Origin: an uncultured virus (IMG/VR IMGVR_UViG_3300037189_010778)
Taxonomy: Duplodnaviria > Heunggongvirae > Uroviricota > Caudoviricetes
Length of the DNA stretch: 64,000 nucleotides
Direction: 5' to 3' (one strand)
IMG/VR virus record: IMGVR_UViG_3300037189_010778
Span: 1 to 64,000 of that record
The position numbers were made by a program, and so were the translations under genes. Below the pieces are notes generated by a model. That model was not told where the DNA came from and made no database searches. It was given only the letters and a program-made list of their open reading frames with translations. Each line of letters opens with the position of its first letter. Position 1 is the stretch's first letter. Of the stretch, positions 1-64,000 are shown one piece after another.

Positions 1-3000
1 AAAGCGTATGATGCTGTAAGAGCATAGGATGAGCTTGTGGCGCTATTAGCTCGAGACGCTGTACCAAATAATGAACCTGTAAATCCTTGAGTGGCAATTA
101 CTGAACCTGTCACCTGAACTAATGAGCCAGATGCAAATATTAAATTGCTTCTATTTAAATCATCTGTACCATTTCCTAATATAAATGCACCAGCTCCTGA
201 TGTTGGTAAGTTGTATATGCCTTGAGCATGCTGGTAATTTGATATTGTGATAGTATTTTGGCCTTCAGCGTGTGAGTAATCTCCACTTGCTGTAGTTGAG
301 CGCCCTTCGGTATGTGAATAATCTCCAACTGCTGTAGTTAAGCGCCCTTCGGCATGTGAATGACTTCCTGATGCTGTTGTACTAAATCCTTCAGCATGTG
401 AATAGCTTCCAACTGTTGTAGTTGAACGCCCTTCGGCATGTGAATAACTTCCTGATGCTGCTGTTCCAGCACCCTCAGCGTGTGAATAGATTCCTGATGC
501 TGTTGTATTAGTTCCTTCAGCATGTGAATAGATTCCTAATGCTGTTGTACTAGATCCTTCAGCATGTGAGTAGTTCCCTATTGCTCTTGTAAAGTATCCT
601 TCAGCATGTGAATAGCTTCCTGATGCTGTTGTATTAAGTCCTTCAGCATGTGAATAGCTTCCTGATGCTGTTGTATTAGATCCTTCAGCATGGGATCCAA
701 TTCCTGTTGCTACTGTACTTTGACCTTCAGCGTGAGAATTATTTCCATGTGCCGTTACATTAGATCCTTGGGCATAAGCATTATAACCATTAACTGTAGC
801 TGATGATCCTTGAGCAAAACTATTACCAGACGATCCTATTGTAATGACACTAGTAAGATCTCCTATAATTAAATTATTATCAGTAATCCTAAAACCACTT
901 ATTGCATTATCATATGCAAAATTTGTACTTCCGTTTATTTTACCTGTACCTGTAGTAAGTAAAACATAATCAGGGTAATTATTTGTTATCGCCGGATATA
1001 TATCTGATGCTGTTAATGAAGTTGACGCACTAATTGCATTAGTAGCATAAGACGCAGTTCCATATAATGAACCACTAAATACTCCATTAAATGAACCACT
1101 AAATGATCCTGTATTACTAAGAAATTGATCTACTCTATTTGCGGTTACTATCACTGAAGGAACAGTAGGACCATATGCGGGAGTACTGGCCGCTAATTGA
1201 ATATCTGTAGCATTTGAAGACCACATTATCTGATAGTAATCGTTAGCGGCAGCATTCACAAACCAATTCCAAGCTGCTACTCCTTTACCATTTTGAGATA
1301 ATTCAACTATAGTATTTGTTTCTATAAGATCACCTCCATTTTTTCTTAACCAAATATAAGTAGTACTTGTTCCTCCAAGACTAGTTTTTTCTAATTGAGC
1401 TGAAAATTGGATGTTGTATACACCAGCATTAGTTGTTTTAATATAAGTGTTGTAAGGACTTGTTGATCCTGATATCGATACTCCGTTTGAAATATCTGTT
1501 GTATTAAGAGACATTGAACGGTTAATATTTGCTACAGGATTTGTTTGTGTAGTAGTGTCATAAAAACTACCATATGATCCTGTTGCTGTATTATATCCTC
1601 CGCCTCCACCAGTTGAACTAACAGTAACTTGACCTAATCCGTTTGCCGGAGATAGACTAATATTTGCTCCTGCTATTAATTGTGTTACACCACCGTTTGC
1701 AGAATAAGATGCTGTAGCGGCGTATGAAGCTGTACCCAATAAAGAACCTGTTAAACTTCCAGATACATTTAAACTTCCTGATAGTGTATAACTTCCTGAT
1801 AATGTTTTTGTATTATTCCAAACAGTTGTATCGTACATCAATAAATCACCATATGTTGGTGATGTTATAGAAACGTCACTTAATCCAGCTAATGTATTGG
1901 TTACAGTTGTACCTCCTCCACTTCCACCTACTGCTCTAAATAATCCACCAGGTATAAATTTATATGATGTACTATCAGTAAAATCCGCGTTATTTCTTAC
2001 TACTAAAGAACCTAAATAAATAGCGTTTGCTGCTGTATTTGGAGCTTCAGTAAATGATTCTACTGTTATATTCGCAATAGCATCTACTTGTGTTGTGTAG
2101 GAAGCATTACCATAGTATACTACTATTGGTTTTGGATTTAATGGTGATGTAGGGAAGAAAAAACATCTTTGAATACTCCATTGTCTGTTTGCTCCTGTAC
2201 CTGGTACTGCAGTTAAAACTCCATTATTTGAATATTTTGTTGGATCAATAGCTCCGTATCCTGTTCCATTATTTGTATCGTATGCCCAAACTGAACCAGA
2301 GTCATAATATCTAAATATTCTACTTGTAGTAGCTCCAGTTCCAGTTACATACGCTGGGTTATTTGGATTTGTTTGGTAATTTCCTCCATCTAAGAAGGCA
2401 GTACCATCACCTACTACTAAACTTCCTGTTGATGAACCACTTGGTGATAAAAGATATCCTGATAGCTTTAATGGGCCAAAAGCAGCAATAAATACATTAC
2501 TTCTTTGCTTCCATCCATATGCTACAGAAGGTTGTGTTACAACTCCATTAATTGAAGAATGATTTTGATGTAGTACTACACCGACAGGAATATAATCATC
2601 TACTTGTCCATCTGTTAAAGGATATCCTTGAGCGTATATTTGTCCACTTGAACTAATAGCAATAAATGACTGATCATAAGAGGCACTTAAAGCATTAATT
2701 GTATTTGTTACATTTCCCCAATTTATATATTGTACTGTTGGATATGGATTATCATTAAATGAAGCATTTAAATTTACTATAATACCACTACCGCTTGCTA
2801 CTTGATATGTAGTTGAGTTTACTTGAGTTACTAATCCTCCATCTAATAAACCGGTATATAAATTTCCTTCTAACCAACGTAAACGAGTTGTATTACTATA
2901 TCCGGCCCCATTTTGAGAAAAATACAAGTCATTTGTAGAACCAGACACATAAATATAAGACGCAGATATCGCAGGGTCAATATTTGAGTTTATTGGTAAA

Positions 3001-3995
3001 TATCTTGTATAACCAGTTTGATTTATATCTCCAAATATTTGAATGTTTGGTGTAGTTGTGCCTTGTGCTCCTGATATAATCAAACTACCTGATAATGTTG
3101 TATTACCATATAAAGCATTATTTCCTACTTGTGTAGTTGATCCACTCACATTAAGTGATCCTGTCAATGATGTGTTTCCTATTAACGTATTTGAACCAGT
3201 TGTTGTTAAAGAACCAGTTATTTGAACAGTTTGACGCAACGGATTAACATACGACGCTGTATTAGCTGTTTGAGCTAGCGTAGCGTATGACGCACTTACT
3301 GCTTGTAAAACGTATGATGCCGTTTGAGCGTTTTGTACGTATGAAGCTGTTTGTGCTGTTACAACATATGAGGCTGTACTAGCATTGTTTGCCCAACTTG
3401 ATGTACCTTGAAGTGAACCTGTGAATCCTGCTGTTGAAATTGTTGAACCAGTTATTGTTAAACTTCCAGTTGGAATAATAACACTACCATATAATGATTG
3501 TGTATCATTAGAAGCGTCACCAAATTGGTTTGATCCAGATGAGTATATTACAGAAGCTGTTTCATAAACTACATTTAAATAATTTATAGAAGCTGTGCCA
3601 TTTATAGTAATATTTCCTGTGATTGTACCACCAGTTAAAGGTAGATATAAGGGAGCTACTGAGGCAGTAGCAGCATATGATGAACTTAATACATACGAAG
3701 CAGTTTGAGCTATTTGTACATATGATGCTGTTAAAGCATATGATGAACTTAATGAACTAGAGGCAAATGATGATGATGGAGATGTTTTTAGTACTAAATC
3801 TGTACTTGCCGTTGTTGGACTAAACCAATATTCTACTGGAGCTCCACTACCTGTGATAGTCACAGTCATTCCTACATACCTGAGTAACGTACTTATTGAT
3901 CCTGTAGCTTCCGCTACACTAGCGTATGGTCCTAACCTAGAATCTATGTTCTTGGTCGTATTGACTGTAAAATTATCTATTACTGATATTGCCAT
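1..3995 (-). CDS. Large tail fibre/adhesin-like virion protein (3'-truncated by window, >1330 aa)
   Basis: ATG at 3995 reads MAISVIDNFTVNTTKNIDSRLGPY...; the same frame reads ...SSSYALTASYA at the window edge. Absent from ORF track, consistent with no stop inside the window (not every codon checked). Has (T/S)ASY repeats and SHAEG repeats. Confidence 0.8.
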   Translation of the reverse strand, partial: MAISVIDNFTVNTTKNIDSRLGPYASVAEATGSISTLLRYVGMTVTITGSGAPVEYWFSPTTASTDLVLKTSPSSSFASSSLSSSYALTASYVQIAQTASYVLSSSYAATASVAPLYLPLTGGTITGNITINGTASINYLNVVYETASVIYSSGSNQFGDASNDTQSLYGSVIIPTGSLTITGSTISTAGFTGSLQGTSSWANNASTASYVVTAQTASYVQNAQTASYVLQAVSASYATLAQTANTASYVNPLRQTVQITGSLTTTGSNTLIGNTSLTGSLNVSGSTTQVGNNALYGNTTLSGSLIISGAQGTTTPNIQIFGDINQTGYTRYLPINSNIDPAISASYIYVSGSTNDLYFSQNGAGYSNTTRLRWLEGNLYTGLLDGGLVTQVNSTTYQVASGSGIIVNLNASFNDNPYPTVQYINWGNVTNTINALSASYDQSFIAISSSGQIYAQGYPLTDGQVDDYIPVGVVLHQNHSSINGVVTQPSVAYGWKQRSNVFIAAFGPLKLSGYLLSPSGSSTGSLVVGDGTAFLDGGNYQTNPNNPAYVTGTGATTSRIFRYYDSGSVWAYDTNNGTGYGAIDPTKYSNNGVLTAVPGTGANRQWSIQRCFFFPTSPLNPKPIVVYYGNASYTTQVDAIANITVESFTEAPNTAANAIYLGSLVVRNNADFTDSTSYKFIPGGLFRAVGGSGGGTTVTNTLAGLSDVSITSPTYGDLLMYDTTVWNNTKTLSGSYTLSGSLNVSGSLTGSLLGTASYAATASYSANGGVTQLIAGANISLSPANGLGQVTVSSTGGGGGYNTATGSYGSFYDTTTQTNPVANINRSMSLNTTDISNGVSISGSTSPYNTYIKTTNAGVYNIQFSAQLEKTSLGGTSTTYIWLRKNGGDLIETNTIVELSQNGKGVAAWNWFVNAAANDYYQIMWSSNATDIQLAASTPAYGPTVPSVIVTANRVDQFLSNTGSFSGSFNGVFSGSLYGTASYATNAISASTSLTASDIYPAITNNYPDYVLLTTGTGKINGSTNFAYDNAISGFRITDNNLIIGDLTSVITIGSSGNSFAQGSSATVNGYNAYAQGSNVTAHGNNSHAEGQSTVATGIGSHAEGSNTTASGSYSHAEGLNTTASGSYSHAEGYFTRAIGNYSHAEGSSTTALGIYSHAEGTNTTASGIYSHAEGAGTAASGSYSHAEGRSTTTVGSYSHAEGFSTTASGSHSHAEGRLTTAVGDYSHTEGRSTTASGDYSHAEGQNTITISNYQHAQGIYNLPTSGAGAFILGNGTDDLNRSNLIFASGSLVQVTGSVIATQGFTGSLFGTASRANSATSSSYALTASYA
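255..765 (-). repeat. Coding tandem repeat, ~12 x 42 bp (14 aa, GxYSHAEGxxTxA), YadA/trimeric adhesin head-like
   Basis: ccttcagcatgtgaata-type unit recurs every 42 nt, in frame in the tail fibre gene. Confidence 0.85.
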
Positions 3996-4004
3996 GATTC
4001 GTCG

Positions 4005-5744
4005 TTATGTAAATATATAGTTTTGAGCTGGAGATACATTAGTTAGTGTGTTTGAGCGGTATATCTTATAGGATATTCCCGACCATTTTCCTGGGGCTCC
4101 ATCTTGGTTTCTGGTATATTTTGTAAAAGCTGATAGTACTTCAAAACCATTACCGTCCTTAATAGATGTTAAATCTGCATAACTTGCTGGGTAGCAGAAA
4201 TATACATAAGCGCTGGTACCATTAATAGATAGCGTTTTTGTACCTTGTGACTGTACTAGTTGAGTTAATGATGCTGATATATTTCCTGTTGTAGAGTAGT
4301 CAGTTGCAGACATTCCATAATAATATGGATACACATACGTTATAGTTCTTGTTTGAGTTATAAGAGCACTTGTTTGTGGATTAATAGCGTTTAGGGTAAG
4401 TGTTACTGATCCAGCAACAGTATTATTTATTGTTTGTGTACCACCTAATCCTAAGTTATTTGAACTTCCTAATACATTGTTTCCAAAGAAATATGTAAAG
4501 TTTCCAGTAGATGCATTAGATGCTGTAAAACTAGCACTATAAGCATATCTACCATTAGGACTATCTGCTGTTGCTGTAAATGATGAGGTGTTAAATGTAT
4601 AAGAACTACTTACTTCAGCTGTTGGGCTTGAACTCAATATTAAAGTACCACCATTATATAATGAAAATGCTCCTAATGTTGGTGCTATGTATGTTATTAA
4701 CATAGCTCTTAAAATAGATTCTACACTTGATCCAGATTGATAAGTAGTACCAGATGTTGAACCCCCTACAGTAACATTTGATGTTAATGTTTGTTGTAAT
4801 ATAGTATTTGAGGCTGTTATAGCTAGACTAGCTGTTCCTAATAAACTGCCTGTAAATCCTAATGTAGATGTCACTGATCCAGTTACAACTAAACTACCAG
4901 TTATTATAGCACTACCTGTATACGGGAATGAAGAAGCATTTGCTACATAAGATGCGGTTAAAGCGTAGGATGAACTCACAGCATTTAAAATATAAGATGC
5001 TGTTTGAGCGTTTTGAACATATGAAGATGTTAAAGCGTAAGACGCTGAAGTGGAACTAGATGCGTATGAGGCGCTTATTACGCTGCCTCCATAATATGAT
5101 GCTGTATTAGCTGTTTGAGCTAGAATAGCAAACGATGCGCTTACAGCCTGTAAAACATATGATGCACTTACAGCATTTTGTACGTATGATGCGGTTTGGG
5201 CTGTTGCAACATAAGACGCAGTTTGTGCTGTTTGTACAAATGAGGCTGTAGCGGCATAAGATGCGCTTAAAGCAGGATTAGTACTATTATGAACTGAGCC
5301 AGTAACATAAGATGCTGTAAGAGAATATGATGCACTAGTTGAACTAGACGCGTAAGAAGCACTTACAGCTTGTAAGACATAGGATGCAGTTTGTGCAGTT
5401 TGTACGTAGGATGCTGTCACCGCTTGTGATGCACTTACAGCCCAACTCGATGTACCTTGTAATGATCCTGTAAATCCTAATGTAGATGTTATCGAACCAG
5501 TTACAACTAAACTACCCGTTATTATAGCACTACCTGTATAAGGGAATGTTGATCCTCCTCCACCTGAACCAGTTGCTACAGTTATAGGGAATGTACTACC
5601 ATCTCCCTTAGTAAATGTAATTGTATTTGAAGATACAGAAGCAGTAGTAAGTAGACTCGCTGTACTAACTGCACTTCCTCCTCCACCAGCATTTTGCTCA
5701 TAGAATCCTACTGGAACCTGATCTAAAAATCTTACTCTAGCCAT
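4005..5744 (-). CDS. Tail fibre-like virion protein with SASY/TASY repeats
   Basis: 579 aa, Ser/Thr/Ala/Gly rich; internal duplication FPYTGSAIITGSLVVTGS.TSTLGFTGSL; follows neck genes. Confidence 0.65.
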   Translation of the reverse strand: MARVRFLDQVPVGFYEQNAGGGGSAVSTASLLTTASVSSNTITFTKGDGSTFPITVATGSGGGGSTFPYTGSAIITGSLVVTGSITSTLGFTGSLQGTSSWAVSASQAVTASYVQTAQTASYVLQAVSASYASSSTSASYSLTASYVTGSVHNSTNPALSASYAATASFVQTAQTASYVATAQTASYVQNAVSASYVLQAVSASFAILAQTANTASYYGGSVISASYASSSTSASYALTSSYVQNAQTASYILNAVSSSYALTASYVANASSFPYTGSAIITGSLVVTGSVTSTLGFTGSLLGTASLAITASNTILQQTLTSNVTVGGSTSGTTYQSGSSVESILRAMLITYIAPTLGAFSLYNGGTLILSSSPTAEVSSSYTFNTSSFTATADSPNGRYAYSASFTASNASTGNFTYFFGNNVLGSSNNLGLGGTQTINNTVAGSVTLTLNAINPQTSALITQTRTITYVYPYYYGMSATDYSTTGNISASLTQLVQSQGTKTLSINGTSAYVYFCYPASYADLTSIKDGNGFEVLSAFTKYTRNQDGAPGKWSGISYKIYRSNTLTNVSPAQNYIFT

Positions 5745-5763
5745 CTAATGTTTTTTATAAATA

Positions 5764-6729
5764 TTAAATTATAGTAGCTCTTGATGTTGATTGGTCTATT
5801 TGTACTTTTCTTTCAGCTTCTTTTCTCTTAAGTTCAGTAGCAGTACCATCAGCATTAACAGAACCTTTAAGGATAGCTTCATTAGTTGTAGCTTCAACTG
5901 AGAATATCACTTTAGATTTATCACGAAATTTGATTACAGAACTTAAATCTTTTTGTATCACATTAGGTATAAGATATCCATTTAATTTAATATCAAAAGT
6001 ACTTTTAACTGCTCTTTCATCATTATCTGATAATTCACTTATTGTACTAAATGAATCAATCCGTGTTTGGAATTTATAACGTTGAGGATCTCCCCAATAT
6101 GAATCAGAAGCGTAATTTATTGCTTCAATTATTTTATTTAGTTGATCTACATAATACGTAAACACAACACAAGTATACGTTACCGTTACATAATCCGGCA
6201 TAATAGCGGCGTAGTACGTTTTTTCAGGTACCCTGTTATTTAAAACGTTAAAGTTAGAATACGCGTCGTATGGGGAATATTTTTTTACAAATACACCAAA
6301 ATTATTAGGATTATTAGCGTCTAATTTATTAGCTATAGTTCTATTTTTTTCTATACTACCACGTTTAAATACTATAAGAGGATACATAGGTGATCCTTTA
6401 CTATCTCTATAATATCCGTCTTTCTGCATTGATTTCCATTTTTCAGGAGCACCATAAAGTACAGGAACTACTAATCGTTCATTATTTTGAATAATAAATG
6501 GTTTTATAATATTTTGAAAATAAAATAATACAGCCTCATCTATATCTTGTATACCAACACTAAATGGTTTTGTAGTATCTCCATCAAATGATGTCTGTAG
6601 TGCTCTATTTTTCTCAGGAGATTCATACGAGTAATTAGGATTACCCATAGTAGCATCCTTAGGAGTTTGAAGTCCTACACTTATCTCACGTTGGGTTTTT
6701 GGTATTGGTTTTCTTCCTTGTGTGGCCAT
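5764..6729 (-). CDS. Tail completion/terminator protein (T4 gp15-like)
   Basis: VPVLYGAPEKW and P.YVTVTY..VVFT..DQLNKIIEAI patterns; position after gp13/gp14-like genes. Confidence 0.65.
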   Translation of the reverse strand: MATQGRKPIPKTQREISVGLQTPKDATMGNPNYSYESPEKNRALQTSFDGDTTKPFSVGIQDIDEAVLFYFQNIIKPFIIQNNERLVVPVLYGAPEKWKSMQKDGYYRDSKGSPMYPLIVFKRGSIEKNRTIANKLDANNPNNFGVFVKKYSPYDAYSNFNVLNNRVPEKTYYAAIMPDYVTVTYTCVVFTYYVDQLNKIIEAINYASDSYWGDPQRYKFQTRIDSFSTISELSDNDERAVKSTFDIKLNGYLIPNVIQKDLSSVIKFRDKSKVIFSVEATTNEAILKGSVNADGTATELKRKEAERKVQIDQSTSRATII

Positions 6730-6739
6730 AGTTTATATT

Positions 6740-7261
6740 TTATAATCGGTATGGTTGAATTCCTAAACGATCTCCTGGTACGTAGTGGGTTGTGCATATA
6801 ACACTAACATTGTATCCAAAGTATCCTAAATTTGGATTTAATGGATTATTTCCGTTAGAATCAGTGTATGGATAAGCAGGATCTTTACCTGTAAAGAATT
6901 GAACTATGTTTTCATTATCTATTTCCCAATAAGCATTTTGCCACATTATCACATCACCTACTGCAGGTTCAACCCCAGCATCTACTAGATCATCTCTTAA
7001 AAATTTAAATGTTATAGCCCATTCAAATCCAACCATATCATCAGGAGTTGGGGCTGTTTGATCTCCAACATCAATTAAACAATTAAATAAAACAGGTTCT
7101 TCAAAATATCTTCCACTTGAAGCTTCACCATATATGTTTGTAATAGTATCAGTAATATTACATTTATAAAATACACACTGTTGGGTAATTATATTACCCA
7201 TCAATTCTCTGTTCACATATCTGAACATACTCATGTCTCTTGCTGATCCAAATAAAGCCAT
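6740..7261 (-). CDS. Neck/head-closure protein (T4 gp14-like)
   Basis: 173 aa; NIYGEA and P.VGDVI....YWEI motifs; synteny. Confidence 0.6.
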   Translation of the reverse strand: MALFGSARDMSMFRYVNRELMGNIITQQCVFYKCNITDTITNIYGEASSGRYFEEPVLFNCLIDVGDQTAPTPDDMVGFEWAITFKFLRDDLVDAGVEPAVGDVIMWQNAYWEIDNENIVQFFTGKDPAYPYTDSNGNNPLNPNLGYFGYNVSVICTTHYVPGDRLGIQPYRL

Positions 7262-7264
7262 ATT

Positions 7265-8410
7265 TTAACCTATATATATTGTCATTGGTACATAATTAAT
7301 TTCTTTTACACGTGCTTCTGATTCTGCTGCTCTTCTTTCAAGTAAAGATTGATTAGACGTTTCATTAAAATATGTACGTAATCTTTCAATTAAAGCATTT
7401 TTAGTTTCAGTAGCGGATGAAAGTAAATCTTGTTGATTTAATGTAACATTATCTCCAGGAATCGGAATTGTACCATATTTTCCTCTAACATATCCTAACA
7501 TTTCTTTAGATAATGCCAATGTATATTCAAATATCCATTGTCTGCCTATTGAATTTATTTGTGAATATATTGGATTACTATATGGAGCATTAGACTCATT
7601 AGTGACTTTATTTCCATCTGTTTGTTGGATTGAGTCATTTATCCTATCATCTAATTTTATATATTGAAATGATAAAAATGAATATACATTACCATAATTA
7701 GGTACAGGAAATATTCTTAATTTATTATTAATAATTTCAAAAGTATAATTAGGACCAATTACAGTATTCTGCATTTCAATAGACTGTACAGTCTGTATTG
7801 TTAAACTTGTAGGTACCATTAAATATCCTGTAGTACCATATCCTAAACCATAAGCACCAGCAGCTGGAGCTCCACCTAAATTAGCGTAAGCTATAGGGTT
7901 AAATAATTGGTTTACAGCTGGTGGAGGATTATAAAATATATTTTTAATTTCAATTCCTCCTGTTATATTTTGAGATGACGCCCATACATTTAAATCATAA
8001 TCTTGAACACCTGGAATAAGAGGAATTGAACCACTGTACCAAGTAACATTACCTCCAACACCTGCTTCTTCACCATATTGTTGAGATAGTCTCACTATAT
8101 TAGCAAAATTAGGTGTTATAATAGCATCATTGAGGTTAACATCAGTATTTAAACCTTCTACATTTAATAAGTTATCTCTAACTTTAAAGGCATAAAGTTC
8201 ATTACCATATGTGGTTACAGCATACTCAAACGCTGTATAAAAATTTATATCTTGTAATTCAACTTCTTGAATAGGATAACCTAAACGTTGAGCACAAAAT
8301 TTAGATACTTTGTCAGCATCTACCTGAAATTGAGGGTCATAATCGTAAAACCCAAATGGAGTTTCTCCAGGGGCAAACGATGATGATCCAGGCCATATTG
8401 GTACATTCAT
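7265..8410 (-). CDS. Neck/head-tail adaptor (T4 gp13-like)
   Basis: RLGYPIQEVELQD near N-terminus; WIFEYTLALSKEMLG...KYGTIPIPG..VTLN near C-terminus. Confidence 0.75.
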   Translation of the reverse strand: MNVPIWPGSSSFAPGETPFGFYDYDPQFQVDADKVSKFCAQRLGYPIQEVELQDINFYTAFEYAVTTYGNELYAFKVRDNLLNVEGLNTDVNLNDAIITPNFANIVRLSQQYGEEAGVGGNVTWYSGSIPLIPGVQDYDLNVWASSQNITGGIEIKNIFYNPPPAVNQLFNPIAYANLGGAPAAGAYGLGYGTTGYLMVPTSLTIQTVQSIEMQNTVIGPNYTFEIINNKLRIFPVPNYGNVYSFLSFQYIKLDDRINDSIQQTDGNKVTNESNAPYSNPIYSQINSIGRQWIFEYTLALSKEMLGYVRGKYGTIPIPGDNVTLNQQDLLSSATETKNALIERLRTYFNETSNQSLLERRAAESEARVKEINYVPMTIYIG

Positions 8411-8414
8411 ATAA

Positions 8415-8840
8415 TTAAGTTGTTGCTATATAATATTCTACTACTGCGCTTGAACCAGATGGTTCTATGTAAACGTTTTGGATATCTTTAAATGTAAAAC
8501 TATTATCAACACTACTTGTTATCTTACTAGTTGATAAGAAAAATGAACTTCCTGTTGATACTAAAAATGAAGCACTTATATTAGGTGTACCTGTAATAAT
8601 AAGTTTTACAGGAACTGTTGATGAGTTTGTTATTCTAGCATATTGTATACTACTAGTTACAAACTGACCAGCACCAGGTATATTACTTAAATTAAAAATT
8701 GAAGTTTGAGAACCAGAAGGACAATTTAATATTCTATTATCTACATAATTAATACCATCAATTGTAAGAGTAGTATATGAACCTAAATCATTTCCGTTTA
8801 ATGTTATACTTTCATATATCTTTGAGGTAAAGGTTGCCAT
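8415..8840 (-). CDS. Hypothetical virion protein
   Basis: 141 aa ORF, Ser/Thr rich, preceded by ATATTTATA motif. Confidence 0.55.
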   Translation of the reverse strand: MATFTSKIYESITLNGNDLGSYTTLTIDGINYVDNRILNCPSGSQTSIFNLSNIPGAGQFVTSSIQYARITNSSTVPVKLIITGTPNISASFLVSTGSSFFLSTSKITSSVDNSFTFKDIQNVYIEPSGSSAVVEYYIATT

Positions 8841-8870
8841 GGTTTTTGATTATAAATATTGGAAAGATAA

Positions 8871-9539
8871 TTACTTTCCATATTCATAGTCAAGTATTTT
8901 ACCAACTAGGTCTGAGCGGTGATTTTCTTTAAGTTTAATCCACTTAATTTCTTCTATTTTTTTAGATATTTCTATAACGTAAGATAAACCGTTAATTTCG
9001 CCGGTAGGTGTTTTTATATCAGTCTGTTCATTATCTCCGTTTATCACGATTTTTCCGTTTTTACCTAAACGAGTAAGTATAGCTAACATTTCTGCTTTAG
9101 TCATATTTTGTGCTTCTTCTACAATCAAAATATCATCTATAGTTTTACCACGTATAAACTGTACAGGCATTGCCTTGATTTTACCATCATCAACTATTTT
9201 GGTAACTTCGTTTTTATCCGAGCAACATTTTGTAAGATTCTCAAGTAAGGCTTCCATGTATGGATCAAATTTCTCATTTAAAGAACCAGGTAAAAATCCT
9301 AAACTCTTACCTACCTCAATTGCTGCACGTGTATTATATATGCAGTCTATTTGTTTTTTCTTAAGAAAATCTAACGCTGCTTGAGCACACACTAGTGATT
9401 TACCACTACCTGCCCTTCCTGTTACTATAACAATTTGATTTTCAACTATTAAACGTTTTGCTTCTTTTTGCTCATCATTAAGTTGTAGAGCGTTTATAGA
9501 TTTTATTTCGTTTTTTCTAACGCGATTTGGATCTTTCAT
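8871..9539 (-). CDS. phoH: PhoH-family ATPase
   Basis: GRAGSGKS Walker A; LGFLPG; FIRGKT; EEAQN; ILTRLG; NGDNEQTD; HRS. Confidence 0.92.
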   Translation of the reverse strand: MKDPNRVRKNEIKSINALQLNDEQKEAKRLIVENQIVIVTGRAGSGKSLVCAQAALDFLKKKQIDCIYNTRAAIEVGKSLGFLPGSLNEKFDPYMEALLENLTKCCSDKNEVTKIVDDGKIKAMPVQFIRGKTIDDILIVEEAQNMTKAEMLAILTRLGKNGKIVINGDNEQTDIKTPTGEINGLSYVIEISKKIEEIKWIKLKENHRSDLVGKILDYEYGK

Positions 9540-9542
9540 ATA

Positions 9543-10070
9543 TTATATATCTAATAACTTTAATTTTCCATCTTTATCATACCCCATATTTCCAGAATTG
9601 ATATCTTTATCTGGTACTGTATCTATTTTATCAACTTCTTTTAGAAATTTAATCCATCTTAAAATTAATAATTGTGTTTTTTGAGTATCAATAAAACTAA
9701 GATTTCCTATAAATTCAAGAAGTGCTCTTACTTTATCTTTATCCATATTTTTTAAACGTCTCAAAACATCATATGAAGCAGTATTTAATATACTTGCTAT
9801 TTCTTTTAATTCATCATCTACCTGATCTGTATTTAATCTTTCTTGAATCATCCATCTTCTATCCCAATTTATTTTATCTATACGAGCAAATAAATCAGGA
9901 TATTTTATAGAGGTTTCATATTCTTGTTTAACTAAACTATCAGTAGCATCAGTCCATGTTTTAATAACATACTGTGGTTTATGAATAAAAATAAAGACAT
10001 TTTTCCATATTCCTCGTTTATTTATTTTTTGCTTCCTAACTAAATTTTTTAAGGCTTCATTTAATGTCAT
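9543..10070 (-). CDS. Protein-kinase-like protein (probable start MTLNE at 10070)
   Basis: RGIWKNV, YVIK, DINSGNMG, LKLLDI in kinase-motif order. Confidence 0.5.
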   Translation of the reverse strand: MTLNEALKNLVRKQKINKRGIWKNVFIFIHKPQYVIKTWTDATDSLVKQEYETSIKYPDLFARIDKINWDRRWMIQERLNTDQVDDELKEIASILNTASYDVLRRLKNMDKDKVRALLEFIGNLSFIDTQKTQLLILRWIKFLKEVDKIDTVPDKDINSGNMGYDKDGKLKLLDI

Positions 10071-10105
10071 TATTAACATTTATTATAAATATGGTAAAAT
10101 AAGAA

Positions 10106-10125
10106 AGAGCCGCAATTGCGGCTCT
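10106..10125 (-). terminator. Intrinsic terminator after major capsid gene
   Basis: Perfect inverted repeat agagccgc-aatt-gcggctct followed on minus strand by TTCTTATTTT. Confidence 0.8.
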
Positions 10126-10148
10126 CTCTACTATGTACCTATACTATA

Positions 10149-11930
10149 TTAAAGGGTAGTTAAACCATTTACATAGATCTTAGCATAGAATTCAGGACGT
10201 AACATCTTCTTAGCGTAACGAGTCATAATACCTTTACGTGGAGTGAAAGTATTAGGATCGTACACCAGAGGAGTCATGATCAACGGAACATAAGGAGCAA
10301 ATACAGCACCTGCTTCCAAGAACTGAGTACCACGGAATCCTAAAAGAATTGTGTTTTCAGTCATGTAAGGGTTTTTGTATACTTTGTAACGACCGTTGAA
10401 AGTACCTGCTTTCTGAACACCAAACGCATATTCCATTTGATCAGCTTCGCCGTTATTGCTAGAAGCAAATCCAGGAATTGATTCAATAACAGTTGCAATT
10501 GTAGGACTAATTACCATAAAATTCGCACCTCCACGAAGAGTTAACTGGTGAATTTTGTTGCTTAATTTTTGGATTTTAGTGCCTAACGTTTGGAACCATT
10601 GGCCTTGAGTGTTATAGAAACCAGCATTAGTATTAGTAGTTGGACCAGCAGTAATAGAAGTAATAGAAGTATTATTAAGTACTGACCAATACTCTGTTCC
10701 AGCAGATGCGTCTTCAATTAACATATCTAAGATTTCCAAATCAATTTCCATTGAAATGTATTCACTCAACATGTTAGTCAATTCAGCTTCAGCATCGATG
10801 TTCTGGTAAGCATTCAAGTCTTGTGCAAATTCAGGTGTCCATACAGCTTTCAACTTTTTAGTTTTAGCAGTGATGGCTTGAGATTGCATTTGAATGTTGA
10901 TCTCAGGAAGAACGATGTTGGCTGGTGATACTGTACTACTTAATGAGTTCGGTACAGCATAAGAAGTATTACCATCTTCAAAATCACCAACATTGTAGTT
11001 ACCAGTACCAGCTGCACTACCACCTAAAGCAGTTGCTTTGTTGTAGTAAATAATCATACTATTAGCACCACCACCAGCAGCAGCAAGAGCAGTAAAGTTA
11101 GCGGATGAAGTAACAAAAAACTGAATTGAACCAGCTCCAGCAGATGTGTAAGTGTAAGTAGTGAACTGAGGTAACACACTAGCATTAGTTAAAGAACCTG
11201 AAAGTGGTATGAATCCACGAACAGCATCAGGATCAAATCCAGATAATTGAGAAGCACTAATTGTTAATTTGTAAATAGTACCAGAAGCTACAGAAGCTGA
11301 GTAAGCACTGTCAAAGTTTAATTCACTCCAAGATGCTGATACAAAACTACCTGTACTTGCGGCCACAGCTGCGGTACCAAAAACTGAACTATTAGTAGCA
11401 GAGGCTGTGTAAGGAATAGAAGCACTAAACTGGTTAGTAGAGTATGTAAATCTACCAGCTCCGTAAAGACCTCCTTCAGCTGCATTTGTTTGAAAAGGAT
11501 ACTGAGAACCAGAATTGTTAGTACCACCATAAAGTGAAGCATTCTGAGTAAATGGATTTTTAGAGTTACCATATTGGAAATCTAAGAAAAACACTAGACC
11601 AGAAGGTAAATTCATAGGCTGTACAGAAACAAATTCTTTAGCAGCGATTTGAGCAAACACCTTACGCACTAATGGTAAAGCAATACCAGCCCATTCAGCA
11701 CCGTTACCAGTACTAAACGCACCAAAACCACTACCACCACCTACGTTGGAAGTTTCAGTTACTAATTGTTTGGCTTGGTTTTCAAGCAACATAGCCATGT
11801 TATTTCTATCTGTATCTCCTAATCCTTCTAGGAGACCAGTTTTTCCCCACTTTTTCGCTAAGCGAGCCGCATCACTTTGAAGTGATCTGTATGGGTTTGC
11901 GGATTCGAGTAATGATTGAATCTGACTCAT
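10149..11930 (-). CDS. Major capsid protein (T4 gp23-like)
   Basis: LLENQ; LPLVRKVF..IAAKEFVSVQPMNLPSGLVFFLD; KTKKLKAVWTPEFAQDL; DAEAEL; YVPL; P.KGIMTRYA. Confidence 0.95.
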   Translation of the reverse strand: MSQIQSLLESANPYRSLQSDAARLAKKWGKTGLLEGLGDTDRNNMAMLLENQAKQLVTETSNVGGGSGFGAFSTGNGAEWAGIALPLVRKVFAQIAAKEFVSVQPMNLPSGLVFFLDFQYGNSKNPFTQNASLYGGTNNSGSQYPFQTNAAEGGLYGAGRFTYSTNQFSASIPYTASATNSSVFGTAAVAASTGSFVSASWSELNFDSAYSASVASGTIYKLTISASQLSGFDPDAVRGFIPLSGSLTNASVLPQFTTYTYTSAGAGSIQFFVTSSANFTALAAAGGGANSMIIYYNKATALGGSAAGTGNYNVGDFEDGNTSYAVPNSLSSTVSPANIVLPEINIQMQSQAITAKTKKLKAVWTPEFAQDLNAYQNIDAEAELTNMLSEYISMEIDLEILDMLIEDASAGTEYWSVLNNTSITSITAGPTTNTNAGFYNTQGQWFQTLGTKIQKLSNKIHQLTLRGGANFMVISPTIATVIESIPGFASSNNGEADQMEYAFGVQKAGTFNGRYKVYKNPYMTENTILLGFRGTQFLEAGAVFAPYVPLIMTPLVYDPNTFTPRKGIMTRYAKKMLRPEFYAKIYVNGLTTL

Positions 11931-11965
11931 TGTTTTAAAATTTGGTTTTTAGTTTAAAATATTAT

Positions 11966-13057
11966 TTACTTTTTAATACCGGCTAATTTTTGCATTCTTT
12001 CAAACGCGGAATTAACTTCGATAATTGGTTGTTTGGTGTTTTGAGCACCAGCGATAACTTTAGATGCCATACCTCTTACAGACTCAGTCATAGGACGTTT
12101 TGTAGTAGTTTGTGTATTTAAGTTTTCCATCATGGTTTCATACACAAGTCTGGCTTCTTTTTTACTTGTAGCTTTGTCAAAAGCAGTTAAAACTTTAACT
12201 TTTTGTGACTCGCTTAAGTTTTTAGCTTTAAAGACTTTGTTAGCGTAAAGAAGTTTAGAATTTAATAAATTAACTTCACTGAGTTCAGATTTAACTTTGG
12301 CTAAAACTCTGTAAGCTTCATTTAATTCTTCTTTCATCTCATAATAAGCTTCAAAATCAACATCTTGGAATTTAGGTAAGTCTCTCTTATGTTTGCTAGC
12401 CTTACTAGTTCTGTCATGCTTTTCATAATAAGCATCAGGTTTAAGATCTTTAGCTTCATCTAAATCTTCGTCGTCGTACATTTCAGCTAAGAGTTCATCT
12501 AAGTTAATTTCCTCTTCTTCTTCATCTTCAACTTCTATTTCATCTTCAGCACCCATCTCATCTTCCATACCTTCATGTCCAGCTTCTAATTCGCCAGCTT
12601 CGATCATGTCAGAGATAACATCTTCAATGAAATTTTTTAAGTCTTTTTCGGTCATGTCTTCAATATCAAATTCTTCTTCCTCCTCTTCTTCAGCTTCTTC
12701 AGCTTCCATTAAGTCGGTGTCTGATTCTGAGCTTGGGGTAACATTACCGTGGGCTCCTTGCCCTCTAGGGTCATTAATAACTTCTTCCATGTCGTTAAGT
12801 TCTCTTAGAAGTTCATCTAAGTCTAACTCATCCATGGAATCTTCATTTTCGTACATAGATTCTTCATCCATGTCCATCTCTTCTGTTATGTCTTCCTCAT
12901 CCATATTCTCATCTATTTCAGCCAATTTAGCGGCTAATTTTTCTTTAAGATACGGAGTGAAAGTTTCTTCAAGAGCTACTTTTGCATTGGCGATCGCTGT
13001 CTCTTTTATAGCTTTAGCGTCGGCAATGGCTTCTTTCAGAATGTCTCTGTTTGCCAT
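11966..13057 (-). CDS. Prohead scaffolding/core protein (T4 gp22 analogue); probable ATG at 13057
   Basis: Very acidic, coiled-coil-like; between protease and capsid genes; ends FERMQKLAGIKK. Confidence 0.8.
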   Translation of the reverse strand: MANRDILKEAIADAKAIKETAIANAKVALEETFTPYLKEKLAAKLAEIDENMDEEDITEEMDMDEESMYENEDSMDELDLDELLRELNDMEEVINDPRGQGAHGNVTPSSESDTDLMEAEEAEEEEEEEFDIEDMTEKDLKNFIEDVISDMIEAGELEAGHEGMEDEMGAEDEIEVEDEEEEEINLDELLAEMYDDEDLDEAKDLKPDAYYEKHDRTSKASKHKRDLPKFQDVDFEAYYEMKEELNEAYRVLAKVKSELSEVNLLNSKLLYANKVFKAKNLSESQKVKVLTAFDKATSKKEARLVYETMMENLNTQTTTKRPMTESVRGMASKVIAGAQNTKQPIIEVNSAFERMQKLAGIKK

Positions 13058-13193
13058 AATTTTCCTCAAATTTTTTGTTGGAAGTACGCTTATTAAGTGT
13101 TGAAAGCGTAATATAATTTATATAAGCGATGCAATATAGGGAATTGCATATTCTAATATACATATATCGAAGGGACTCAAAATACCAAAAAGA

Positions 13194-13215
13194 AACCCTC
13201 CTTTTAAGGGGGGTT
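13194..13215 (-). terminator. Putative terminator after prohead protease
   Basis: Minus strand AACCCCCCTTAAAAGGAGGGTT then TCTTTTT; one stem mismatch. Confidence 0.55.
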
Positions 13216-13236
13216 AATTTATTTTATAGTATACAA

Positions 13237-13854
13237 TTATATTATAGGACAAGTACCATTAGCGCAAAGTATTTCAGCTAAAAGAGTATTTACTCTAGAG
13301 TATGGATATGTTTTTCTTCTCATTCCTTCATTTAATCCTTCTTTTACTGAGCGCATATATGAACCTGGATTAGATGGTGTGCTTACAAAATCCCAACATA
13401 ATAATTCAAAGTCATCTTGTACTTCCATTGTTCCTTCTCCTAGTGGTTTTAAACTACCCATTCCACGAGATGAAACACCTACTTGTACATTATTGTCAAT
13501 AAGTGCTTTTAATATATTACCAGAAACTGTGGGTAGTATTTCAATTTTACCTATCACTTTATCTCCATCCCACCATATGTTTCTTATAATATGAGATACA
13601 TTTTTTAATGAGATAATAGAGGAATCAGGATGATCTAATTCACCTGTTGCTCTATTTTCTTTAATACAATCCATGTATTTTTCTATCTCACGTTCCCATA
13701 ACTCCTTAGGATAATATCTACCATTGCCGTTTTTAACTTCAGCTGTAGCTAATATGCCCTCAACAAGTGGATTACCAGATGGAGCTTTAGCACCTTCATG
13801 AAGTTGTTCAGGTGATACTGAAAAGGGCATTGTTTCTATTAATACTTGTTTCAT
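13237..13854 (-). CDS. Prohead maturation protease (T4 gp21-like)
   Basis: N.NGRYYP; GELDHP; VSH; GVSSRGMGS; WDFVSTPS. Confidence 0.93.
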   Translation of the reverse strand: MKQVLIETMPFSVSPEQLHEGAKAPSGNPLVEGILATAEVKNGNGRYYPKELWEREIEKYMDCIKENRATGELDHPDSSIISLKNVSHIIRNIWWDGDKVIGKIEILPTVSGNILKALIDNNVQVGVSSRGMGSLKPLGEGTMEVQDDFELLCWDFVSTPSNPGSYMRSVKEGLNEGMRRKTYPYSRVNTLLAEILCANGTCPII

Positions 13855-13856
13855 AC

Positions 13857-14894
13857 TTATTCTATAGTGTTATCTTCTTCACCAATTACTTCTTCTTTAG
13901 ACGTTGATTTTTTATCTAATTTTGCTTTAAGACTTTCAAGTTTTTTTATCTCATTTTTGAGATCTTTCATTGTCTTAGGATTAGTAGCTCCCTTTTCAAT
14001 TTCTTCAAGTGTAGTTAATGCTTTAAGTTTTTTCTTGCGCTTCATTATTTCTTCACCAATTTTTCTAGCTTTAGCTTGATATTCAGCTATTTTGCCTACC
14101 TCATCAATTTCTTTCATGTTAAGTTCTTCTTTGATGAGTTGTTGAATAACTCTACGCAATTTAGTTTCTTGCAATCTAATTGTCTTTGGTTTACCAGGTA
14201 ATGGCATTTTCTTTACTCCTTTTGAGTTTTGTGGTTTTATTGGCATTTCTTTTACTTTTTTAGGCATTGTTGTTTTAGCTTCCTTATCACTAAGGGTATC
14301 TTTAGTATTGGATTTAATTTTTTCTACTCCAGCATCTGTATCACCATATCCACTAGCTTTCCATTTTCCTTTAGGTGCTTTAGGTTCACCTAATCCAGGA
14401 GCATCTTTAGTATATCCTATACCTTTAATACCAAATTGAGCTTCTATGGCGTAATAGTTTCTATCTTTACCTAGATTTTTAGCTACAATTTGTTTAATTT
14501 CGTCTGGTGTTTTATTTTTATTTTTTGGATCTTGCATTTCTGTGTAGAATCCATTTAAAAATGTTTGACCATATAAATTATCAATATTATCTGGGGTTTT
14601 GTAATCGTATGAATGGTCTTGTATGTCAGTTACTTCTTTAGATACTTTATTTTCTTTAGCTCTAACTGATTCATTAAATACAGAAAACCAATCTTTACGA
14701 CCCCCAGTAGATACCATTCCTAATCCAGCTTTACTTTCTGTAAGAATACTTTTATCTTTTAATATATTAACTGTTTCCTTAAATGAATTATAGTGGTTAA
14801 CATATTCAGGAAACAAGTAACGTGCTTGTTTTAGAAAGTGGTTTTTATTACCTTTACCTTCTTGTATTTGTTTGTATTGGTCTTGTAATGTCAT
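13857..14894 (-). CDS. Hypothetical head-associated protein
   Basis: 345 aa in head cluster; ILTE, RLQE, LIKEEL motifs. Confidence 0.55.
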   Translation of the reverse strand: MTLQDQYKQIQEGKGNKNHFLKQARYLFPEYVNHYNSFKETVNILKDKSILTESKAGLGMVSTGGRKDWFSVFNESVRAKENKVSKEVTDIQDHSYDYKTPDNIDNLYGQTFLNGFYTEMQDPKNKNKTPDEIKQIVAKNLGKDRNYYAIEAQFGIKGIGYTKDAPGLGEPKAPKGKWKASGYGDTDAGVEKIKSNTKDTLSDKEAKTTMPKKVKEMPIKPQNSKGVKKMPLPGKPKTIRLQETKLRRVIQQLIKEELNMKEIDEVGKIAEYQAKARKIGEEIMKRKKKLKALTTLEEIEKGATNPKTMKDLKNEIKKLESLKAKLDKKSTSKEEVIGEEDNTIE

Positions 14895-14908
14895 TTTATT
14901 TTTATTTA

Positions 14909-15196
14909 TTATGTGTATAAAATTACAGGGGCACTACCAACTGCTAAACTACATGATGTTATAAATAACGGTATCATTGTTCCAGCGGGTAATGTAATTG
15001 TAGTTGCTCCAGATTCGATAACTGTGTTAGTAGCTGACAAAGCAACTCCATACTTAAATGTTACTGTTGAGCCAGTTATATTAGTACTTCCATTCGCAGA
15101 ACCAGTTCCTAAACTTTGAATTCCAGCGAAAGAACCAGTTGTGGATTGAGTTCCAGTTAATATTACACCACCAAAATTTACAGGTATATTTGCCAT
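14909..15196 (-). CDS. Small hypothetical virion protein
   Basis: 95 aa, Gly/Ser/Thr rich. Confidence 0.55.
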   Translation of the reverse strand: MANIPVNFGGVILTGTQSTTGSFAGIQSLGTGSANGSTNITGSTVTFKYGVALSATNTVIESGATTITLPAGTMIPLFITSCSLAVGSAPVILYT

Positions 15197-15213
15197 TTTA
15201 TATTATATTTTGT

Positions 15214-15582
15214 TTATGATTTTTTATTATTTCCCCATAAATATTTAGTATCTACCCATTTAGCATTTTTAGCTAATTTTTTTGCGTTAACTGGTTTATA
15301 TCCAAATTTTTTAACGTACATGTTGTTAGTAACACCAGTAGAACCAGCTTTAGGACCTTTACCTAAAGATGCTCCAGGATTAGTTTCATCTAGGGGTTGA
15401 TGTGGGGCTAATTTATAAGCATATTTTATAGATTGAGCACCTTTAGCTTTTTTATTTGGATTAAAAGCAAATGGTGTAGCATATTGTGGACCGTTACCAG
15501 TACTAAAACCAGCACCACCACCAGTAGCACTTACTTCTTTAAGTTTTTTAAATATGCTATTTATAATTTTTTTCTTATCCAT
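15214..15582 (-). CDS. Hypothetical head-associated protein
   Basis: 122 aa; KLKE-VSATGGGAGFSTGNG resembles a capsid N-terminal segment. Confidence 0.6.
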   Translation of the reverse strand: MDKKKIINSIFKKLKEVSATGGGAGFSTGNGPQYATPFAFNPNKKAKGAQSIKYAYKLAPHQPLDETNPGASLGKGPKAGSTGVTNNMYVKKFGYKPVNAKKLAKNAKWVDTKYLWGNNKKS

Positions 15583-16432
15583 GTATTGAAGTAAGTTCTT
15601 CTAACAATTCATAATATTGTAATAAATTAACTAAATCGTCATTATCAATTTTATCTGTTTTACCTAATTCTACTAGTAAATTAGATACTTCATTAATTTT
15701 AATGTTAGTAGCTTTATCTGTTACTTTTTTATTTAGATTAGACAATGATAATTTAATTTCACTAATTTTAGTATTATAGAACTGACGTAATGTTGGAGTT
15801 GAATCCATTGAATTTATAAATTCTTTTAATACTAATTTTTGATTATCGTTTAAATCTGCGTATTTACCATTAAATTTCTCTAATAATACTCTGTATGTTA
15901 ATATACGGAGATCTTTATCGTATGATCTGAATTCTTCTAGTAAATTATCTTTAACTTGTTTTTCATCAATCGTTTTATTAGTTAACGCTTCAAGCAATGC
16001 TACTTTATTAGTTATAATTTGATCAGGATTAGATAAACTTTCACTATTATATATTTCAAGCAATGTATATAATGCTGCTTGTGCTTTATAGTTAGGTAAT
16101 TTAGTTTTAAAGAATTCATCCAAATTGTAATGTTTAGATATTTCTTTAATTAAATTATATTTTTGTCTTTTAAGTGTTTTTCTATTTAATTGCTTAGAAG
16201 ATTCAATAATAGTATTGATCACAATATCTGCCTTTGTCTCACTTAAATGTCTTTTACTCAATAAAGTTTCATAAAGTTTATATTCTTTACCTAATTCTGT
16301 TTTAACAAAGAATTTTTTAAGAATATGAGTAGCTTTAGATTCTTTACCTGAAAGACTGTCTGCTGTTATTCGTCTTACAAGTAATTCAAATAGAATACCT
16401 GTATTTTTGTATTTAGAATGTGATATTCGCAT
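15575..16432 (-). CDS. Hypothetical helical protein next to portal (possible prohead core component)
   Basis: 285 aa ORF with ATATTTATA motif upstream; function inferred from position only. Confidence 0.55.
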   Translation of the reverse strand: MRISHSKYKNTGILFELLVRRITADSLSGKESKATHILKKFFVKTELGKEYKLYETLLSKRHLSETKADIVINTIIESSKQLNRKTLKRQKYNLIKEISKHYNLDEFFKTKLPNYKAQAALYTLLEIYNSESLSNPDQIITNKVALLEALTNKTIDEKQVKDNLLEEFRSYDKDLRILTYRVLLEKFNGKYADLNDNQKLVLKEFINSMDSTPTLRQFYNTKISEIKLSLSNLNKKVTDKATNIKINEVSNLLVELGKTDKIDNDDLVNLLQYYELLEELTSIHG

Positions 16433-16465
16433 TCAATAGATTTTATTATAAATATGTAAAAATAA

Positions 16466-18361
16466 TTACTCCTTCAATTGTCTTTCATCCAACAACGTAA
16501 TGTTTTCTGTTTCTTTAGGGAACAGAGGTGTTTTACTTAAACTCTCAATTAACGTTTTATTCTTTTGATATACGGTTTGAGCTGTCTCAAGAGCTAATGG
16601 TGAACCACCTTTATAATTAGTTTTTCCGTATGTTTCTTGATCATCTACTTTCATATCAGTTTTACCTAATCTGTCTCTACCAAAAGCATTATATTGAGTG
16701 TTTATGTTAGATACTTTTTCAGATGGACGACCTAATTTTATATCTTCTCCATACCCATCAGGTACATTTTCAGGATTACTTCCCATTCTTCCAGCGCCAT
16801 ATAATGCAGCCAAGTCATGAGGTGTACCATATGATTTACCTGTTACTTTAGGATCATTTCCTTCTTCAGTAACTTGTTTAATTCTAAACTCACGTTTAGC
16901 ATCTTCAAGAGCTAAATCTCTATATTCTGAGTATTGGTCTTGAGATAAATGGAATATATTATCATAAATCCAATCTGTAGGTAATAGTTTAGATTCTTGG
17001 ATACTTCTAGCTAAATCTACTTTTTCTTTTAATAACGCAATACGTTCCTGATCATATATAATTGATGGTGTAGTAAGAGATAATTCAAAATTAGTTAATT
17101 GATCAGTTGTATATCCTTGTGTATATAAATGTACTAATGCTATTTTATACAGCTCAGATAATGTTATACGTTGAATCCTATCAATAGTACGAGCAAAACG
17201 AATATCTTCAGCAGCTAATGTGGCTTTACCTGTTAAATCTTTTTCATACCCCATAAACGCTTTAGGTACTTTTAACGCTGCGAATAACTTATCTCTTAGG
17301 TAAGTTACGTCTTCTATAGCAGTATATTGTAATCCAGGTAATGTTTCTATCTTAGTTGTTTGATCATTTCCACGTACAGGTATAAAGAAGTCTTCAAGTA
17401 AATTTTGCATGTTGTACTTTAAGTTATATTGACCTGTTTCTTGATCAATAAACGGAGTACGTTTCATCTTTGAAATAGTTTTTTGCATGAAGTTTTCTAC
17501 TTCATTAGGTGGAATAGAACCAACATTTAAGTAGTAAACACGTTTATCTGGAGAACGAGCAATACGATGTATTAACATCGCGTCTTCCATTAATGTGTAT
17601 TGTTTAAATAAACGACGAGCGGGTTCAATATAAGCTCTACCATAAGGTAAATAGTTATTGTCTGTTAAAAGACGAAAATGAGCCATTTCATAGTTATCAA
17701 AAAACACACCTGGAGTAGTGCTAGGATCCGTACCTGCTACACTATAATATCCTGATCCACCTGTATAAAATCCATCAGGTGAGTATTTAAAACGTACTGA
17801 AAATGGATTATCTTTGTCCCATCCCTCTTCTCTTTCAATATGATAAGCAGGAATAGGAATTACATTATATACTCCAAATTTTTCAGATATATCTAATTTA
17901 AGGAAAAAATCACCATATTTACACATTTGACGAATCCATGCCCATAAATTAAATTCAATATTTAAAATATCATAAAATAAGTTATATAATGTCTTTTGAA
18001 TATCTTCATTACTACTTCTTATTTGTAATACTTCACCCATATCATTTTTAAGGGTACATTCTTCAGCTACAATATCTAAAGCAGATGCAACAATAGCATC
18101 TGTATCCATAATATCATAATCAGAATAAATTTGAGGTCTTAAATATCTATAGTTTAAATTAAACTGAGCACCAAATAATGATGTTGCTCCAGGTGAATAT
18201 ATTCTATTATATCTATCCACAAGAGAATTAGTAGCAAATTCTCCTGATTGTTGGATAGTATTGGTATCCATTACTTTAATTTGGTTACCACCATCATTGC
18301 GTATAACTACATCTGTTGAAAATAAACGTTGTAGTCTTCTAAATATACTTGTATCAGCCAT
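16466..18361 (-). CDS. Portal protein (T4 gp20-like)
   Basis: LMEDAMLIHRIARSPDKRVYYLNVGSIP; LEDFFIPVRG; IETLPG; KLFAALKVP. Confidence 0.93.
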   Translation of the reverse strand: MADTSIFRRLQRLFSTDVVIRNDGGNQIKVMDTNTIQQSGEFATNSLVDRYNRIYSPGATSLFGAQFNLNYRYLRPQIYSDYDIMDTDAIVASALDIVAEECTLKNDMGEVLQIRSSNEDIQKTLYNLFYDILNIEFNLWAWIRQMCKYGDFFLKLDISEKFGVYNVIPIPAYHIEREEGWDKDNPFSVRFKYSPDGFYTGGSGYYSVAGTDPSTTPGVFFDNYEMAHFRLLTDNNYLPYGRAYIEPARRLFKQYTLMEDAMLIHRIARSPDKRVYYLNVGSIPPNEVENFMQKTISKMKRTPFIDQETGQYNLKYNMQNLLEDFFIPVRGNDQTTKIETLPGLQYTAIEDVTYLRDKLFAALKVPKAFMGYEKDLTGKATLAAEDIRFARTIDRIQRITLSELYKIALVHLYTQGYTTDQLTNFELSLTTPSIIYDQERIALLKEKVDLARSIQESKLLPTDWIYDNIFHLSQDQYSEYRDLALEDAKREFRIKQVTEEGNDPKVTGKSYGTPHDLAALYGAGRMGSNPENVPDGYGEDIKLGRPSEKVSNINTQYNAFGRDRLGKTDMKVDDQETYGKTNYKGGSPLALETAQTVYQKNKTLIESLSKTPLFPKETENITLLDERQLKE

Positions 18362-18367
18362 ATCTTT

Positions 18368-18399
18368 ATAATATATGTATAAATATTAAAAAAACCAAA
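18368..18399 (-). promoter_or_regulatory. Bacteroidota-type promoter candidate overlapping a late motif, upstream of portal
   Basis: TTTG-N20-TATATTAT, with ATATTTATA (18378-18386) inside the spacer. Confidence 0.45.
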
Positions 18400-18404
18400 T
18401 AGGT

Positions 18405-19979
18405 TTAATCTAAAAGCCAGCTAAAATTTTCTCTACCTCCTCTTCCATCAGACATAAAATAAGGATTATCCTGACCAGTAGCGAAATAAGCACCTTGGGT
18501 TGGACCTGATTTTCCTACGCCACTTAATGTTGCTCGAGTTAAATCTTGGCTTTGTTGTCTAAATTTAAGTGACGTATCTCTTAGATACATTCCTATTCCA
18601 AATGACATTACTAAATCATCATTATATCCAGATTGTGCTTCTGCTCTACCGTTTCTCCATATGAATACTTTCATTTCATCTAATAAACGTTTAGAACGTA
18701 TGGTTACAGATCTATCACCAACATATTCTCTAAATTTATTTACTACTAAAGGTCTTGTTCGTAAAGACATTGTAAATCCAGCTGTAACATTATCACTATT
18801 TTCATATTTGTTAAAATATGAGTCTACAGTTAATGTATCTGATTTAGGAGAAAAATATAAGTTTTTATAACCTCGCTCTAAAATAGCATCTAATGTAGAC
18901 CAACCAATATTAGAGTTTTCAACTACAAGTAAAGCTTGATTATATTCTGTAGCGGCTCCTACTAGAAAATATCCAAATTCTTTAGGAGGTAATTGACCCT
19001 TATATTCAGCTACTTGAGTATTAGTTGCTATATCTATAACATGAAACGCTGAGAAATCTCGGCCATCACCTCTAGCAACATCTGCTAATACCATATAATC
19101 TCTTTGATAATCGGGTTGTTCCCACACCCAATAATTTTGATCTGCGCCTCTACGTTCTGATGGGTCTTGTATAGTAGTATTAGATATAAATTCTAACCAT
19201 TCATTATAAAAAACAATATCACCAGATGTTGCAAAATCACAATCACATTCTTGAGCAGCTAATCTTGGATCACCTAATAATTCATCTTGTCTTTTTCTCC
19301 AACTTTCATCTCGTTCTGGATGTACATACCATGGTAATTTAATTGGTAAAAAGTCATTTTCAGCGTTTTCTGCTTTAGTCCAAGTTTGATGAAACCAATT
19401 ACCTGTACCATATGGGGTAGATAACACAATAGCTCCACCTCCGGTAGCTAAGGTTTGTTGAGCGGATGCCCATGTATCTTCAATATTTTCAATAAACGCA
19501 GCCTCATCTACTATAAGTAATGATACTGCTTCTGAACGTGCAGCGTCACTATTTGATGATTTTGCTTTAATTTGAGAACCATTTGATAATCTTATTGATA
19601 ACTTATTATTTTCTTCTGTAGGTACTTTTAACCAAGATGGTAAATTATCATACATAAATTTCACCTTAGTTACCATATTGCGAGCTGTTTCTTGTGTTTT
19701 GGATAAACACAAAACATTTTTATCTTTATGGAATAACATTAACCATAAAGAATATCCTGCTGCTAATGTAGATATACCTAACTGTCTAGATTTAAGTACT
19801 ATAGAATATGGATTATCTTTCCATAATGTCAATACTTTACCTTGAAACGGATATAAATTAAATATTACACGACCCCTCTGTGGATGCTGTATATGACAAT
19901 ATTTTTGCATAAAGTGGGCAGGATCAGCTGCACATTTTATATATTCCTCTCTTATAATCTGTTTAATATCTGTACTCAT
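18405..19979 (-). CDS. terL: Terminase large subunit (T4 gp17-like)
   Basis: LYPFQ; KSRQLGIST Walker A; LLIVDEAAF Walker B; STPYG; ADVARGDGRDFS; DDLVMS. Confidence 0.95.
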   Translation of the reverse strand: MSTDIKQIIREEYIKCAADPAHFMQKYCHIQHPQRGRVIFNLYPFQGKVLTLWKDNPYSIVLKSRQLGISTLAAGYSLWLMLFHKDKNVLCLSKTQETARNMVTKVKFMYDNLPSWLKVPTEENNKLSIRLSNGSQIKAKSSNSDAARSEAVSLLIVDEAAFIENIEDTWASAQQTLATGGGAIVLSTPYGTGNWFHQTWTKAENAENDFLPIKLPWYVHPERDESWRKRQDELLGDPRLAAQECDCDFATSGDIVFYNEWLEFISNTTIQDPSERRGADQNYWVWEQPDYQRDYMVLADVARGDGRDFSAFHVIDIATNTQVAEYKGQLPPKEFGYFLVGAATEYNQALLVVENSNIGWSTLDAILERGYKNLYFSPKSDTLTVDSYFNKYENSDNVTAGFTMSLRTRPLVVNKFREYVGDRSVTIRSKRLLDEMKVFIWRNGRAEAQSGYNDDLVMSFGIGMYLRDTSLKFRQQSQDLTRATLSGVGKSGPTQGAYFATGQDNPYFMSDGRGGRENFSWLLD

Positions 19980-20006
19980 GTGTATAAATATTATATAAGG
20001 ATATAA

Positions 20007-20029
20007 AAACCCGGCATAAAGCCGGGTTT
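20007..20029 (-). terminator. Intrinsic terminator
   Basis: aaacccggc-ataaa-gccgggttt hairpin with T-run on minus strand. Confidence 0.8.
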
Positions 20030-20049
20030 AACTGAAATGGTTAAAGATA

Positions 20050-20847
20050 TTATTTTAATAAACTTATTAATCTATCTTGTGCTTTTTCTAATTCTTTTTT
20101 AGCTTTAGTTTTTTCTTTAAGTGCGTCTTTTAATTTTTCTTTTTCTTCTCCTTCAGCTTGTTTATATTTTCCTACTATTTCTTTCATTTCTTTTTCTATA
20201 GCAGTTAATTCATCTTCTAACTTTTGAAGTCTAACTGAACTTTTATTTGTTTTTGCTGCTGTTTGAGCTCGTTCATCTTTTTCCTTTTCATTACTTTTTT
20301 CTTTAGATGTTGATGTTTTAGGAGTTGATGCTTTAGGTTCTTTAGGTTCTTTAGGTGTTGATGTTTTAGGTTCTTTAGGTAATTTTTCTCTACCAGCTTC
20401 AAGATATGCTGCAAAATCTCCATCTTCTTTTTCAAGAGCAGCTCGAGTAGCTGGGTTATTCCATGTAGCTGTATCTTTATTTGTTTGTTTAGCTAATACT
20501 TTAATATCTACTTCATTTTCTTTTTCTAAAGCGGATAATAATTGATCTAAGGCATTTTTACCATATTTTTCACCTCTATTTTCTTTATACTTATCTAATG
20601 CTTTTTTAAAGCCTTCTTTATCTTTTACTTTATAAAAAGATGCCATTTCATTAAGTGAAATTTCAGCTACACCAATTGATGTTTGTGTTTTTCTAGCTTG
20701 AGATATAGCGTCTTTAACGGTGTCTAAACCAGTTCGTTCAGTTCTAGCTATACTTGGTGCTTCTGATGGGTCTGTTTTAGAGCCAACCATAGTTAATTCT
20801 GAAATTATCATTTCTTTGATAAGTTGTTTAAGTTGAGATTTTTTCAT
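20050..20847 (-). CDS. Hypothetical protein with MKKSQLKQLIKEMIISE leader
   Basis: 265 aa; Lys/Glu-rich; PKEPK repeats. Confidence 0.7.
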   Translation of the reverse strand: MKKSQLKQLIKEMIISELTMVGSKTDPSEAPSIARTERTGLDTVKDAISQARKTQTSIGVAEISLNEMASFYKVKDKEGFKKALDKYKENRGEKYGKNALDQLLSALEKENEVDIKVLAKQTNKDTATWNNPATRAALEKEDGDFAAYLEAGREKLPKEPKTSTPKEPKEPKASTPKTSTSKEKSNEKEKDERAQTAAKTNKSSVRLQKLEDELTAIEKEMKEIVGKYKQAEGEEKEKLKDALKEKTKAKKELEKAQDRLISLLK

Positions 20848-20877
20848 GTTTGTATTTTTATAATAAATATTGTATTT

Positions 20878-22152
20878 TTAATCTAAATAATCATCTACTA
20901 ATTTTTTCATAACTCTTGCTACATTTGAATTAACATCATATCTATCTCGAAAATAAGATACGTCTTGATCTATATCATTGTTGTGGCTATATTGTTCCCC
21001 ATCTTCAATTGTAAAATTTCTTACAAAATAATTAAATCCCCAATTGTTTTCCAAATCATCATGGATTTTATTCCACTCTTCTTTAGAATATTTTTTAAAA
21101 TCATCATAATATATGTCATTAGGATCTATTTCATCATAAGAATGAAATAAAGCCCATTCCCATATTTCATAATCCGAATTATATAAATCTGGGTAGTCTA
21201 TGAATTTGGCTAGATAGTTTATTAATTTACCTTCATTTTCATAACTTACATCTAATTTTAATAAAGAAGCAATACCAGGATCATTAACTCGCATTTCATT
21301 TACAGATCGATTAGAATAATTAATTATATATTTTTTAATATCATTTAAATTTAATATAATCATAACCCAAACAAATGTTCCTCCACCTTCACTGTCTGTA
21401 TAAAACTCTAATATTGGAATTTCATATTGTTTAAGTTTAGATATAAAAGATCTTAATCCATTTATGTTAAAATCAGGATTCTCAGATTCAATAGCATCCA
21501 TAATATTTTCATCACTATATCCAGCCATTATTTCAGGTTCATTATATATAGGAATAGTGAACATTAATTCTTTATCTTCATCCAATATATTACCATAATA
21601 TTCAACGTTATTTTTCTTATCAATGTATATTATTTCATCTTCATTTTCTTTTTTAAAAATAAGAGAAGAAGGTTCATTAACTCGCATTTCATTAATATCA
21701 GATTTTTGATCTTTGATCTTTTTTAAAAAATCTTCAACAGCATACTGATAAAGTTTTTGATCGTCCTTTACTTCTTTAAGTGCTTTTATATACTTGGGAT
21801 CATTTATATTTATAATATTTTTATTATTAACTGCGTGCTTTAACATGAGTTCATGACCTAAACGATTAGCATACCAGTTAAAATCTCTTTCATCATCAAT
21901 AAGATCACCTAATGTACCTTTATAACCAATTTGTTTAGCGATATCAAATGCTAAAACATTTGCCATTTCACCATCATAAAATTCACTCCAAAAATCCTCA
22001 GGATCGTCGGGTATTATATAATCATCCCAATATTCATCTAAGATATCTTTATAAAGATTATAATTAGTCCAACGATATTTATTTGGTTCATTAACTCGCA
22101 TTTCTGTTATAGGGATACCAGCCAATTTTTGCATGCGATAAAATTCACTCAT
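20878..22152 (-). CDS. Putative polyprotein: RMQKLAGI leader plus three EMRVNxP-headed acidic domains
   Basis: 424 aa; motifs at 22084-22104, 21670-21690, 21277-21297. Confidence 0.7.
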   Translation of the reverse strand: MSEFYRMQKLAGIPITEMRVNEPNKYRWTNYNLYKDILDEYWDDYIIPDDPEDFWSEFYDGEMANVLAFDIAKQIGYKGTLGDLIDDERDFNWYANRLGHELMLKHAVNNKNIININDPKYIKALKEVKDDQKLYQYAVEDFLKKIKDQKSDINEMRVNEPSSLIFKKENEDEIIYIDKKNNVEYYGNILDEDKELMFTIPIYNEPEIMAGYSDENIMDAIESENPDFNINGLRSFISKLKQYEIPILEFYTDSEGGGTFVWVMIILNLNDIKKYIINYSNRSVNEMRVNDPGIASLLKLDVSYENEGKLINYLAKFIDYPDLYNSDYEIWEWALFHSYDEIDPNDIYYDDFKKYSKEEWNKIHDDLENNWGFNYFVRNFTIEDGEQYSHNNDIDQDVSYFRDRYDVNSNVARVMKKLVDDYLD

Positions 22153-22174
22153 GAATGTTAATTTAATATAAATA

Positions 22175-22699
22175 TTATGAAAATAATACTTCTTTAATTG
22201 TTTGAATACGTTCTTTAGTAGTACCTTTAATTTCTACTAAACGTTTAGGTGGATATTCTTTCAACATTTCTTTAATAGTAAAATCAATTTTATCACGATA
22301 ATTACTGTCTATAGTACGTATACCATTATCTTCAATATTTACACCTTCAGGTGAAACATAAAATATAACATCATAATCATTACGTAGATGCATCATCAAA
22401 TTAACAAATTTCTCTTTAACATTCCATTCAATTGAATTAGCACTTAACGTAAATGCGCATACATCATATATAGTTCTATCTGTAATAATATTTTCTTTCA
22501 TTAATTCAACAGAACGTTCAGCAGCAAATACTATTTGTCCTTTTAATGTTGAATCTGTATTTAATGTTATGCCTTGATCTCGTAAATATTTACTACGTTC
22601 AGTAGCAAATTCATAATCTTCAAATTCAGGTAATTCCATTAATGCTTTAACTAAAGTAGTTTTACCACACGATACTGTTCCACAAAAACCTATTTTCAT
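22175..22699 (-). CDS. P-loop nucleotide kinase-like protein (NadR/AAA_28-like)
   Basis: MKIGFCGTVSCGKTTL; IITDRTIYD; YDVIFY; EDNGIR. Confidence 0.75.
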   Translation of the reverse strand: MKIGFCGTVSCGKTTLVKALMELPEFEDYEFATERSKYLRDQGITLNTDSTLKGQIVFAAERSVELMKENIITDRTIYDVCAFTLSANSIEWNVKEKFVNLMMHLRNDYDVIFYVSPEGVNIEDNGIRTIDSNYRDKIDFTIKEMLKEYPPKRLVEIKGTTKERIQTIKEVLFS

Positions 22700-22710
22700 A
22701 TTATTTTATT

Positions 22711-22956
22711 TTATGCTCTTGTTCCTGATTGTTTACCTGCTGCTGTTTTATGAAATGGTACTCCTTCACCATCTTTTTTAATATTTTCCCACTGTTCTTT
22801 AGTTTTTTTAATACCCCAAACATAATACTCTGCTTTACGTTTATCACCTTGTGGTATTAAGGCAGGACCATCATAGTTATGAGTTACAGCCTTACCTTCA
22901 ATGATAGTGTAATATACAATAGTACCGTCTGCTTGTTTTAAATGTTTTGTCTGCAT
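22711..22956 (-). CDS. Hypothetical protein
   Basis: 81 aa; HNYDGPALI...EYYVWG motif. Confidence 0.65.
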   Translation of the reverse strand: MQTKHLKQADGTIVYYTIIEGKAVTHNYDGPALIPQGDKRKAEYYVWGIKKTKEQWENIKKDGEGVPFHKTAAGKQSGTRA

Positions 22957-22974
22957 ATTCTTTTTATTTTTTAT

Positions 22975-23006
22975 TAAATATACTAAAGAATTTTTAAAAA
23001 ACCAAA
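22975..23006 (-). promoter_or_regulatory. Bacteroidota-type -33/-7 promoter
   Basis: TTTG-N20-TATATTTA. Confidence 0.65.
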
Positions 23007-23068
23007 TTTTTTAATTTAAAAATTTTCTATAAAATCTGGGTATTCTTCGTTAGGATCTTGATACATAA

Positions 23069-24352
23069 TTAGTTTTGTAATAAATATTCAGCAACATATA
23101 TTCCGTGTGCTCCTGATACAGTAATTCCACGAGCGCTTAATGCGTCTCCAACAAAATGTACATTTTGATATTTAGTAAGACTTAAATCCTCATAATTTAC
23201 AAGAGGTTCGGGACTTAAATATTTGCACTCGGGTATATATACGCCCCAATCATCACCAAATTCGAATACTTTATTCATATCATTGATGAAATTTTCAATA
23301 TAAGTAAAATATTTACCCATTACTTCTCTTACCGATGTTAAATCATATATTTTTGTTGTGTTGATTAATTCATGTTCTGACGTTTTAGATGGATTTCTTT
23401 TTGGACTGTAATATAAACCAGTACCACTAATTTGTAATTTACTTACTACATCTCTACTCCATTTAAACGGATCTTCAATACCTTTAATTTCCATCAATAT
23501 GCCAAAATTAGTCATATCATTTCTAAATTCCTCACCTTTCTTAGCATGACCATTGTATGTAATATCACCATATGTTTCTTCTACAGCAACATAAGCGGCA
23601 TTATTGTTAGTACAGAATGAACGTAAAGACACGTTATCAAATTTCTGATATAATTTGAAATCATATGATACATCAATTAGTTTCTGAAAATATTTTTGTG
23701 GTGCCTCGTAACGTACTCCAATTTGTACTGATTTTGGTTCAGTTGGTAATTTATATCTGTCTGATAATGATTGGGCAAAATCAATACCTGATTTGCCTAC
23801 TGCAAAAATAAGTTTATCATACGTAAAATTTTTATTATCAGTATGAATTGTATTTTGATAAAATAAAATATTTTTAACTTCTGTATTCCATTCAAATTGT
23901 ACACCTTTATCAACTAAATACTGATACCAATTTTTAGCGATCTCGTGCAAGAAATTGGATCCAATGTGCCATACAGGAAATAAACGTAATCCAAAGTATG
24001 GTTTAATAAAGTCTGGTTCAGTTACAGGATCAGAACAAAATATTTCTTCTGGTTTAGGATGGAAGCGTCTAAAGTTATTAATAACTTGATCCATTAATTC
24101 CATTGCTTTATCCTCACCACAATATTTAGATAACTGACCTCCTATTGCTGTATGGTATGTGAGTTTACCATCACTCCATGCGCCCGCACCGGCAAAACCA
24201 CACATTACTTCTTCAGGTTGTCTTTCATATGGGTCCCTTCCCTTATCAATAATAGTAATCAACTCACCTGGGTAGCCGTTATCTACTAATTTAGTCGCCG
24301 CGTTTATACCGGCCACTCCGCTTCCTACAATTACAATTTTTTTCTTTTTCAT
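23069..24352 (-). CDS. FAD-dependent oxidoreductase
   Basis: IVIVGSGVAG Rossmann motif; GAGAWSDGKL; IGVRYE; RSFC; VGDA. Confidence 0.85.
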   Translation of the reverse strand: MKKKKIVIVGSGVAGINAATKLVDNGYPGELITIIDKGRDPYERQPEEVMCGFAGAGAWSDGKLTYHTAIGGQLSKYCGEDKAMELMDQVINNFRRFHPKPEEIFCSDPVTEPDFIKPYFGLRLFPVWHIGSNFLHEIAKNWYQYLVDKGVQFEWNTEVKNILFYQNTIHTDNKNFTYDKLIFAVGKSGIDFAQSLSDRYKLPTEPKSVQIGVRYEAPQKYFQKLIDVSYDFKLYQKFDNVSLRSFCTNNNAAYVAVEETYGDITYNGHAKKGEEFRNDMTNFGILMEIKGIEDPFKWSRDVVSKLQISGTGLYYSPKRNPSKTSEHELINTTKIYDLTSVREVMGKYFTYIENFINDMNKVFEFGDDWGVYIPECKYLSPEPLVNYEDLSLTKYQNVHFVGDALSARGITVSGAHGIYVAEYLLQN

Positions 24353-24357
24353 ATTAT

Positions 24358-24389
24358 TAAATATACTAAATTTTATTTAAAAAGCCAAA
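24358..24389 (-). promoter_or_regulatory. Bacteroidota-type -33/-7 promoter
   Basis: TTTG-N20-TATATTTA. Confidence 0.65.
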
Positions 24390-24390
24390 T

Positions 24391-24425
24391 AAAAAGTGGC
24401 GTCTCCTTTTTTTAGGTGACGCCAC
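24391..24425 (-). terminator. Intrinsic terminator
   Basis: Minus strand GTGGCGTCACC...GGAGACGCCAC-TTTTT. Confidence 0.75.
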
Positions 24426-24492
24426 AACTGTCATATTTTATTTATTAAAGCAACCGGCTATGAATCGGTCTGTATGTTGTATTATTTTTATT

Positions 24493-24936
24493 TTAAAAAC
24501 CTAATTGCTTACCATATTTTTTTAACATGCTATCATAGTATCTAATTTTTTTATTATAAAAATTCGCATCATCTAAAAGACCCATATCTTGACCATACTG
24601 GAGGTAAAATTGAGCTGCTAAAGCATTGCAATACAAATTAAAAGTTTCATTACTCATTACAAGATTATCAAAATTACCTTTAAAACCAGCTCGTTTAGCA
24701 ATATCAAATGCTAGATCATTTACTAAACTAAAATCATCAAGTTCTAACATAAATTCTTCAGGAGAATTAATCCCATATGCTTCAAATAAATCTTCTAACA
24801 CAGATTCATATCCTTCATAATCTTGCCAATCTGGGGAAAGTGAGTCTATAGCGTTGAATTTTTGATTGTTTTTAGACGCGCTGATAGCTTTATTAATCTC
24901 TTCGCGAATTAATTTTCTAAGTTCAAATTTTTTCAT
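24493..24936 (-). CDS. Hypothetical protein with MKKFELRKLIREEI leader; homologue of first domain of 20878-22152
   Basis: 147 aa; LAFDIAK..G.KG shared. Confidence 0.7.
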   Translation of the reverse strand: MKKFELRKLIREEINKAISASKNNQKFNAIDSLSPDWQDYEGYESVLEDLFEAYGINSPEEFMLELDDFSLVNDLAFDIAKRAGFKGNFDNLVMSNETFNLYCNALAAQFYLQYGQDMGLLDDANFYNKKIRYYDSMLKKYGKQLGF

Positions 24937-24994
24937 TGTTTAATTTTTGATTGTTTAATATAAATATGTAAAAGAAGAGAAAAATACAATTAAT
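24930..24994. repeat. 65-bp perfect direct repeat, copy 1 (late motif + start region)
   Basis: Identical to 25270-25334. Confidence 0.9.
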
Positions 24995-25000
24995 TTTTCA

Positions 25001-25276
25001 TTACTTACCAAACTTTTTTTTACCATACTGTAGTAACATTCGGTGAGCTTTTGAGTAACTATCTTTTGAAGCTTTTCCCATAGCACTACCTTCTATTTTT
25101 TCAGCCACAGTATCAACTAAATCTGAGTATGTTATTTCATCTTTAAGTGATTCCATGTCTGTGACTCCATGGGTCTTTAATATTTTTTCAAGGTCTGAAG
25201 ACGATAATTCTTGATTTTCATTAATTACTTTACGAATTTCTTCTTTAATGAGTTGTCTTAATTCAAATCTTTTCAT
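25001..25276 (-). CDS. Hypothetical protein with MKRFELRQLIKEEIRKVINE leader
   Basis: 91 aa ORF. Confidence 0.7.
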   Translation of the reverse strand: MKRFELRQLIKEEIRKVINENQELSSSDLEKILKTHGVTDMESLKDEITYSDLVDTVAEKIEGSAMGKASKDSYSKAHRMLLQYGKKKFGK

Positions 25277-25334
25277 TGTTTAATTTTTGATTGTTTAATA
25301 TAAATATGTAAAAGAAGAGAAAAATACAATTAAT
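25270..25334. repeat. 65-bp perfect direct repeat, copy 2
   Basis: Identical to 24930-24994. Confidence 0.9.
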
Positions 25335-25336
25335 CT

Positions 25337-25678
25337 TTATATTATCTCTACTCCTAAGTTTTCAAGAGCTGTTTCTAAATCACGAACATAAGAATAATTT
25401 AAACGATCAATTTGTTTAGCATATGGTCCTTTTTCATAAAAAAGAAAATCATATGAATTTTCAAGATTTATACCATACGCTTTAAGGGCAAGTTGTAGCA
25501 AAGATAACCATTCATCTGTTCCTGTTTCTACCGTACCATCATCTATTACTTCTGGGTATTCTTTTTGAATTAGTGCTTTTATTTGTGTAGCTTTATCAGG
25601 TGACTTAACTTGCATTTCATTAATGCCAGCTAATTTTTGCATGCGTTTAAATTCCTCGCTTAATATTTGTTTTTTCAT
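25337..25678 (-). CDS. Hypothetical protein with EFKRMQKLAGINE-MQVKSP leader
   Basis: 113 aa ORF. Confidence 0.7.
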   Translation of the reverse strand: MKKQILSEEFKRMQKLAGINEMQVKSPDKATQIKALIQKEYPEVIDDGTVETGTDEWLSLLQLALKAYGINLENSYDFLFYEKGPYAKQIDRLNYSYVRDLETALENLGVEII

Positions 25679-25701
25679 GCTTGTTTTTTGGTATAAATAT
25701 G

Positions 25702-25947
25702 TTAGTTTTCTAATTCTTGCACATACATTAAGAAATCCTCATATATATTTTTAGTGTTTCCATCGGCTTTATTCATAGTTTCATTGAGCATTGAACTGAT
25801 ATCTCGTTTAGATTCAGTTAGTAAATTACCAAACATGGATAATGTTTGTTCAGCGAGTAAATATTCTTTTTGGTTACCACCATAATCATCAAGATCATTG
25901 AGATAAAGCCTAATATACTCGTTTAACTGTTGTTTTGATAGTTTCAT
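25702..25947 (-). CDS. Hypothetical protein (probable start MKLSKQQLNE)
   Basis: ATG at 25947; overlaps end of upstream gene. Confidence 0.6.
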   Translation of the reverse strand: MKLSKQQLNEYIRLYLNDLDDYGGNQKEYLLAEQTLSMFGNLLTESKRDISSMLNETMNKADGNTKNIYEDFLMYVQELEN

Positions 25948-26410
25948 ATATAATACTTTTAACACGTTTTAATACTTCTTTAATTTTTTGCACTTGGGAA
26001 TTTAACCATTTAAGACGTTGACCAAAACGTTTACCTTCCATAGGTGCTTCCATATGTTCTTCGGGAATATATTTCATAAGCGGTTTCATATACTCAGAAC
26101 CAGTTAGCATGACGAATGTGTCTTTTTCTGGATTGATTCCTTGTTGTTTCATTTGATTATAAACAGTTTCACCCCATTTTTCTTTTTCTTTTTTAGGCAT
26201 TTCTTTGAGAGTTTTATCGTATGGTTTTAATACTTTAGTAAGAGGTACTAAATAGTGTTTAGCAGATAAGATGTACATCTTATCTGGGTGGAGTGCTTTA
26301 CCGTATTCCAATGTTTTTTTAAACATAGGTGATGCTGAGTATAGATCCTGTGCTTGGGCTGGTTTATCTAATTTAGATTTGGTACAACTCAGTAATACTA
26401 TTTTAGCCAT
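25910..26410 (-). CDS. DUF6884-like protein
   Basis: IVLLSCTKSK...AQDLY...YILSAKH.L....PYD.TL pattern. Confidence 0.6.
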   Translation of the reverse strand: MAKIVLLSCTKSKLDKPAQAQDLYSASPMFKKTLEYGKALHPDKMYILSAKHYLVPLTKVLKPYDKTLKEMPKKEKEKWGETVYNQMKQQGINPEKDTFVMLTGSEYMKPLMKYIPEEHMEAPMEGKRFGQRLKWLNSQVQKIKEVLKRVKSIIYETIKTTVKRVY

Positions 26411-26425
26411 ATTTTATTATAAATA

Positions 26426-27097
26426 TTATGGAAAAAGTGCTATTGCCTCTGATGATACTGGTAAACCAAGAGAACTATGTGTTATTTTAATATATTCTTT
26501 ATCGTAAACTGTTTTTATACCTTTAGTTATAGTAAAATACTTATCCCAATTTATTTTTTGTAAATCAGCAAAATGTTTATATTGTTTACCTACCCTAACA
26601 TCATATGCATATTTAGACTTATGAGATAATATTACTGAAGGGTGAGTAAGTTTCATTGTATAACCATCGTAATTAACATGAACCACATCTTTTGGTTTTA
26701 AGTATTGACTATTAAACAAATCAATACTGTATTCTAATTTATCATCCTTATGTTTTTCTAACTGTATAAGTTCTTTATTAGTAAAATGTGGTATAGATTT
26801 AACTTTAGCGTATGCTAAATCAGGATTATCCTTTTCTGTTACCATATCATAATCTTCACTATCGGTAATTTTTACATTTAGTTGAAAAAAATCATGTAAT
26901 ATCCTTAAATCTTCTTCAATTAGTGTCTCTTTTAAACCTATGTCTATATCAGGAACACGTTCTGTAAAATTATATTCTATTATATCCATAATGTATAAAG
27001 ATAAACTACCAGCTAATATAAATTTATCGTTAATATTAAGCATAGGTATAATAATATCCTCATATTTTTGCGGAAGTTTGTTTATTTTGTATTCCAT
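26426..27097 (-). CDS. Pol-beta-type nucleotidyltransferase-like protein
   Basis: FILAGSLSL...PDIDIG; C-terminal KHFADL. Confidence 0.55.
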   Translation of the reverse strand: MEYKINKLPQKYEDIIIPMLNINDKFILAGSLSLYIMDIIEYNFTERVPDIDIGLKETLIEEDLRILHDFFQLNVKITDSEDYDMVTEKDNPDLAYAKVKSIPHFTNKELIQLEKHKDDKLEYSIDLFNSQYLKPKDVVHVNYDGYTMKLTHPSVILSHKSKYAYDVRVGKQYKHFADLQKINWDKYFTITKGIKTVYDKEYIKITHSSLGLPVSSEAIALFP

Positions 27098-28290
27098 TAT
27101 CTGTTAATTCTAATTTTAGCGCCTGGTAAATCTTGGTTAATATCATATCCTGAGCAGTGTACCCATAATATAGGTTTAATAGGATTTGTTTTAGGAGCAG
27201 GAGCACATCCATCAGTTAGATAAATTAGGTTAGCATATTTATCTTTATTTTCCATTAAGTATTGCATAACTGGTTCAAAATCAGTACCGCCTCTACCTTT
27301 TACTTCAATATTTTCCCTTTCACCTTTATAGTTGTAGACACGTTGTATAATAGCATCACATTCTACTATATCAACATAAGTACCTGTTTTATATATGTGA
27401 TAAATTTCATTAAAAAATTCAATTAAATCTTTTTGACTAACACTACCAGATGTATCTATAGCTACTAATGTTTTTTTCTTTTGTTTAATTTTTAATGCGG
27501 GGCCGCTTCCAAATCTACGATTTGGTTTACGTCTTGTTTTTTTAGTGTATACTATACTAGACATACTATTAAAACGTCGTAAATAAGATGTCCAATCAAT
27601 AACTGGTTCAATTACTTCAAATAAACTATCAATATAGTCTTGCATTTCTGTTGGTATTAATCCTCTGCCACGATTTTTTAGTTCATTAGCTACTTCTTTT
27701 AATTGATAATCTATTTGTTTAGCTATTAAATTACGTTCAGCTTCACCTAATCCTTCCATTGCCTTCCATAATTCATGTAAATCACCCATACCCTCACCAT
27801 TACCCATCCCTTCCATCATTTTAGCTAAATCTCCATCAGGATTTTCATCCATTTCTTTTTGAAGAGTATCATAATAGTATTTAGTTCCTTGCTTTTCTAA
27901 TAAATTTAATTCTTTAAATGGTGATTGATTAATTTCTAATCCTTCCCATTTATCTCCTTTCATATCTTCATTAATATATTGATTAATTTCTAGATCAGCT
28001 GCTATATTATATAACTGTTTATCTGGGAATCTGTCAAAATTATTTAAATGAAAAAAAGCAATATGTAATAATTCGTGTTTTAATACACCCATTTTTGTTT
28101 TTTCATCTAATAGTGTCCAATATTCAGGATTAACTACTAATTTAACATTAATATTTTCAGGAGTAACACACGCTGTTGATATGCTTGTGTTAAGTTCTTT
28201 ATTAAGAGATATAAGAAATAAGCCATAAAACGGTTCTTTTAACATAAGCGTTTTAGAACATTTAGTAATCTCTTGGTAGATTTTTTCCAT
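27097..28290 (-). CDS. Metallopeptidase-like + VWA domain protein (DUF2201-like)
   Basis: HELLH; NIAADLEIN; AIDTSGS MIDAS; GRGGTDF; YLTDG. Confidence 0.85.
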   Translation of the reverse strand: MEKIYQEITKCSKTLMLKEPFYGLFLISLNKELNTSISTACVTPENINVKLVVNPEYWTLLDEKTKMGVLKHELLHIAFFHLNNFDRFPDKQLYNIAADLEINQYINEDMKGDKWEGLEINQSPFKELNLLEKQGTKYYYDTLQKEMDENPDGDLAKMMEGMGNGEGMGDLHELWKAMEGLGEAERNLIAKQIDYQLKEVANELKNRGRGLIPTEMQDYIDSLFEVIEPVIDWTSYLRRFNSMSSIVYTKKTRRKPNRRFGSGPALKIKQKKKTLVAIDTSGSVSQKDLIEFFNEIYHIYKTGTYVDIVECDAIIQRVYNYKGERENIEVKGRGGTDFEPVMQYLMENKDKYANLIYLTDGCAPAPKTNPIKPILWVHCSGYDINQDLPGAKIRINR

Positions 28291-28300
28291 TTTTTTTGTT

Positions 28301-28332
28301 TAAATATACTAAATTAATCTAAGAAAGCCAAA
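28301..28332 (-). promoter_or_regulatory. Bacteroidota-type -33/-7 promoter
   Basis: TTTG-N20-TATATTTA. Confidence 0.65.
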
Positions 28333-29399
28333 TCAAAGGATTTAATTTGAAATTTATTACTTTTTAAAAGTTCATTAAGATTTTTTAATATAAATGTTTC
28401 AATAATTTGTTTATTTTCTGAGTGGTCTCTGTAATTTTTGTATAGGCCTTTAGCAAAATGTCTCCATTCACTTTTCCAAATAATGCCTCTACTTTTATAA
28501 TAGCGGTCAATTACTTTAAAACTGTTCATAGAAGATGGAGTAATACCAGAACCATGATCAAAGATATTTTGATACTTATTTAGTAATAAAGCTATAGTTA
28601 GAGCATTTGTTTCATCTAATTTAATATTAGACATCATTTCTATAGCTAATTTAACATTATCATTTTGACCACTACTAAGCATACCTTCTAATGTATTTAG
28701 ATATTCATCGTCTATATCTAGACCATCCTCATTTAATTCTTCTAACAAGAATTCATCAAAAATTATGTTAATATTAGGATTAGACTTAAGAAAATCTAAT
28801 AATAATATAACATTTTCTATATTTTTTTCTCGATATAATGACTCATGATATAAATGTTCTATATCAGCATTTTTTACATATTCTATTATATCTGAGCTAG
28901 ATGATGTGTTTAATATTTCACTTGCTCCATCACGTGTATTTATAATTGAAAATGTTCTTTCAGGATATGAAAGTCCCCAATCAGTTCGAGAATAATATTT
29001 TTCAAATAACCTACGAAGTAAATTAAAATTTTCATGATCATGATTTCTAATAATATCTTTCTTATCCATATTCTTTAAAAATTTAAGAGTATTAGTAAGA
29101 AGAGTTTTATCAATAATAATTGAATCACAATATTCTTGACGAGATGTACGTTTTAATTTATTTTCAGTTATGTATTCTTTAAGTTTAAAACGTGGAATAT
29201 TACTTAAAGTTCCAGTATATATTGTTTTACCAAAATTTAAATTTTTAGGTTGAGTTAATAATTTTTCAATTTGACTAATATAATCAAGTTTTTCTTGTTC
29301 ATTTAAAATTACAGCTATTCCTGTATAATTTACTGTTCCGTAATTAGGGTATACATTAACAGAATTAACGTATACTGACGTAGTATTCTTATATATCAT
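28314..29399 (-). CDS. Hypothetical protein in MoxR-VWA module
   Basis: 361 aa ORF. Confidence 0.65.
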   Translation of the reverse strand: MIYKNTTSVYVNSVNVYPNYGTVNYTGIAVILNEQEKLDYISQIEKLLTQPKNLNFGKTIYTGTLSNIPRFKLKEYITENKLKRTSRQEYCDSIIIDKTLLTNTLKFLKNMDKKDIIRNHDHENFNLLRRLFEKYYSRTDWGLSYPERTFSIINTRDGASEILNTSSSSDIIEYVKNADIEHLYHESLYREKNIENVILLLDFLKSNPNINIIFDEFLLEELNEDGLDIDDEYLNTLEGMLSSGQNDNVKLAIEMMSNIKLDETNALTIALLLNKYQNIFDHGSGITPSSMNSFKVIDRYYKSRGIIWKSEWRHFAKGLYKNYRDHSENKQIIETFILKNLNELLKSNKFQIKSFDLAFLD

Positions 29400-29414
29400 A
29401 AATTTAATTTTTTA

Positions 29415-30596
29415 TTATTTAACAATGTATGTTACTAAATTTTTATCTAACATCATTACTTTAAATTTGTTAGGATTATTATTATAGATTGATTTAACCA
29501 TATTATAACAAATATCAGAAGTGAATATTTGCTCATTTACAATTTTAGAAATTCTATCAATAATATTTTTCTCTACAGAATTAGTTTTTGAATATAAATC
29601 TAAATAATTAACAATACGTGTAGATAGAGTTGAAGCAATGTCTGCTCTATATTTAGTATCTTTACCTACTAAAGATTTTAAAGTATTAGTAACGTATTTT
29701 TCATCTTGTTCAAAAATATTTTGTGGAGAAATCATTTTATCTAGTTTATTATTAATAAACATTGTAAATAAACTACTAAATTCTTGACCTACACTACCTT
29801 CTCCAATCATTTGAATTAATGGTAATTGTTCTTCAAATGTTTTAATAGAAGAAATACTATTAAAAAACATCGATACACTTCTACTATTAACTTCTTTTGT
29901 GACTAATTCAGGATGCATAAGTAAGAAATTAATACATCGACCATCAATATGACTTTCTTCAGCCCATTTAGCCCAACAATCAATATCGAATTTTAATTGT
30001 ACTGAAATAAAACGTGTTTTTTGAGCGTTGTCAATACTATTTACTAAATAATCTCCATTATCAGGATTAGCGGTTAATATGATATGCCAATCTTTAGGTA
30101 ATGTCCAACTAATATATTGTTGACGATCAATTAATTCCATTATAGCTTGAATAAACCTTACATCAGCACGATTCCAGTCATCTAATAATAAAATTCCACC
30201 TTTTTCTTTATTAGCGATCCATTCTGGTGGGCAATAACTCATTCTATTATTACCGGTTGATTTGTAACCTAATTTATGGTACTCATCAAATGCATGTTCA
30301 TCAACCCAAATTTTTTCATCAGCTGTTTCTACTTCAAATTGGCGAATAGGAAAACCAACTAAGTCACCAATTTCTTCAATTTGAGCTAAATTTAATTTAA
30401 CAAAATGTAAATTTTCTTCTTTAGCTAATTGAATAATTTGAGAAGTTTTACCAATACCTGATTCACCAATTACTTCAATACTTACTGGTGGTTTGCTTTG
30501 TTCTTGTAAAAAGCGATTATTCTCAATAATGTGTTTGAGAAATGTTTTTAATTCGTTTGGATTAACATAAACCAAATCTTTTGATTTCTTTGCCAT
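29415..30596 (-). CDS. MoxR-like AAA+ ATPase (probable start MAKKSK at 30596)
   Basis: GESGIGKT; DLVGFP; GILLLDDWNRA; TANP; D.AQKTRF. Confidence 0.85.
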   Translation of the reverse strand: MAKKSKDLVYVNPNELKTFLKHIIENNRFLQEQSKPPVSIEVIGESGIGKTSQIIQLAKEENLHFVKLNLAQIEEIGDLVGFPIRQFEVETADEKIWVDEHAFDEYHKLGYKSTGNNRMSYCPPEWIANKEKGGILLLDDWNRADVRFIQAIMELIDRQQYISWTLPKDWHIILTANPDNGDYLVNSIDNAQKTRFISVQLKFDIDCWAKWAEESHIDGRCINFLLMHPELVTKEVNSRSVSMFFNSISSIKTFEEQLPLIQMIGEGSVGQEFSSLFTMFINNKLDKMISPQNIFEQDEKYVTNTLKSLVGKDTKYRADIASTLSTRIVNYLDLYSKTNSVEKNIIDRISKIVNEQIFTSDICYNMVKSIYNNNPNKFKVMMLDKNLVTYIVK

Positions 30597-30613
30597 ATTT
30601 TTTTTATTTTTAC

Positions 30614-30645
30614 TAAATATAAGCAAGAAATCTTTAAAAACCAAA
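30614..30645 (-). promoter_or_regulatory. Bacteroidota-type -33/-7 promoter
   Basis: TTTG-N20-TATATTTA. Confidence 0.65.
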
Positions 30646-30650
30646 TTTTT

Positions 30651-30914
30651 TTAAAGTTTATAAATTTTTAAAAGTAAATTACCTGTTCCTTTGATTACTC
30701 TATGCCACATATGTTTAGGAATAGATATGGGTTTATTCATAGATGTAGGTAATTGATTATCTAATTGTATTTGCCAATCTGTTTTTCCTAATATTTCTAC
30801 TATTCGAAATTCATCATCCCTATGCCACTTCAATTCAATAGGATCTATATTTTCATTAAATTCACGAATTATGTATTTATCTGTAACTTCTATATTTTTA
30901 TATGGTGCCATCAT
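30651..30914 (-). CDS. Small cupin-like protein
   Basis: WHRD...IPKHMWHRVIKG. Confidence 0.6.
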   Translation of the reverse strand: MMAPYKNIEVTDKYIIREFNENIDPIELKWHRDDEFRIVEILGKTDWQIQLDNQLPTSMNKPISIPKHMWHRVIKGTGNLLLKIYKL

Positions 30915-30915
30915 G

Positions 30916-31572
30916 TTAGTAGTATTGCCAGTAAATATCGTTAGGACCTAATTTTATTTTATATAAGCGTGGGTTTGTAGGATCACCGTAAAGCAATTCG
31001 GGATCTAATGATATGTATGCTCTATTATCATCACCATCATCTAGCATTATATCATCACCACTGTTCCAAAAACCATATTGTTCTATATCAGCTCTATACC
31101 ATCCGTTTAATACATTACTCCAAGATGGTTCATCATCTCTTTTCCATTCAGGTGTATTCCAAAGTGCGTCTACTAAGATTTTTTTAAATGATGGATTTAA
31201 CACCATATAATTAGCTAGTTGATCATTATTTTTGAATTTAGGTATAGGTTTATTAACCCGCATTTCATTTACAGGTTGTTTATCTAGTATTACTCCATAA
31301 TTCAATAGAAATTCTATAAATGAATCAACATTTCCTTCCCAATAATCTTTTTCTTTGATAAATTTATATGCTTCACGTTTTCTTAATGTTTTATTATCAC
31401 GTGACGCCACTTTAAACAGATAGATAGCATCAGATGTATCTTCATCAAAATCATACCTAATATCATCCCAGTCTTGATCTAACCATTTTTCAAATTCAGG
31501 ATTAAGATAATATATTTTATCATCAGGAAAATTAATCCGCATCTCATTTAATACATTTATTAATTTTATCAT
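30916..31572 (-). CDS. Two-domain protein, MIKLINVLNE leader, two EMR(V/I)NxP tags
   Basis: Motifs at 31525-31545 and 31246-31266. Confidence 0.7.
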   Translation of the reverse strand: MIKLINVLNEMRINFPDDKIYYLNPEFEKWLDQDWDDIRYDFDEDTSDAIYLFKVASRDNKTLRKREAYKFIKEKDYWEGNVDSFIEFLLNYGVILDKQPVNEMRVNKPIPKFKNNDQLANYMVLNPSFKKILVDALWNTPEWKRDDEPSWSNVLNGWYRADIEQYGFWNSGDDIMLDDGDDNRAYISLDPELLYGDPTNPRLYKIKLGPNDIYWQYY

Positions 31573-31584
31573 GATCGTTGATAT

Positions 31585-32238
31585 TTAATAGTTATGACAG
31601 TATAAAGTGTAATCGCCTTCTCCTATGTAAGATATTTCAATTTTTTTATAGCAAACGTTAGTAGTTATAGTAGTACCGCTTTTATCTCCAAAAATTTCAA
31701 AAAGTATTTCATTTGGTTTAAAACGAGTATAATATGATAATATATATTTTTTAGCTTCTTTTCCGTCTTCACTTAATTGATCTTCATCATTGTAAAAACT
31801 CCATTCATTTATTAAAAAATCATCTAATGAATCATAACCAAAACTTTTATAAAGTTCTTGTAGTGATGAATTACTTGTTATATAAGCTAACAAATATGGT
31901 TTTTTATCTATAAAATAATCCAAAATCTGTTCTTTAGAAAGAGATATAGGTTTATTAACTCGCATTTCACTTAAAGCTTCAACAGGTTCATACCAGTTTG
32001 TACAGTATTCATCAGCGGCATATGGTATCTTGTTAGTGCCAGCCCATTCAGCATAATATGTGTTATTACATACTTGATCTTCTTTATTCCACCATTTACA
32101 ATTAGCACAGCATGAACCTCCTTTAGGTACTTTCATTCCAGCTTTATGACTATCTGGTAGTTCCATAGGGCCAGGACCACCATATTCTTCTTTTAATTGT
32201 TGTTGTATTAGGTAATTAGTTATGTTGAATTGTTTCAT
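31585..32238 (-). CDS. Cys-rich domain fused to EMRVNKP-headed domain
   Basis: CCANC...C...C cluster; motif at 31948-31968. Confidence 0.7.
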   Translation of the reverse strand: MKQFNITNYLIQQQLKEEYGGPGPMELPDSHKAGMKVPKGGSCCANCKWWNKEDQVCNNTYYAEWAGTNKIPYAADEYCTNWYEPVEALSEMRVNKPISLSKEQILDYFIDKKPYLLAYITSNSSLQELYKSFGYDSLDDFLINEWSFYNDEDQLSEDGKEAKKYILSYYTRFKPNEILFEIFGDKSGTTITTNVCYKKIEISYIGEGDYTLYCHNY

Positions 32239-32242
32239 ATTT

Positions 32243-35200
32243 TTATGATTCTGTTAAATCGTTCATGTTATATATTCTGTTATAATCTTCTTGTTTTTCA
32301 GGCATACCTGATGAAAGATATACATTGTTTCCTAACATAGAATCACCAGATATGTTATCTTTTATGACGTTACCTTCTGCATCCATTATAACCCAAGATT
32401 CATAGTACATATTATCCTTATTAGATTTAGGAAGTAAAACATACTTTTTACCTTTATCATTAATAATAAACGGTACAGCGAATAATAAAGTACTATATTT
32501 TGTATTTTGATTGAATTTTTCAACTAAATTAATTATTGTTTTTCGTTCAGAAGTTGATAATTTACGCCATTGTTCTTCATCTATAGGGACTGGGTTTACT
32601 TCTTGTGTAGGCATTGCGTTTCTATTTTCTAAATCTTCACTACTTATATTAGTTCCTTCTTCATAAATCCATGGTTCAAATAATTTAATATATAATTCAT
32701 ATAATTGTTTAAGTTTTGGGTCACTAATATAATCAATAGCTTCTGGTGGGAGGAAATCAAGTTCTTTAGCCATTTTATTAACGTATGTTTTAGCAGCGTC
32801 TTCACCAAAATATTTTTTAATATATTCAAAAGATAAACTATCTTTTTCAAAAATATCTAAATATTGTTGTTTTTCTTCATCACTTAAATATTCAATAAAA
32901 GGTAAAGGTACAATGGTAGTTGATGTTTTACCTTGTTTATAGTCATCTAAAGCTCTAGTAAATCTAAATTTAGCATAACTTCGTGATAAAGCTTTACTAT
33001 CTTTCAAATCGTTATATGTAGGTTTATATCCAGTACCAGTTCGTAAAGCTAAATTTTTTAATTCTGGATCTAGGATTTTAAACATAGCACTATTAAATGC
33101 ATTTGGTTGATCTGCTCTATTAGCGATATATATTCTTTTTTGATTTCTGTTTAAATCTTTAAACATATTGAAATCTAAAATTTTATCTCTTACTAAAGCT
33201 TGATCAGTTTCTTCTTCAGATGGAGGGACATATTTAAATACATCTTTAAGATTTTTTATTTTTTCCCAAGCTTGTTTTCCACTTTCACCTCCATTTTTTA
33301 TCATAAATTGTCCCACTTCATCCCAAGACATTCCTTTATCATTTCCAGTAGCTTCATGATTTGAACCCCATTGATTTACAGTATCTGTCACTCCAAATTT
33401 ACCATTTTGGAAAGCATGTATTACAAAAAAGTGATACCAATTTATAAAATTTTCTCTATTTGATGGATTACCTTTTATATCCGCATTTTGAGTAGAATCT
33501 GCTACAAAATAAAAACTTCTAAATGCTCCACCTCGACCAAAACGATATGTGTAATATTGATTTGATGCTTCTTCTTTTCTACCTATACAAAATCCGTAAG
33601 AATAAATTTTATTATCTTCTCCTTTATATTTAAAAGCATAATTTAATTTAATACAACCACCGTAATCACTTCCTTCATAAATTTTAAGCCCATTATTGTT
33701 ATATACTACTGGTACTCCTTTTATATCAATAAGTTCAGCATCTTGAATTGTACTAAAATCTTTTGATGATTTTTCAGCTTTTCCACCATAAGCGTCTAAA
33801 ACAGTTTCTAAATCTTTCCAAGTATAATTTAAAATATCTTGTGGGTTTAAAATTTTATTAGTTTTAGGATCAGGTTCAGTAAATTTCTTAGGTACTATTA
33901 TTCCTCCAGCTTCTCCTTTAAGTCCTGCTTGTATTTTTTTAGGGAGATTTTGTTTAATTTGATCAAATCTATTTAACTTTTCTTTAATATCATCTTTTGA
34001 CAGAGTATTTTTCATTTCTTTTTGAAATTTTTCTGTCATTTGATTAATAATCTTTTCAGAGTACTCATTTAATTGAGTTCTTTTTGATTCTCTTAAATCT
34101 TTAAATTCTTTTGTTTTATATACTTTATCTATTTGTATTTCTCTATCATCAAATACTATTCTAACATTACCACCATAATGTGTATTTCCATCTATTCCAG
34201 CTCTTAATAAGAATAAAGAGGTATCTTTAGGAGGATTTTTAGATTTTTTTCCATAAAAATTTTCTATAGTATGATAAACTTTACTACCTATCATAGATGT
34301 ATTTATATTAACATCCACATTATCTTTTTGGGCTTGTTTATTAATTTTATCAACTTGATATTGAGGAATAGGACCATCCCAATTTAAATAATCAGGAGTT
34401 TTATTAGGAAATAATGTAACTTTATATATATAATGCATTGATTCCTGTTCTACTTCTAGATCTTTAATAATTTCTATAAATTTACGGTAGTTATCTAATA
34501 CTTCTTCTTTACTTTCAAAATCAGGTTCTTCTTCAAGAATAGAAATCATGTCTTCTGCATATTCTATATATTCTTTAGCTGTTTTTAGTCCTTGCGGTAA
34601 TCCAAAAAATACTTCATTTTCATATTCTAAACCTAATTCTTCAGCAGTTTTACCTTGAAATAATGTTTTAAACCTATGGGGTGTATTTATAGATAAAGCA
34701 TATCCTTTAACCATTTCTGGATTTTTTCCGAAATATAAACCCCATCCAATTACTTGTATTCCTGTTCCCCCACCCATTCCTTCACTGTGAAATTGTCTAA
34801 AATAATTTGGTGAACCATGCCATGCCTCTTCATTTTCATTTAATGGTTTAGTTTTATCTATTTTAGAAAATGTTTTTTTAATTTCTTTATTAAATGATTC
34901 AAGAAATATTTCAGCAAAAGTTTGTTTATGCATATTTTCTTTTTTTATCGGTTTTAGTTTTTTTATTAAATTTTCTCGTGCCCAAAATCTTTGACCAGTT
35001 TTATCATCATCTATTAAATACCAAGGAATACCATCTTTTTCAGTGTAATATCTGTTATAATCTTTAGATAAGGTTAATGTTTCATTACCTAATGATACTT
35101 TTTCTCCTGGGTAGAATTTTTTAGGCTCATTAACTCGCATTTCAACTAATGGAGCGTATTTTCTAATTAATGACATAGCTACCGACCTAGGTTCCCAAGA

Positions 35201-36079
35201 ATCAGGATTGTTTCTATCTATATGAGGAGTATCCATATATGGGGGAGGGTTAGTTATAGCACTTGTCGATACTACTTTTAAGTTATTATCTTCTTGCTCT
35301 GCTTTTTTAGACCAACGTGCTACATTCCATCCAGTAAATGCAGCTATTATTTTTTCTTTAGATAAATCTATTAAATAATTTTCTGGTTCACGATATGTTA
35401 ATTTTGGGATTTGTTTATAGTCATCATATGAGTGAATTTCTCCGTATGCCTTTTCATATTTGAACGGTTCATTAACTCGCATTTCCTTAATAACATCTGT
35501 TTTTTTAAATTCTCCTATCAAATATGATTCAAAATCATTATCATCAATAACATCAGCAAGATAAAATGAGTAGCAATCATTATTATTTATAACTTCATCT
35601 ACAGAATATTTTACACTTTTTGTTGTATATATTTCATCATCATAATCTATAATATCTTTTTTAACTTGGGCAAGAGCACTTCTAAATAAACAATCTATAT
35701 CTACATTTTCTTCATAGAATTTAGTTATTAATTTGTATAGATAGTTTTTTAAGTTAGGATTAATTTCAAGATATTCTTTAATATTTTCTTCATCTATCAG
35801 ATCTTCATTATTATATGATAAAAGTATTTCTTCACCATCTTTAAATATCTCATGATTATTAAAGATCATTTGATCTATTATAAAAGATTTGAGTACATCA
35901 TATTGTTCAATTAAATAATCTAAATCAATACCATCAGATTCAAATGTATCTATTACGCGTAAAACTACATAATCTTTAATTTTAGATATTATTTCAGGAG
36001 AAATACCATAAGTAAGAGATTTGGGTTTATTAACCCTCATCTCATTTAAAAATTTATCAGTCAGTTTAAATTCTATCAT
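32243..36079 (-). CDS. Large multidomain polyprotein with three EMRVNxP tags and an ADP-ribosyltransferase-like (ART-PolyVal-type) domain
   Basis: 1278 aa; WHGSPNYFRQF...GGGTG...GWGLYF near 34730-34822. Confidence 0.7.
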   Translation of the reverse strand: MIEFKLTDKFLNEMRVNKPKSLTYGISPEIISKIKDYVVLRVIDTFESDGIDLDYLIEQYDVLKSFIIDQMIFNNHEIFKDGEEILLSYNNEDLIDEENIKEYLEINPNLKNYLYKLITKFYEENVDIDCLFRSALAQVKKDIIDYDDEIYTTKSVKYSVDEVINNNDCYSFYLADVIDDNDFESYLIGEFKKTDVIKEMRVNEPFKYEKAYGEIHSYDDYKQIPKLTYREPENYLIDLSKEKIIAAFTGWNVARWSKKAEQEDNNLKVVSTSAITNPPPYMDTPHIDRNNPDSWEPRSVAMSLIRKYAPLVEMRVNEPKKFYPGEKVSLGNETLTLSKDYNRYYTEKDGIPWYLIDDDKTGQRFWARENLIKKLKPIKKENMHKQTFAEIFLESFNKEIKKTFSKIDKTKPLNENEEAWHGSPNYFRQFHSEGMGGGTGIQVIGWGLYFGKNPEMVKGYALSINTPHRFKTLFQGKTAEELGLEYENEVFFGLPQGLKTAKEYIEYAEDMISILEEEPDFESKEEVLDNYRKFIEIIKDLEVEQESMHYIYKVTLFPNKTPDYLNWDGPIPQYQVDKINKQAQKDNVDVNINTSMIGSKVYHTIENFYGKKSKNPPKDTSLFLLRAGIDGNTHYGGNVRIVFDDREIQIDKVYKTKEFKDLRESKRTQLNEYSEKIINQMTEKFQKEMKNTLSKDDIKEKLNRFDQIKQNLPKKIQAGLKGEAGGIIVPKKFTEPDPKTNKILNPQDILNYTWKDLETVLDAYGGKAEKSSKDFSTIQDAELIDIKGVPVVYNNNGLKIYEGSDYGGCIKLNYAFKYKGEDNKIYSYGFCIGRKEEASNQYYTYRFGRGGAFRSFYFVADSTQNADIKGNPSNRENFINWYHFFVIHAFQNGKFGVTDTVNQWGSNHEATGNDKGMSWDEVGQFMIKNGGESGKQAWEKIKNLKDVFKYVPPSEEETDQALVRDKILDFNMFKDLNRNQKRIYIANRADQPNAFNSAMFKILDPELKNLALRTGTGYKPTYNDLKDSKALSRSYAKFRFTRALDDYKQGKTSTTIVPLPFIEYLSDEEKQQYLDIFEKDSLSFEYIKKYFGEDAAKTYVNKMAKELDFLPPEAIDYISDPKLKQLYELYIKLFEPWIYEEGTNISSEDLENRNAMPTQEVNPVPIDEEQWRKLSTSERKTIINLVEKFNQNTKYSTLLFAVPFIINDKGKKYVLLPKSNKDNMYYESWVIMDAEGNVIKDNISGDSMLGNNVYLSSGMPEKQEDYNRIYNMNDLTES

Positions 36080-36443
36080 AATACTTTAAATCTTCTATAT
36101 GTTTTTCTTTACTAATATTTTTCTCTCTTAGTTTCCATTGATAGATTTCATCAGCGGGAGATAATTTTAGTACATGTCCGTTATAAATATATTCAATATA
36201 TTTAGCTTGCGGATTTATAAACAAATCAAATAAAAGATTTTCGTATCTATATTTTTTTATTAAACGGTGTTGCAATTTATCAACACCAAATAATTCATAT
36301 ATGTGAATACGTTTTGTTGATATAATGTCTATATCTTTAGGTTCACGATATGGGATAATTCCTTGTAATATTAAAGAAACACTTCCACCAATGTATATAT
36401 CTGGATGTGTTTGTTGGAATTTAGTTAAAACATCTTTAATCAT
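36066..36443 (-). CDS. Nucleotidyltransferase-like protein
   Basis: YIGGSVSLILQG...PKDIDII; KHIEDL. Confidence 0.6.
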   Translation of the reverse strand: MIKDVLTKFQQTHPDIYIGGSVSLILQGIIPYREPKDIDIISTKRIHIYELFGVDKLQHRLIKKYRYENLLFDLFINPQAKYIEYIYNGHVLKLSPADEIYQWKLREKNISKEKHIEDLKYYDRI

Positions 36444-37172
36444 TTAAAATACTTCCGGATTTTCTTTATAGTCTTTATAGCTTACAGTTAAGAACCCTTT
36501 ATTATTAAACTCACTAAGAGTTCTTGAATAATCTTCATCCCATAGTGGTTCCTTATAACTTATACCATCATTGTGTCTTTCTACTAAATATTCTTCTCCA
36601 ACATAATATCCATAAGCTATAGTAAATTTATTTGTACCTAATTGATTATATAAAGTCACAAATGGGAGTAATACATCTTCTATATCATCTTTTATTTCTT
36701 TTAAAGACATCAATTCTTCTTTATCTGGTTCTACTATTATATGATCACCTTCTATGTATGGTAATTCTTCTTGTGATTGCCAATAATCAGTACTATTATT
36801 AGCGTCTAAAATATATTTTAATATGCCTTGATTATCATTGTTATTATAATAGTCAACTAATGTTAATGCATCATTTTTAGTTAAAGTATCTTCAAATATG
36901 TCACTTATTGGTCCTTTCATAAATCTATATAGATCTTTAAAACCATAATACCCACCAGCTAAATAATTAATATCTTTTTTTAATTCATTAACTACATTTT
37001 GTAATGTGTCATTATATTCACTAAATCTTCCACCCATTTCAGAATCAGAATATATAAATTCTACTATTATATCTGCGTCAACATCTGTATAAGATTCACT
37101 AGTAGCTTTTATATACAATACGCCAGGTTCATTAACCCGCATTTCATTTAATATATCTATTAATTTAATCAT
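36444..37172 (-). CDS. Acidic hypothetical protein, MIKLIDILNE-MRVNEP leader
   Basis: 242 aa; motif 37125-37145. Confidence 0.7.
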   Translation of the reverse strand: MIKLIDILNEMRVNEPGVLYIKATSESYTDVDADIIVEFIYSDSEMGGRFSEYNDTLQNVVNELKKDINYLAGGYYGFKDLYRFMKGPISDIFEDTLTKNDALTLVDYYNNNDNQGILKYILDANNSTDYWQSQEELPYIEGDHIIVEPDKEELMSLKEIKDDIEDVLLPFVTLYNQLGTNKFTIAYGYYVGEEYLVERHNDGISYKEPLWDEDYSRTLSEFNNKGFLTVSYKDYKENPEVF

Positions 37173-37174
37173 AA

Positions 37175-38638
37175 TTAAATTCTATTTCCGTCCTCATCAA
37201 AGTTTTTAACATCTGGATAATACTTTCCAGAGCTATCAAACCATCCAACATATCTATCTTCGTCTTGACCAGCATATGGGCTATATACTGTTATTTCTTG
37301 ATTTTTCCTATCAATATTTACGGCAGTATAATAAGCATCGGGTGGTGCACCTAGGGCTGTACTGTAAGCAAATATGTCTTTTGTTACATGCGTTCCAGGT
37401 GATTTTTTAAGTAGATGACGTATTGCTAATAACGCTTTACTATCTTCATCTAAATCTTCATAATCTTTTAATCTGTATGTTTCACGCGCAGGTTCATATA
37501 AATCAAAACCATAATCTGATTCTCCAAAATACTCTACTAATACCCATAATGCTTCTTCATCTTTATTTGTTAATTGTCCTGGAATGTTAATCCGCATTTC
37601 TTTTACAGGAATACCCGCTAGTTTTTGCATGCGTTTCATTTCATCCAAACCTTCTAAACCAGTATCATCTTTTTTAAGATCAGAGTTTATATCACGCATA
37701 GTATAAAACGCCCATCTTTTTTGCTCATTTGTTAATTCATCATTGATAGCATTTTCAACAAATGAATAAAATTCATCATAATCTGCTATTTTATACAATT
37801 CAGCTAAAAATAAATCTCTAACACGAGGATCATCAAATTCAGACTCTACCCATATTTTAGTTATATTATTGTATATATATTGCCCAAATCTTATATCATC
37901 TAATTCATTTTTATATGTATCAACTTGATTAGTGACTTTTTTAGCTTCTTCTCCACCTGATTCTTTACGTTTAGGAAAAGATACATTTACTCTTCCTACT
38001 CCTTCTAATTGATCACCATAACGATCAATAACTTGCAATAATTTAGCTATTTGATTTTCATCATGATATCCACCAAATATATCATCCATAACTTGAGCAT
38101 AATCATCAGTTAATTCAGGATTAATAAGATCTAAATAATCTTTGTAATTATAATGACTGAATGCTCCTCGTACTGCTCCACCTTGTGTTATACTATTTAT
38201 GATACGTCTTTTTTCAGGAGAAACCTTATTATGGTAAGCTTGTTTAGATATAATCTCATATAATCCTTTAGCTATTTCATGCATTAAAATAGGAAATACT
38301 AATCCTCGAGCGTGAATTACAATATCATGTTTTTTTAGTAATTCTGGGTCAGTTTGGTATGGTTTTCCTAATTTGGTATCTTTTCCTAATTTAGCATCTA
38401 TACCTATCCCAGCATAGTCTATTACAGGATATACTTCTTTAGCTATTTGAACAGCTAAAGCTTCTAATTCATCCTTATAATCTGCTTCTGCTGCTTCTAA
38501 TTTATTTACTAAACTAAACGCGTTAGCCTGCATTTGTCCAGGTGATCTTCCTTTTAAAACTTTACTAAGAGTATCTTTAGATTTTCCTTTAAGTGTACCT
38601 AAAGTTTTAGGTGAGAATATATTTTTGTATTCAGCCAT
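37175..38638 (-). CDS. Hypothetical protein with appended RMQKLAGI-EMRINIP module
   Basis: 487 aa; FPILMHEIAKG; internal leader/tag at 37580-37639. Confidence 0.7.
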   Translation of the reverse strand: MAEYKNIFSPKTLGTLKGKSKDTLSKVLKGRSPGQMQANAFSLVNKLEAAEADYKDELEALAVQIAKEVYPVIDYAGIGIDAKLGKDTKLGKPYQTDPELLKKHDIVIHARGLVFPILMHEIAKGLYEIISKQAYHNKVSPEKRRIINSITQGGAVRGAFSHYNYKDYLDLINPELTDDYAQVMDDIFGGYHDENQIAKLLQVIDRYGDQLEGVGRVNVSFPKRKESGGEEAKKVTNQVDTYKNELDDIRFGQYIYNNITKIWVESEFDDPRVRDLFLAELYKIADYDEFYSFVENAINDELTNEQKRWAFYTMRDINSDLKKDDTGLEGLDEMKRMQKLAGIPVKEMRINIPGQLTNKDEEALWVLVEYFGESDYGFDLYEPARETYRLKDYEDLDEDSKALLAIRHLLKKSPGTHVTKDIFAYSTALGAPPDAYYTAVNIDRKNQEITVYSPYAGQDEDRYVGWFDSSGKYYPDVKNFDEDGNRI

Positions 38639-38645
38639 GATTTTT

Positions 38646-38915
38646 TTATTTTTTAGATCTGTATCTTTTTATTATTTTTCTTAAAATAGCATCCTTTTCA
38701 TCTTCATTCACAGCTTTATCTGGTGTTTCATCTGGTGTTTCCTTTGGTGGAGTTAGAGGTCGGCGTGGACCTGGTTTTTCTATTGGGAGGCCAGGATGAA
38801 CTTCTGGTTCCGTACCAGGTTGTGTAGATGGTGAAGGTTTAGGAGCTGGTTGATTTTCTCTTAAAGCTGTTTTTATTTCTTCTCTGATAATTTTTTTTAA
38901 GTCTGATTTTTTCAT
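38646..38915 (-). CDS. Pro-rich small protein, MKKSDLKKIIREEIKTALRE leader
   Basis: 89 aa ORF. Confidence 0.65.
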   Translation of the reverse strand: MKKSDLKKIIREEIKTALRENQPAPKPSPSTQPGTEPEVHPGLPIEKPGPRRPLTPPKETPDETPDKAVNEDEKDAILRKIIKRYRSKK

Positions 38916-38935
38916 TGTTTATTGATTTATATTAT

Positions 38936-39637
38936 TTATTTTGTTTTGCCCCATTTTTTGCCTTTACCTTTTGTTTTACATTGGGCTGGTGTAGGGCGAC
39001 ATGATGGATATTTAGAGCGTTTTTCTCCTGCTTTTCTTCCACATGCCTTACATTTAGGTTTACCTCCTTCATTATGACATGTATTACAATCAACCCATCC
39101 ACCTTCTTTACCTGATGGGCCTTGACGTTTAAACCATTTATGAAGTGATTCGTCTTCTTTTAAATCTTTCCAAATTTTACCTTGGCGACATCTAACAATA
39201 GCACCTGATTTGTAAGCCGAGGGTTTATCATATCTTTTATCAGCAATACGTTTACAGCGATCTTCTTTTTCTTGTAATACTTCCTTAATTAATTTTTGTA
39301 TTATACTTTCATTAACTATAATAGGATTAGAAACATATTTAGCACCTCTAACATCAGGTAATTTTTTAATATCTGATAATATTTTATCATATGATTTACT
39401 ATCAAATGGATTAAAAGGTGATGGATCTATTTTAAGACTAAGCTTAACAAAGTGTCTACCTTGTTCTGTATTATAATCTGAAGCTATAGTATCAACTATA
39501 GTCACTCCAGGAACGGCACGTATATCAGATATTACATCCGCTATTGGTCTATTTCCAGCTGTAATAGCTACATTACAATTAATTTGATAGACATTTGGAT
39601 TATATGATTCGTTTATTAAATCAGTAATTTTAATCAT
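38936..39637 (-). CDS. Multi-segment hypothetical protein (MIKITDLINE leader; basic Cys-rich C-terminus)
   Basis: 233 aa; segments bounded by LINE, IVNE, VLQE, LKE. Confidence 0.65.
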   Translation of the reverse strand: MIKITDLINESYNPNVYQINCNVAITAGNRPIADVISDIRAVPGVTIVDTIASDYNTEQGRHFVKLSLKIDPSPFNPFDSKSYDKILSDIKKLPDVRGAKYVSNPIIVNESIIQKLIKEVLQEKEDRCKRIADKRYDKPSAYKSGAIVRCRQGKIWKDLKEDESLHKWFKRQGPSGKEGGWVDCNTCHNEGGKPKCKACGRKAGEKRSKYPSCRPTPAQCKTKGKGKKWGKTK

Positions 39638-39648
39638 GGTTATAAATA

Positions 39649-40305
39649 TTACCAGTATCCACTAAAATTTGAACCTCCACCTAATGATTTCCAGTATCTA
39701 CCTATATTACATGACCAGTATCCAGGTTTTGTACGGTCTTTTTTCTTGTCACACTGCTGTCTAGAGGCAAATGCTTTACGTGCTTTTGGGTCTCGTATTT
39801 TAACGGCTAAATTTTGTCCACCACCGGCGGCACCAAAGGATACCTTTTTTACTTTTTTGGTTTTAGGATCACGAACATAAACATAAAATTTTTTAGACCC
39901 ACCACGTTTAGGTTTATTTAATTGTACTTTTTTACCTTGATATTCTGATTCATTTAATGGTAAATCTAAAGGTACTTTTTGTCCTTCATATATTCCATAT
40001 TCGCCTAAATTAGTTTCAACAATGATTTTTTTATCTTCACCAGATAAATGTATAGCATCGCGTGAGTATAAATAGCGTGCTTCAGCCCATAGATCTAAAA
40101 ATGCGTCTGAACCGTATCTAAATGTGTTTTCTGTTAATGGCTTTTTATTACTGATGTGGTATTGCATATTTTCAGTCATAATTATTTTAGCGCCTAAACT
40201 TTCGTTTAACATAGGAGCTTTAGCACACTTATCATGACACCCACACCCACAATCATAGGCATGTTTAGCTAATACTTCTTTAATTAATTTACGTAGATTA
40301 TTCAT
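39649..40305 (-). CDS. Hypothetical protein (LRKLIKEVL leader; basic C-terminal domain)
   Basis: 218 aa; LNE-SEYQGKKVQLNKP...KKFYVYV...VSFG. Confidence 0.65.
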   Translation of the reverse strand: MNNLRKLIKEVLAKHAYDCGCGCHDKCAKAPMLNESLGAKIIMTENMQYHISNKKPLTENTFRYGSDAFLDLWAEARYLYSRDAIHLSGEDKKIIVETNLGEYGIYEGQKVPLDLPLNESEYQGKKVQLNKPKRGGSKKFYVYVRDPKTKKVKKVSFGAAGGGQNLAVKIRDPKARKAFASRQQCDKKKDRTKPGYWSCNIGRYWKSLGGGSNFSGYW

Positions 40306-40316
40306 GATAATAAATA

Positions 40317-40652
40317 TTATGTTACTTTAAATTCTTTATCACCTATTTTTAGATCAGTAATAGTGTCTACACTTATCATTCTATAACCGTTACCTGTTTT
40401 TTTATGGGCATTTGGGTCCCATACTGGAATTAAATTTTTTGCTTCTGGGTCGTATGGTAATTCACCCCCTCTTAGGTATTGTTTAACTCCTAAACGAGCA
40501 TTCATAACTCGTTTTGTATTGTCTTTTTTAATAAAAGTAACTGTGAAAAATTTACCTTTTGTAGCTTTAATCAGTCTTTTAGCCTCTCTTGAATTTATAG
40601 TTGTTACAGGAGGTTTTACATTTTTATCGTCTTCTAAAAGTATCATTTTCAT
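40317..40652 (-). CDS. SH3/WYL-like beta-barrel protein
   Basis: FFTVTFIKKD.T.RVM...VWD...YRMI pattern. Confidence 0.5.
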   Translation of the reverse strand: MKMILLEDDKNVKPPVTTINSREAKRLIKATKGKFFTVTFIKKDNTKRVMNARLGVKQYLRGGELPYDPEAKNLIPVWDPNAHKKTGNGYRMISVDTITDLKIGDKEFKVT

Positions 40653-40663
40653 AATTTTTTTAC

Positions 40664-40695
40664 TAAATATATTAAAAATATTTTAAAAAACCAAA
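40664..40695 (-). promoter_or_regulatory. Bacteroidota-type -33/-7 promoter
   Basis: TTTG-N20-TATATTTA. Confidence 0.65.
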
Positions 40696-40698
40696 TTT

Positions 40699-41460
40699 TT
40701 ATGGAGACACATTAGCGTAATTTTTTTCATAAATTGTACTAGAAATAGTATGATATTTATGACAATCACTACATTGTAATTGAATTCGTGGTGTACCTAA
40801 AGCTGAGTATCGTTTTTTAGAGAACTTCATATTTTCTGATCCGCATTCAGGACATGAATGTTTTTCACCACCATTTAAAACACCATGATGTATTTTAGCT
40901 GGGATATATGTGGACATTTCATTATATACTTTTTCTAATAATTCAACATCATTTTTACAATATTCTATCATATATTCTAAGGATTCTTTATCCTTATCTA
41001 ATACTACTTTTTTCCATAGATCATACCCAGTGTGTGTTTTTTGTCCTATACCTAAAAATTTAGCGATATAATCTAATTTATTACTATTAAATTTAAATTT
41101 AGAACGAGCGCTTTTTAATGTATCTAATGTTGTATAATTAGGAAATACAGGAATACGATGATATAAGCATCTTGTTCTAATCCAAGGCAAATCAAATCTG
41201 TCACCATTATGACCTATCAATTCATCCGCTTCATTAGCAACAAGAATAAAGTTTTCTAATAATTTTTTATCATCTTGATTATTATCCCATTGTAATGAAT
41301 ATATTTTATCTTCACCCGCCCATTTATAACATATACAAATAATAGCGCGTTCTTTAATTATATTATCGTGACTTATATTTAATCTATAACCTGCAGTCCA
41401 AAACAGTCCAATATTTGGACTTGTTTCGATATCAAAGAATAATCTTTTAATTTTTTTCAT
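40699..41460 (-). CDS. DEDD/RNase H-like 3'-5' exonuclease with C-terminal Zn ribbon
   Basis: FFDIET; GHNGDRFD; YCKNDV; CPECGS...CSDC. Confidence 0.85.
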   Translation of the reverse strand: MKKIKRLFFDIETSPNIGLFWTAGYRLNISHDNIIKERAIICICYKWAGEDKIYSLQWDNNQDDKKLLENFILVANEADELIGHNGDRFDLPWIRTRCLYHRIPVFPNYTTLDTLKSARSKFKFNSNKLDYIAKFLGIGQKTHTGYDLWKKVVLDKDKESLEYMIEYCKNDVELLEKVYNEMSTYIPAKIHHGVLNGGEKHSCPECGSENMKFSKKRYSALGTPRIQLQCSDCHKYHTISSTIYEKNYANVSP

Positions 41461-41480
41461 AATAGAATTTTATTTAAATA

Positions 41481-41512
41481 ACAATATAAGCATAGGTTTA
41501 AAAATAACCAAA
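41481..41512 (-). promoter_or_regulatory. Bacteroidota-type promoter variant
   Basis: TTTG-N20-TATATTGT. Confidence 0.55.
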
Positions 41513-41513
41513 C

Positions 41514-42806
41514 TTATCTTTTACCTCTAAATTTATTGAAAAAATCAATTATGTCTTGTGGTGTGGTTTTTTCATTAATAACTAATTCCTCTTCTTTAGC
41601 TGTTTCCTTTCCAGGTATACCTGTAGCAAAGGTATTACCATAGAGTTTAATATTAGCTGCTTTATTTACTTCCCAATATTGGCCTCCTTTAAAATTAACA
41701 TAGTTTATCTTACTTACTCTATTTTTTAATTCTTTATTTTTTTGTATAGCGATATCACTTATAAATAATTTTTCTCCATTAGAATTATGAATAGCATATT
41801 CTTTAGGCACAGGGATAATTTTTATTTTATATCCACTACCTGAATGACCTATTTGGCCTACTTTACCTACATAATCAGGATCGTCAGAAGCTAGTTCTTT
41901 AGCGTATTTTTGTAATTCACTTTTATCAGAATCATTCATTAATAATTCTACTTTAAAATCTGGATTGTTGCGTATACTTTTAAGTAATGCTCTATCTGAC
42001 GCTGTTCCTAATACTGATTTAGCTTGAGATATAAGTTGTTGTTTTAATGCTTCCGCAGTTCTTATAGTGTATGGAAGTATTCTGTATGCTGTTCCACCAT
42101 CTGTTGTTATTTTAAATAAGTAAAATTGATTTTTTACATCACTAGGTACTGGTTCTTTTCCACCTCTTGGTGTACCTTTTTTCTTATAAAATGATGGTCT
42201 ATCTTCAGGGCGATCATATATTTTTTTTCTACCCATCTCATCTATAGACTCAACCTCATTCTCAATATCTTCATTTTTATCTATAGTAAAAGAATCTGTA
42301 ACTTTACCATTAGTTAAAATTAAATTTATATCATCACCCTCTTGTCTTTTATTTATTACTTTTACTTTTTCTCCTTTTTTAAACTTACCTAAATTACCCC
42401 CTAATATAAAAGTATCTCCAGTTTTAATAAACATGACTTTATCTTCTTTTACAAGTTTAGCTTGTAATTCATCAGGTAATTTAGTTTGTTTTCCTTTTAA
42501 TTTAGGATTATCATCATACTTACGAGTAAATGTGGTTTCTGATTTTATTTTTGATGGAGATGTAAGAATTTTAATATCATCTATATCTAAACCTTGTTTT
42601 GGATTTTTATCTGTACCAAAAACAACACCTGCAGCATTTAACCATTTATCAGTTATTTTAAGTTCATCACCTACTTTGATATCTTCATATCCTCGAGGTA
42701 ATGACTTACCTTGAAATTCTTGTGGATTTATATTTGTTACTTTAATAGTAGTACCAACTTTTGGTTCTTTTAAATTTTCTATTAATAGTTTAACTAATTG
42801 GATCAT
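41514..42806 (-). CDS. Multidomain hypothetical protein, MIQLVKLLIE leader
   Basis: 430 aa ORF. Confidence 0.65.
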   Translation of the reverse strand: MIQLVKLLIENLKEPKVGTTIKVTNINPQEFQGKSLPRGYEDIKVGDELKITDKWLNAAGVVFGTDKNPKQGLDIDDIKILTSPSKIKSETTFTRKYDDNPKLKGKQTKLPDELQAKLVKEDKVMFIKTGDTFILGGNLGKFKKGEKVKVINKRQEGDDINLILTNGKVTDSFTIDKNEDIENEVESIDEMGRKKIYDRPEDRPSFYKKKGTPRGGKEPVPSDVKNQFYLFKITTDGGTAYRILPYTIRTAEALKQQLISQAKSVLGTASDRALLKSIRNNPDFKVELLMNDSDKSELQKYAKELASDDPDYVGKVGQIGHSGSGYKIKIIPVPKEYAIHNSNGEKLFISDIAIQKNKELKNRVSKINYVNFKGGQYWEVNKAANIKLYGNTFATGIPGKETAKEEELVINEKTTPQDIIDFFNKFRGKR

Positions 42807-43423
42807 GGTTTTTTAATTTTAAAATTTTTTACTATATTGTATTTTATAGATGGGTTTACTTTAAGTAATTCTAAAAGTTCAATATAACTACTTAACATTG
42901 GAGGTTCTTCTTCTACAATATCATCATCTGGTATATGATTAATTATATCAGATATGTTCATTATATCTAAATTTATTAATGATGGTGATATATCAACTCC
43001 ATTAGGCAATAATTTTAAATTTATTCTCTCTTCAGATTCGTCTGTAAATAAGTGTCTACCATATCCTGCTTTAATATCGGCATACGGTTCTATTCTATAT
43101 CGTTCTGATAGCATATCTCCATCAATTTTAATTCTAACATTTTGACTTATAGAATTTGATTTCATATACTTGTTTCTAGTAAATGAAAGATATGATGATT
43201 GTTTACTTCCTATCACAGGATTCATAATTAAGCCATCATTTATTATATCAATCATACTTCTATAAGAAGTGAAATGATATAATATCCCTACTTGTTTAGC
43301 TTCACCTAATATTTCTTGAATTATATTATTTAATAAGGTAACATCATGATTATCATTCATGTCAGGATAACCTTTAGGAAATTTATAAGCAAACTTTTTA
43401 AAGAATTTATCAAATATATCCAT
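42803..43423 (-). CDS. Hypothetical protein with possible ADP-ribosyltransferase-fold domain
   Basis: ILGE-AKQVGILYHFT...LSFTR...ESEERI. Confidence 0.5.
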   Translation of the reverse strand: MDIFDKFFKKFAYKFPKGYPDMNDNHDVTLLNNIIQEILGEAKQVGILYHFTSYRSMIDIINDGLIMNPVIGSKQSSYLSFTRNKYMKSNSISQNVRIKIDGDMLSERYRIEPYADIKAGYGRHLFTDESEERINLKLLPNGVDISPSLINLDIMNISDIINHIPDDDIVEEEPPMLSSYIELLELLKVNPSIKYNIVKNFKIKKP

Positions 43424-44118
43424 TATTTAGTTTTTATATTTCTTATACTAGTGAATATATTATTTAATAATACTGTATCATCAGATTTAATTAATCCTAT
43501 CATAATATCTGCTAGTATTTTATTAGCAGCTGGATTTAGGACTTTATTTTGTTTGACTAATGATATTGTAGTGTTAATCTTTGTTGGTTCTATGCTAGGT
43601 ATTTCTAATTTTTTAAGATATGAAACTAGGGCTGATATGTTGCCTTCTATTTCTTCTTCATTAAGGACATTAATGATTTCTTCTTTAACAAGTTTACGTA
43701 ATTGTTGCATTTTATTTTCTTTTATTCCAGTTACTGTCCTATCTTGATAATTATTTTTTAAATAATCTACTAGTTTTTGGTTCATATTAAAATCTTGTTC
43801 TAATGGTTTATTATCAGACTCTCCTTCTATAGTTTTAGATATTACTCGCATAAATCCATTTTCAATAGTATCATCTATAATTTTAGACATATTATCATCT
43901 ATATCTAATTTATCTAACCATGTTTTTGTTTTTTTAGTATCTGGTTTAGATATAGCGGCTTTAATAAAATCATATGTAGTTTTAGCTGTACTCAGACCTG
44001 GTATAAAATCAGATATAGTATCTGCCGCTAATCCAGCTATTTTTTCTCCTTTTTGTTTAAGAGATATAGATTTTATAGCTTTTTTTAAATCACCATATGT
44101 TTTTAACTCATTAGCCAT
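43423..44118 (-). CDS. Hypothetical protein with internal LRKLVKEEIINVLNE segment
   Basis: 231 aa ORF. Confidence 0.65.
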   Translation of the reverse strand: MANELKTYGDLKKAIKSISLKQKGEKIAGLAADTISDFIPGLSTAKTTYDFIKAAISKPDTKKTKTWLDKLDIDDNMSKIIDDTIENGFMRVISKTIEGESDNKPLEQDFNMNQKLVDYLKNNYQDRTVTGIKENKMQQLRKLVKEEIINVLNEEEIEGNISALVSYLKKLEIPSIEPTKINTTISLVKQNKVLNPAANKILADIMIGLIKSDDTVLLNNIFTSIRNIKTK

Positions 44119-44130
44119 TTACTATTATTT

Positions 44131-44712
44131 TTAAGCCTCAGCAGGTACTTCTTCTGATTTCTCTACTGCGGGAGCTTCTGCTGGTGTTTCTTCTGCTGGT
44201 GTGGAAGATGTAGGAGGTCTTCCAGGAGACGATGCTTCACCTGGTGTTTCAGGGAATTCAAATGATTCTTCTGGTGGTGTTTCTACAGCTGTTTCACCAT
44301 AGTATAACATATGAGCTAATGTTTGACAAGCAAATTCTTCTTCACCTATATTAAGTAAATAGTATTTTTTACCTTCAATTTGAGCTATCCAACTTTTTGG
44401 AGTATATATTAAATAAAATAATTCATCATTAGCTAATATAACCCTAAATGTTAAAGGTTTAGGAGCTACCCACTGTATATCTTTTACAAAAGGCCCGTAA
44501 TTAGGTGTAAGTAATGTCTCTATAACTTCTTTAAGAGGTGGGAACTTAGACACTATTGGAAATTTTTCAGATGGAACAGACATCTCATCTGAGTCATCTG
44601 TATTATCTGTAGAATCTATAAAATTATCAGTATCAATAGAGTCATTAGAAGCAGGTTTATATACCTGCTTAACTAATGCTTTTACTTTTTCTCTAAGTTC
44701 GTCTTTAGTCAT
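44131..44712 (-). CDS. Hypothetical protein, acidic Pro-rich tail
   Basis: 193 aa ORF. Confidence 0.65.
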   Translation of the reverse strand: MTKDELREKVKALVKQVYKPASNDSIDTDNFIDSTDNTDDSDEMSVPSEKFPIVSKFPPLKEVIETLLTPNYGPFVKDIQWVAPKPLTFRVILANDELFYLIYTPKSWIAQIEGKKYYLLNIGEEEFACQTLAHMLYYGETAVETPPEESFEFPETPGEASSPGRPPTSSTPAEETPAEAPAVEKSEEVPAEA

Positions 44713-45242
44713 TATTCACCCTTTAATTTGCGCATGATTGTTTCAGCCATTCTTGCTTTTTGTTTCGCTGTTGGACCTTTACCACCACCTTTTGCTTTAT
44801 ATGACGCTACAGCTCCTGCTATTTTAGTTGCTGCTTTTTTTGATTTACCTTGTTTTTTAAGTTTCCCAACAAGTTGTTTAAACGATTCATCTATTGTATC
44901 TGTTTTTTCAGCCCAGTATCCTTTAGGTAAACCTTCTTCTATATCATCATCATTTGAAATACCTCCAACTATATCATTATAATCAGCCATAGTAAGTATT
45001 CTATCTTCAGCACTTAAAGTTGTAGCCATTTCTGTCACATCATGTAAATCCATGTCTGTTTCAGCGTCTTCTTTAGCATATTCTAACATACGTAAAAATA
45101 AAGGAACATCCATTACTATAACATCTGTTGGATTTGGTTCTTGTCTTTTACGTGAAGAAATAAACGACTCTGAGTCTATTTCATCTTGTTTAGGTACGGC
45201 TAGAGCCATTCTAACCATTTCTTTAATTCTAACTTTGTTCAT
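44712..45242 (-). CDS. Hypothetical protein
   Basis: 176 aa; MDVPLFLRMLEYAKED segment; basic C-terminus. Confidence 0.65.
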   Translation of the reverse strand: MNKVRIKEMVRMALAVPKQDEIDSESFISSRKRQEPNPTDVIVMDVPLFLRMLEYAKEDAETDMDLHDVTEMATTLSAEDRILTMADYNDIVGGISNDDDIEEGLPKGYWAEKTDTIDESFKQLVGKLKKQGKSKKAATKIAGAVASYKAKGGGKGPTAKQKARMAETIMRKLKGE

Positions 45243-45244
45243 GA

Positions 45245-45745
45245 TTAGGCGTTTGGATTTATATCAGGTTCAGCTACATGCTGACGAGTGAAGAAAGTAA
45301 TTGTATTGCCAATTTGATGAAGTAATTTATCATCTTTTAATTTTTCAGCAGCGTCTTGTAATTGATCAAGTAAATCTAATATACGTTCTACTTCAGGATC
45401 GTCTCCACCACCAGTTTCCATACTTGGTTCTTCCATATCTGGTTCTTCTATGTCAATATCTTCTATATCAATGTCTTCATCGTCATCTTTAGATTTCTTT
45501 TTAGCTTCATCTACTGGGTCATAGTATGAATCTTCTACAGCAGCACCGTCCATTTCTGCTAATACCATTTCACGTATCTTTTTACGTAATTTAGATTTAG
45601 CCATTTTTTCACCAGCTTTTTTACCTTTTTCATACTCATAAGCTCCTAAACCTTCATTGAGATTTTTACGCTCACCAAATGTATTAATCTTTAGTTCACT
45701 ATCAATGCCAGCTAATTTTAGCATTCTTTGAAATTCATTGTTCAT
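45245..45745 (-). CDS. Acidic hypothetical protein with EFQRMLKLAGI leader
   Basis: 166 aa ORF. Confidence 0.7.
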   Translation of the reverse strand: MNNEFQRMLKLAGIDSELKINTFGERKNLNEGLGAYEYEKGKKAGEKMAKSKLRKKIREMVLAEMDGAAVEDSYYDPVDEAKKKSKDDDEDIDIEDIDIEEPDMEEPSMETGGGDDPEVERILDLLDQLQDAAEKLKDDKLLHQIGNTITFFTRQHVAEPDINPNA

Positions 45746-45791
45746 TTTTATTGTATTTATTTATTATAAATATGTTAATATTTTAAAGACT

Positions 45792-46421
45792 TCATCTTTT
45801 TTTATTGTTCAGATAATTTGTAAGTAATGTACCAATAACACCTACTTTTTGACGAATATATATCCAATTTTCTTTAGTCATTTTATATTCTTCATCAGTA
45901 AATGATATACCCATAATTCCTATTAAATGATTATCTAAACTATATAATCCAACAATATAAAGCGATTTAGTATAATATTCTATAGAAAATGTTTCTAAAT
46001 CATATGTTTCATCATCGTTATCAAAACTTAATATAGATAATTCACCATCTTTGTATATTTTACCTAATGCTTTAGGGAATAAAGATACTGGTATATTTTG
46101 AAAAGTATGTTGAGTTGATACTGTATTAGGTGTTACCTTTTCATAAAAAAATGAAAATTTCTGTATAGACTTACCGGTTGGGTAAAAATGACCACCATTA
46201 TGAAATTGAGCTATCCATACTCTATTACAAGATAACTCATCCATTATATTATCTAATTGGATATCTACTAATTCATTTAATTCAACTGCTTCCTGTATTG
46301 GTGTTTTTTCAGGCTTAGATGTTAATTTATTCCGTATCCATTCAACTAACGTTGGACCTAAAACGGCTGTTATAAGAGCTATAATAATAGGAGTTAAATA
46401 TTCCATACTTATGTGTTGCAT
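45792..46421 (-). CDS. Putative holin (single N-terminal TM + GAF-like domain, T4 T-like architecture)
   Basis: PIIIALITAVLGP hydrophobic helix; RVWIAQFHNGG; near spanin-like genes. Confidence 0.45.
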   Translation of the reverse strand: MQHISMEYLTPIIIALITAVLGPTLVEWIRNKLTSKPEKTPIQEAVELNELVDIQLDNIMDELSCNRVWIAQFHNGGHFYPTGKSIQKFSFFYEKVTPNTVSTQHTFQNIPVSLFPKALGKIYKDGELSILSFDNDDETYDLETFSIEYYTKSLYIVGLYSLDNHLIGIMGISFTDEEYKMTKENWIYIRQKVGVIGTLLTNYLNNKKR

Positions 46422-46987
46422 TATTTTTTTAAACTTTGTAAATATTTAATTGCTTCTTCACGATTTTGTAATAACACTTTTTTACCTTTACCAATCCAAC
46501 TCTCTACATCACCTGCTTCTGTAACAAAAGATTCACTTTCATTTATAGTTTCATCACTCCAAATCATAAACTCTTGTATGAGAGAATCTATATCTGAATT
46601 AATAATATTTTTTTCATATTCTTCCCATAACCCTTGTTTTTTAATTTCTGATTCAAAGTCTACTTGACAATTAAAACAACGTTTATACATTATCCAAAAA
46701 CGTTTATCTAAATGAGGCTTCATTAGATTATTACATTCTGAACAGAATAAAGGCATATGGAGTTCTTGTTTGGCTTTATCTAATTTAGTTAGATTTTGTT
46801 TTATGCCATTTTTAATAATCCATTTACGACCATTTTCTTCCCATATATCTCCTTCACTATGGAATTCTTCTTTTTTAGAATAACCTATTCCTATAACTGT
46901 TTTATCATTTTGTTTACCAGTTATTAAATTACGTAAACGTTGAACATCACGCTGTTGGAATTCTTTTTTTAAAACTGTGTCTTTCAT
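46421..46987 (-). CDS. Hypothetical protein with CxxC...CxxC motif
   Basis: 188 aa; FCSEC, CFNC. Confidence 0.65.
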   Translation of the reverse strand: MKDTVLKKEFQQRDVQRLRNLITGKQNDKTVIGIGYSKKEEFHSEGDIWEENGRKWIIKNGIKQNLTKLDKAKQELHMPLFCSECNNLMKPHLDKRFWIMYKRCFNCQVDFESEIKKQGLWEEYEKNIINSDIDSLIQEFMIWSDETINESESFVTEAGDVESWIGKGKKVLLQNREEAIKYLQSLKK

Positions 46988-46989
46988 AC

Positions 46990-47403
46990 TTATTTAATGA
47001 ATATCCCTAATATAAGGGCTGTTACTATAACCATACTTGATATACCTGTCATTTTAAGATTACGTTTTAATTGTTTATTTTCTTTATTCACAATCTTAAA
47101 ATTCTGTTCATATATTTTTTCTTTTTCTTTATACATGTTTATCTGCTTATCATATAATTGTATTTTACCTACAAAATTATTAATAAGTGTATCTTTCATG
47201 TATGATGAATGTTCAGTTTCCATAAGGACATTTTGTGTTGCTTCTAATTCTTCTCTACATTCATCCCCATATGTTAAATCTAATACTATTTGTCTAGCTA
47301 CTGGGGTAGGGATACGGACGTAATTAGTATCCGTAACGGTTTGAGAAAAAGCTGTCAAGCTGAGTATTATCATACTTAACAACAATAGGATGTATTTTGG
47401 CAT
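46990..47403 (-). CDS. Exported coiled-coil protein with C-terminal TM (spanin-like candidate)
   Basis: Signal peptide ending AFS-Q; C-terminal hydrophobic stretch; overlaps upstream gene. Confidence 0.5.
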   Translation of the reverse strand: MPKYILLLLSMIILSLTAFSQTVTDTNYVRIPTPVARQIVLDLTYGDECREELEATQNVLMETEHSSYMKDTLINNFVGKIQLYDKQINMYKEKEKIYEQNFKIVNKENKQLKRNLKMTGISSMVIVTALILGIFIK

Positions 47404-47671
47404 ATTTTTCTTGAATTTTAATTATTTTAATTTTATCTTTTTCTATAATTTTATCTAAATAGACAATACTGTCTTTATACATAACAATATTACTATCTTT
47501 CAATTTATGAAGTGAATCTATTTTTTGTATTTCTTGTTTTAAACTATCTATAGATTTAAAATTTTGTTTTAACTTATCATGTTCTCCTTGAACTATATTA
47601 TAAATAAAATATGTTCCTACTAGAAGACATAACACTATAACTATGTTAGTATAATTAAATTTTTTTCTCAT
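47324..47671 (-). CDS. Membrane-anchored coiled-coil protein (i-spanin-like candidate; probable start MRKKF)
   Basis: N-terminal TM IVIVLCLLVGTYFIY followed by helical region. Confidence 0.5.
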   Translation of the reverse strand: MRKKFNYTNIVIVLCLLVGTYFIYNIVQGEHDKLKQNFKSIDSLKQEIQKIDSLHKLKDSNIVMYKDSIVYLDKIIEKDKIKIIKIQEKYAKIHPIVVKYDNTQLDSFFSNRYGY

Positions 47672-47672
47672 T

Positions 47673-48194
47673 TTATATAAATTTTTTATGTAGTACTTCT
47701 TTAATGAACTTTTTAATTTTATTTTCGTCAAGTTCTTCTACGTATTCCATATGATATATTATATCAGCGTTAGTCATAACAGTATCTATAATTTTTTCAA
47801 CAACTTTTTTATTTGGATTATTTTTTGAAGGAAATACTAAAGTATCCCCTACTACCTTCCATTTTAGTAAATTTGGTTTAGCATTTAATGTTTTTATAAA
47901 ATCATCCATAGCTGCTCTAGTTTTAGCAGGAAATGGTTCTCCTCTTTCTCTTTCTAGTCTTCTTTTAGTAGCAGGACTGTTAGGACCAAAATGATCAATC
48001 ATTGCTTTTTCTATATCACCTTTAGCGTTTCTAATATTAGTAGCATATAAACCATAATTTTTTATATCTTCTAAAGCAGCAATAGCATCTTCTACAGTAA
48101 CAGTTAATGGTTCTACTGATATGTCCCATTTTATGCTTTCATTACCAAGTGGTTCTTCTTCATTTTCTTTTATTAGCCTATAATATTTACTCAT
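47673..48194 (-). CDS. Hypothetical protein
   Basis: 173 aa; MSKYYRLIKE start; C-terminal KIKKFIKEVL. Confidence 0.65.
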   Translation of the reverse strand: MSKYYRLIKENEEEPLGNESIKWDISVEPLTVTVEDAIAALEDIKNYGLYATNIRNAKGDIEKAMIDHFGPNSPATKRRLERERGEPFPAKTRAAMDDFIKTLNAKPNLLKWKVVGDTLVFPSKNNPNKKVVEKIIDTVMTNADIIYHMEYVEELDENKIKKFIKEVLHKKFI

Positions 48195-48196
48195 TA

Positions 48197-48622
48197 TTAT
48201 TTATTTTTTATATTATCTTCCCAATTACGTAACATCATATTTCCTTTGTCATATGCTTCTCTTTCTAAATCAGGCAAATCACCATCTTCATTAGTATTGG
48301 TAGTATTTACATTATTTAATCTATTTTCTAAATTTTGCATATGATGTACCATTTCATGTGAGTATGAACGTAAAATATCTTTAGGATGTCTACCTAAAGA
48401 ATACAGTGTTATACTTTTATTACTAGGATCATAATGAGCAGTACGTCCTAATAATTTATTAGCATTTTCTGTATCATTACTTATGACTTTTAATTTAGGT
48501 AATGGTGATATGTTCATACCATTATCTAACATGTATTTAGTTAAAGATACTATACCGTTTTGAAGTTCTCCATCTTTTTTTTGGCAGTCGCATTCTTTTA
48601 ATAGTTTAACTAAAGATATCAT
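48197..48622 (-). CDS. HExxH metallopeptidase-like protein with MISLVKLLKE leader
   Basis: LRSYSHEMVHHMQ...LEREA; ATG 48622 next to late motif. Confidence 0.6.
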   Translation of the reverse strand: MISLVKLLKECDCQKKDGELQNGIVSLTKYMLDNGMNISPLPKLKVISNDTENANKLLGRTAHYDPSNKSITLYSLGRHPKDILRSYSHEMVHHMQNLENRLNNVNTTNTNEDGDLPDLEREAYDKGNMMLRNWEDNIKNK

Positions 48623-48644
48623 TAACGTTTTTGTTATAAATATG

Positions 48645-49439
48645 TTAACTATCAAGACTAATCTGGATTTCCGTTGGGAAATATTCAGAATTAGGTTTTA
48701 TATCTTGATGTTCAAGTTTATATAATTCATGTATGTATCCAAATAGTTTTAAATTTTCTTCTATAGATTTTTCAGGTTCATATATTTCCCATCCTTTACC
48801 TTGGATATTTTTACCTTTTTTATCTTCACCACGTTTTGATGATTTTAACCAAAGTATACCTACTCTATCAATTTTTTCTTCATATAATTCATTCCAAGCT
48901 TGAGCGTAAGCGGCTAATTGTAAATTATAACTAGTATGTAATGAGTTAGATGTTTTAATATCAAGTAACCATTTTTCATTATTAATTTCTACAACTAAGT
49001 CACAAGTACCAGCATATATAAATTTATCTGAAAAAAGATGTATTTCACTTTCAATTAATGTTGGTTTATAAGTTGTCCAAAATTCATGAAATTTTAATAT
49101 CATTTTCCATATATCTAATGAGTATTTAGAATACCCACTTTCATCAAGCCATTCTATTTTTTCTCCTAATAAATAACGTTCAATAGCATCATGCACTTGT
49201 GTACCTTCATCTGCTGCTTTTTTTACAATAATATCAGCATTATGTCCTACATCTTTAAGCCATGTCTCAAAGAATTTATTTTTAGGAAAATATTGTAAAA
49301 TACTAGTCACTGATGGGTAGTATTTATCATCTTTAGTATAATATCTTGTATCTAAGATATTTACTCTTTTTAATTCTTGGTTAATATTCATAATGCGTTT
49401 AACGCTTTTTTTATGAACATTTGTGTTTTTATCTATCAT
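48645..49439 (-). CDS. PD-(D/E)XK exonuclease
   Basis: YPSVTSIL; GTQVH; YAGTCDL; LDIKTS; QLAAYA. Confidence 0.85.
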   Translation of the reverse strand: MIDKNTNVHKKSVKRIMNINQELKRVNILDTRYYTKDDKYYPSVTSILQYFPKNKFFETWLKDVGHNADIIVKKAADEGTQVHDAIERYLLGEKIEWLDESGYSKYSLDIWKMILKFHEFWTTYKPTLIESEIHLFSDKFIYAGTCDLVVEINNEKWLLDIKTSNSLHTSYNLQLAAYAQAWNELYEEKIDRVGILWLKSSKRGEDKKGKNIQGKGWEIYEPEKSIEENLKLFGYIHELYKLEHQDIKPNSEYFPTEIQISLDS

Positions 49440-50362
49440 AATGTAAGTTTTTTATATAATAAGTCTGAGAATGTTAATGGTTCTGTATCTTGTATTATGT
49501 GGGTGAAATTTTTAAATCCCATGTCTGATGGGTCTTTATCTTGCATGTTTACTAAATATACTTCTTTACCTTCATTCATAAGCTGTTGACAAAATTCTAA
49601 TGCCTTTTTTTGAGCATCTTTATCTAAAGCTATATAAATTTTCTTAACAGAAGACATAACAATACGCTTCATAAGACTAGACTGTATATTTTTACCTAAC
49701 AGCGGTATAACATTACGTTTTATAGCTATAGCGTCAAATGGCCCTTCACATAATATTAATGGTAAATCCCAATTTATAAAAAATTCAAAAGGTATAATAT
49801 TACGAGATGAATTAGGATTTTTATATTTTATTGGATTTTCTTTTTCAAAACTACGAGCAGTAAAATAGTTTAATATACCATTTTCATCATATGAAGGTAC
49901 AATTATACGATTAGCATAAGTTCCAGCTTCACAATATCCTAAATTATATTTAATTATGTCATCTTCTGTTATACCTCGTTTTTTAAGATATGTTAAAGCA
50001 TGTTTAGCTATTACTGAATTAGTAATGTTTGTTAGTGGTATAAATTCTTTAGGCAGATGTACTTTATCTGTTACAGTAGATATACTATCTTGAGTATTTA
50101 CTTTTATGTATGGTTTTAATTCTGCTATTTTTTCTTTAGGTGTATCTATAGCTTTAAGCAATTGAATTAATTTTTTACCACGTTTATCACAAGCCCAACA
50201 GTGCCATTGATTAATACCTTCACTATTTTCTGTGAAATTTATTTCAAGTTTAGGTTTATGATGTTTACAAAAAGGGCAATGATAAGCATAGTTACCTTTA
50301 GATGTAGATTTACCACTACCTAAAATAGAATTGATTATTGCAATTAAAGCTTGATTTACCAT
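49436..50362 (-). CDS. DNA primase (Zn finger + TOPRIM)
   Basis: CPFCKH...HCWAC; YLKKRGI; RIIVP; KYKNP; CEGPFDA; ALDKDA; KDP. Confidence 0.9.
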   Translation of the reverse strand: MVNQALIAIINSILGSGKSTSKGNYAYHCPFCKHHKPKLEINFTENSEGINQWHCWACDKRGKKLIQLLKAIDTPKEKIAELKPYIKVNTQDSISTVTDKVHLPKEFIPLTNITNSVIAKHALTYLKKRGITEDDIIKYNLGYCEAGTYANRIIVPSYDENGILNYFTARSFEKENPIKYKNPNSSRNIIPFEFFINWDLPLILCEGPFDAIAIKRNVIPLLGKNIQSSLMKRIVMSSVKKIYIALDKDAQKKALEFCQQLMNEGKEVYLVNMQDKDPSDMGFKNFTHIIQDTEPLTFSDLLYKKLTL

Positions 50363-50369
50363 ATAACCT

Positions 50370-50401
50370 ATAATATACCATCTTAAAATTAGATAGCCAA
50401 A
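50370..50401 (-). promoter_or_regulatory. Bacteroidota-type promoter upstream of primase
   Basis: TTTG-N20-TATATTAT. Confidence 0.6.
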
Positions 50402-50838
50402 TCTTTTGGAAAAAATTTTCCTAGTATATTACTATTTACCCATATCTTATCATCAGCTAATACATCGTATTCAAATAGATATTTTGTTTCATAGTAGGTT
50501 AACTCTTTTGAGGACAAGCATAGACGTAACACTACACGTTGTAATTTTTCAGGTGGTATAGATTTAGCCCATTGTTTAACTTCATCAGCTGAGCCGTAAT
50601 ATGTCTTCCAATCTGATTCTTTTATTATTTTTTTCTTAGATGGAATACGGCCACGTTGAGTAGGTAAGGATGCTAATTCTTTCTTACCTAGTTTTTTATT
50701 TGTTGTATGTTTAAATATTTTTTTACCAATATATTGACGACCATTTTCTAGATTAGTTGTCATATAAACGTAACCATAATATTCATCTATATTAAATGTA
50801 GGATCGTTGATTAAATCATCAACTAATAGTGGTTTCAT
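50389..50838 (-). CDS. GIY-YIG endonuclease (T4 EndoII/Seg-like); probable start 50838
   Basis: GYVYMTTNLENGRQYIGKK; ESDWKTYYGS. Confidence 0.8.
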   Translation of the reverse strand: MKPLLVDDLINDPTFNIDEYYGYVYMTTNLENGRQYIGKKIFKHTTNKKLGKKELASLPTQRGRIPSKKKIIKESDWKTYYGSADEVKQWAKSIPPEKLQRVVLRLCLSSKELTYYETKYLFEYDVLADDKIWVNSNILGKFFPKDLAI

Positions 50839-50851
50839 AACTTGTGATATA

Positions 50852-51361
50852 TTACATATAAATATTACCTTCAACACCCGGTGCCATTTGTCTAATTTCT
50901 TCTTCGGTATGTGATTTGGAAAGTGGAGTATTACTTAAAGAAAGATAATCTTTAACTTCTAAATTAGGAGGTAATGATGCGATTAGAGTATCACTTAAAT
51001 GAAGACTCCATCCAACTTTTAAATCAGGAGGTAATGATGTAATTGGGGCACCAATTAAATAAAGATCACCTCCAACATTTAAACCAGGAGGTAATGATTT
51101 AATTGGGGTACCACGTAAATCAAGATTACCTCCAACTTCTAAATCAGAAGGTAATGACATAATTAGAGTATCACGTAAATCAAGATTACCTCCAACTTTT
51201 AAACCAGGAGGTAATGATTTAATTGGAGTATCCATTAAATTAAGATCACCTGTTCCTCCATTTCTTATGTAATCTCTTGCTTGTTGATTGGCTAGTTGGA
51301 GTGGAGTTAATTTAGGTGGGTTAACTCTCATTTCTTTCAGTATGTCAAGTAATTTTATCAT
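50852..51361 (-). CDS. Leucine-rich-repeat-like protein, paralog 3
   Basis: MIKLLDILKE-MRVNPP; five 20-aa repeats xxLxLxxTPIxSLPxxLxVx plus a partial one. Confidence 0.8.
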   Translation of the reverse strand: MIKLLDILKEMRVNPPKLTPLQLANQQARDYIRNGGTGDLNLMDTPIKSLPPGLKVGGNLDLRDTLIMSLPSDLEVGGNLDLRGTPIKSLPPGLNVGGDLYLIGAPITSLPPDLKVGWSLHLSDTLIASLPPNLEVKDYLSLSNTPLSKSHTEEEIRQMAPGVEGNIYM

Positions 51362-51362
51362 G

Positions 51363-51869
51363 TTATATAAATATTGCACTTTTGATACCTGGTGACATTA
51401 ATCTAATTTGGTCTTCTGTATGTGATTTAGCAAGTGGGGTATTATATAAAAAAAGACTACCCCAAACTTCTAAATCAGGAGGTAATGATGTGATTAGTGT
51501 ATTGTGTAAATTAAGATAACTTCCAACTTTTAAGCCAGATGGTAATGATGTGATTGGAGCATTAATTAAAGAAAGACTACCTTCAATTTCTAAATTAGGA
51601 GGCAATGATGTAATAGGAGTATTATCTAAAGAAAGGCTACCTTCAACTTTTAAATCAGGAGGTAATGATGTGATTAAAGTATCATCTAGACTAAGTTTAC
51701 CTCCAACCTTTAAGCCAGAAGGTAATGATTTAATTGGAGTATATGCTAAACCAAGATCACCTATTCCTCCATTCCTTATGTAATCTCTTATTCTATTCTG
51801 AGCTGATTGGAGTGGAGTTAATTTCATATTAACTCTCATTTCATTCAATATATTTATTAGTTTTATCAT
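51363..51869 (-). CDS. Leucine-rich-repeat-like protein, paralog 2
   Basis: MIKLINILNE-MRVN; five repeats plus a partial one. Confidence 0.8.
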   Translation of the reverse strand: MIKLINILNEMRVNMKLTPLQSAQNRIRDYIRNGGIGDLGLAYTPIKSLPSGLKVGGKLSLDDTLITSLPPDLKVEGSLSLDNTPITSLPPNLEIEGSLSLINAPITSLPSGLKVGSYLNLHNTLITSLPPDLEVWGSLFLYNTPLAKSHTEDQIRLMSPGIKSAIFI

Positions 51870-51870
51870 A

Positions 51871-52317
51871 TTATATAAAAATTTCACCTTCAACTCTAGG
51901 TATCATTTGTTTAATTTGTTCTAGGGTGTGTGATTTAGAAAGTGGAGTATTACTTAAACTAAGATAACCTTTAACCTTTAAATCAGAGGGTAATGATGTG
52001 ATTAAAGTATCACTTAAATTAAGATTACCCCCAACTTTTAAACCAGGAGGTAATGATGTAATTGGAGTATAATATAAATAGATATGACCTCCAACTTTTA
52101 GATTAGGAGGTAATGATTTAATTGGTGTATTTTCTAAATCAAGATTACCTCCAACCTTTAAGCCAGAAGGTAATGATCTAATTGGTGTATTTTCTAAATC
52201 AAGATTACCTACTTCCCCATTTTTTATGTAATCTCTTATTCTATTTTGAGCTAATTGAAGTGGAGTTAATTGTGTATTAACTTTCATTTCTTTTAATATG
52301 TCGAGTAGTTTTATCAT
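51871..52317 (-). CDS. Leucine-rich-repeat-like protein, paralog 1
   Basis: MIKLLDILKE-MKVN; four repeats plus a partial one. Confidence 0.8.
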   Translation of the reverse strand: MIKLLDILKEMKVNTQLTPLQLAQNRIRDYIKNGEVGNLDLENTPIRSLPSGLKVGGNLDLENTPIKSLPPNLKVGGHIYLYYTPITSLPPGLKVGGNLNLSDTLITSLPSDLKVKGYLSLSNTPLSKSHTLEQIKQMIPRVEGEIFI

Positions 52318-52318
52318 A

Positions 52319-53239
52319 TTACATATCTATATTTACTAGTATTGTAGTATCTGTAGTAGCACTAGTAGGTAATGGTTGGGATAATTTACCTACAGCAAGT
52401 AAATTTTGCATTTCATCATATAAACCTACTGTTGTTACATATGGTGACCACTGTGAACTTGTTGTATAAGAATATAATGATCCGCTTGTATTTGACTGGA
52501 GTGTAGGATTTAATGTATAATTAAATTCATTTTCTCTGAATGTACATTTATATTGAGTTTCATATATAGTGTAAGATGAAGAGAATGAGCATGTAATATC
52601 AGTAGCATAATATATCTGCCAATAATCTGAAGGAGGGTTAGGTATAATAATCATACCATGTGGGTAAAATATATTTCCTATTATAGTACTGCCTGATCTT
52701 ATATTACCTTCACCGTCGTCTGTAAACAAAAGTATTGTACTTCGATCATCATCATAATATCTAAGACAAAATGAATTAGGTTGAATATAATCACCAAATA
52801 AACGTGAGGGAATAGATATTACATTTATGCTAGCATCAGAATACGTTGGAAAACTCTTAGCAAATGTTAATGTGGTTTGTAGATAATTATCATACATACC
52901 TGGTGATGGAGTAGTACCTACTAAAATATTTCCTTCAGTATTAGCACCAGGTATTAAACTAGATGAGTTAGCTGGATCTCCGTAACTAGAACTTAGATAA
53001 TTTGAGTAATATAGTTGCTGTATAGAATCATATACTAATTCTCGATCATAGGTAGTTATATATCCTGTTGTTGGATTAGAACCAGATATCCATGGGTTTG
53101 AATTTATATTCTCTCCCAAGAATCTGTCTATACCAACTGTTGAAGCAGTCAATCCCGAACCACTAAAGGCAAACGCTTTGTTTACCTCGAATGGTGTCAC
53201 TATGACATCAGATGCTAAAAGTTGTTTGTATGCTATCAT
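52319..53239 (-). CDS. Tail/baseplate-associated structural protein
   Basis: C-terminal YVTTVGLYD...LLAVGKLSQPL, paralogous to next gene. Confidence 0.6.
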   Translation of the reverse strand: MIAYKQLLASDVIVTPFEVNKAFAFSGSGLTASTVGIDRFLGENINSNPWISGSNPTTGYITTYDRELVYDSIQQLYYSNYLSSSYGDPANSSSLIPGANTEGNILVGTTPSPGMYDNYLQTTLTFAKSFPTYSDASINVISIPSRLFGDYIQPNSFCLRYYDDDRSTILLFTDDGEGNIRSGSTIIGNIFYPHGMIIIPNPPSDYWQIYYATDITCSFSSSYTIYETQYKCTFRENEFNYTLNPTLQSNTSGSLYSYTTSSQWSPYVTTVGLYDEMQNLLAVGKLSQPLPTSATTDTTILVNIDM

Positions 53240-53242
53240 TCA

Positions 53243-54286
53243 TTAAAAATCAAGCTTAATCCTCACTAATGCTTCTTTCGTGAAGTTCTTAAGTAATGGT
53301 CTAGATAATTTAGCTACTGCTAATAATTCATTTGTATCGTTATATAATCCAATTGTGGTAATATATGTCTGTGGATTATTAATAAAATAAGGATAAATTA
53401 CTTCACCTGTTGAACCAGATATATACGATGGATTTTCAGAATAGTTGTACTCAGCACTTCTTGGTCTAACAAATACATAATCTGACGTAATTGTTTCTTG
53501 ACTATTAAGTGTAAATAAAGCTGATCCACTTATAGCTCTAAATAAACTAGCATTAGGTGATGTAACTATAGATGGTGATAAACCACTAGCTGATCCACTA
53601 TATTGGAATCCTATACCACCACTTGTAGCGAAATCGGCCAATGCTAATGGATTTAATATGATTGTTCCTATATCTGGTAATAACCAACCGTATGAACCTG
53701 AGTTTTTAGAGTAGCCATCTGCTGTATTTGCAGCTCCTATAGTGGCTTTTGTACCTTGTGAACCAGTAATAAGTTGAAATACTCTACCAGCTTCACAGTA
53801 TTGTACAGCAGAAACATAATTACTATTATCAGTTAATGTTATAGATCCTGAACTACCAGATAATTTTAGAGCCAATGAGCCTAAGAATAAAGATTCTTTA
53901 TATCTTGTTCTATCCATAGATAAAGCATAAAATTGAGATGATATAATTGTACCAAATGTAAAATTGGTATTTTCATCACCTATTACTAAATCTTGCCATT
54001 GACCAAAAATAGTACCTGTTGGAGATTTTCCATTTACAGCGGCGTTATAACATAAACTACCACTACCATCAGCATTACCATAGGCAATAGCAAATTGAAT
54101 AGCAGCAGCGGCATCTGTAGATGCTGTTTGATATACATTTAAGTAAAAATTTCCTGACGAACCAGCAGCTTGTGTTGATGATGTAAAGAATGTAGTTAAC
54201 GTTGGACTACCATTTGACCATAAGGTTGATGATATAGCGTCCGAACTTACTACAAAATCTTCAGGGGCTAAGGGACTAAATGCCAT
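53243..54286 (-). CDS. Tail/baseplate-associated structural protein
   Basis: C-terminal YITTIGLYND..ELLAVAKLSRPL. Confidence 0.6.
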   Translation of the reverse strand: MAFSPLAPEDFVVSSDAISSTLWSNGSPTLTTFFTSSTQAAGSSGNFYLNVYQTASTDAAAAIQFAIAYGNADGSGSLCYNAAVNGKSPTGTIFGQWQDLVIGDENTNFTFGTIISSQFYALSMDRTRYKESLFLGSLALKLSGSSGSITLTDNSNYVSAVQYCEAGRVFQLITGSQGTKATIGAANTADGYSKNSGSYGWLLPDIGTIILNPLALADFATSGGIGFQYSGSASGLSPSIVTSPNASLFRAISGSALFTLNSQETITSDYVFVRPRSAEYNYSENPSYISGSTGEVIYPYFINNPQTYITTIGLYNDTNELLAVAKLSRPLLKNFTKEALVRIKLDF

Positions 54287-54307
54287 AATATTTTATATTT
54301 TTTATTT

Positions 54308-54961
54308 TTATGATACTTTTGTTACAGTTACTGGAATAGATAATCTAGCACCACTATCTCTACCTACTACAGTTAATGTAGTATATAACGCTGTATTAGT
54401 GCCAAATAACGTGTTTACTGTAGTAGCACGTAAGTTTATGGTAGTACCAACTACCGTTTTAGATACACTTGTACCTAATGTTGTAGTGGTGTTTAAAGCG
54501 GTTGCTTGTGGTGTATTAATACCTACACCTTCAAATGTTTGCATTGTTCTAACATCACCTATAGTAGCAGTATAACCACTTGTTTCATATGTATTACCTC
54601 CTAAGTAATTTAATGTTTGTGGTGTGATAGCTAATGAAGCTCCTTGTTTAATTACAATAGCTGTATATCCTAAATCAAGGATAGGCATCTTAGCAGTACC
54701 ACGAGGTAGTGTGATGAGTTTATATTTCATCATCTGGTTTTCTTGAGGAAATGCTTCAAGTAAAGGCATGTTGTCAATTGCCTCACCATAATATGCTGAA
54801 CCAGATGGGTGATTAGGATTATATAAAGTATAATCTATTTCATCATCAGCTAATGCAAATTGTGTTATACGAAATGAACCATCATTTTGTGCCATTAATT
54901 GGCGACCTTTAGTTGTTAGGATGGCGTCTACTGTTACTATACTGTTATTTAAATAGCCCAT
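54308..54961 (-). CDS. Tail/baseplate-associated structural protein
   Basis: ILTTKGR...ITQFALADD; late motif upstream. Confidence 0.6.
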   Translation of the reverse strand: MGYLNNSIVTVDAILTTKGRQLMAQNDGSFRITQFALADDEIDYTLYNPNHPSGSAYYGEAIDNMPLLEAFPQENQMMKYKLITLPRGTAKMPILDLGYTAIVIKQGASLAITPQTLNYLGGNTYETSGYTATIGDVRTMQTFEGVGINTPQATALNTTTTLGTSVSKTVVGTTINLRATTVNTLFGTNTALYTTLTVVGRDSGARLSIPVTVTKVS

Positions 54962-54990
54962 TTTAAATGTTTGTTTATTATAAATATATG

Positions 54991-56964
54991 TTAATTAGGA
55001 TTGTTACCATAAGTTTTAGTGATATAATCTATATTTTCAGTTATTACCTTTTTAGGGTACGGTGATAATATATAACCTGTTCCTATTCCTGCAAAATTTA
55101 GACTTGGAACTCCATATATTGTTAAACCATTAGTTGGTGTGTCTGCTTTAGTTATTAACATACCTGTATTACATATACCTGAATCTGCTCCTACTATTAA
55201 AGGATTAGCACTACCTGTAAACCAATAGTTAACGTCATATACTCCTGATCCTGTTTTTAAGAATATAAAAGCAGTTGAGGATGGTGTAGTAGAAGATGAA
55301 ACATAACTTACTTCAAATGGATAACCATACTGACTTAATTTAGAACCACTAGCTATATATCCTAATCCTGTATTTCCAGGACCAAATAATGATGAATTTC
55401 CACTTCCACTATATAAACTTATAAACCATCTACCACCACTATTAAGACTATTAGACATTTCTGTAATTATATTATTAACTGGTTGTCTTATTCCTATGGT
55501 ATTGTTATATGTTAAATACCCATTATTATCCACAGCAGCTCCGTAAAATCCTACAAGACTTGGGGAATCTATTTTGATATAAGGGACGTTATAAGATGAA
55601 GTTGGATAAAAATATCCCATAGGAGAAGGAGCAGATGATTTATAACCTCTGTCTGTAGAAGTAACATAATATTTAGCGCTTGGTAATCCTAAAGCACCAT
55701 ATGTTATATTTAATTGATTTGGTAAACCACTTACGTTAGAATATTGATATTGATATGCTGTAGAACCAGATGGGAACATTTTAGCTAATAAATCATAATA
55801 TATATCTACTCCGGATTTAATAATAGTAACATCATCTTTAGTTTCACCTACCAAATATATATTACCCATATTTATTCCCCCACCGTTAGCATTTTCAGGA
55901 TAACCTCCTCCTCCCCAATTTACTTCATATATACAACTATCTAAAGATTGTACTATAATATTTCCTGGTACTGGTATACTTGGGGATGTTGCATCTCCAG
56001 GCCAAGAACCAGTAAATCCGTTTATAGATGGTGTTATAAATTGACTAGCACTTGTATAAACATTTATAGCTATAGCATTTTGTTGTTTACCTAAATATCG
56101 TCCACTTATATTAGAAAAATATGAGTAATTCCATGATTGTACTTGAGCTCGTGCTGCTGTACCATTTAGTATGGATACTTGATTTTGGGCTACTATTGGA
56201 CTATTTGTAAAATCTACGTCCATATAGAGTGGACTAATAACATTTACATCAACATTATTTTGTAATACATTACAATCACTGTTGTAAAAATTTTCACCAA
56301 CGTATGGTTCAAGTACTGTTATATCGTATGTTGAGGATTGCGTTGCGAATGATTGAGTGATGAGTATTTTTGAGTTATAGTAATTTGAACTATCATCTAA
56401 TCTAAAACCATAACTATACCCTTCAATAGGAGTAAAAGAACCAGCACGGGTGACATATCCACTTACTGTTGATGGAAAGTATAAATCAAGTACTGAGTTA
56501 CCTATTGTTGCATTTGATGATGTATTATATGGATAAATAGACATTGTCACTACTACATTACTTTGAGACAATGAAAAAGATACATTTAATAGAATATTAG
56601 GTGTATTACCCATATTAAGATAAGTACCATTAAAATATCCTAAAGTATTAGTTCCAGGTTGAATATTATAAACTGCTAATAAACCTCCTCCAGTTGGACC
56701 TCCATCACTTGCTGATACCTTATAATTTAATATTTCTTGATCTGCAGATGATGTAACGTCAGTAGGTACAATAGTATATAGATAATATGTTGGATATTCA
56801 TTTATAGCACCAACATTATATTGTGTAACGTTAGGTACATCTGAGAATTTAATTCTAATATCAGTTAAACTTTGTAACTCAATTGATTGATCTACACTAC
56901 CACTATCTAGTTTAGCAATTTTAATATATTTGACCCCTCTTGTATATGCGTTTGTTTGTGGCAT
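54991..56964 (-). CDS. Virion structural protein (tail/baseplate region)
   Basis: 657 aa, Ser/Gly/Asn/Tyr rich; synteny. Confidence 0.55.
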   Translation of the reverse strand: MPQTNAYTRGVKYIKIAKLDSGSVDQSIELQSLTDIRIKFSDVPNVTQYNVGAINEYPTYYLYTIVPTDVTSSADQEILNYKVSASDGGPTGGGLLAVYNIQPGTNTLGYFNGTYLNMGNTPNILLNVSFSLSQSNVVVTMSIYPYNTSSNATIGNSVLDLYFPSTVSGYVTRAGSFTPIEGYSYGFRLDDSSNYYNSKILITQSFATQSSTYDITVLEPYVGENFYNSDCNVLQNNVDVNVISPLYMDVDFTNSPIVAQNQVSILNGTAARAQVQSWNYSYFSNISGRYLGKQQNAIAINVYTSASQFITPSINGFTGSWPGDATSPSIPVPGNIIVQSLDSCIYEVNWGGGGYPENANGGGINMGNIYLVGETKDDVTIIKSGVDIYYDLLAKMFPSGSTAYQYQYSNVSGLPNQLNITYGALGLPSAKYYVTSTDRGYKSSAPSPMGYFYPTSSYNVPYIKIDSPSLVGFYGAAVDNNGYLTYNNTIGIRQPVNNIITEMSNSLNSGGRWFISLYSGSGNSSLFGPGNTGLGYIASGSKLSQYGYPFEVSYVSSSTTPSSTAFIFLKTGSGVYDVNYWFTGSANPLIVGADSGICNTGMLITKADTPTNGLTIYGVPSLNFAGIGTGYILSPYPKKVITENIDYITKTYGNNPN

Positions 56965-56981
56965 TATTAAATTATTTTATT

Positions 56982-59900
56982 TTATACAACTCCCCCACCT
57001 GTACCAGAACTATAAGCTGGTGTTGTAAGTGGTCCTGTACTTCCTGAATCCCAATATAAATATATTTCTCCTGGGTTTGGTGATGTATTAGGATCTAGGA
57101 ATAGATTAAGTGCGTTATTACTTCCAGATAGTTGTGTTGATAAGTAAAATACTGGTTTGTATTTAGTTTCTATAGTATTAGCATATAAGTAAGGACAATA
57201 ACTTAATTTACCAGTTTCTGCTACTATAACCGAACCACTAAATTCACCGTTGAAAAACTCATTTTGGTTAGATTGTGTAAACGCTACATTCCCAAGTAAA
57301 CTTGGAGTTGTACCACCCCAACTTTGAGTAATATTAATGTACAAATTAGTAGACGCAGTCCCATTAAGTTGAGGTACTACTCCACCAGAACTACCTGTTG
57401 TTTGTTCTATTGGGAATGATTGGTATTGGTTAGATGACGTGTATATTCTTTGTCCATTTAACATTCCAGGTATGCCTCTTATTGAAGCTGTAATAGTAAT
57501 ATCCTCAAATGTATTAGGACTATTCCATGTTATACTTGGATTAGAACCACTACCATATACAGATTGAGTAGTAGTTAAATTTAATTGTGGTGTAGGATAA
57601 CGATTACGTTCTAATAAATGTTGTTTAATTACAACACCAGATGCTAAATCAGTATGAGCAGGAACAAAATCCTGTATCATTTTAAATAGCGAGTTATCAA
57701 AGAATTTGATAAGTCTTACATAATTCCAAATATTATAATTTGAACTATATTTTTGGAAATACAAATCACGTAACGCATCTAACGTTGGATAATGAGTATT
57801 TCTAGATGGTATTTCTCTTGGATCTCCAATATATTCACCAATGTTGAAATACCCAAATGTATCGTTTATATCGTCGTTTATTTCGTTTTGTGGTGAAAAT
57901 GCTACTTCAACATAATCAATATTATTAGTATAAGAACTACTTATAGATGGTTGTTGTTGTATTGATATAAATGGTGATAATACATTAGCGTTAGGGATAT
58001 TACTGTCACTGCTACTGTATGGTAATACTATATTTTTGTTTTGTATCTTCTCAGATATAGCGTTTTGTATACCAGCAGGTACTTGGTCGTAAAAGAATGT
58101 CTCATAATTACTAACAAATGAACCTGATGGGCTTATATATGCTCCATTTTTCCCATATGGTAAAGCTGAATTAAAAGATGATGTGGTAGCCCAAGAACCT
58201 GTTACTCTAGGGTGTATTGATGTGCTGCCTGTGTATAATTCACCTCCTAATGGTAAACGAAATGCTAAATAATTATACCCGTTTCCAACTCCATTACCTT
58301 CAATAGAATATGGATTCATTATATAATCTTTAACACTAGATTCATTTAAATTTATATTCCCATAATAACGTATTTCTTGTAATGAACCAGAAAATTGACT
58401 ATATGTTCTTGAATTATATACTATACTATTTTTAAAAAATGAAGATGTTACTCCTGTTGTCCAATCACTAGGAGTTATTCTGCCTGAAGCTGACGCGTAA
58501 TACCCTAATTGATTTCCATCATATCCATCATATTGTATATTTCCACCATATAAATAAGCATCATTCCCATTAACAATTGCTGTTATAGACCACCACTCTT
58601 CATTTAAAAATGGTAAATATATTGTTAATCCTTCAGCAGGAGTAGATGAAGGATAAAATGTTAATTCTGAATATAAATTGTATAGGTTTGGAATTGAGCC
58701 GTTATATGAACCACTAGCTAGTCCTGAACCAGTATAGTTTAGTACAATGCATGTTTTAGTCCCATCACCTAAATTCCATAATACTTGTTGTGGAGTATTA
58801 AAGATATTGGTAGATGACGATACTTTAAATCTAAATTGTAATACTGTAGGTCTATTACTAGTTGAATTCCATGATGAATCTAATTCCCAATTAGTTTGAA
58901 CAGCTCGAGTAGATACTCCTGGAGATATGTAATTATAGGCATAGTTATACTCATCTTGCCAGTAGTCCCAAGTGTTACTATTTTTATCTTTTCCTCCAAA
59001 CTCATTTATTCTTAATATAGTATCAGGAATACCATATGATGTTATTAAAGCACGTAAACCTTCAGGTGTACCTTTCTTTTTTAGAATATAAGGCAAGTTA
59101 TGATAAATGCGTTTATATGTTTCAGCATTGATATCAAATGTAGGATCTAATGATGCTGTAGATGAGGCAGTAACATAATTGTTTATATACTCTAAAAATG
59201 AACCAGTAGGTACAGGTAAAGAAGTAGTTGTGTAAGGTAAATTATATAAACTACCTGATGGTGTAATACCAAGTATAGCCGAGTATAAATCGTCTGTTGA
59301 AAAATTATTTTGATATATTTTTATACCTAGATCTCTTAAAACATCAGCTACTAAATCTTTAGATATACCATAATTTACTCGATTATCAGCATTATATTTG
59401 TTAGTAACATCTTTAATATAAACCCAAACACTATCAAAGTTTTGACCTACCATATCAACAAATAACATATATTGATCATTAGCATTATCTTCTCTAATAT
59501 ATGATGGTATAGAGTTTACTAAACGATCATTATTATTTGAATCATATAATGATGCTGTCGCTGATTGAGCTGTCAAAAATGCTAAACCAGCAACTGAACC
59601 AGTAGAAGCATTAATATAAGGATATGTTGAATTAGTTTTAGGCCAAGCATTACTACCTGATTCATAATATAAGTAATACTCATAGCCATCAAATCCAGTT
59701 ATTATTTCATCTATTTTATTTAACCATATGTTACTACTAGATGATATATATGGATTTGTAGTACTTGTAATTAAATTAGCATTTGATTGATATTGACCAA
59801 TTAATGATAGTTTATAATAAAAATTTTCTAAACGTGTTTGGGCTGATGAGAAAAATACAAATTCAGAATAATCTGAGTAGTCTATATTAATTTCTAGTCC

Positions 59901-60731
59901 TTTTTCTGCTAGTACACTATTAATTTGATATTGTAAACTACCTGTACCTAAAGTAGATGAATTATTAACTAAACTATTATAATTAATCTGTGGAGTAGAG
60001 TTATTAATTTGATCTTTTACAGCTATATTAGTATTAGGACCTTTTAAATAAATATTTTGATCTAAAACATCAAATGTTTGAGTTATATTAATATTGTAAG
60101 CTACCGGGTCAGCTATAGACTCTACCACCCAACATTGAGATTGCATATCTAATGCTTGAGGGAGTGGTTCATATAATTTAATAAGAACTGTAGGATCTGT
60201 CGGATTAGTAGTAATATCTAATAAAATATTATTAGCAATAATAAGATTATTATCACTAAAATCTAGATAAAAATCAATAAATACACTACTACTATTTCTA
60301 TAATTTATAAATTCTTGAGTACTAGTTATTAAATCAACATTAGGGATAGTTGTAGTATTTAATCTAATTTCTGTTCTATCTGAACTAATTTGATCAATGT
60401 AATATCTATTAAGTGGATTTGATGATAATCTATTTTTTAAGAAATTATATACTGTGTTGTAATTTCCTTCTTCATATCCTTGACGTTTTAAATCGGCTTC
60501 AGGATCAATAACAACATTATTATCTATTAATTTAAAGTAAGGATATCCAGTAACATTAGAAAATAAAATACTTTTATTTAAATCATATATAAAATATTCA
60601 ACATGATCTACACTAGAATCAAAATTCTCATATACATCTGTTGTTGGTATAAGATTAATATCTTCTGGAGTATATGTTTGTGCCTCAAATGTTTGAGGAT
60701 TGATAGGTTGTATGTTAACTATTTCAGCCAT
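56982..60731 (-). CDS. Large baseplate wedge-like protein
   Basis: 1249 aa; NLPYILKKKGTPEGLRALITSYG...RINE resembles P2 gpI/T4 gp7-type motif. Confidence 0.6.
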   Translation of the reverse strand: MAEIVNIQPINPQTFEAQTYTPEDINLIPTTDVYENFDSSVDHVEYFIYDLNKSILFSNVTGYPYFKLIDNNVVIDPEADLKRQGYEEGNYNTVYNFLKNRLSSNPLNRYYIDQISSDRTEIRLNTTTIPNVDLITSTQEFINYRNSSSVFIDFYLDFSDNNLIIANNILLDITTNPTDPTVLIKLYEPLPQALDMQSQCWVVESIADPVAYNINITQTFDVLDQNIYLKGPNTNIAVKDQINNSTPQINYNSLVNNSSTLGTGSLQYQINSVLAEKGLEINIDYSDYSEFVFFSSAQTRLENFYYKLSLIGQYQSNANLITSTTNPYISSSSNIWLNKIDEIITGFDGYEYYLYYESGSNAWPKTNSTYPYINASTGSVAGLAFLTAQSATASLYDSNNNDRLVNSIPSYIREDNANDQYMLFVDMVGQNFDSVWVYIKDVTNKYNADNRVNYGISKDLVADVLRDLGIKIYQNNFSTDDLYSAILGITPSGSLYNLPYTTTSLPVPTGSFLEYINNYVTASSTASLDPTFDINAETYKRIYHNLPYILKKKGTPEGLRALITSYGIPDTILRINEFGGKDKNSNTWDYWQDEYNYAYNYISPGVSTRAVQTNWELDSSWNSTSNRPTVLQFRFKVSSSTNIFNTPQQVLWNLGDGTKTCIVLNYTGSGLASGSYNGSIPNLYNLYSELTFYPSSTPAEGLTIYLPFLNEEWWSITAIVNGNDAYLYGGNIQYDGYDGNQLGYYASASGRITPSDWTTGVTSSFFKNSIVYNSRTYSQFSGSLQEIRYYGNINLNESSVKDYIMNPYSIEGNGVGNGYNYLAFRLPLGGELYTGSTSIHPRVTGSWATTSSFNSALPYGKNGAYISPSGSFVSNYETFFYDQVPAGIQNAISEKIQNKNIVLPYSSSDSNIPNANVLSPFISIQQQPSISSSYTNNIDYVEVAFSPQNEINDDINDTFGYFNIGEYIGDPREIPSRNTHYPTLDALRDLYFQKYSSNYNIWNYVRLIKFFDNSLFKMIQDFVPAHTDLASGVVIKQHLLERNRYPTPQLNLTTTQSVYGSGSNPSITWNSPNTFEDITITASIRGIPGMLNGQRIYTSSNQYQSFPIEQTTGSSGGVVPQLNGTASTNLYINITQSWGGTTPSLLGNVAFTQSNQNEFFNGEFSGSVIVAETGKLSYCPYLYANTIETKYKPVFYLSTQLSGSNNALNLFLDPNTSPNPGEIYLYWDSGSTGPLTTPAYSSGTGGGVV

Positions 60732-60732
60732 G

Positions 60733-61083
60733 TTATTGTGTTCTAGTTATATTTACGACATTTTGTTGTAAGTCTAGATTTTCTTGTCTTAATTGATTTA
60801 TTTCTTCAAGTAAAGATTGTATTAGTTCTTCATTAGAATCTAATGTTGTACCAATGTATTCTGTACTTGTTTTTATAAGATACTCATGAGAATTGACTTC
60901 TCCAAATTTAGGTATAGTAAAAAATAATTGTTGATAATAAGTAAAAAACTGTTGAATAGATATAGGAGGATTAGCAGTTGTATCAACAACCGGTTGAGTA
61001 AGTTGATTAAAAGAAGTATTAATTACTTTCTCATACGAATTTTTATTAAATGAAGGTTTTACCAATGTTATTTGATCTGCCAT
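60733..61083 (-). CDS. Hypothetical protein with C-terminal coiled coil
   Basis: 116 aa ORF. Confidence 0.6.
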   Translation of the reverse strand: MADQITLVKPSFNKNSYEKVINTSFNQLTQPVVDTTANPPISIQQFFTYYQQLFFTIPKFGEVNSHEYLIKTSTEYIGTTLDSNEELIQSLLEEINQLRQENLDLQQNVVNITRTQ

Positions 61084-62264
61084 TATCCATTTATAATTTT
61101 AAAGCTATAATTATTATTAAATACTAATGTTGAACCATTAATTGTACTTTTAATTAAGACTGTATAATAACGTTCTGTTTGTAATCCATTCATGTTAATA
61201 TCAAAATAACTACCACTAATATCAGCGTTAAGTTGTGTGAATTGAGTATCAAAATCTATAACAAATTCATTTGTATCTAAATCTTTTATAGCCCAATATG
61301 AAGCTGTAGGTAAGTAATAGTTTTGAGTATAGATTGAAGATGTCTGCCAAACCTGAGGTGGATATTCTGGTCTAGCATTTACTCTAAATCTATTTACACT
61401 TCCTGAATAAAAATATCCTGGGTTTTGAGCTAATGTTACTACTGCAGGTAATGTATCAAGAATAGTTAAACCTGATGAACCAGTATTCCATGTATAATCT
61501 CTCCATTTAAACTCTAATTGAGGTGGGTAAATAGTATGAGTATCAACTGAAAAGAATTTAAGTTCAGGTTGTACGTTAATGTTATTTATAAATTCTGTAG
61601 CATCCGATAATTTAACTATAAAACCATTATCAGCTATTGCTCCAGTATACCATGCTCTAATAATATTAGAAACATTCATATTGATATCTTTATCACTAGA
61701 ATAACTAAATATTTGTGATGCTGTGATAGGATATGTATTTGAGTTAAAATAAGATACATTAGAACCAGTATACCATGTTCCTCCTCCAGCTACAGCATAA
61801 TTTAAATTATATGAACCAGTAACATTTAAAGGATAAGGACCTGTACTCCATCGGGTAGAACCAGAATAATCTAACCATATCCAACTTGTACCATTAGATA
61901 CTTCAGGTTCATCTAAGTACTTACCAGTACCCATTCCCCAATTTCCACATATTGGATAACAATCTATTTGAGTGTTTAACGCTAATCCAGTCTCAGTTGC
62001 TATAAAACATTTTAATGTAGCTGTCCAAGATGAAGTATTCATAAGTTGGGCTGAGCTGCTTATTCCTATTTTATCTTCTAAGATACTATCTATTTCATCT
62101 GATGCAAATTGGACAAGAAATCTACTAACCTGTGGATTACCATTATTTTCTGTTGCTATTTGAGTTTGGGTAGACTCAATAATTTCATCTAATCCTGTGT
62201 TCATACTAGGGAACATAGAATATAATGTCGCGTCTTGGGAGGGAAATATTTTATATACTGCCAT
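61083..62264 (-). CDS. Virion structural protein (baseplate region)
   Basis: 393 aa; DATLYS..P..NTGLDEI; NGFIVK; FFS.DT.TIYPPQL. Confidence 0.6.
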   Translation of the reverse strand: MAVYKIFPSQDATLYSMFPSMNTGLDEIIESTQTQIATENNGNPQVSRFLVQFASDEIDSILEDKIGISSSAQLMNTSSWTATLKCFIATETGLALNTQIDCYPICGNWGMGTGKYLDEPEVSNGTSWIWLDYSGSTRWSTGPYPLNVTGSYNLNYAVAGGGTWYTGSNVSYFNSNTYPITASQIFSYSSDKDINMNVSNIIRAWYTGAIADNGFIVKLSDATEFINNINVQPELKFFSVDTHTIYPPQLEFKWRDYTWNTGSSGLTILDTLPAVVTLAQNPGYFYSGSVNRFRVNARPEYPPQVWQTSSIYTQNYYLPTASYWAIKDLDTNEFVIDFDTQFTQLNADISGSYFDINMNGLQTERYYTVLIKSTINGSTLVFNNNYSFKIING

Positions 62265-62273
62265 AGTTTAATA

Positions 62274-64000
62274 TTATAATGGTACTACTTTACCTTGTAT
62301 GTCTTGATTTAAATATTTTATTTCAAAAATAGATGGATCTAATGAAGGATATACAACATTGGCTGATGTTGCTCCTTTAATATCATAAGCGTAAGGGCTA
62401 TATCCTAAATTCTCACCAACTAAATTTACTATTTCAACGTTTTTAACAGTCTGTACGCCTTGTATTTTATTTAATAATATATATAATTCTCTTAATATAA
62501 TTGGTTGATTTATTTGCCAATTATCTATTGCAAAATATGTTTTAAGAGCGTCGATACATTTAATTAAAACTTCATTATTATTGTAATTAGGTAATACTAT
62601 TATTTCAAAATTTACTCCTATATTAACAATAAATCCATCTTTAATATTAACAGCATCTCCTATCATTCGATATTGAGATAAATATGTTGTTAAATTCTGC
62701 TTTAAAGCTGTTGTAGCTGTACGTAATGTGTTATCAATATTATAACTTAATATATATAAATCTAACACTGAATTAGATTCTCCAGCTGATACTAGAGCGT
62801 CTCTTTTAGTTGGTTCTATATATGCTTTAGATATAACTCCATATTTAGCAGGCATTGATAGTGCTCTTACTAAATAGTCATCTTGAGTTACGTTACGTAA
62901 CTGTGAAGCAAAATTAGCCATTGAATTTTGTCTAATTTCTTCAATTGTATCTCCATCTCCACCTCCATCAGCAGCTAAAGGATTAGTTACAGCTAATGAA
63001 TTAAATACAGTAGTTGCTGTAGTAGAATTTAAATTAGTATTTAAAAATGTTGGAGTAGAGTTTAATGTATTTAAAACATTAGCATTAACATTAGCTGTAA
63101 CTCCCCCACCAGTTAAATATCTTACAGTTAACGTAGTGTTAGAAGGAGCAATACCGTATGTTTTGGTAAATAAGAAATTAGATGGAGAATACGCGGTTGT
63201 AAGTTTAGTTTTTTCAAAAGGTAAACCTATACCTACATTATTTGGATTTGGTGTTATTTCTTCATCACTATCGTTTACTGTACCTGCTCCAAATTGAAAT
63301 TGTAATGTAGTTGAATTAATAAATCGTGTTACAAATCGACGCTGTTGTTTTTCTAATTTAAGAAGATAAGGAGCGTTTCCTTGATTTATGTAAAAATTAG
63401 GATCGTTAGGATTAGTATTTTTTACAGAAGTATAAACCATTTCTTGACCTAAATGATCTACTTCATACCATTGATTTCCATTAGAATCAAATACATCTAA
63501 TACACCAATAACTTTATCATCTGTTAAATTTACAGTAGAAAATTTCTGTGGATTGCCAAAACTAAATGATGTAGTGTTTATAGTTGCTGATATAGCTTTT
63601 CTACTTTTTTTAAGTAAAAAATAATTTGGATTACCTCCTGATACAGAATATACAGTTACTTCAGTAGGATCTTGAGATGACGATACTGTAAAATCAACTG
63701 GATCTTCAATTATAAAAGTAGAAGTAATATTGGTTAAAGTAGATGATACTGTAGAATTAGCGGGTACAAATAAAGCATAAGTAAAGTCAGGCACATACAA
63801 ACTTCCAGATAAAACAGAAGGCACTTGTTGATAAAAATCAACTTCAGTTATAGCTACTTGTGTAACATTTGGTTTATATCCAAACATATATGCTAATTCA
63901 AATAAATTATTTGTCTGACGAGCATATTGTAAAAAGTTTTCTTGAAATTGATTATCAAGATAAAAAGATAAAACATCACCAACATACGCAGCCATTTCCA
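62274..64000 (-). CDS. Baseplate wedge subunit (T4 gp6/baseplate J-like), 5'-truncated
   Basis: AYVGDVLSFYLD; FQFGAG; YLTGGG..AN; GGGDGDTIEEIR; RNVTQDDY; frame continues past the window edge. Confidence 0.85.
   Translation of the reverse strand, partial: EMAAYVGDVLSFYLDNQFQENFLQYARQTNNLFELAYMFGYKPNVTQVAITEVDFYQQVPSVLSGSLYVPDFTYALFVPANSTVSSTLTNITSTFIIEDPVDFTVSSSQDPTEVTVYSVSGGNPNYFLLKKSRKAISATINTTSFSFGNPQKFSTVNLTDDKVIGVLDVFDSNGNQWYEVDHLGQEMVYTSVKNTNPNDPNFYINQGNAPYLLKLEKQQRRFVTRFINSTTLQFQFGAGTVNDSDEEITPNPNNVGIGLPFEKTKLTTAYSPSNFLFTKTYGIAPSNTTLTVRYLTGGGVTANVNANVLNTLNSTPTFLNTNLNSTTATTVFNSLAVTNPLAADGGGDGDTIEEIRQNSMANFASQLRNVTQDDYLVRALSMPAKYGVISKAYIEPTKRDALVSAGESNSVLDLYILSYNIDNTLRTATTALKQNLTTYLSQYRMIGDAVNIKDGFIVNIGVNFEIIVLPNYNNNEVLIKCIDALKTYFAIDNWQINQPIILRELYILLNKIQGVQTVKNVEIVNLVGENLGYSPYAYDIKGATSANVVYPSLDPSIFEIKYLNQDIQGKVVPL

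Follow-up and report, generated by a model that had tools for sequence, protein, structure and literature searches.

In bacteriophage T4, the capsid targeting sequences (CTS) of IPI, IPII, IPIII and Alt (Mullaney and Black 1996, as cited in PMC9026906, PMC5694885 and PMC3012670) are N-terminal propeptides. As reviewed, these propeptides of 10-19 residues bring proteins that are not related to each other into the core and are subsequently removed, and reviews speak of an "affinity to the core" of the tagged proteins (PMC9026906). According to the same literature, packaged T4 proteins include anti-restriction and host-takeover factors (PMC9026906, PMC5694885, PMC3012670). Here we analysed a stretch of 64,000 nucleotides from an uncultured virus (IMG/VR record IMGVR_UViG_3300037189_010778, positions 1 to 64,000; hereafter the window), which comes from a T4-like phage of aquatic bacteria. 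With somewhat more confidence than doubt, we propose for its peptide Phi-x-R-M-Q-K-L-A-G-I the role of a portable prohead-addressing tag that copies the docking tail of the scaffold and is removed by the prohead protease.

As in T4, to the extent that these reviews describe it, proteins that change fast and are otherwise unrelated share a short N-terminal propeptide whose end is an L/I-x-E site for the gp21-family protease; the phage has a gp20/gp21/gp22/gp23-type head module (the homology of the scaffold here to gp22 being only weak), and the set of tagged proteins differs among relatives. Unlike a T4 CTS, the tag here duplicates the C-terminal tail of the phage's own scaffold, a hint at how it docks, and it also occurs in C-terminal and internal positions. 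At 17-27 residues it is longer than the 10 residues described for IPII/IPIII. When compared by eye only with MKTYQEFIAE of IPII/IPIII and MKTFKEF... of IPI, it had nothing in common with them beyond the terminal x-E; the tag would thus be CTS-like in its working and belong to a separate peptide family. For T4, as reviewed, proof exists of both targeting and cleavage. For the phage here the analysis establishes the motif with its two positional classes and its conservation, the neighbouring site motif, the T4-type head genes and the variety of cargo, whereas we infer targeting, cleavage, packaging and the identity of the docking partner. We found no description in the literature of a scaffold-tail peptide reused as a cargo tag.

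In phage 80alpha, the last ~16 residues of the scaffold, a helix and a 5-residue hook, are described as binding the N-arm of the capsid protein, and SaPI1 CpmB has a homologous C-terminus that competes for the same capsid site (PMC5644958). Within what that work covers, the present system is alike in that the motif is conserved at the scaffold's extreme C-terminus and further proteins (five here) bear a copy; the helix and hook may also resemble the helix followed by 5 non-helical residues, on a tether, that AF2 predicts here. CpmB is the rival scaffold of a satellite and alters capsid size, whereas the copies here are on the phage's own accessory proteins, are mostly N-terminal rather than C-terminal, are paired with protease sites, and have docking as a candidate function. 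The endings GIIK and RIIK that emerge from this comparison are mere look-alikes.

An N-terminal segment of P1 DarB of at most 30 residues is reported to suffice for sending a protein or a foreign reporter into the head (PMC9024508). According to that paper, P1 has no separate scaffold protein, and scaffold mimicry is not described there (PMC9024508). Encapsulin cargo peptides and engineered P22 scaffold fusions are described as loading an HK97-fold shell through a terminal peptide or shell-binding part (PMC10402063, PMC9962691). As those sources present them, encapsulins have no scaffold and keep their tag, unlike the proposal here; P22 scaffold-fusion loading is man-made, and the present system would be its counterpart in nature. 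In herpesvirus UL26/UL26.5 and lambda C/Nu3, in-frame nested genes give a protease and a scaffold one C-terminus, and the second protein enters the procapsid by carrying the C-terminal end of the scaffold. The phage here differs in that copies of 10-12 residues are borne by separate genes, and its prohead protease itself is without the shared C-terminal peptide.

The scaffold-position protein and the head module

The phage has T4-type head genes in T4 gene order, namely a gp23 capsid protein, an S77/gp21 protease and a gp20 portal (Pfam Portal_T4, E 2.3e-68). The place of T4 gene 22, with the protease on one side and the capsid gene on the other, is occupied by an acidic protein (pI 4.29) that ends in ...KQPIIEVNSAFERMQKLAGIKK followed by the stop and has no match in Pfam or PHROG (Table 1). 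Its hhalign match to T4 gp22 was weak (probability 18%, E 0.0013; common LTESQKxKV), and its relatives start at an ATG four codons downstream of the TTG. AF2 modelled the last 130 aa as three confident helices (pLDDT > 90), a disordered tether of ~33 residues and a terminal helix; this predicted helix covers SAFERMQKL (117-125) and is followed by 5 non-helical residues, with pLDDT block means of only 64-75 for the tail. In an alignment of 57 scaffold C-termini (A3), R121, A126 and G127 are invariant. The Glu of P-I-I-E shortly before the tail (E114 in A3) is likewise invariant in the 57 scaffolds and P-I nearly so. An [ILVM]xE occurs at this position in 57/57 scaffolds versus 284/570 control windows; because the motif is frequent in these Glu-rich proteins, it is invariance alone that argues for this candidate site.

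As reviewed, T4 gp21 cleaves after L/I-x-E (PMC9026906), and T4 maturation cuts 65 residues off the capsid protein at FLTE65 (PMC9546572). In its N-terminal region, the capsid protein here contains conserved LLE9, LLE35, LLE50 and VTE59, with E59 invariant among 41 relatives, and LVTE59/TSNVGG aligns with T4 FLTE65/AEIGG. Since the capsid maturation site aligns with that of T4, the cleavage rule is probably shared, and the S77 protease is presumably the enzyme that takes off the tag.

Table 1. Features of the window; a slash marks a candidate cleavage site.
Feature	Position	Strand	Remarks
Major capsid protein, candidate docking partner	10149..11930	-	Pfam Gp23, E 4.3e-75
Scaffold-position protein, 367 aa from TTG start	11966..13069	-	between S77 protease and gp23-type capsid gene
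Scaffold tail FERMQKLAGIKK + stop, tag in original place	11966..12004	-	translation
FERMQKLAGI	11975-12004	-	then KK + stop of ORF 11966..13069
P-I-I-E, residues 348-351, candidate protease site shortly before tail	12017..12028	-	invariance
Prohead protease	13237..13854	-	Pfam Peptidase_S77 (T4 gp21 family), E 9.6e-29
424-aa tagged protein MSEFYRMQKLAGIPITE/MRVNEP...	20878..22152	-	translation
Leader of 424-aa protein, residues 1-17, to ITE site	22102..22152	-	
FYRMQKLAGI	22114-22143	-	residues 4-13 of ORF 20878..22152
113-aa tagged protein MKKQILSEEFKRMQKLAGINE/MQVKSP...	25337..25678	-	translation
Leader of 113-aa protein, residues 1-21, to INE site	25616..25678	-	
FKRMQKLAGI	25622-25651	-	residues 10-19 of ORF 25337..25678
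487-aa protein with internal copy	37175..38638	-	
Internal tag LDE/MKRMQKLAGIPVKE/MRINIP, residues 331-347	37598..37648	-	candidate sites at E333, E347
MKRMQKLAGI	37610-37639	-	residues 334-343 of 487-aa ORF 37175..38638
166-aa acidic tagged protein MNNEFQRMLKLAGIDSELKIN...	45245..45745	-	
FQRMLKLAGI	45704-45733	-	residues 4-13 of ORF 45245..45745

Copies of the tail in the window

Five copies of RM[QL]KLAGI are present in the window, always encoded on the minus strand: one scaffold C-terminal tail, three N-terminal leaders and one internal copy. A sixth, an N-terminal leader, is found outside the window, in an identical assembly of 160.9 kb. An earlier, sequence-only reading of this DNA had placed all five peptides correctly, as re-translation confirmed, but had described a leader on four proteins: three are N-terminal leaders, and the fourth non-scaffold copy is internal. 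It had also claimed that an EMRVNxP-type tag follows within five residues in three cases, which holds for PIT-EMRVNEP, N-EMQVKSP and PVK-EMRINIP, two of the three being variants. The tagged proteins proved unrelated, as it had stated, at the level of BLASTP with leaders masked (every pair E > 0.1).

Across the 75.8-kb record, a degenerate K-L-A-G-I pattern gave 5 matches on the coding strand and 0 on the other, and the reversed pattern gave 0. A 10-column PSSM scored the five sites at 28.7-36.9 bits, with nothing at or above 14 bits on reversed sequence. A chance origin of the five copies is excluded. The copies differ in synonymous codons (Leu TTA/TTG/CTA, Ala GCC/GCT/GCG, Gly GGT/GGC, Ile ATT/ATC), hence the conserved thing is the peptide and not the DNA. 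The hydrophobic moment of the tag as a helix was not above that of shuffles (0.14-0.56 of shuffles reach the same value).

The 424-aa protein has two further internal [IV]NE-MRVN[ED]P junctions, and its residues 28-107 are homologous to a 147-aa protein (24493..24936; 36% identity, E 1e-14) that bears another leader. One relative has leaders of two types arranged in tandem. With two leader types on a homologous cargo domain and tandem types in a relative, the leaders are, at the level of sequence, modular units. The internal copy in the 487-aa protein, for which no family assignment was found, has candidate protease sites on both flanks. The 166-aa protein has no canonical [ILVM]xE directly behind its tag, the next one ending at residue 31. 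The window's proteins had no match in PHROG, and no Pfam family passed the cut-off over 60 leader-bearing fragments, so cargo function lends no support to the head-loading reading.

Tails and leaders in related phages

We surveyed the best 80 capsid-gene neighbourhoods. In 79 of these an ORF ends 12-50 nt ahead of the capsid gene, and its C-terminal end reads R[MWF]xx[LI]AG[IL]... in 73/79 and RMRELAFG.. in 6/79. The tail was also found in immuto and Mel-JY01, with ...ERIKRLAGL at the end of the RM378 protein and ...SRMQKLADIS at that of megaphage LR756508; it was not found in T4 gp22 or the HTVC008M core protein.

An exact-peptide scan of IMG/VR yielded at least 121 matches at no fewer than 120 loci. 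Among the matches listed, at least 94 are C-terminal tails, at least 26 are N-terminal leaders, borne by proteins that are mostly unrelated, and at least 1 is neither; 87 of the 94 tails listed precede a capsid-protein N-terminus, and two C-terminally tagged proteins (L045 and L102) do not adjoin a capsid gene. An [ILVM]xE follows in 26/26 of the exact-match leaders listed, and 25 downstream sequences among these matches fall into 23 clusters. A second IMG/VR scan was keyed on upstream MKKQILSE[EQ]F alone, the leader type of the 113-aa protein; all 47 occurrences (47/47) run on into x-[RK]-M-[QK]-x-[LI]-A-[GD]-Phi. Among unique leaders, 38/41 have an [ILVM]xE within 11 residues after LA, versus 18/209 control windows, and in 32 of these leaders the Glu of the site stands at residue 22.

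Leader and tailed scaffold occur together in 5/5 checkable genomes (the window's phage/G016, immuto, G017, G006 and G018). The tag system is optional, since three complete relatives (G010, G011 and Mel-JY01) have the tail and no tagged protein was found in them. The interpretation given in the sequence-only reading, entry of cargo into the prohead by mimicry of the scaffold's end, is partly supported. The peptide forms the extreme C-terminus of the scaffold-position protein throughout the clade, it is reused on unrelated proteins as a portable tag, in the window and in IMG/VR, and it lies beside a T4-type [ILVM]-x-E site in a phage with a gp21-family protease, which is how a T4 CTS is laid out (PMC9026906). 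The co-variation of leader with scaffold tail, which that reading had proposed as a check, is absent among four related phages, in three of which W/F tails stand beside M leaders: RFQKLAGII with four RMQKLAGI leaders (G017), RWQKIAGIK with RMQKLAGI (G006), and RWQKLAGI with RMQKLAGI and RMQFLAGI (immuto). The fourth has tail RMRELAGL and leaders RMQKLAGI, RMQKLAGL and RMQFLAGV (G018).

Docking partner, competing readings and scope

In its original place, at the extreme C-terminal end of a gp22-like scaffold and on a disordered tether of ~33 residues, the tag would dock the scaffold onto another prohead component. Our preferred partner is the gp23-type capsid protein, at its inner face or N-terminal region, with the scaffold core as an alternative. 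N-terminal copies would give unrelated accessory proteins the same docking site and thereby incorporation into the assembling prohead; rarer copies are C-terminal or internal. The [ILVM]-x-E between tag and body, which follows a leader tag, precedes the scaffold tag and flanks the internal copy on either side, would let the S77 (gp21-type) protease clip the tag after assembly, freeing the cargo within the head as with T4 IPI-III and Alt.

That the scaffold core is the partner strikes us as unlikely. The tag would then have the same function, with the tail binding neighbouring scaffold bodies or another core protein, its contact driving core assembly, and tagged proteins hitching on likewise. 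The idea arises because T4 tagged proteins show core affinity: as reviewed, T4 internal proteins are taken into the core ahead of shell addition and are co-purified with gp22 (PMC9026906), which speaks for a core partner and against the capsid protein in that role. The conserved three-helix scaffold domain (AF2 pLDDT > 90) is a possible receptor in the model, and leaders that keep RMQKLAGI while tails drift to W/F would fit a self-contact co-evolving inside one protein. However, the scaffolds of 80alpha, P22, T7 and SPP1, for which structures or genetics exist, are described as contacting the capsid protein in its N-terminal region, in 80alpha through the scaffold C-terminal end (PMC5644958), and no result of this analysis implicates a site on the scaffold. 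Mutual information between scaffold-tail and capsid-protein columns was confounded by clade structure.

It is quite improbable that the peptide is instead a docking motif of the protease, through which substrates are drawn to it as to an exosite, and no assembly address. An [ILVM]xE does lie within ~3-13 residues of the peptide in leaders and scaffold, and two such sites flank the internal copy; yet the main substrate, the capsid protein, with four conserved N-terminal sites, is without the motif, the scaffold-position protein has 28 candidate sites and a single tag, and T4 gp21 is described as requiring L/I-x-E only (PMC9026906). We give next to no credence to a peptide unrelated to the head, be it a DNA repeat, a regulatory signal, chance, or paralogues with a common N-terminal domain, for which repetition itself speaks and nothing more. 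Synonymous codons vary between genomes as well as between copies, all copies among the IMG/VR matches listed are terminal and in frame within long ORFs, and the reversed pattern and sequence gave no matches. Cellular genomes (596 Gb) matched the pattern near chance (75 versus ~52 computed), with only 3-4 genuine scaffold tails and 0 leaders among the 75. Paralogy is refuted by the unrelated cargo bodies.

If cargo and scaffold indeed share one docking site, a plain copy of the scaffold tail would be a concrete, testable answer to how a prohead recognizes its cargo. The tag would provide a rule by which proteins that are packaged, and probably injected, can be recognized from sequence in uncultured phages, and would itself be a natural short tag for putting foreign proteins into large capsids. 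Loading by scaffold mimicry may even hold generally among T4-related phages, as a rule that can be read from sequence: proteins in which the scaffold's docking end is copied beside a protease site would be incorporated during assembly and delivered afterwards along with the DNA. We doubt this rather more than we believe it. The T4 IPII/IPIII leader MKTYQEFIAE/A resembles the gp22 N-terminus MLKEQLIAE/A, a hint that the rule may hold in T4 via the scaffold's other end. Were it general, the tag alone would be enough to catalogue which proteins thousands of uncultured phages inject, and the scaffold tail would reveal the docking site for the T4 CTS. Tests are feasible because the cultured Flavobacterium phage immuto, with 1 tail and 2 leaders, carries the system.

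Copies of the scaffold tail in the window's phage

The pattern RM[QL]KLAGI occurs exactly five times in the window (30% G+C), each time in frame within a long ORF, and the genes of this region lie on the minus strand. One copy ends an acidic 367-aa protein that sits between the prohead protease and the capsid gene, the place of scaffold gene 22 in T4. Its similarity to T4 gp22 is weak (BLASTP E 0.12; hhalign probability 18%), so the grounds for calling it the scaffold are its position, composition, and predicted helices. The sequence-only reading had taken this tail peptide (Phi-x-R-M-Q-K-L-A-G-I, hereafter the tag) to be reused as a leader on four unrelated proteins. Three copies do lie close to protein starts; the fourth is internal, at residues 334-343 of a 487-aa protein. 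That the tagged proteins are unrelated was borne out, as BLASTP found no similarity between them with the leaders masked (all E > 0.1). They have no Pfam or PHROGs match above cut-off, and a search of the 487-aa protein against the ESM Atlas was uninformative (best score 0.79). As chance controls, the backwards pattern and the reversed sequence gave 0 matches. Synonymous codons vary among the copies, and we therefore place selection on the peptide rather than on a DNA repeat. A sixth copy, MINEFDRMKTLAGIPLAEMRVK, starts a 149-aa protein on an IMG/VR record of 160,908 bp. The completeness rating of this record is 100%, and five 3-kb stretches of it match the window identically.

Head-module genes, tagged proteins, other leaders, and junction motifs in the window
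Feature	Coordinates	Strand	Evidence or sequence
gp23-type major capsid protein	10149..11930	-	Pfam, E 4.3e-75
367-aa scaffold-position protein	11966..13069	-	tag at C-terminal end: ...SAFERMQKLAGIKK
Peptidase_S77 (T4 gp21 prohead protease family)	13237..13854	-	Pfam, E 9.6e-29
T4-type portal	16466..18361		Pfam
T4-type large terminase	18405..19979		Pfam
424-aa protein	20878..22152	-	tag close to start: MSEFYRMQKLAGIPITEMRVNEP
113-aa protein	25337..25678	-	tag close to start: MKKQILSEEFKRMQKLAGINEMQVKSP
166-aa protein	45245..45745	-	tag close to start: MNNEFQRMLKLAGIDSE
487-aa protein	37175..38638	-	internal tag: LDEMKRMQKLAGIPVKEMRINIP
1278-aa protein	32243..36079	-	N-terminal leader MIEFKLTDKFLNE, then MRVNKP
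M-I-K-L-type leader ORFs	36444..37172, 30916..31572, starts near 51340, 51848, 52296	-	N-terminal
Third leader type	20050..20847, 24493..24936 (147-aa protein, MKKFELRKLIREEI), 25001..25276, 38646..38915, 39649..40305		N-terminal
Third leader type	43423..44118, 13857..14894		internal
[ILV]-x-E-M-R-V-N-x-P, range	21277-52296	-	second junction motif
[ILV]-x-E-M-R-V-N-x-P, examples	21303, 21696, 22110, 31272, 31974, 35149, 35491, 36049, 37151, 51340	-

The tag across the clade and in other genomes

By capsid-protein identity, the closest cultured relatives are Flavobacterium phage immuto (53%), Microcystis phage Mel-JY01 (46%), and Rhodothermus phage RM378 (34%), with an uncultured 484-kb phage between the last two at 45%. 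To keep the tail itself out of the bait, we gathered scaffold tails by starting from capsid-gene relatives and collecting the ORF whose end lies immediately upstream of each; the capsid-gene scan matched at least 601 stretches, 585 of them confirmed relatives, and the best 80 of these were used. In 79 of the best 80 relatives, an ORF terminates 12-50 nt short of the capsid gene. Of these ORFs, 73/79 end in R-[MWF]-x-x-[LI]-A-G-[IL] plus 0-6 residues, and the remaining 6 in RMRELAFG... The ends read RWQKLAGIIK in immuto, RMKKLAGIVK in Mel-JY01, ERIKRLAGL in RM378, and SRMQKLADIS in megaphage LR756508; no end of this kind occurs in T4 gp22 or in the HTVC008M core protein. Among 57 aligned scaffold C-termini, R121, A126, and G127 are invariant, as is the Glu (E114) that closes a P-I-x-E motif lying seven residues upstream. 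AlphaFold2, run on the last 130 scaffold residues with 57 sequences, predicted three helices at pLDDT >= 89, disordered residues 84-116, and then, with moderate confidence, a helix over SAFERMQKL followed by five non-helical residues. A Foldseek search of this model against the PDB returned nothing at E <= 0.001, only generic helical bundles, and the helical hydrophobic moment of the tag is no higher than in shuffles.

An exact eight-residue scan of IMG/VR gave at least 121 matches at at least 120 loci, all in frame. Among the 121 matches listed, 94 are C-terminal tails, 26 are N-terminal leaders, and 1 is neither; the 25 sequences downstream of the listed leaders fall into 23 clusters. The capsid-protein N-terminus comes next in 87 of the 94 tails listed, and the downstream DNA is too short to judge in 5. 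The other 2 (loci L045 and L102) carry the tag at the C-terminus with no capsid gene after it, and C-terminal use of the tag therefore extends beyond the scaffold position. The C-termini of these two proteins read ...INESFTRMQKLAGIIK and ...MNESFIRMQKLAGIIK; in both, an [IM]-N-E site directly precedes the tag. When the IMG/VR scan was keyed on the upstream MKKQILSE[EQ]F alone, the tag core came next in 47/47 matches. As a control, 596 Gb of cellular genomes gave 75 matches to the exact pattern vs ~52 computed for chance; only 3-4 of the 75, on MAG-binned contigs, are real scaffold tails, and 0 are leaders. Three clade-typical tails (L319, L355, and L382, genome_contigs), filed under MAGs of Maricaulis, Alphaproteobacteria, and an uncultured bacterium, are probably on phage contigs swept into bacterial bins.

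A PSSM scan of whole records was bimodal, with real sites at >= 25.8 bits and chance at ~15. Besides one scaffold tail each, it found five other copies in the window's phage (window record plus the 160.9-kb assembly), four in the related genome G017, two in immuto (leaders near 25.5 kb and 111.7 kb of its record), and none in Mel-JY01 or the related genomes G010 and G011. A loose K-L-A-[GDE] pattern was about as frequent as its control in RM378 and LR756508, where regex-filtered matches alone were retained; the megaphage has variant leader copies MDKSRFQELAGVLSE and ..GRLQELAGIEQD.

Candidate protease sites beside the tag

T4 gp21 cleaves after L/I-x-E, according to excerpts of PMC9026906. An [ILVM]-x-E site lies <= 11 residues after L-A in 38/41 unique leaders vs 18/209 control windows further downstream, and its Glu is residue 22 in 32 leaders. 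The internal copy in the 487-aa protein has candidate sites on either side. Scaffolds carry the invariant P-I-x-E just before the tail, although [ILVM]-x-E also occurs in 284/570 control windows of these Glu-rich proteins. In the capsid protein, LVTE59/TS is invariant in 41 relatives and aligns with FLTE65/AE, at which T4 takes 65 residues off its capsid protein (PMC9546572); this alignment argues that the T4-type protease rule is probably conserved in the window's clade.

The motif [ILV]-x-E-M-R-V-N-x-P occurs in 15 copies in the 75.8-kb record, some following N-terminal leaders and others within large proteins (3 in the 1278-aa ORF, 3 in the 424-aa ORF). Its Arg and Pro codons differ among copies (CGA/CGG/AGA/AGG). 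The motif resembles a protease site in which P1'-P6' are unusually fixed. N-E-M-R-V-N-x-P was found in only 11 IMG/VR stretches, 5 of them in the longer assembly of the window's phage, which makes the extended motif almost exclusive to this lineage.

Candidate docking partners and other leader types

Two known systems resemble this arrangement. The capsid targeting sequences (CTSs) of T4, as described in PMC9026906, PMC5694885, and PMC3012670, are short propeptides at the N-termini of unrelated, variable proteins; they confer affinity for the core and are later removed. The window's leaders have the same architecture, and in addition the tag is a copy of the conserved tail of the scaffold itself. 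The nearest structural precedent for the tag is the end of the 80alpha scaffold, where a terminal helix and hook, 16 residues in all, bind the N-arm of the capsid protein; the satellite protein CpmB has a homologous end that competes for the same N-arm site (both from excerpts of PMC5644958). On the strength of the CTS architecture and the 80alpha precedent, we interpret the peptide as a tag for docking that scaffold and cargo (the tagged non-scaffold proteins) would share and that the prohead protease would release.

The sequence-only reading had the leaders mimic a capsid-binding helix, and the T4 tagged proteins make the core a strong competitor of the capsid protein for the role of partner, since they enter the core and co-purify with gp22 (PMC9026906). 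Co-variation between scaffold tail and leader, suggested there as a check, was not found: tails vary among M, W, and F, and leaders keep M. Mutual information between tail and capsid-protein columns (39 pairs) placed positions 12, 13, 26, 29, 38, and 63, in the N-terminal region, near the top; we discarded it as evidence of coevolution because it is confounded by clade structure, with exceptions in both directions. Searches of the open literature (subscription journals lie outside this coverage) turned up no account of a scaffold-tail copy serving as a tag: the string qklagi appears in 0 papers, and the related work found, on T4, SPN3US, and P1, does not concern one.

The T4 IPII/IPIII leader MKTYQEFIAE/A resembles the gp22 N-terminus MLKEQLIAE/A, with M, Q, and IAEA in common (loci L455 and L158), and T4 leaders may thus copy the opposite scaffold end. 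The window's scaffold also starts ..RDILKEAIADAK; the stretches compared with T4 are too short for statistics.

Leaders are modular: residues 28-107 of the tagged 424-aa protein share homology (36% identity, E 1e-14) with the 147-aa protein, which begins with a different leader, and in one G017 protein that leader type stands in tandem with RMQKLAGI. This third leader type, MKK-x-(E/Q/D)-L-(R/K)-x-(L/I)-I-(R/K)-E-E-I, begins five small proteins and resembles residues ~241-260 (LQETKLRRVIQQLIKEELNM) of a 345-aa protein directly upstream of the protease. One leader matches strongly (0/100 shuffles reach its score) and the others weakly (0.03-0.26), so that the type may be a second leader that copies a core protein. 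Its match to the scaffold N-terminus was weak (shuffle fractions 0.01-0.4), and that comparison was set aside. Another leader, M-I-K-L-[IL]-[DN]-[IV]-L-[NK]-E, spans 10 N-terminal residues immediately before MRVN and has the length and x-E ending of the T4 IPII/IPIII leader.

In the 1278-aa protein, at residues ~419-462, two weak leads converge on an ART-PolyVal ADP-ribosyltransferase domain: ESM Atlas scores of 0.80-0.83, and a PF18760 match of 15.7 bits that falls under the 31.2-bit cut-off (for this record, E 0.001). However, hmmscan of the entire protein at E up to 5 did not return ART-PolyVal. Such a domain, if real, would parallel Alt, the packaged ADP-ribosyltransferase of T4.

Follow-up and report, generated by a model that had tools for sequence, protein, structure and literature searches.

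Ten tagged late proteins of an uncultured T4-like phage as candidate cargo polyproteins cut by the head protease

The background for this work comes from phage T4, whose prohead protease gp21 is reported to follow the rule L/I-x-E with few other determinants, and in whose capsid-targeting sequence (CTS) residues 8 and 10 are described as governing processing (PMC9026906). The T4 ADP-ribosyltransferase Alt is described as packaged in the head, processed by gp21 and injected (PMC5512222, PMC9026906), and for polyvalent proteins PMC5512222 describes frequent processing by zincin-like peptidases. In the window, which here means the whole 64,000-nt stretch of phage DNA that was analysed, the first-pass annotation had listed a peptide tag, E-M-[R/K/Q]-[V/I]-[N/K]-x-(P), in 15 in-frame copies in ten proteins. 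All 15 positions were confirmed, in the form [L/I/V]-x-E-M-[R/K/Q]-[V/I]-[N/K]-x-(P), and lie inside ten minus-strand ORFs (Table 1), with three copies each in the 424-aa and 1278-aa proteins, two in the 218-aa protein, and one each in those of 113, 217, 242 and 487 aa and in three tandem LRR-like proteins. The hydrophobic residue two places before the Glu, also noted at first pass, holds throughout: P3 is L in eight copies, I in four and V in three, and P1 is Glu in all 15, which is the cutting motif of T4 gp21. On the prime side, P1' is always M, P2' is R in 13 copies (Q and K once each), P3' is V in 13 and I in two, P4' is N in 14 and K in one, and P6' is Pro in 13 of 15, being missing from two LRR copies.

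Such a pattern is not expected by chance, since amino-acid composition predicts 0.10 copies over 22,983 ORF residues, and 2000 residue shuffles gave a mean of 0.12 and a maximum of 2; the remaining five reading frames of the window hold no E-M-[RKQ]-[VI]-[NK]. The full-genome motif scan suggested at first pass was run on the complete 160,908-bp IMG/VR record of the same phage (offset +36 relative to the window), where each of the 14 matches to GARATGMRNRTTAAY fell between 21 and 52 kb on the reverse strand, with none elsewhere, and the reversed-pattern control gave 0; this pattern misses the 15th copy, EMQVK, which has AAG at its end. Most predicted fragments are rich in aromatics and acidic (pI mostly 4.2-5.1 and no higher than 6.7, apart from one LRR protein at 9.2), in keeping with the flanking domains as first described. 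The putative late-promoter word showed no overall enrichment, with 27 matches where 20.3 were expected.

Table 1. Positions in the window of the head genes, tagged proteins and tag copies
Feature	Position	Strand	Remarks
Major capsid protein (Gp23 family)	10149..11930	(-)	propeptide sites LLE, LLE, L-x-LE, VTE
Acidic scaffold-like protein	11966..13069	(-)	between protease and MCP; dense in [LIVM]-x-E
Scaffold C-terminal peptide VNSAFERMQKLAGIKK	11969..12016	(-)	RMQKLAGI core as in leader A; I-I-E site precedes
Prohead protease, Peptidase_S77 (T4 gp21 family)	13237..13854	(-)	E 9.6e-29; LIE at residues 5-7
424-aa candidate cargo polyprotein	20878..22152	(-)	leader A (MSEFYRMQKLAGIPITE) and three tag-delimited modules
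Tag 3, VNE-MRVNDP	21277..21297	(-)	residues 286-292; within pLDDT<50 segment 284-292
Tag 2, INE-MRVNEP	21670..21690	(-)	residues 155-161; within pLDDT<50 segment 146-162
Tag 1, ITE-MRVNEP	22084..22104	(-)	residues 17-23
113-aa protein	25337..25678	(-)	leader A (MKKQILSEEFKRMQKLAGINE), variant tag, 92-aa module
Variant tag INE-MQVKSP	25598..25618	(-)	
218-aa protein	30916..31572	(-)	10-aa leader B MIKLINVLNE and two tag-delimited modules
Tag VNE-MRVNKP	31246..31266	(-)	
Tag LNE-MRINFP	31525..31545	(-)	
217-aa protein	31585..32238	(-)	Cys-rich 91-aa N-part, tag, 126-aa module
Tag LSE-MRVNKP	31948..31968	(-)	
1278-aa candidate polyprotein	32243..36079	(-)	13-aa leader, two small modules, 965-aa part with predicted ART-PolyVal-like domain
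Tag LVE-MRVNEP	35123..35143	(-)	
Tag IKE-MRVNEP	35465..35485	(-)	
Tag LNE-MRVNKP	36023..36043	(-)	codons GAG ATG AGG
242-aa protein	36444..37172	(-)	10-aa leader B MIKLIDILNE, tag, acidic 232-aa module
Tag LNE-MRVNEP	37125..37145	(-)	
487-aa protein	37175..38638	(-)	347-aa N-domain, tag, 140-aa module
Tag VKE-MRINIP	37580..37600	(-)	orthologous L274 joint VDE-IHINKP
LRR-like protein 1	50852..51361	(-)	probable ATG start 51361; leader B MIKLLDILKE, tag
Tag LKE-MRVNPP	51314..51334	(-)	Arg codon AGA
LRR-like protein 2	51363..51869	(-)	probable ATG start 51869; leader B MIKLINILNE, tag
Tag LNE-MRVNMK	51822..51842	(-)	without Pro
LRR-like protein 3	51871..52317	(-)	leader B MIKLLDILKE, tag
Tag LKE-MKVNTQ	52270..52290	(-)	without Pro

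The gp21-like protease named at first pass was recovered as a Peptidase_S77 member. The hydrophobic-x-Glu sites of the major capsid protein (MCP), whose N-terminal propeptide sites are invariant in 37 homologues, and those of the scaffold-like protein all occur without the prime-side part of the tag, so those residues are presumably dispensable for the protease. The scaffold-like protein ends in ..KQPIIE-VNSAFERMQKLAGIKK*, and a 65-sequence alignment of scaffold C-termini holds a nearly invariant I-x-E about 17 residues from the end. Leader A repeats this conserved peptide (RMQKLAGI): MQKLAGI has 123 matches in IMG/VR, 88 of them at the C-terminus of the ORF immediately upstream of the MCP gene and 26 in N-terminal leaders, and all 25 distinct leaders carry hydrophobic-x-E no more than eight residues after LAG. 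P0026, P0022 and P0048 bear a peptide of the MQKLAGI type at the C-terminus of cargo-type proteins. Leader B has exactly ten residues in 5/5 cases, the length of the T4 CTS, and its residues 8 (the hydrophobic P3) and 10 (the Glu) also coincide with the T4 positions. The N-terminus of the 217-aa protein (MKQFNITNYLIQQQLKE) is similar to leaders ending in ..NKLLQE, and the N-domain of the 487-aa protein ends in an internal leader-A-like peptide (..EMKRMQKLAGIPVKE). By their likeness to these peptides, the leaders suggest capsid-targeting sequences and point to the capsid.

Since the tag starts with the cutting motif of the head protease, the tagged proteins are probably packaged in the capsid and split into their parts inside it, and we consider it somewhat probable that they are cargo polyproteins processed by that protease, with joints that double as recombination points. 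The ten late-operon proteins would consist of independently folding, swappable modules, and a short peptide at one end would direct each protein to the prohead during assembly. This peptide would either be copied from the C-terminal end of the scaffold protein (..F-x-R-M-Q-K-L-A-G-I..) or be an amphipathic leader that resembles the T4 CTS and has ten residues. Each leader end and module joint would present [L/I/V]-x-Glu and then a short extended linker, M-R-V-N-x-P here, and the S77 protease would most likely cut after the Glu inside the prohead, taking the address peptide off and releasing the modules as small proteins (about 90-230 residues each) and one 965-residue ART-PolyVal-like enzyme. 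These products would remain in the head and could exit with the DNA. More probably than a second address, the prime-side half is a lineage-specific linker or extended site, kept identical within a genome at the DNA level. Recombination at the joints would lead to module gain, loss and reordering, or the joints would evolve in step with the single protease, or both. Packaging, cleavage after the Glu, ejection and the role in recombination are all points that we infer from sequence.

The modular build proposed at first pass finds its counterpart in homologues. A phmmer search with the 424-aa protein against 1.84 billion representatives returned 31 proteins at E<=0.001, and each of the three modules has stand-alone homologues of 108-170 aa, each with a leader of its own. 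P0002 matches residues 1-24 of the 424-aa protein with its own residues 1-24 and then passes directly into module 2, with 5 differences in 137 residues (hand count on the alignment), and the similarity stops at tag 3. Among orthologues of the 1278-aa protein, the one in L274 has leader and tag fused directly to the second module, and P0049 has the two N-terminal modules in reverse order. An 85-aa module that stands alone in L275 appears as the final module in P0034, P0037, P0040 and P0042. L274, a syntenic relative, is without the 242-aa gene and L275 without the 424-aa gene, the loci being otherwise syntenic. As read from these alignments, modules are lost, exchanged or rearranged among close relatives in exact tag-to-tag units. 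Neither this shuffling nor the scaffold-peptide (RMQKLAGI) link had figured in the first-pass annotation. Structure prediction, proposed there as a check on domain boundaries, agrees: the AlphaFold model of the 424-aa protein (16-row alignment) has pLDDT<50 at residues 1-30, 146-162 and 284-292, and all three tags fall in these predicted low-confidence linkers; modules 2 and 3 are confident and module 1 is low throughout, so low pLDDT there says little. A module 3 homologue in another phage (L259) has no leader whatsoever, so being a capsid protein is not intrinsic to the modules, and fold searches assigned a function to none of them.

Tags that sit in predicted linkers and mark the sites of module exchange would also suit joints that are never cut, being hinge or docking segments and recombination scars in multi-domain proteins that stay intact in capsid or cytoplasm, with hydrophobic-x-Glu as a linker consensus; the prime-side residues missing at the MCP and scaffold sites point the same way. 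We think this unlikely, since hydrophobic P3 and Glu at P1 stand in every copy and survive in every lineage variant as the positions around them change, and since the same motif ends every N-terminal leader (25/25) and precedes the scaffold terminal peptide, which fits removable address peptides.

The joint recurs in related phages, each with one uniform variant of its own (EIKVNKP, EIEVGIP, EIKVNDP). In a comparison of 19 orthologues of the 1278-aa protein, P0034 has ten matches (EIK[VI]N[KT]P, with EIKVKKP at the N-terminus), P0040 has five of EIEVG[IL][PS], and P0049 three of EIKVN[DN]P; the strict tag pattern is missing from 10 of the 19, some of which, by eye, show looser forms such as EIKVQP or a MKINLPG start. 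An IMG/VR scan placed EIK[VIM]NKP after leader types A, B or '..NKLLQ' in 13 of 97 distinct contexts, and internally with hydrophobic P3 in a further 23. Because orthologous joints vary among relatives (EIHINKP, EITVNKP, EIKVNKP, EIEVGIP, EIKVQP), the M, R and N of the tag are lineage-specific. On this comparison, what is general comes down to hydrophobic-x-Glu followed by hydrophobic-x-hydrophobic, with a Pro further on.

It had been proposed at first pass that MRVNxP, as the N-terminus left by cleavage, serves as a second signal common to the products, possibly for their ejection or anchoring; all predicted products would indeed bear it, and the prime side is more conserved in this genome than a minimal gp21-type site needs. 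The proposal now looks improbable: after the Glu the relatives read IHINKP, ITVNKP, IKVNKP, IEVGIP or IKVQP, leaving no common N-terminal sequence beyond hydrophobic-x-hydrophobic and Pro, in 24 of the 25 IMG/VR proteins with leader A the cleavage motif stands without any tag, the MCP and scaffold sites also lack the prime-side part, and codon-level identity suggests copying and not selection on each copy. The Arg codon of the tag is CGA or CGG in 10 of 13 cases (9.1% and 1.4% of Arg codons genome-wide), four of ten CGG codons counted lie inside tags, Val is GTT in 13/13 (37% genome-wide), and the 15-nt core GAAATGCGRGTTAAT hardly varies. L281 uses a rare codon, ATC (7%), for the tag Ile in four of five copies, and across lineages the codons differ (P1' ATA, ATT or ATC; P2' CAT, ACA or AAA; P3' GTA or GTT). 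Such sharing of rare codons indicates that the tags of any one genome are homogenised at the DNA level, though parallel single-base changes (CAA to CGA, AAA to AGA) could be the source of these codons instead of copying.

A putative DUF2201-type metallopeptidase/VWA protein (27097-28290) and a MoxR-like ATPase lie between the tagged genes, and with the zincin-like processing of polyvalent proteins in mind one might assign the joints to this enzyme or to a host protease, or to a cut at another bond. We hold this to be highly improbable, as G002, where the tag has a single chance-like match, encodes a 50%-identical homologue of the metallopeptidase, the enzyme is absent from immuto and G003, and the motif fits the S77/gp21 rule and no known metallopeptidase rule. 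Hardly credible is a nucleotide-level element (internal start codon, promoter, RNA motif or rare-codon pause site) with an incidental peptide, for which the core, the rare Arg codons, the recurrent rare Ile codon of L281 and a possible slowing of translation at module borders that aids folding might be cited, but every copy is in frame and in one reading direction, relatives keep the peptide pattern while codons and residues change, and Ile at P1' in most lineages rules out a general internal ATG start.

The largest tagged protein, of 1278 aa, carries a predicted ART-PolyVal-like ADP-ribosyltransferase domain with the motifs WHGS...GWGLYF...RAGIDG...VFDD. It aligns to PF18760-bearing homologues with an hhalign probability of 99.8 (E 1.9e-28), and P0057 scores above the Pfam cut-off for this family (50.5 bits). 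The domain recalls T4 Alt and other head-packaged, injected effectors.

The pattern E-M-[RKQ]-[VI]-[NK] occurs 15 times in the window, each time in frame in a minus-strand ORF, in agreement with the positions in the first-pass annotation, and the other five frames hold no copy. With the glutamate numbered as P1, the tags carry L (8), I (4) or V (3) at P3, E at P1 and M at P1′ in all 15, R (13), Q (1) or K (1) at P2′, V (13) or I (2) at P3′, N (14) or K (1) at P4′, and P at P6′ in 13/15. Composition predicts 0.10 copies, and 2000 shuffles gave a mean of 0.12 and a maximum of 2. A motif scan of the full genome and relatives, which that annotation had proposed, confined the tag to 21-52 kb and revealed variant joints in relatives. 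In the complete genome of the same phage (a 160,908-bp IMG/VR record, offset +36) the tag DNA pattern is found 14 times, on the reverse strand only and entirely between 21 and 52 kb, and the phage's own 75.8-kb contig holds no tags outside the window. Most IMG/VR matches to the 15-nt core were due to chance, the sole real one being the phage's own record (L071), while leader A (the RMQKLAGI-type N-terminal peptide) plus tag as one pattern was found in IMG/VR in that record only and in two relatives from JGI metagenomes. The nearest cultured relative by major capsid protein (MCP), Flavobacterium phage vB_FspM_immuto (immuto; 52.6% identity), has no tag save one EMNVN, and when the 424-aa tagged protein and its 30-residue N-terminus were searched by tblastn in 50,697 phage records, no match emerged beyond chance hits. 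No description of an MQKLAG or EMRVN peptide was found by a full-text literature search, subscription journals lying outside its coverage. A loose tag pattern has one forward-strand match outside the window in the complete genome record, G001:C1:125988-126007 (+), with GAAGTTAACGTTAATCCACC reading E-V-N-V-N-P-P.

PHROGs and Pfam searches of the tagged proteins gave no family matches, save sub-cut-off ones to Curlin_rpt (218-aa protein) and LRR. Among the three tandem LRR-like genes at 50852-52317, in whose proteins a repeat TPIxSLPxxLxVxGxLxL is readable, only one has LRR_1 / LRR_4 matches, sub-threshold at 18 bits. Directly after this array lies an ORF at 50389-50877 (-), which starts with a GTG within the end of the last LRR gene; it matches the PHROG NAD synthetase phrog_447 (E 1.4e-31) and also the homing endonuclease PHROGs phrog_7363 and phrog_314.

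Several lines of comparison place the tags at module borders. phmmer against 1.84 billion representatives retrieved 31 proteins at E<=0.001 for the 424-aa protein, among which small proteins (108-170 aa) form distinct families, alignable to module 1 (~2-132), to module 2 (153-277) or to module 3 (278-423); every small homologue has its own N-terminal leader or none (alignment A1). An AlphaFold2 model of the protein from a 16-row alignment (mean pLDDT 72.5) is confident for modules 2 and 3, and its segments with pLDDT <50 include 1-30, 146-162 and 284-292, the tags being at 17-23, 155-161 and 286-292. Since the fold alignment (A3) left out the module-1 homologues, module 1 lacked alignment depth and its model is poor over the whole length, leaving only two of the three tags informative; these two, tags 2 and 3, do lie in low-confidence segments, as expected of the domain-boundary position suggested at first pass. 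Foldseek of the model against the PDB gave nothing at E<=0.001 (best rows kinases and type III secretion chaperones, E about 0.1), and the best Z of a wide VIA-align search, 5.3, is within the range that the tool rates common. For module 2 (model me707fc92b389, ~165-275), the Foldseek rows to CesT, SycH and ExsC are non-significant (E about 0.1-0.5, probability 0.5-0.7) and VIA-align of the region reached Z<=5.3 to kinase N-lobes, with no fold assigned. Modules other than the ADP-ribosyltransferase (ART)-like one are mostly acidic (pI 4.2-5.1) and aromatic-rich, and have no assignable fold.

Relatives show how such modules are rearranged. The homologue P0002 shares residues 1-24 (leader and tag) with the 424-aa protein and then passes at once into module 2, where 5 of 137 residues differ (counted from the printed alignment), until the likeness ends at the third tag and another module follows. 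In the orthologue of the 1278-aa protein at the metagenome locus L274, leader and tag (..FLSE-ITVNKP) are fused straight to the window's second module, without the 186-residue first module. Across 19 orthologues of this protein (890-2142 aa), P0049 has the two N-terminal modules in reversed order, and P0034, P0037, P0040 and P0042 carry extra tag-separated modules behind the conserved core, the final one homologous to a stand-alone 85-aa protein at locus L275 that has leader A and a tag. Entire cargo genes are likewise gained or lost, the 242-aa gene being missing from L274, where its neighbours are conserved, and the 424-aa gene from L275. On these alignments, modules are exchanged exactly at the tags. 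A recombinational module border is likewise marked in polymorphic toxins by VENN (CdiA) or PxxxxDPxGL (Rhs), the Rhs motif being also a cleavage site; this is an analogy only, as sequences, proteins and delivery route are unrelated. In one relative (P0051) the ART-like protein carries, fused to its N-terminus, a homologue of the N-domain of the 487-aa protein (cf. window 37598-38638 and 32243-36079), a fusion which suggests that the two may act together.

The joint itself differs between lineages. The joints at orthologous positions are VDE-IHINKP and LSE-ITVNKP in L274, with INE-MKVNKP in L275, and a strict joint pattern applied to the 19 orthologues of the 1278-aa protein recovered several further versions, some of the strict-negative orthologues having looser forms by eye (EIKVQP, EIEILKP, a MKINLPG start).

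Strict joint matches in orthologues of the 1278-aa protein
Orthologue	Strict matches	Form of the joint
P0034	10	EIK[VI]N[KT]P (EIKVKKP at N-terminus)
P0040	5	EIEVG[IL][PS]
P0037	3	EIE[IV]G..
P0049	3	EIKVN[DN]P
P0042, P0045, P0046	2 each	varied
P0033, P0050	1 each	varied
other 10 orthologues	0	

From these variants the general joint is therefore [L/I/V]-x-E, hydrophobic-x-[V/I], with Pro 2-3 residues on, and M, R and N are, in the proteins compared, peculiar to this phage and the relatives nearest to it (P0002, P0003). A scan of IMG/VR for EIK[VIM]NKP gave 128 matches in 97 distinct contexts. Thirteen of the 97 lie right behind recognisable leaders (8 ..LAG[IL], 3 MIKL.., 2 ..NKLLQ) and two behind very short ones; 23 are internal with a hydrophobic P3 and 13 internal without; 23 are classed as other and 23 have a stop just downstream, the last groups being largely chance. 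In a control scan with EIEVGIP (39 matches, 38 loci) only the three on the P0040 contig had the expected context, the other matches showing no leader or hydrophobic P3. One extended joint consensus per genome, differing between lineages, is also a feature of viral polyproteins cut by potyvirus NIa or picornavirus 3C; unlike in those eukaryotic RNA viruses with their unrelated proteases, the polyproteins here are accessory cargo and not the replicative proteome. Self-cleavage at the Asn is rejected, since other lineages have Gly, Gln or Thr there.

The long ORFs of the window are all on the minus strand of a phage genome with 30% G+C, and a T4-type head module with its genes in T4 order was found by Pfam. 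The MCP has more than 8000 relatives at E<=1e-30. The gp21-like protease named in the first-pass annotation is borne out by a Peptidase S77 profile match above the curated cut-off.

Head-module genes of the phage
Feature	Position	Strand	Basis
Large terminase	18405-19979	-	Pfam
Portal, T4 type	16466-18361	-	Pfam
Prohead protease, Peptidase_S77 (PF03420, gp21 family)	13237-13854	-	E 9.6e-29, 100.7 bits vs cut-off 27
Acidic scaffold-like protein	11966-13069	-	between protease and MCP
Gp23-family MCP	10149-11930	-	Pfam

T4 gp21 is described as cutting after the Glu of L/I-x-E with few other determinants, and phiKZ-type phages as cutting after S/A-x-E (PMC9026906). P3 and P1 are the unvarying positions of the tag, both within the genome and across lineages. 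Upstream of its conserved core the MCP has a propeptide with LLE, LLE, L-x-LE and VTE, invariant in 37 homologues; the scaffold-like protein is dense in [LIVM]-x-E, and the protease N-terminus reads MKQVLIE. The prime-side residues are absent from all of these hydrophobic-x-Glu sites; the protease can thus probably do without them, and their conservation in the tag calls for another cause. Low-confidence segments between exchangeable modules would also suit uncut hinges, that is, joints which are never cleaved; with the constancy of P3 and P1 on the other side, we regard this as unlikely. In phiKZ, 201phi2-1 and SPN3US, many head and ejection proteins are reported to be cut after the Glu of a three-residue motif, with internal cuts and with propeptides thought to be head-targeting (PMC9026906, PMC5694885, PMC7411985, PMC10052503), and the sites of giant phages are said to have “extremely few other cleavage determinants” (PMC9026906). 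The present joints differ in that six further residues are conserved, genome-specific and identical at the DNA level, and in that they delimit modules swapped between relatives.

Among the cargo genes, 27097-30644 (-) encodes a putative metallopeptidase/VWA-like protein of the DUF2201 type (397 aa), an ORF of 361 aa and an ATPase that is MoxR/AAA_5-like (409 aa, phrog_1297), and a homologue of the DUF2201 protein in the phage record G002 is 50% identical. Cutting by such a DUF2201-type metallopeptidase, placed as it is beside its would-be substrates, has only a slight chance of being right, as the distribution of the protein is not that of the tags: the tag-poor G002 has it, and immuto and the phage record G003 do not.

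Nine of the ten tagged proteins begin with a leader of 10, 13, 17 or 21 residues that ends in hydrophobic-x-E, and in the 487-aa protein the putative address peptide is internal. The core of leader A (..EFxRMQKLAGI, then hydrophobic-x-E) recurs at the C-terminus of the scaffold-like protein (..PIIE-VNSAFERMQKLAGIKK*), and QKLAG occurs in the complete genome only in this protein and three tagged proteins. Scanning IMG/VR for MQKLAGI gave at least 123 matches; among those listed, 88 end an ORF that lies just upstream of an MCP-like start, 26 stand as leaders at the N-termini of small, variable proteins from AT-rich phage contigs, and 9 are other. The distinct leaders among the matches listed have hydrophobic-x-E within 8 residues after LAG in 25/25 and a tag-like sequence in 1/25. 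In a 65-row IMG/VR alignment of scaffold C-termini (loci L134-L254; window peptide 11969-12016 (-)), R-M-Q-K-L-A-G-I is invariant and followed by (I/K)-K, and a nearly invariant I-x-E stands ~17 residues from the end, so that the peptide looks detachable by the same rule. RMQKLAGI-type peptides also end the cargo-type proteins P0026, P0022 and P0048, with a looser form ending an ART protein at locus L282, and immuto has a scaffold ending RWQKLAGIIK and one leader-A protein, annotated as hypothetical. A short terminal address into an HK97-fold shell is known from the C-terminal coat-binding peptide of the P22 scaffold and from encapsulin cargo-loading peptides, and by analogy leader A, being equal to the scaffold terminal peptide, is a putative address. 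Leader B, MIKL[IL][ND][IV]L[NK]E, is 10 residues long in 5/5 proteins, with the hydrophobic P3 at residue 8 and Glu at residue 10, the very positions that are reported to govern how the 10-residue T4 capsid-targeting sequence (CTS) is processed (PMC9026906); the two were compared by length and motif positions as described. In T4, replacing this Glu by Asp stops processing and leaves targeting intact. We infer that both leader types mean “capsid”.

Two further N-termini resemble leaders. A family of the form ~F-(N/D)-x-x-x-(Y/F)-L-x-x-N-K-L-L-x-E is present at the N-terminus of the window ORF 31585-32238 (-), at loci L309, L281 and L275, and in P0011 and P0012; it is N-terminal, directly before tags, in L309 and C-terminal on a homologue of the 487-aa N-domain in L281. 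The 265-aa protein beside the terminase, 20050-20847 (-), begins MKKSQLKQLIKEMIISE, like the P0003 leader MKKSRLKQIIQEEIQNVLGE-MRVNPP, and similar stretches lie inside the scaffold-like proteins P0016 and P0026; this N-terminus may represent a third kind of address.

One cargo has a probable family. The motif series WHGS...GWGLYF...LLRAGIDG...VFDD can be read in the 965-residue part of the 1278-aa protein, and Pfam ART-PolyVal (PF18760) is sub-threshold in this part (E 0.042, 15 bits vs cut-off 31.2) and in the orthologues P0034, P0037 and P0049 (E 2e-4 to 8e-4), and above threshold in the homologue P0057 (50.5 bits). Profile-profile comparison with PF18760-bearing homologues by hhalign gave probability 99.8 and E 1.9e-28 over 212 columns. 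A model of the ART region (mean pLDDT 62, catalytic stretch <50) had no Foldseek match, the 965-aa part had no match among PDB sequences, and the lead from the ESM Atlas was weak (0.75, with 11% of members having ART-PolyVal). ART-PolyVal domains are described as marking “polyvalent proteins”, which are predicted to enter the host with the DNA (PMC5512222), and T4 Alt is a head-packaged, gp21-processed and injected ADP-ribosyltransferase of another clade (PMC9026906, PMC5512222). Iyer, Burroughs, Anand, de Souza and Aravind (2017, PMC5512222) liken polyvalent proteins to peptidase-released viral polyproteins, an embedded processing peptidase (zincin-like MPTase, assemblin-like and others) being, in that account, common and not universal (PMC5512222). 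Like them, the present proteins are large, multi-module and predicted to travel with the DNA, and one has a putative ART-PolyVal-type domain; as regards two or more unrelated effector domains, the modules are independent units with one assignable family, ART-PolyVal-like. Unlike them, most modules are small, acidic and of no assigned fold, and release is proposed to come from the separate head protease at a repeated tag; no embedded peptidase was found in the tagged proteins at Pfam E<=0.01, nor any peptidase family when pieces of the 1278-aa, 487-aa and 242-aa proteins were rescanned at E<=10.

We lean, with some reserve, towards a head-protease-processed, capsid-addressed and recombinationally shuffled cargo system, which would be a variant of the T4 CTS and internal-protein theme. 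The processed capsid cargo of the first-pass annotation thus keeps its footing in the module borders, the S77 protease and the leader features, whereas its proposal that MRVNxP is a shared second signal is weakened by the variation between lineages and by the 24 of 25 listed leader-A proteins that have no tag. With the T4 CTS and internal proteins (IPI, IPII, IPIII and Alt), as described, the system shares a T4-like head module with S77 protease, short leaders ending in hydrophobic-x-Glu (leader B having the 10 residues of the CTS), and diverse, fast-evolving cargo behind a common leader, including one ADP-ribosyltransferase-like cargo, cf. Alt (PMC9026906, PMC3012670). It differs in the conserved prime-side extension MRVNxP, in the internal tags that make cargo polyproteins (up to three joints here and 10 in a relative), and in that one leader type copies the scaffold C-terminal peptide, possible at either protein end.

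More speculatively, and rather less probably true than false, this could be a portable capsid-loading code of an aquatic T4-like clade, in which the RMQKLAGI address at either protein end would be combined with a genome-specific joint, co-evolving with the head protease and stringing together up to 10 or more modules to be cut in the head, and with DNA-identical joints for module recombination. Such a code would be the capsid-internal counterpart of polymorphic-toxin cassettes, and would explain how unrelated small proteins and an ADP-ribosyltransferase-like enzyme are loaded into the capsids of common environmental T4-like phages, as well as fast payload renewal. Address peptide and joint would then give a sequence rule for finding candidate injected effectors in metagenomes, the natural protease/site pairs would bear on the evolution of prime-side specificity in gp21/assemblin-type proteases, and the address peptide and cleavable linker could be used for packaging foreign proteins in phage heads, as with the T4 CTS.

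At the DNA level the tags are uniform, the 15-nt core being GAAATGCGRGTTAAT in most copies. Their 13 Arg codons include 6 CGA and 4 CGG, which make up 9.1% and 1.4% of Arg codons genome-wide (CGG codons in tags: 4/10 counted), and Val is GTT in 13/13 vs 37% genome-wide; in L281 the tag Ile is ATC in 4/5 copies, with ATC usage there of 7%. Because tag codons differ across lineages, there is no universal nucleotide signal. A purely nucleotide-level element, for which the shared core might speak, is hardly credible, since the frame is strict and the codons turn over from lineage to lineage. The simplest account of the uniformity would be copying or gene conversion among joints within the genome, which agrees with the tag-to-tag rearrangements; alternatives are parallel single-base changes under protease selection, or selection that favours a rare codon where modules meet.

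As to expression, the word ATATTTAT[AT] stands 4-25 nt upstream of the portal, terminase, several tail-side genes and the 424-aa and 113-aa genes, preceding the minus-strand starts 5744, 8840, 10079, 16432, 18361, 19979, 20847 and 22152 and also 24936, 25276, 25678, 26410, 39637, 40305, 45745 and 54961. The cargo block at 30.9-38.6 kb and the LRR genes follow gapless behind genes bearing it. The word is not enriched overall (27 matches vs 20.3 expected; 8/100 shuffles reach 27) and lies on the coding strand in 23/27 matches; it could be a late promoter or a start context. The T4 late promoter TATAAATA has 12 minus-strand matches, none within 120 nt upstream of the listed gene starts. A second motif, TTTGG(T/C)TTTTT...TAGTATATTTAA, precedes 22956, 24352, 28290 and 40652 (-), with the variant TAATATATTTAG at 40652; the genes behind it encode an 81-aa ORF, an FAD oxidoreductase, the DUF2201 protein and a 111-aa ORF, and it may represent a different promoter class. 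Lastly, an identical stretch of ~55 nt, AATTGTATTTTTCTCTTCTTTTACATATTTATATTAAACAATCAAAAATTAAACA, is found in the intergenic regions 24937-25000 and 25277-25336 (-), upstream of a 147-aa and a 91-aa ORF.

What the first reader, a model, noticed from the sequence alone, without database searches (positions are those of the whole stretch)
21780..24936. Same cargo domain attached to two different leaders
Seen: domain 1 of the 424-aa protein (PEDFWSEFYDGEMANVLAFDIAKQIGYKGTLGDLIDDERDFNWYANRL) aligns without gaps to the 147-aa protein (PEEFMLELDDFSLVNDLAFDIAKRAGFKGNFDNLVMSNETFNLYCNAL). One uses RMQKLAGI plus EMRVNEP; the other uses MKKFELRKLIREEI. Inference: leaders are interchangeable and cargo domains are shuffled among them.
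Basis: partly seen in the sequence, partly recalled or inferred. Interest (0 to 1): 0.7.

Follow-up and report, generated by a model that had tools for sequence, protein, structure and literature searches.

The report
Swappable clip-off leaders on phage proteins
An uncultured T4-like water phage puts a few short, interchangeable N-terminal leaders on many unrelated proteins; one leader copies the tail of the phage's own head-scaffold protein, so the leaders most likely load changeable cargo into the virus head, as phage T4 does.

Summary
Residues 28-107 of the 424-aa protein and 37-115 of the 147-aa protein align at 36% identity (E=1e-14) behind different leaders.

The window is the first 64 kb of a 75.8-kb contig of a T4-like phage with terminase, gp20 portal, S77 prohead protease, acidic scaffold and gp23 capsid protein. 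Its nearest isolate is Flavobacterium phage immuto.

The shared domain is a small family: 23 representatives at E<=1e-3. Of 21 homologues, 14 carry a leader, and the leaders fall into four classes.

The leader MKKQILSEEFKRMQKLAGI heads 116 protein clusters. Their cargo falls into 57 unrelated groups, and 100 of 102 have a hydrophobic-x-Glu site just after the leader.

The same RMQKLAGI peptide ends the scaffold protein in this phage, and a one- or two-residue variant ends those of immuto and G002. It is also the scaffold tail in 63 of 66 C-terminal hits in viral contigs.

Best reading (about 0.6): these are T4-style capsid-targeting propeptides that the head protease removes, and one class copies the scaffold's tail. 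No experiment supports this yet, and cargo function is unknown. It is a new variant of a known kind.

The parts
20878..22152 (-). 424-aa three-module protein. It has a class C leader (RMQKLAGI, 22114-22137) and three EMRVN(E/D)P junctions at 22084-22104, 21670-21690 and 21277-21297.
21832..22071 (-). Module 1 of the 424-aa protein (residues 28-107): the shared all-alpha cargo domain.
   Evidence: (E=1e-14)
24493..24936 (-). 147-aa protein: class A leader MKKFELRKLIREEI (24895-24936) followed by the same cargo domain (residues 37-115 = 24592-24828).
   Evidence: AF2 model, mean pLDDT 85.8: leader helix at 3-19, disordered 21-34, helical domain at 40-145.
25001..25276 (-). 91-aa protein with class A leader MKRFELRQLIKEEI.
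   Evidence: 40.1 bits
25337..25678 (-). 113-aa protein with class C leader MKKQILSEEFKRMQKLAGINEMQVKSP.
20050..20847 (-). 265-aa protein with class A leader MKKSQLKQLIKEMI, directly upstream of the terminase gene.
   Evidence: 33.5 bits
11966..13069 (-). Acidic scaffold-like protein (367 aa, pI 4.29) between protease and capsid gene. It ends ...QPIIEVNSAFERMQKLAGIKK (motif at 11975-11998).
13237..13854 (-). Prohead protease of the T4 gp21 family (Peptidase_S77).
   Evidence: E=9.6e-29; phrog_207, 1.6e-58
10149..11930 (-). Major capsid protein (Gp23 family). The predicted maturation site is ...QLVTE|TSNVGGG.
   Evidence: One search aligns the N-terminal part with the part of T4 gp23 around its LTE|AEIGG site. 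L56, V57 and E59 are invariant in 35 relatives.
16466..19979 (-). T4-type portal (16466-18361) and large terminase (18405-19979).
13857..16432 (-). Four ORFs of 345, 95, 122 and 285 aa in the position of the T4 prohead core genes gp67/gp68. The 345-aa protein holds LRRVIQQLIKEEL internally, which is only a weak match.
   Evidence: 3.2 bits
37175..38638 (-). 487-aa protein with an internal class C tag plus junction, KRMQKLAGIPVKEMRINIP (residues 336-353).
30916..37172 (-). Four proteins with MIKLI(D/N)(I/V)LNEMR(V/I)N (class B) leaders and/or internal EMRVN.P junctions: 218 aa (30916-31572), 217 aa (31585-32238), 1278 aa (32243-36079; junctions at about residues 13, 199 and 313) and 242 aa (36444-37172).
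38646..38915 (-). 89-aa protein with class A leader MKKSDLKKIIREEI.
   Evidence: 38.1 bits
45245..45745 (-). 166-aa protein with a variant class C leader MNNEFQRMLKLAGIDSELKIN.
50852..52317 (-). Three tandem paralogues (56-65% identical), each starting with the class B leader MIKL(L/I)(D/N)ILKEM(R/K)VN.

Best explanation
The leaders are capsid-targeting propeptides of the kind known from phage T4 internal proteins. Each is a short amphipathic helix that takes the attached protein into the assembling prohead core. It ends in a hydrophobic-x-Glu site, where the phage's gp21-type (S77) protease cuts it off and leaves the cargo free inside the head, to leave with the DNA. One leader class (..EEFKRMQKLAGI..) is a copy of the conserved C-terminal tail of the phage's own scaffold protein, so it probably uses the scaffold's own docking contact. 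Because only the tag is needed, cargo domains are swapped freely at the cleavage site. That is why the same domain sits behind two leaders here. The 424-aa protein would be a three-part polyprotein cut at each ..NE|MRVN.P junction. What is shown: the motifs, their positions, their spread, the link to the scaffold tail, and the presence of the protease. What is inferred: targeting, cleavage, ejection and cargo function.
For: (1) T4-type head module. The window holds an S77 protease, gp20 portal, gp23 capsid protein, terminase and acidic scaffold, in the same order as in Flavobacterium phage immuto. The capsid protein's N-terminal part aligns with the part of T4 gp23 around its known site, and a V-T-E site lies there.

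(2) Literature. In passages of PMC9026906, gp21 cuts after L/I-X-E, T4 internal proteins carry 10-19-residue N-terminal propeptides that target them to the core, and the cargo is diverse. In passages of PMC3012670, T-even internal proteins share only the targeting sequence. The T4 IPII and IPIII N-termini MKTYQEFIAE|A were read from the genome.

(3) Conserved leader, hypervariable cargo. 116 clusters share a nearly invariant 19-residue leader. Among the 102 with the strict motif, the cargo forms 57 groups, and 100 of 102 have a hydrophobic-x-E site within 9 residues after the motif. In viral contigs, 15 of 15 N-terminal or internal copies have such a site 2-5 residues after the motif, against 0.15 per 10-residue window in their own cargo.

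(4) The same peptide ends the scaffold. Of 81 occurrences in 80 viral loci, 66 are C-terminal. Of those 66 loci, 63 also hold a capsid-protein N-terminus and 58 match the window's scaffold body. The tail is invariant in 60 aligned scaffolds, which were found by searching for this motif. Immuto's scaffold ends ..SRWQKLAGIIK and G002's ends ..SRWQKIAGIK.

(5) The tag is cut-separable at either end. In leaders the site follows the motif. In tails a site precedes it in 57 of 65, although the background there is 0.58. C-terminal tags also occur on non-scaffold proteins (L019, L021, L078 and P0012).

(6) Position in the head module. In the complete genome G002, a 137-aa protein with this leader lies between portal and protease, where T4 has its core genes.

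(7) Association with the protease. S77 is found in 6 of 6 leader-bearing viral records that are at least 49% complete, and in 2 of 9 that are at most 35% complete.

(8) Selection acts on the peptide. Copies of the motif use different synonymous codons.

(9) Structure. The AF2 model shows the leader as a separate helix joined by a disordered linker to a confident globular domain.

(10) Class A leaders are N-terminal in 82 of 86 occurrences in viral contigs, and immuto has them too.
Against: No virion proteomics, cleavage data or binding data exist for this phage or for immuto, so targeting and cutting are inferred from sequence alone.

Hydrophobic-x-Glu is a short motif in a Glu-, Ile- and Leu-rich proteome. 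For the scaffold tails, the upstream site is barely above background (57/65 against 0.58).

Most cargo modules here are strongly acidic (pI 4.2-4.7), whereas the review describes T-even CTS-bearing proteins as basic.

Many genomes with the scaffold tail hold no leader of that type: G006, G007, G008 and G009 each hold the motif once.

The leaders show no detectable homology to the T4 targeting sequence. The class A profile did not list IPII or IPIII.

The association with S77 has no matched control set.

In class A, the first site (LIRE|E) lies inside the predicted helix.
Confidence: 0.62

Rival explanations
1. The tagged proteins do enter the prohead, but as accessory core or scaffold material (filling, size control, protease regulation). 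They would be degraded and expelled like the scaffold, not delivered to the host as cargo.
For: Most modules are as acidic as the scaffold (pI 4.2-4.7 against 4.29). The tag is the scaffold's own tail. In G002 a tagged protein lies among the core genes.
Against: The 147-aa cargo is a confidently folded globular domain, unlike a degradable scaffold. Fifty-seven unrelated cargo groups behind one leader fit a fast-changing host-directed set better than a structural role. The T4 precedent is ejected proteins (PMC9026906, passages).
Confidence: 0.15
2. The leaders are docking helices for a cytoplasmic hub unrelated to the capsid, for example a chaperone or the neighbouring metallopeptidase-VWA / AAA+ pair (27097-30644). 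That pair, rather than the head protease, would process the ..NEMRVN.P junctions.
For: A DUF2201 putative metallopeptidase with a VWA domain, and an AAA_5-like ATPase, lie between two clusters of leader genes. The extended junction EMRVN.P is longer than a gp21-type site needs to be.
Against: This does not explain why the same peptide is the conserved end of the scaffold next to the capsid gene in 63 of 66 loci. It also does not explain why leader-bearing records of adequate completeness all carry S77. The exact junction ILNEMRVN is confined to this one phage in IMG/VR, while the minimal hydrophobic-x-E site is general.
Confidence: 0.12
3. The leaders have no function of their own. They would be recombination scars or recently copied gene starts that spread with shuffled genes.
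For: Arg in EMR is mostly CGA/CGG in an AT-rich genome, which points to common descent of the copies. Leader-only similarities link otherwise unrelated genes.
Against: Synonymous codons differ between copies while the peptide stays the same. The peptide is nearly invariant across 116 clusters with 57 cargo groups. It occurs at N-termini, at C-termini and internally. It is shared between phages whose capsid proteins are only 52.6% identical.
Confidence: 0.05

Closest known systems
Capsid targeting sequence (CTS) of phage T4 internal proteins IPI, IPII, IPIII, removed by the gp21 prohead protease
   Same: A short N-terminal propeptide sits on otherwise unrelated, fast-changing proteins and ends in L/I-x-E. 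The phage has a gp21-family protease and a T4-type core, scaffold and capsid (PMC9026906 and PMC3012670, passages).
   Different: There is no detectable sequence homology to MKTYQEFIAE. There are several leader classes rather than one. One class is a copy of the scaffold's C-terminal tail. The tags also occur at C-termini and between modules of long proteins. The cargo is mostly acidic. Nothing here has been tested experimentally.
Propeptide-bearing ejection and inner-body proteins of giant phages phiKZ and SPN3US, cut by gp21-like proteases
   Same: Many head proteins are cut after Glu by a diverged gp21 homologue (PMC9026906, passages; PMC7411985 and PMC10052503, search listing and abstracts only).
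   Different: Those phages use other motifs and much longer propeptides, and no scaffold-tail copy is reported in the passages I read.
Scaffold C-terminal tail that docks on the capsid protein and is cut off at maturation (herpesvirus scaffold and protease precursors; P22-type scaffold C-termini)
   Same: A conserved extreme C-terminal peptide on the scaffold with a protease site shortly upstream, and a second protein that shares the tail to get inside. This comparison is recalled general knowledge. PMC9546572 (passages) states only that capsid-protein N-termini contact scaffolds in P22, T7, SPP1 and 80alpha.
   Different: Here the tail is moved to the N-terminus of many unrelated proteins. 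Its binding partner is unknown.
Encapsulin cargo-loading peptides
   Same: A short terminal peptide addresses diverse cargo to the inside of an HK97-fold shell (recalled).
   Different: This is a tailed phage with portal, terminase and protease. The tag is predicted to be cut off. The motifs are unrelated.

Membership tests
T4-type capsid-targeting propeptide system | A short N-terminal peptide (10-19 residues in T4) shared by otherwise unrelated proteins of one phage | tested here: met
   Leader-only similarities link unrelated ORFs in the contig. One leader sits on 57 cargo groups.
T4-type capsid-targeting propeptide system | The peptide ends in the prohead protease's site (L/I-x-E in T4) | tested here: met
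   100 of 102 and 15 of 15 have a hydrophobic-x-E site directly after the RMQKLAGI leader. Class A leaders have I-(K/R)-E at residues 10-12. This is sequence evidence only; cleavage has not been shown.
T4-type capsid-targeting propeptide system | The phage encodes a gp21-family protease and a T4-type scaffold and capsid that are processed at the same kind of site | tested here: met
   Peptidase_S77 at E=9.6e-29, Gp23 at 4.3e-75 and Portal_T4 at 2.3e-68. The capsid N-terminal part aligns with the part of T4 gp23 around its cleavage site, and a V-T-E site lies there.
T4-type capsid-targeting propeptide system | Tagged proteins are found in proheads or virions with the tag removed | not testable with these tools
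   Needs mass spectrometry of particles. No such data were found for immuto: the listing shows no virion proteome paper.
T4-type capsid-targeting propeptide system | Sequence homology of the tag to the T4 CTS (common descent) | tested here: not met
   The class A profile, searched against ORFs of two T4 regions that include ipII and ipIII, did not list them. The system therefore works like a CTS but is not shown to descend from it.
Scaffold tail docking peptide | A conserved peptide at the extreme C-terminus of the scaffold protein encoded beside the capsid gene | tested here: met
   66 of 81 occurrences are C-terminal, and 63 of those 66 loci hold a capsid N-terminus. R-M-Q-K-L-A-G-I is invariant in 60 tails, which were selected by that motif. 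Variants occur in immuto and G002.
Scaffold tail docking peptide | The tail binds the capsid protein or another prohead component | not testable with these tools
   Needs binding assays or a procapsid structure.
Encapsulin cargo system | An HK97-fold shell without portal, terminase or tail; the cargo peptide is not removed | tested here: not met
   Portal, terminase, protease and tail genes are present.
Any described protein family for the shared cargo domain | A match to Pfam, PHROGs or a solved fold | tested here: inconclusive
   No Pfam or PHROGs hit. Foldseek found nothing at E<=1e-3 in PDB or BFVD. The best VIA match has Z 6.6, within the noise for helical bundles.

The most novel reading that the evidence does not exclude
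The leaders form a modular address code copied from the scaffold's own docking tail. Any domain fused to the tag, at either end or in a chain, is loaded into the prohead, cut free at a hydrophobic-x-Glu site and injected with the DNA. The dozens of mostly unknown cargo families (acidic in this phage), including polyproteins matured inside the capsid, would then be a large and fast-evolving arsenal of injected host-takeover or anti-defence effectors. The phage clade that carries them is very abundant in natural waters: at least 8000 capsid-protein relatives at E<=1e-30.
Probability: 0.4. Interest if true: 0.8.

Novelty: new variant of a known kind. Interest (0 to 1): 0.58.

Why it matters
How the T4 targeting sequence recognises the prohead core is still unclear. 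A leader that is a copy of the scaffold's conserved tail points to a concrete and testable contact. The tag also gives a sequence handle for listing proteins that abundant aquatic Bacteroidota-type phages may inject: 57 cargo groups behind one leader alone, none with a known domain. If the tags do load cargo, they could be used to pack chosen proteins into these capsids, as the T4 tag is used. I found none of the motifs printed in the held literature. Earlier notes of this same scan reached the same reading in related genomes, so the idea is not new within the scan.

Tried and rejected
Complex prediction of capsid protein (alignment A4) with the last 60 residues of the scaffold (A3) gave no verdict (score 0.01, below the mark). 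It counts neither for nor against binding.

Fold searches of the cargo model found nothing usable: Foldseek PDB and BFVD gave nothing at E<=1e-3, and the best VIA wide match has Z 6.6.

The 424-aa protein folded alone gave mean pLDDT 40.5, too poor to use. I note only that the junction motifs fall in coil, lowest-confidence blocks.

tblastn of both proteins against 50,697 phage records found no match. The word-based search found only the protein itself and one 93% copy. The ESM Atlas look-up of the 113-aa protein returned only unnamed viral clusters scoring below 0.8.

The tree of the cargo family has 12 of 20 inner branches unresolved. It needs 5 label changes against a minimum of 3, which is no better than shuffles. 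One row, P0022 (56 aa), was dropped as too short.

By eye, K(S/D)xLKQxIxE looks alike, but a profile of seven class A leaders did not list any scaffold N-terminus among 779 ORFs. I rejected that idea here.

The large terminase starts ..IKQIIREEY. This is a weak chance match (6.6 bits) and not a leader.

A DNA repeat or promoter overlapping the gene starts is rejected, because the copies differ at synonymous sites and the motif also occurs internally and at C-termini.

A 2A-like ribosome-skipping peptide at ..NEMRVNEP is rejected from recalled knowledge: it lacks the NPGP core and that mechanism is eukaryotic.

The exact ILNEMRVN string occurs only in this phage in IMG/VR (2 stretches, both in the contig behind L001). 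The long junction is therefore lineage-specific.

Literature searches for the motif strings, for immuto and for scaffold-tail cargo targeting found no prior description. Papers in subscription journals are not in the library.


Full report
**What is there.** The window is the first 64 kb of a 75.8-kb viral contig. It is about 29% G+C, and almost all genes lie on the minus strand. The same phage also occurs as a 160.9-kb contig (L001).

The window holds a T4-type head module:
- large terminase, 18405-19979
- gp20-type portal, 16466-18361
- Peptidase_S77 prohead protease, 13237-13854 (E=9.6e-29)
- a 367-aa acidic scaffold-like protein, 11966-13069
- gp23-type capsid protein, 10149-11930 (E=4.3e-75)

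The nearest isolate is Flavobacterium phage vB_FspM_immuto, whose capsid protein is 52.6% identical. Its head module has the same gene order. The capsid family is very large in metagenomes: all 8000 scored candidates reach E<=1e-30.

**The observation.** The 424-aa and 147-aa ORFs exist as described. Residues 28-107 of the first align with residues 37-115 of the second at 36% identity and E=1e-14. The leaders differ: MSEFYRMQKLAGIPITEMRVNEP against MKKFELRKLIREEI.

A profile of the two domains finds 23 representatives at E<=1e-3 in 1.84 billion proteins, with a conserved core. With that alignment, AlphaFold2 gives a confident model of the 147-aa protein (mean pLDDT 85.8). The leader forms a helix at residues 3-19, residues 21-34 are disordered, and residues 40-145 form an all-helical domain. 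That domain matches no Pfam or PHROGs family and no solved fold above noise.

**Leaders are interchangeable.** I read 21 homologues:
- 10 carry the RMQKLAGI-type leader or a variant
- 2 carry an NF.LK.(F/W)L.ENKL type
- 1 carries a MIKLINILKE type
- 1 carries an MKLRQYIRE type and also ends in ..FLRMQKIAGLLK
- 7 have no leader, and several of these start inside the domain

P0005 and P0013 carry different leaders, yet they are 65% identical starting exactly at (L/I)xE|VATPNWE. The exchange point is therefore the end of the leader. The family tree is too poorly resolved to count swaps.

Within the contig, the same leaders head many unrelated ORFs:
- Class A (MKK..L...I(K/R)E): four clear cases
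- Class B (MIKLI.ILNEMRVN): six
- Class C (RMQKLAGI): three N-terminal, counting one variant, and one internal
- The junction EMR(V/I)N.P occurs 12 times, including three times in the 424-aa protein and three times in a 1278-aa protein

**One leader, many cargoes.** I searched with the first 40 residues of the 113-aa protein. This returned 116 clusters of 62-198 aa, and none has a Pfam domain. In 102 of them the strict motif is N-terminal, and 13 more differ by one residue. In 100 of the 102, a hydrophobic-x-Glu site follows within 9 residues. Their cargo falls into 57 BLAST groups.

Class A (L(K/R)Q.IKEEI) gave at least 130 stretches in viral contigs. In the 80 loci read, 82 of 86 occurrences have a Met within 8 residues upstream, and the genes often lie in tandem arrays. 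Immuto carries class A and class C leaders too.

**The link to the scaffold.** The window's scaffold ends ..QPIIEVNSAFERMQKLAGIKK. In the 80 loci read there were 81 occurrences: 66 C-terminal, 13 N-terminal and 2 other.

Of the 66 C-terminal loci, 63 also hold a capsid-protein N-terminus and 58 match the window's scaffold body. The remaining three (L019, L021, L078) are C-terminal tags on other proteins. Immuto's scaffold ends ..SRWQKLAGIIK and G002's ends ..SRWQKIAGIK. Class C leaders are therefore copies of the scaffold's conserved tail, flanking residues included (..(E/A)F.RMQKLAGI).

In the complete genome G002, the one protein with this leader lies between portal and protease, where T4 has its core genes.

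**Why a T4-like targeting and clipping system is the best reading.** Passages I read in PMC9026906 say three things. gp21 cuts after L/I-X-E. T4 internal proteins carry 10-19-residue N-terminal propeptides that give affinity for the core and are then removed. Related phages carry varied proteins with such tags. PMC3012670 (passages) says T-even internal proteins share only the targeting sequence. I read the T4 IPII and IPIII N-termini MKTYQEFIAE|A from the genome.

Here the protease family is present. The capsid protein's N-terminal part aligns with the part of T4 gp23 around its known site, and a V-T-E site lies there. Each leader class ends in such a site.

The site follows the motif in leaders and precedes it in tails. 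This fits an anchor that is severed from its passenger. It fits a protease exosite less well, because an exosite would need a fixed geometry relative to the cut.

All 6 leader-bearing viral records that are at least 49% complete encode S77. So do 2 of the 9 that are at most 35% complete. No matched control was run for this comparison.

Copies of the motifs differ at synonymous sites, so selection acts on the peptide.

**What speaks against it, or is open.**
- Nothing has been measured.
- The site motif is short and common. For the tails, the upstream site is near background (57/65 against 0.58).
- Cargo modules are mostly acidic (pI 4.2-4.7), unlike the basic T-even proteins.
- Several genomes with the tail carry no such leader: G006, G007, G008 and G009 each hold the motif once.
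- The tags are not homologous to the T4 tag.
- What the tail binds is unknown.
- Cargo function is unknown.

**Rivals.** There are three: accessory core material rather than delivered cargo; docking onto a cytoplasmic hub, with processing by the neighbouring metallopeptidase-VWA / AAA+ pair; and functionless recombination scars. The reasons for ranking them lower are given in their entries.

**Comparison and novelty.** The system works like the T4 capsid-targeting sequence, and it meets the three sequence-level criteria that I could test. Packaging cannot be tested here, and homology to the T4 tag is not met. It differs from T4 in four ways. It has several leader classes. One class is copied from the scaffold tail. 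Tags occur at C-termini and between modules of polyprotein-like genes. The cargo set is very large.

I found none of the motifs printed in the library. Eight earlier notes of this scan give the same reading for related genomes. Those are leads, not independent evidence. One of their claims, a leader copying the scaffold's N-terminus, was not supported here.

Noticed in passing
window 15214-15582 (-) and 10149-11930 (-): After ..KLKE, the 122-aa protein in the prohead-core position reads VSATGGGAGFSTGNGPQY. This resembles the capsid protein just after its predicted cut..LVTE|TSNVGGGSGFGAFSTGNGAEW. It may be a mimic of the capsid protein's N-arm.
   Followed up: no
window 27097-30644 (-): A DUF2201 putative metallopeptidase with a VWA-like domain (397 aa), an unknown 361-aa protein and an AAA_5-like ATPase (409 aa) lie between two clusters of leader-bearing genes. 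PHROGs labels the first one 'HNH endonuclease', which does not fit its Pfam domains.
   Followed up: no
P0020: A 312-aa lipoprotein-like protein with six repeats of GKSAYELAKENGY.GTL..WL.SLKG matches the conserved core (LAFDIAKRAGFKG..DLI) of the cargo domain at E=5e-6. The core may be a common helix-turn unit.
   Followed up: no
L003 (immuto gp076, gp077, gp069), P0004, P0005; L128 (T4 gp22): A fourth leader type, NF(D/N)L(K/R).FL(V/T)ENKL, heads immuto proteins encoded just before the terminase and beside the protease. T4 scaffold gp22 contains KEWLAENKLAV, and T4 gp67 contains IDLIKEEKI. These are short likenesses between leaders and core proteins and may be chance.
   Followed up: partly
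window 10149-11930 (-): The capsid protein aligns to T4 gp23 only at residues 22-132 and 332-572. The roughly 200 residues in between are rich in Ser, Thr, Ala and Gly, and look like an inserted surface domain.
   Followed up: no
window, 12 EMR(V/I)N.P sites: The Arg of the junction is encoded by CGA or CGG in 10 of 12 copies, although the genome is about 29% G+C. The Arg of RMQKLAGI is CGC in 3 of 4 copies. This suggests the copies descend from one another.
   Followed up: no
window 50852-52317 (-): Three tandem paralogues (56-65% identical) carry class B leaders just upstream of the tail genes. One has sub-threshold leucine-rich-repeat hits.
   Followed up: no
window 3-5744 (-): The 1331-aa protein (open at the window end, with a sub-threshold YadA-head repeat hit) and the 579-aa protein share repeated segments of about 60-85 residues at 68-72% identity. 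They are probably tail fibres with exchanged modules.
   Followed up: no
window 43423-44118 (-): The 231-aa protein holds a class A-like motif internally, beginning at a Met (..KMQQLRKLVKEEIINVLNEEE, residues 139-154, 19.5 bits). This could be an internal start or a second tagged module.
   Followed up: no
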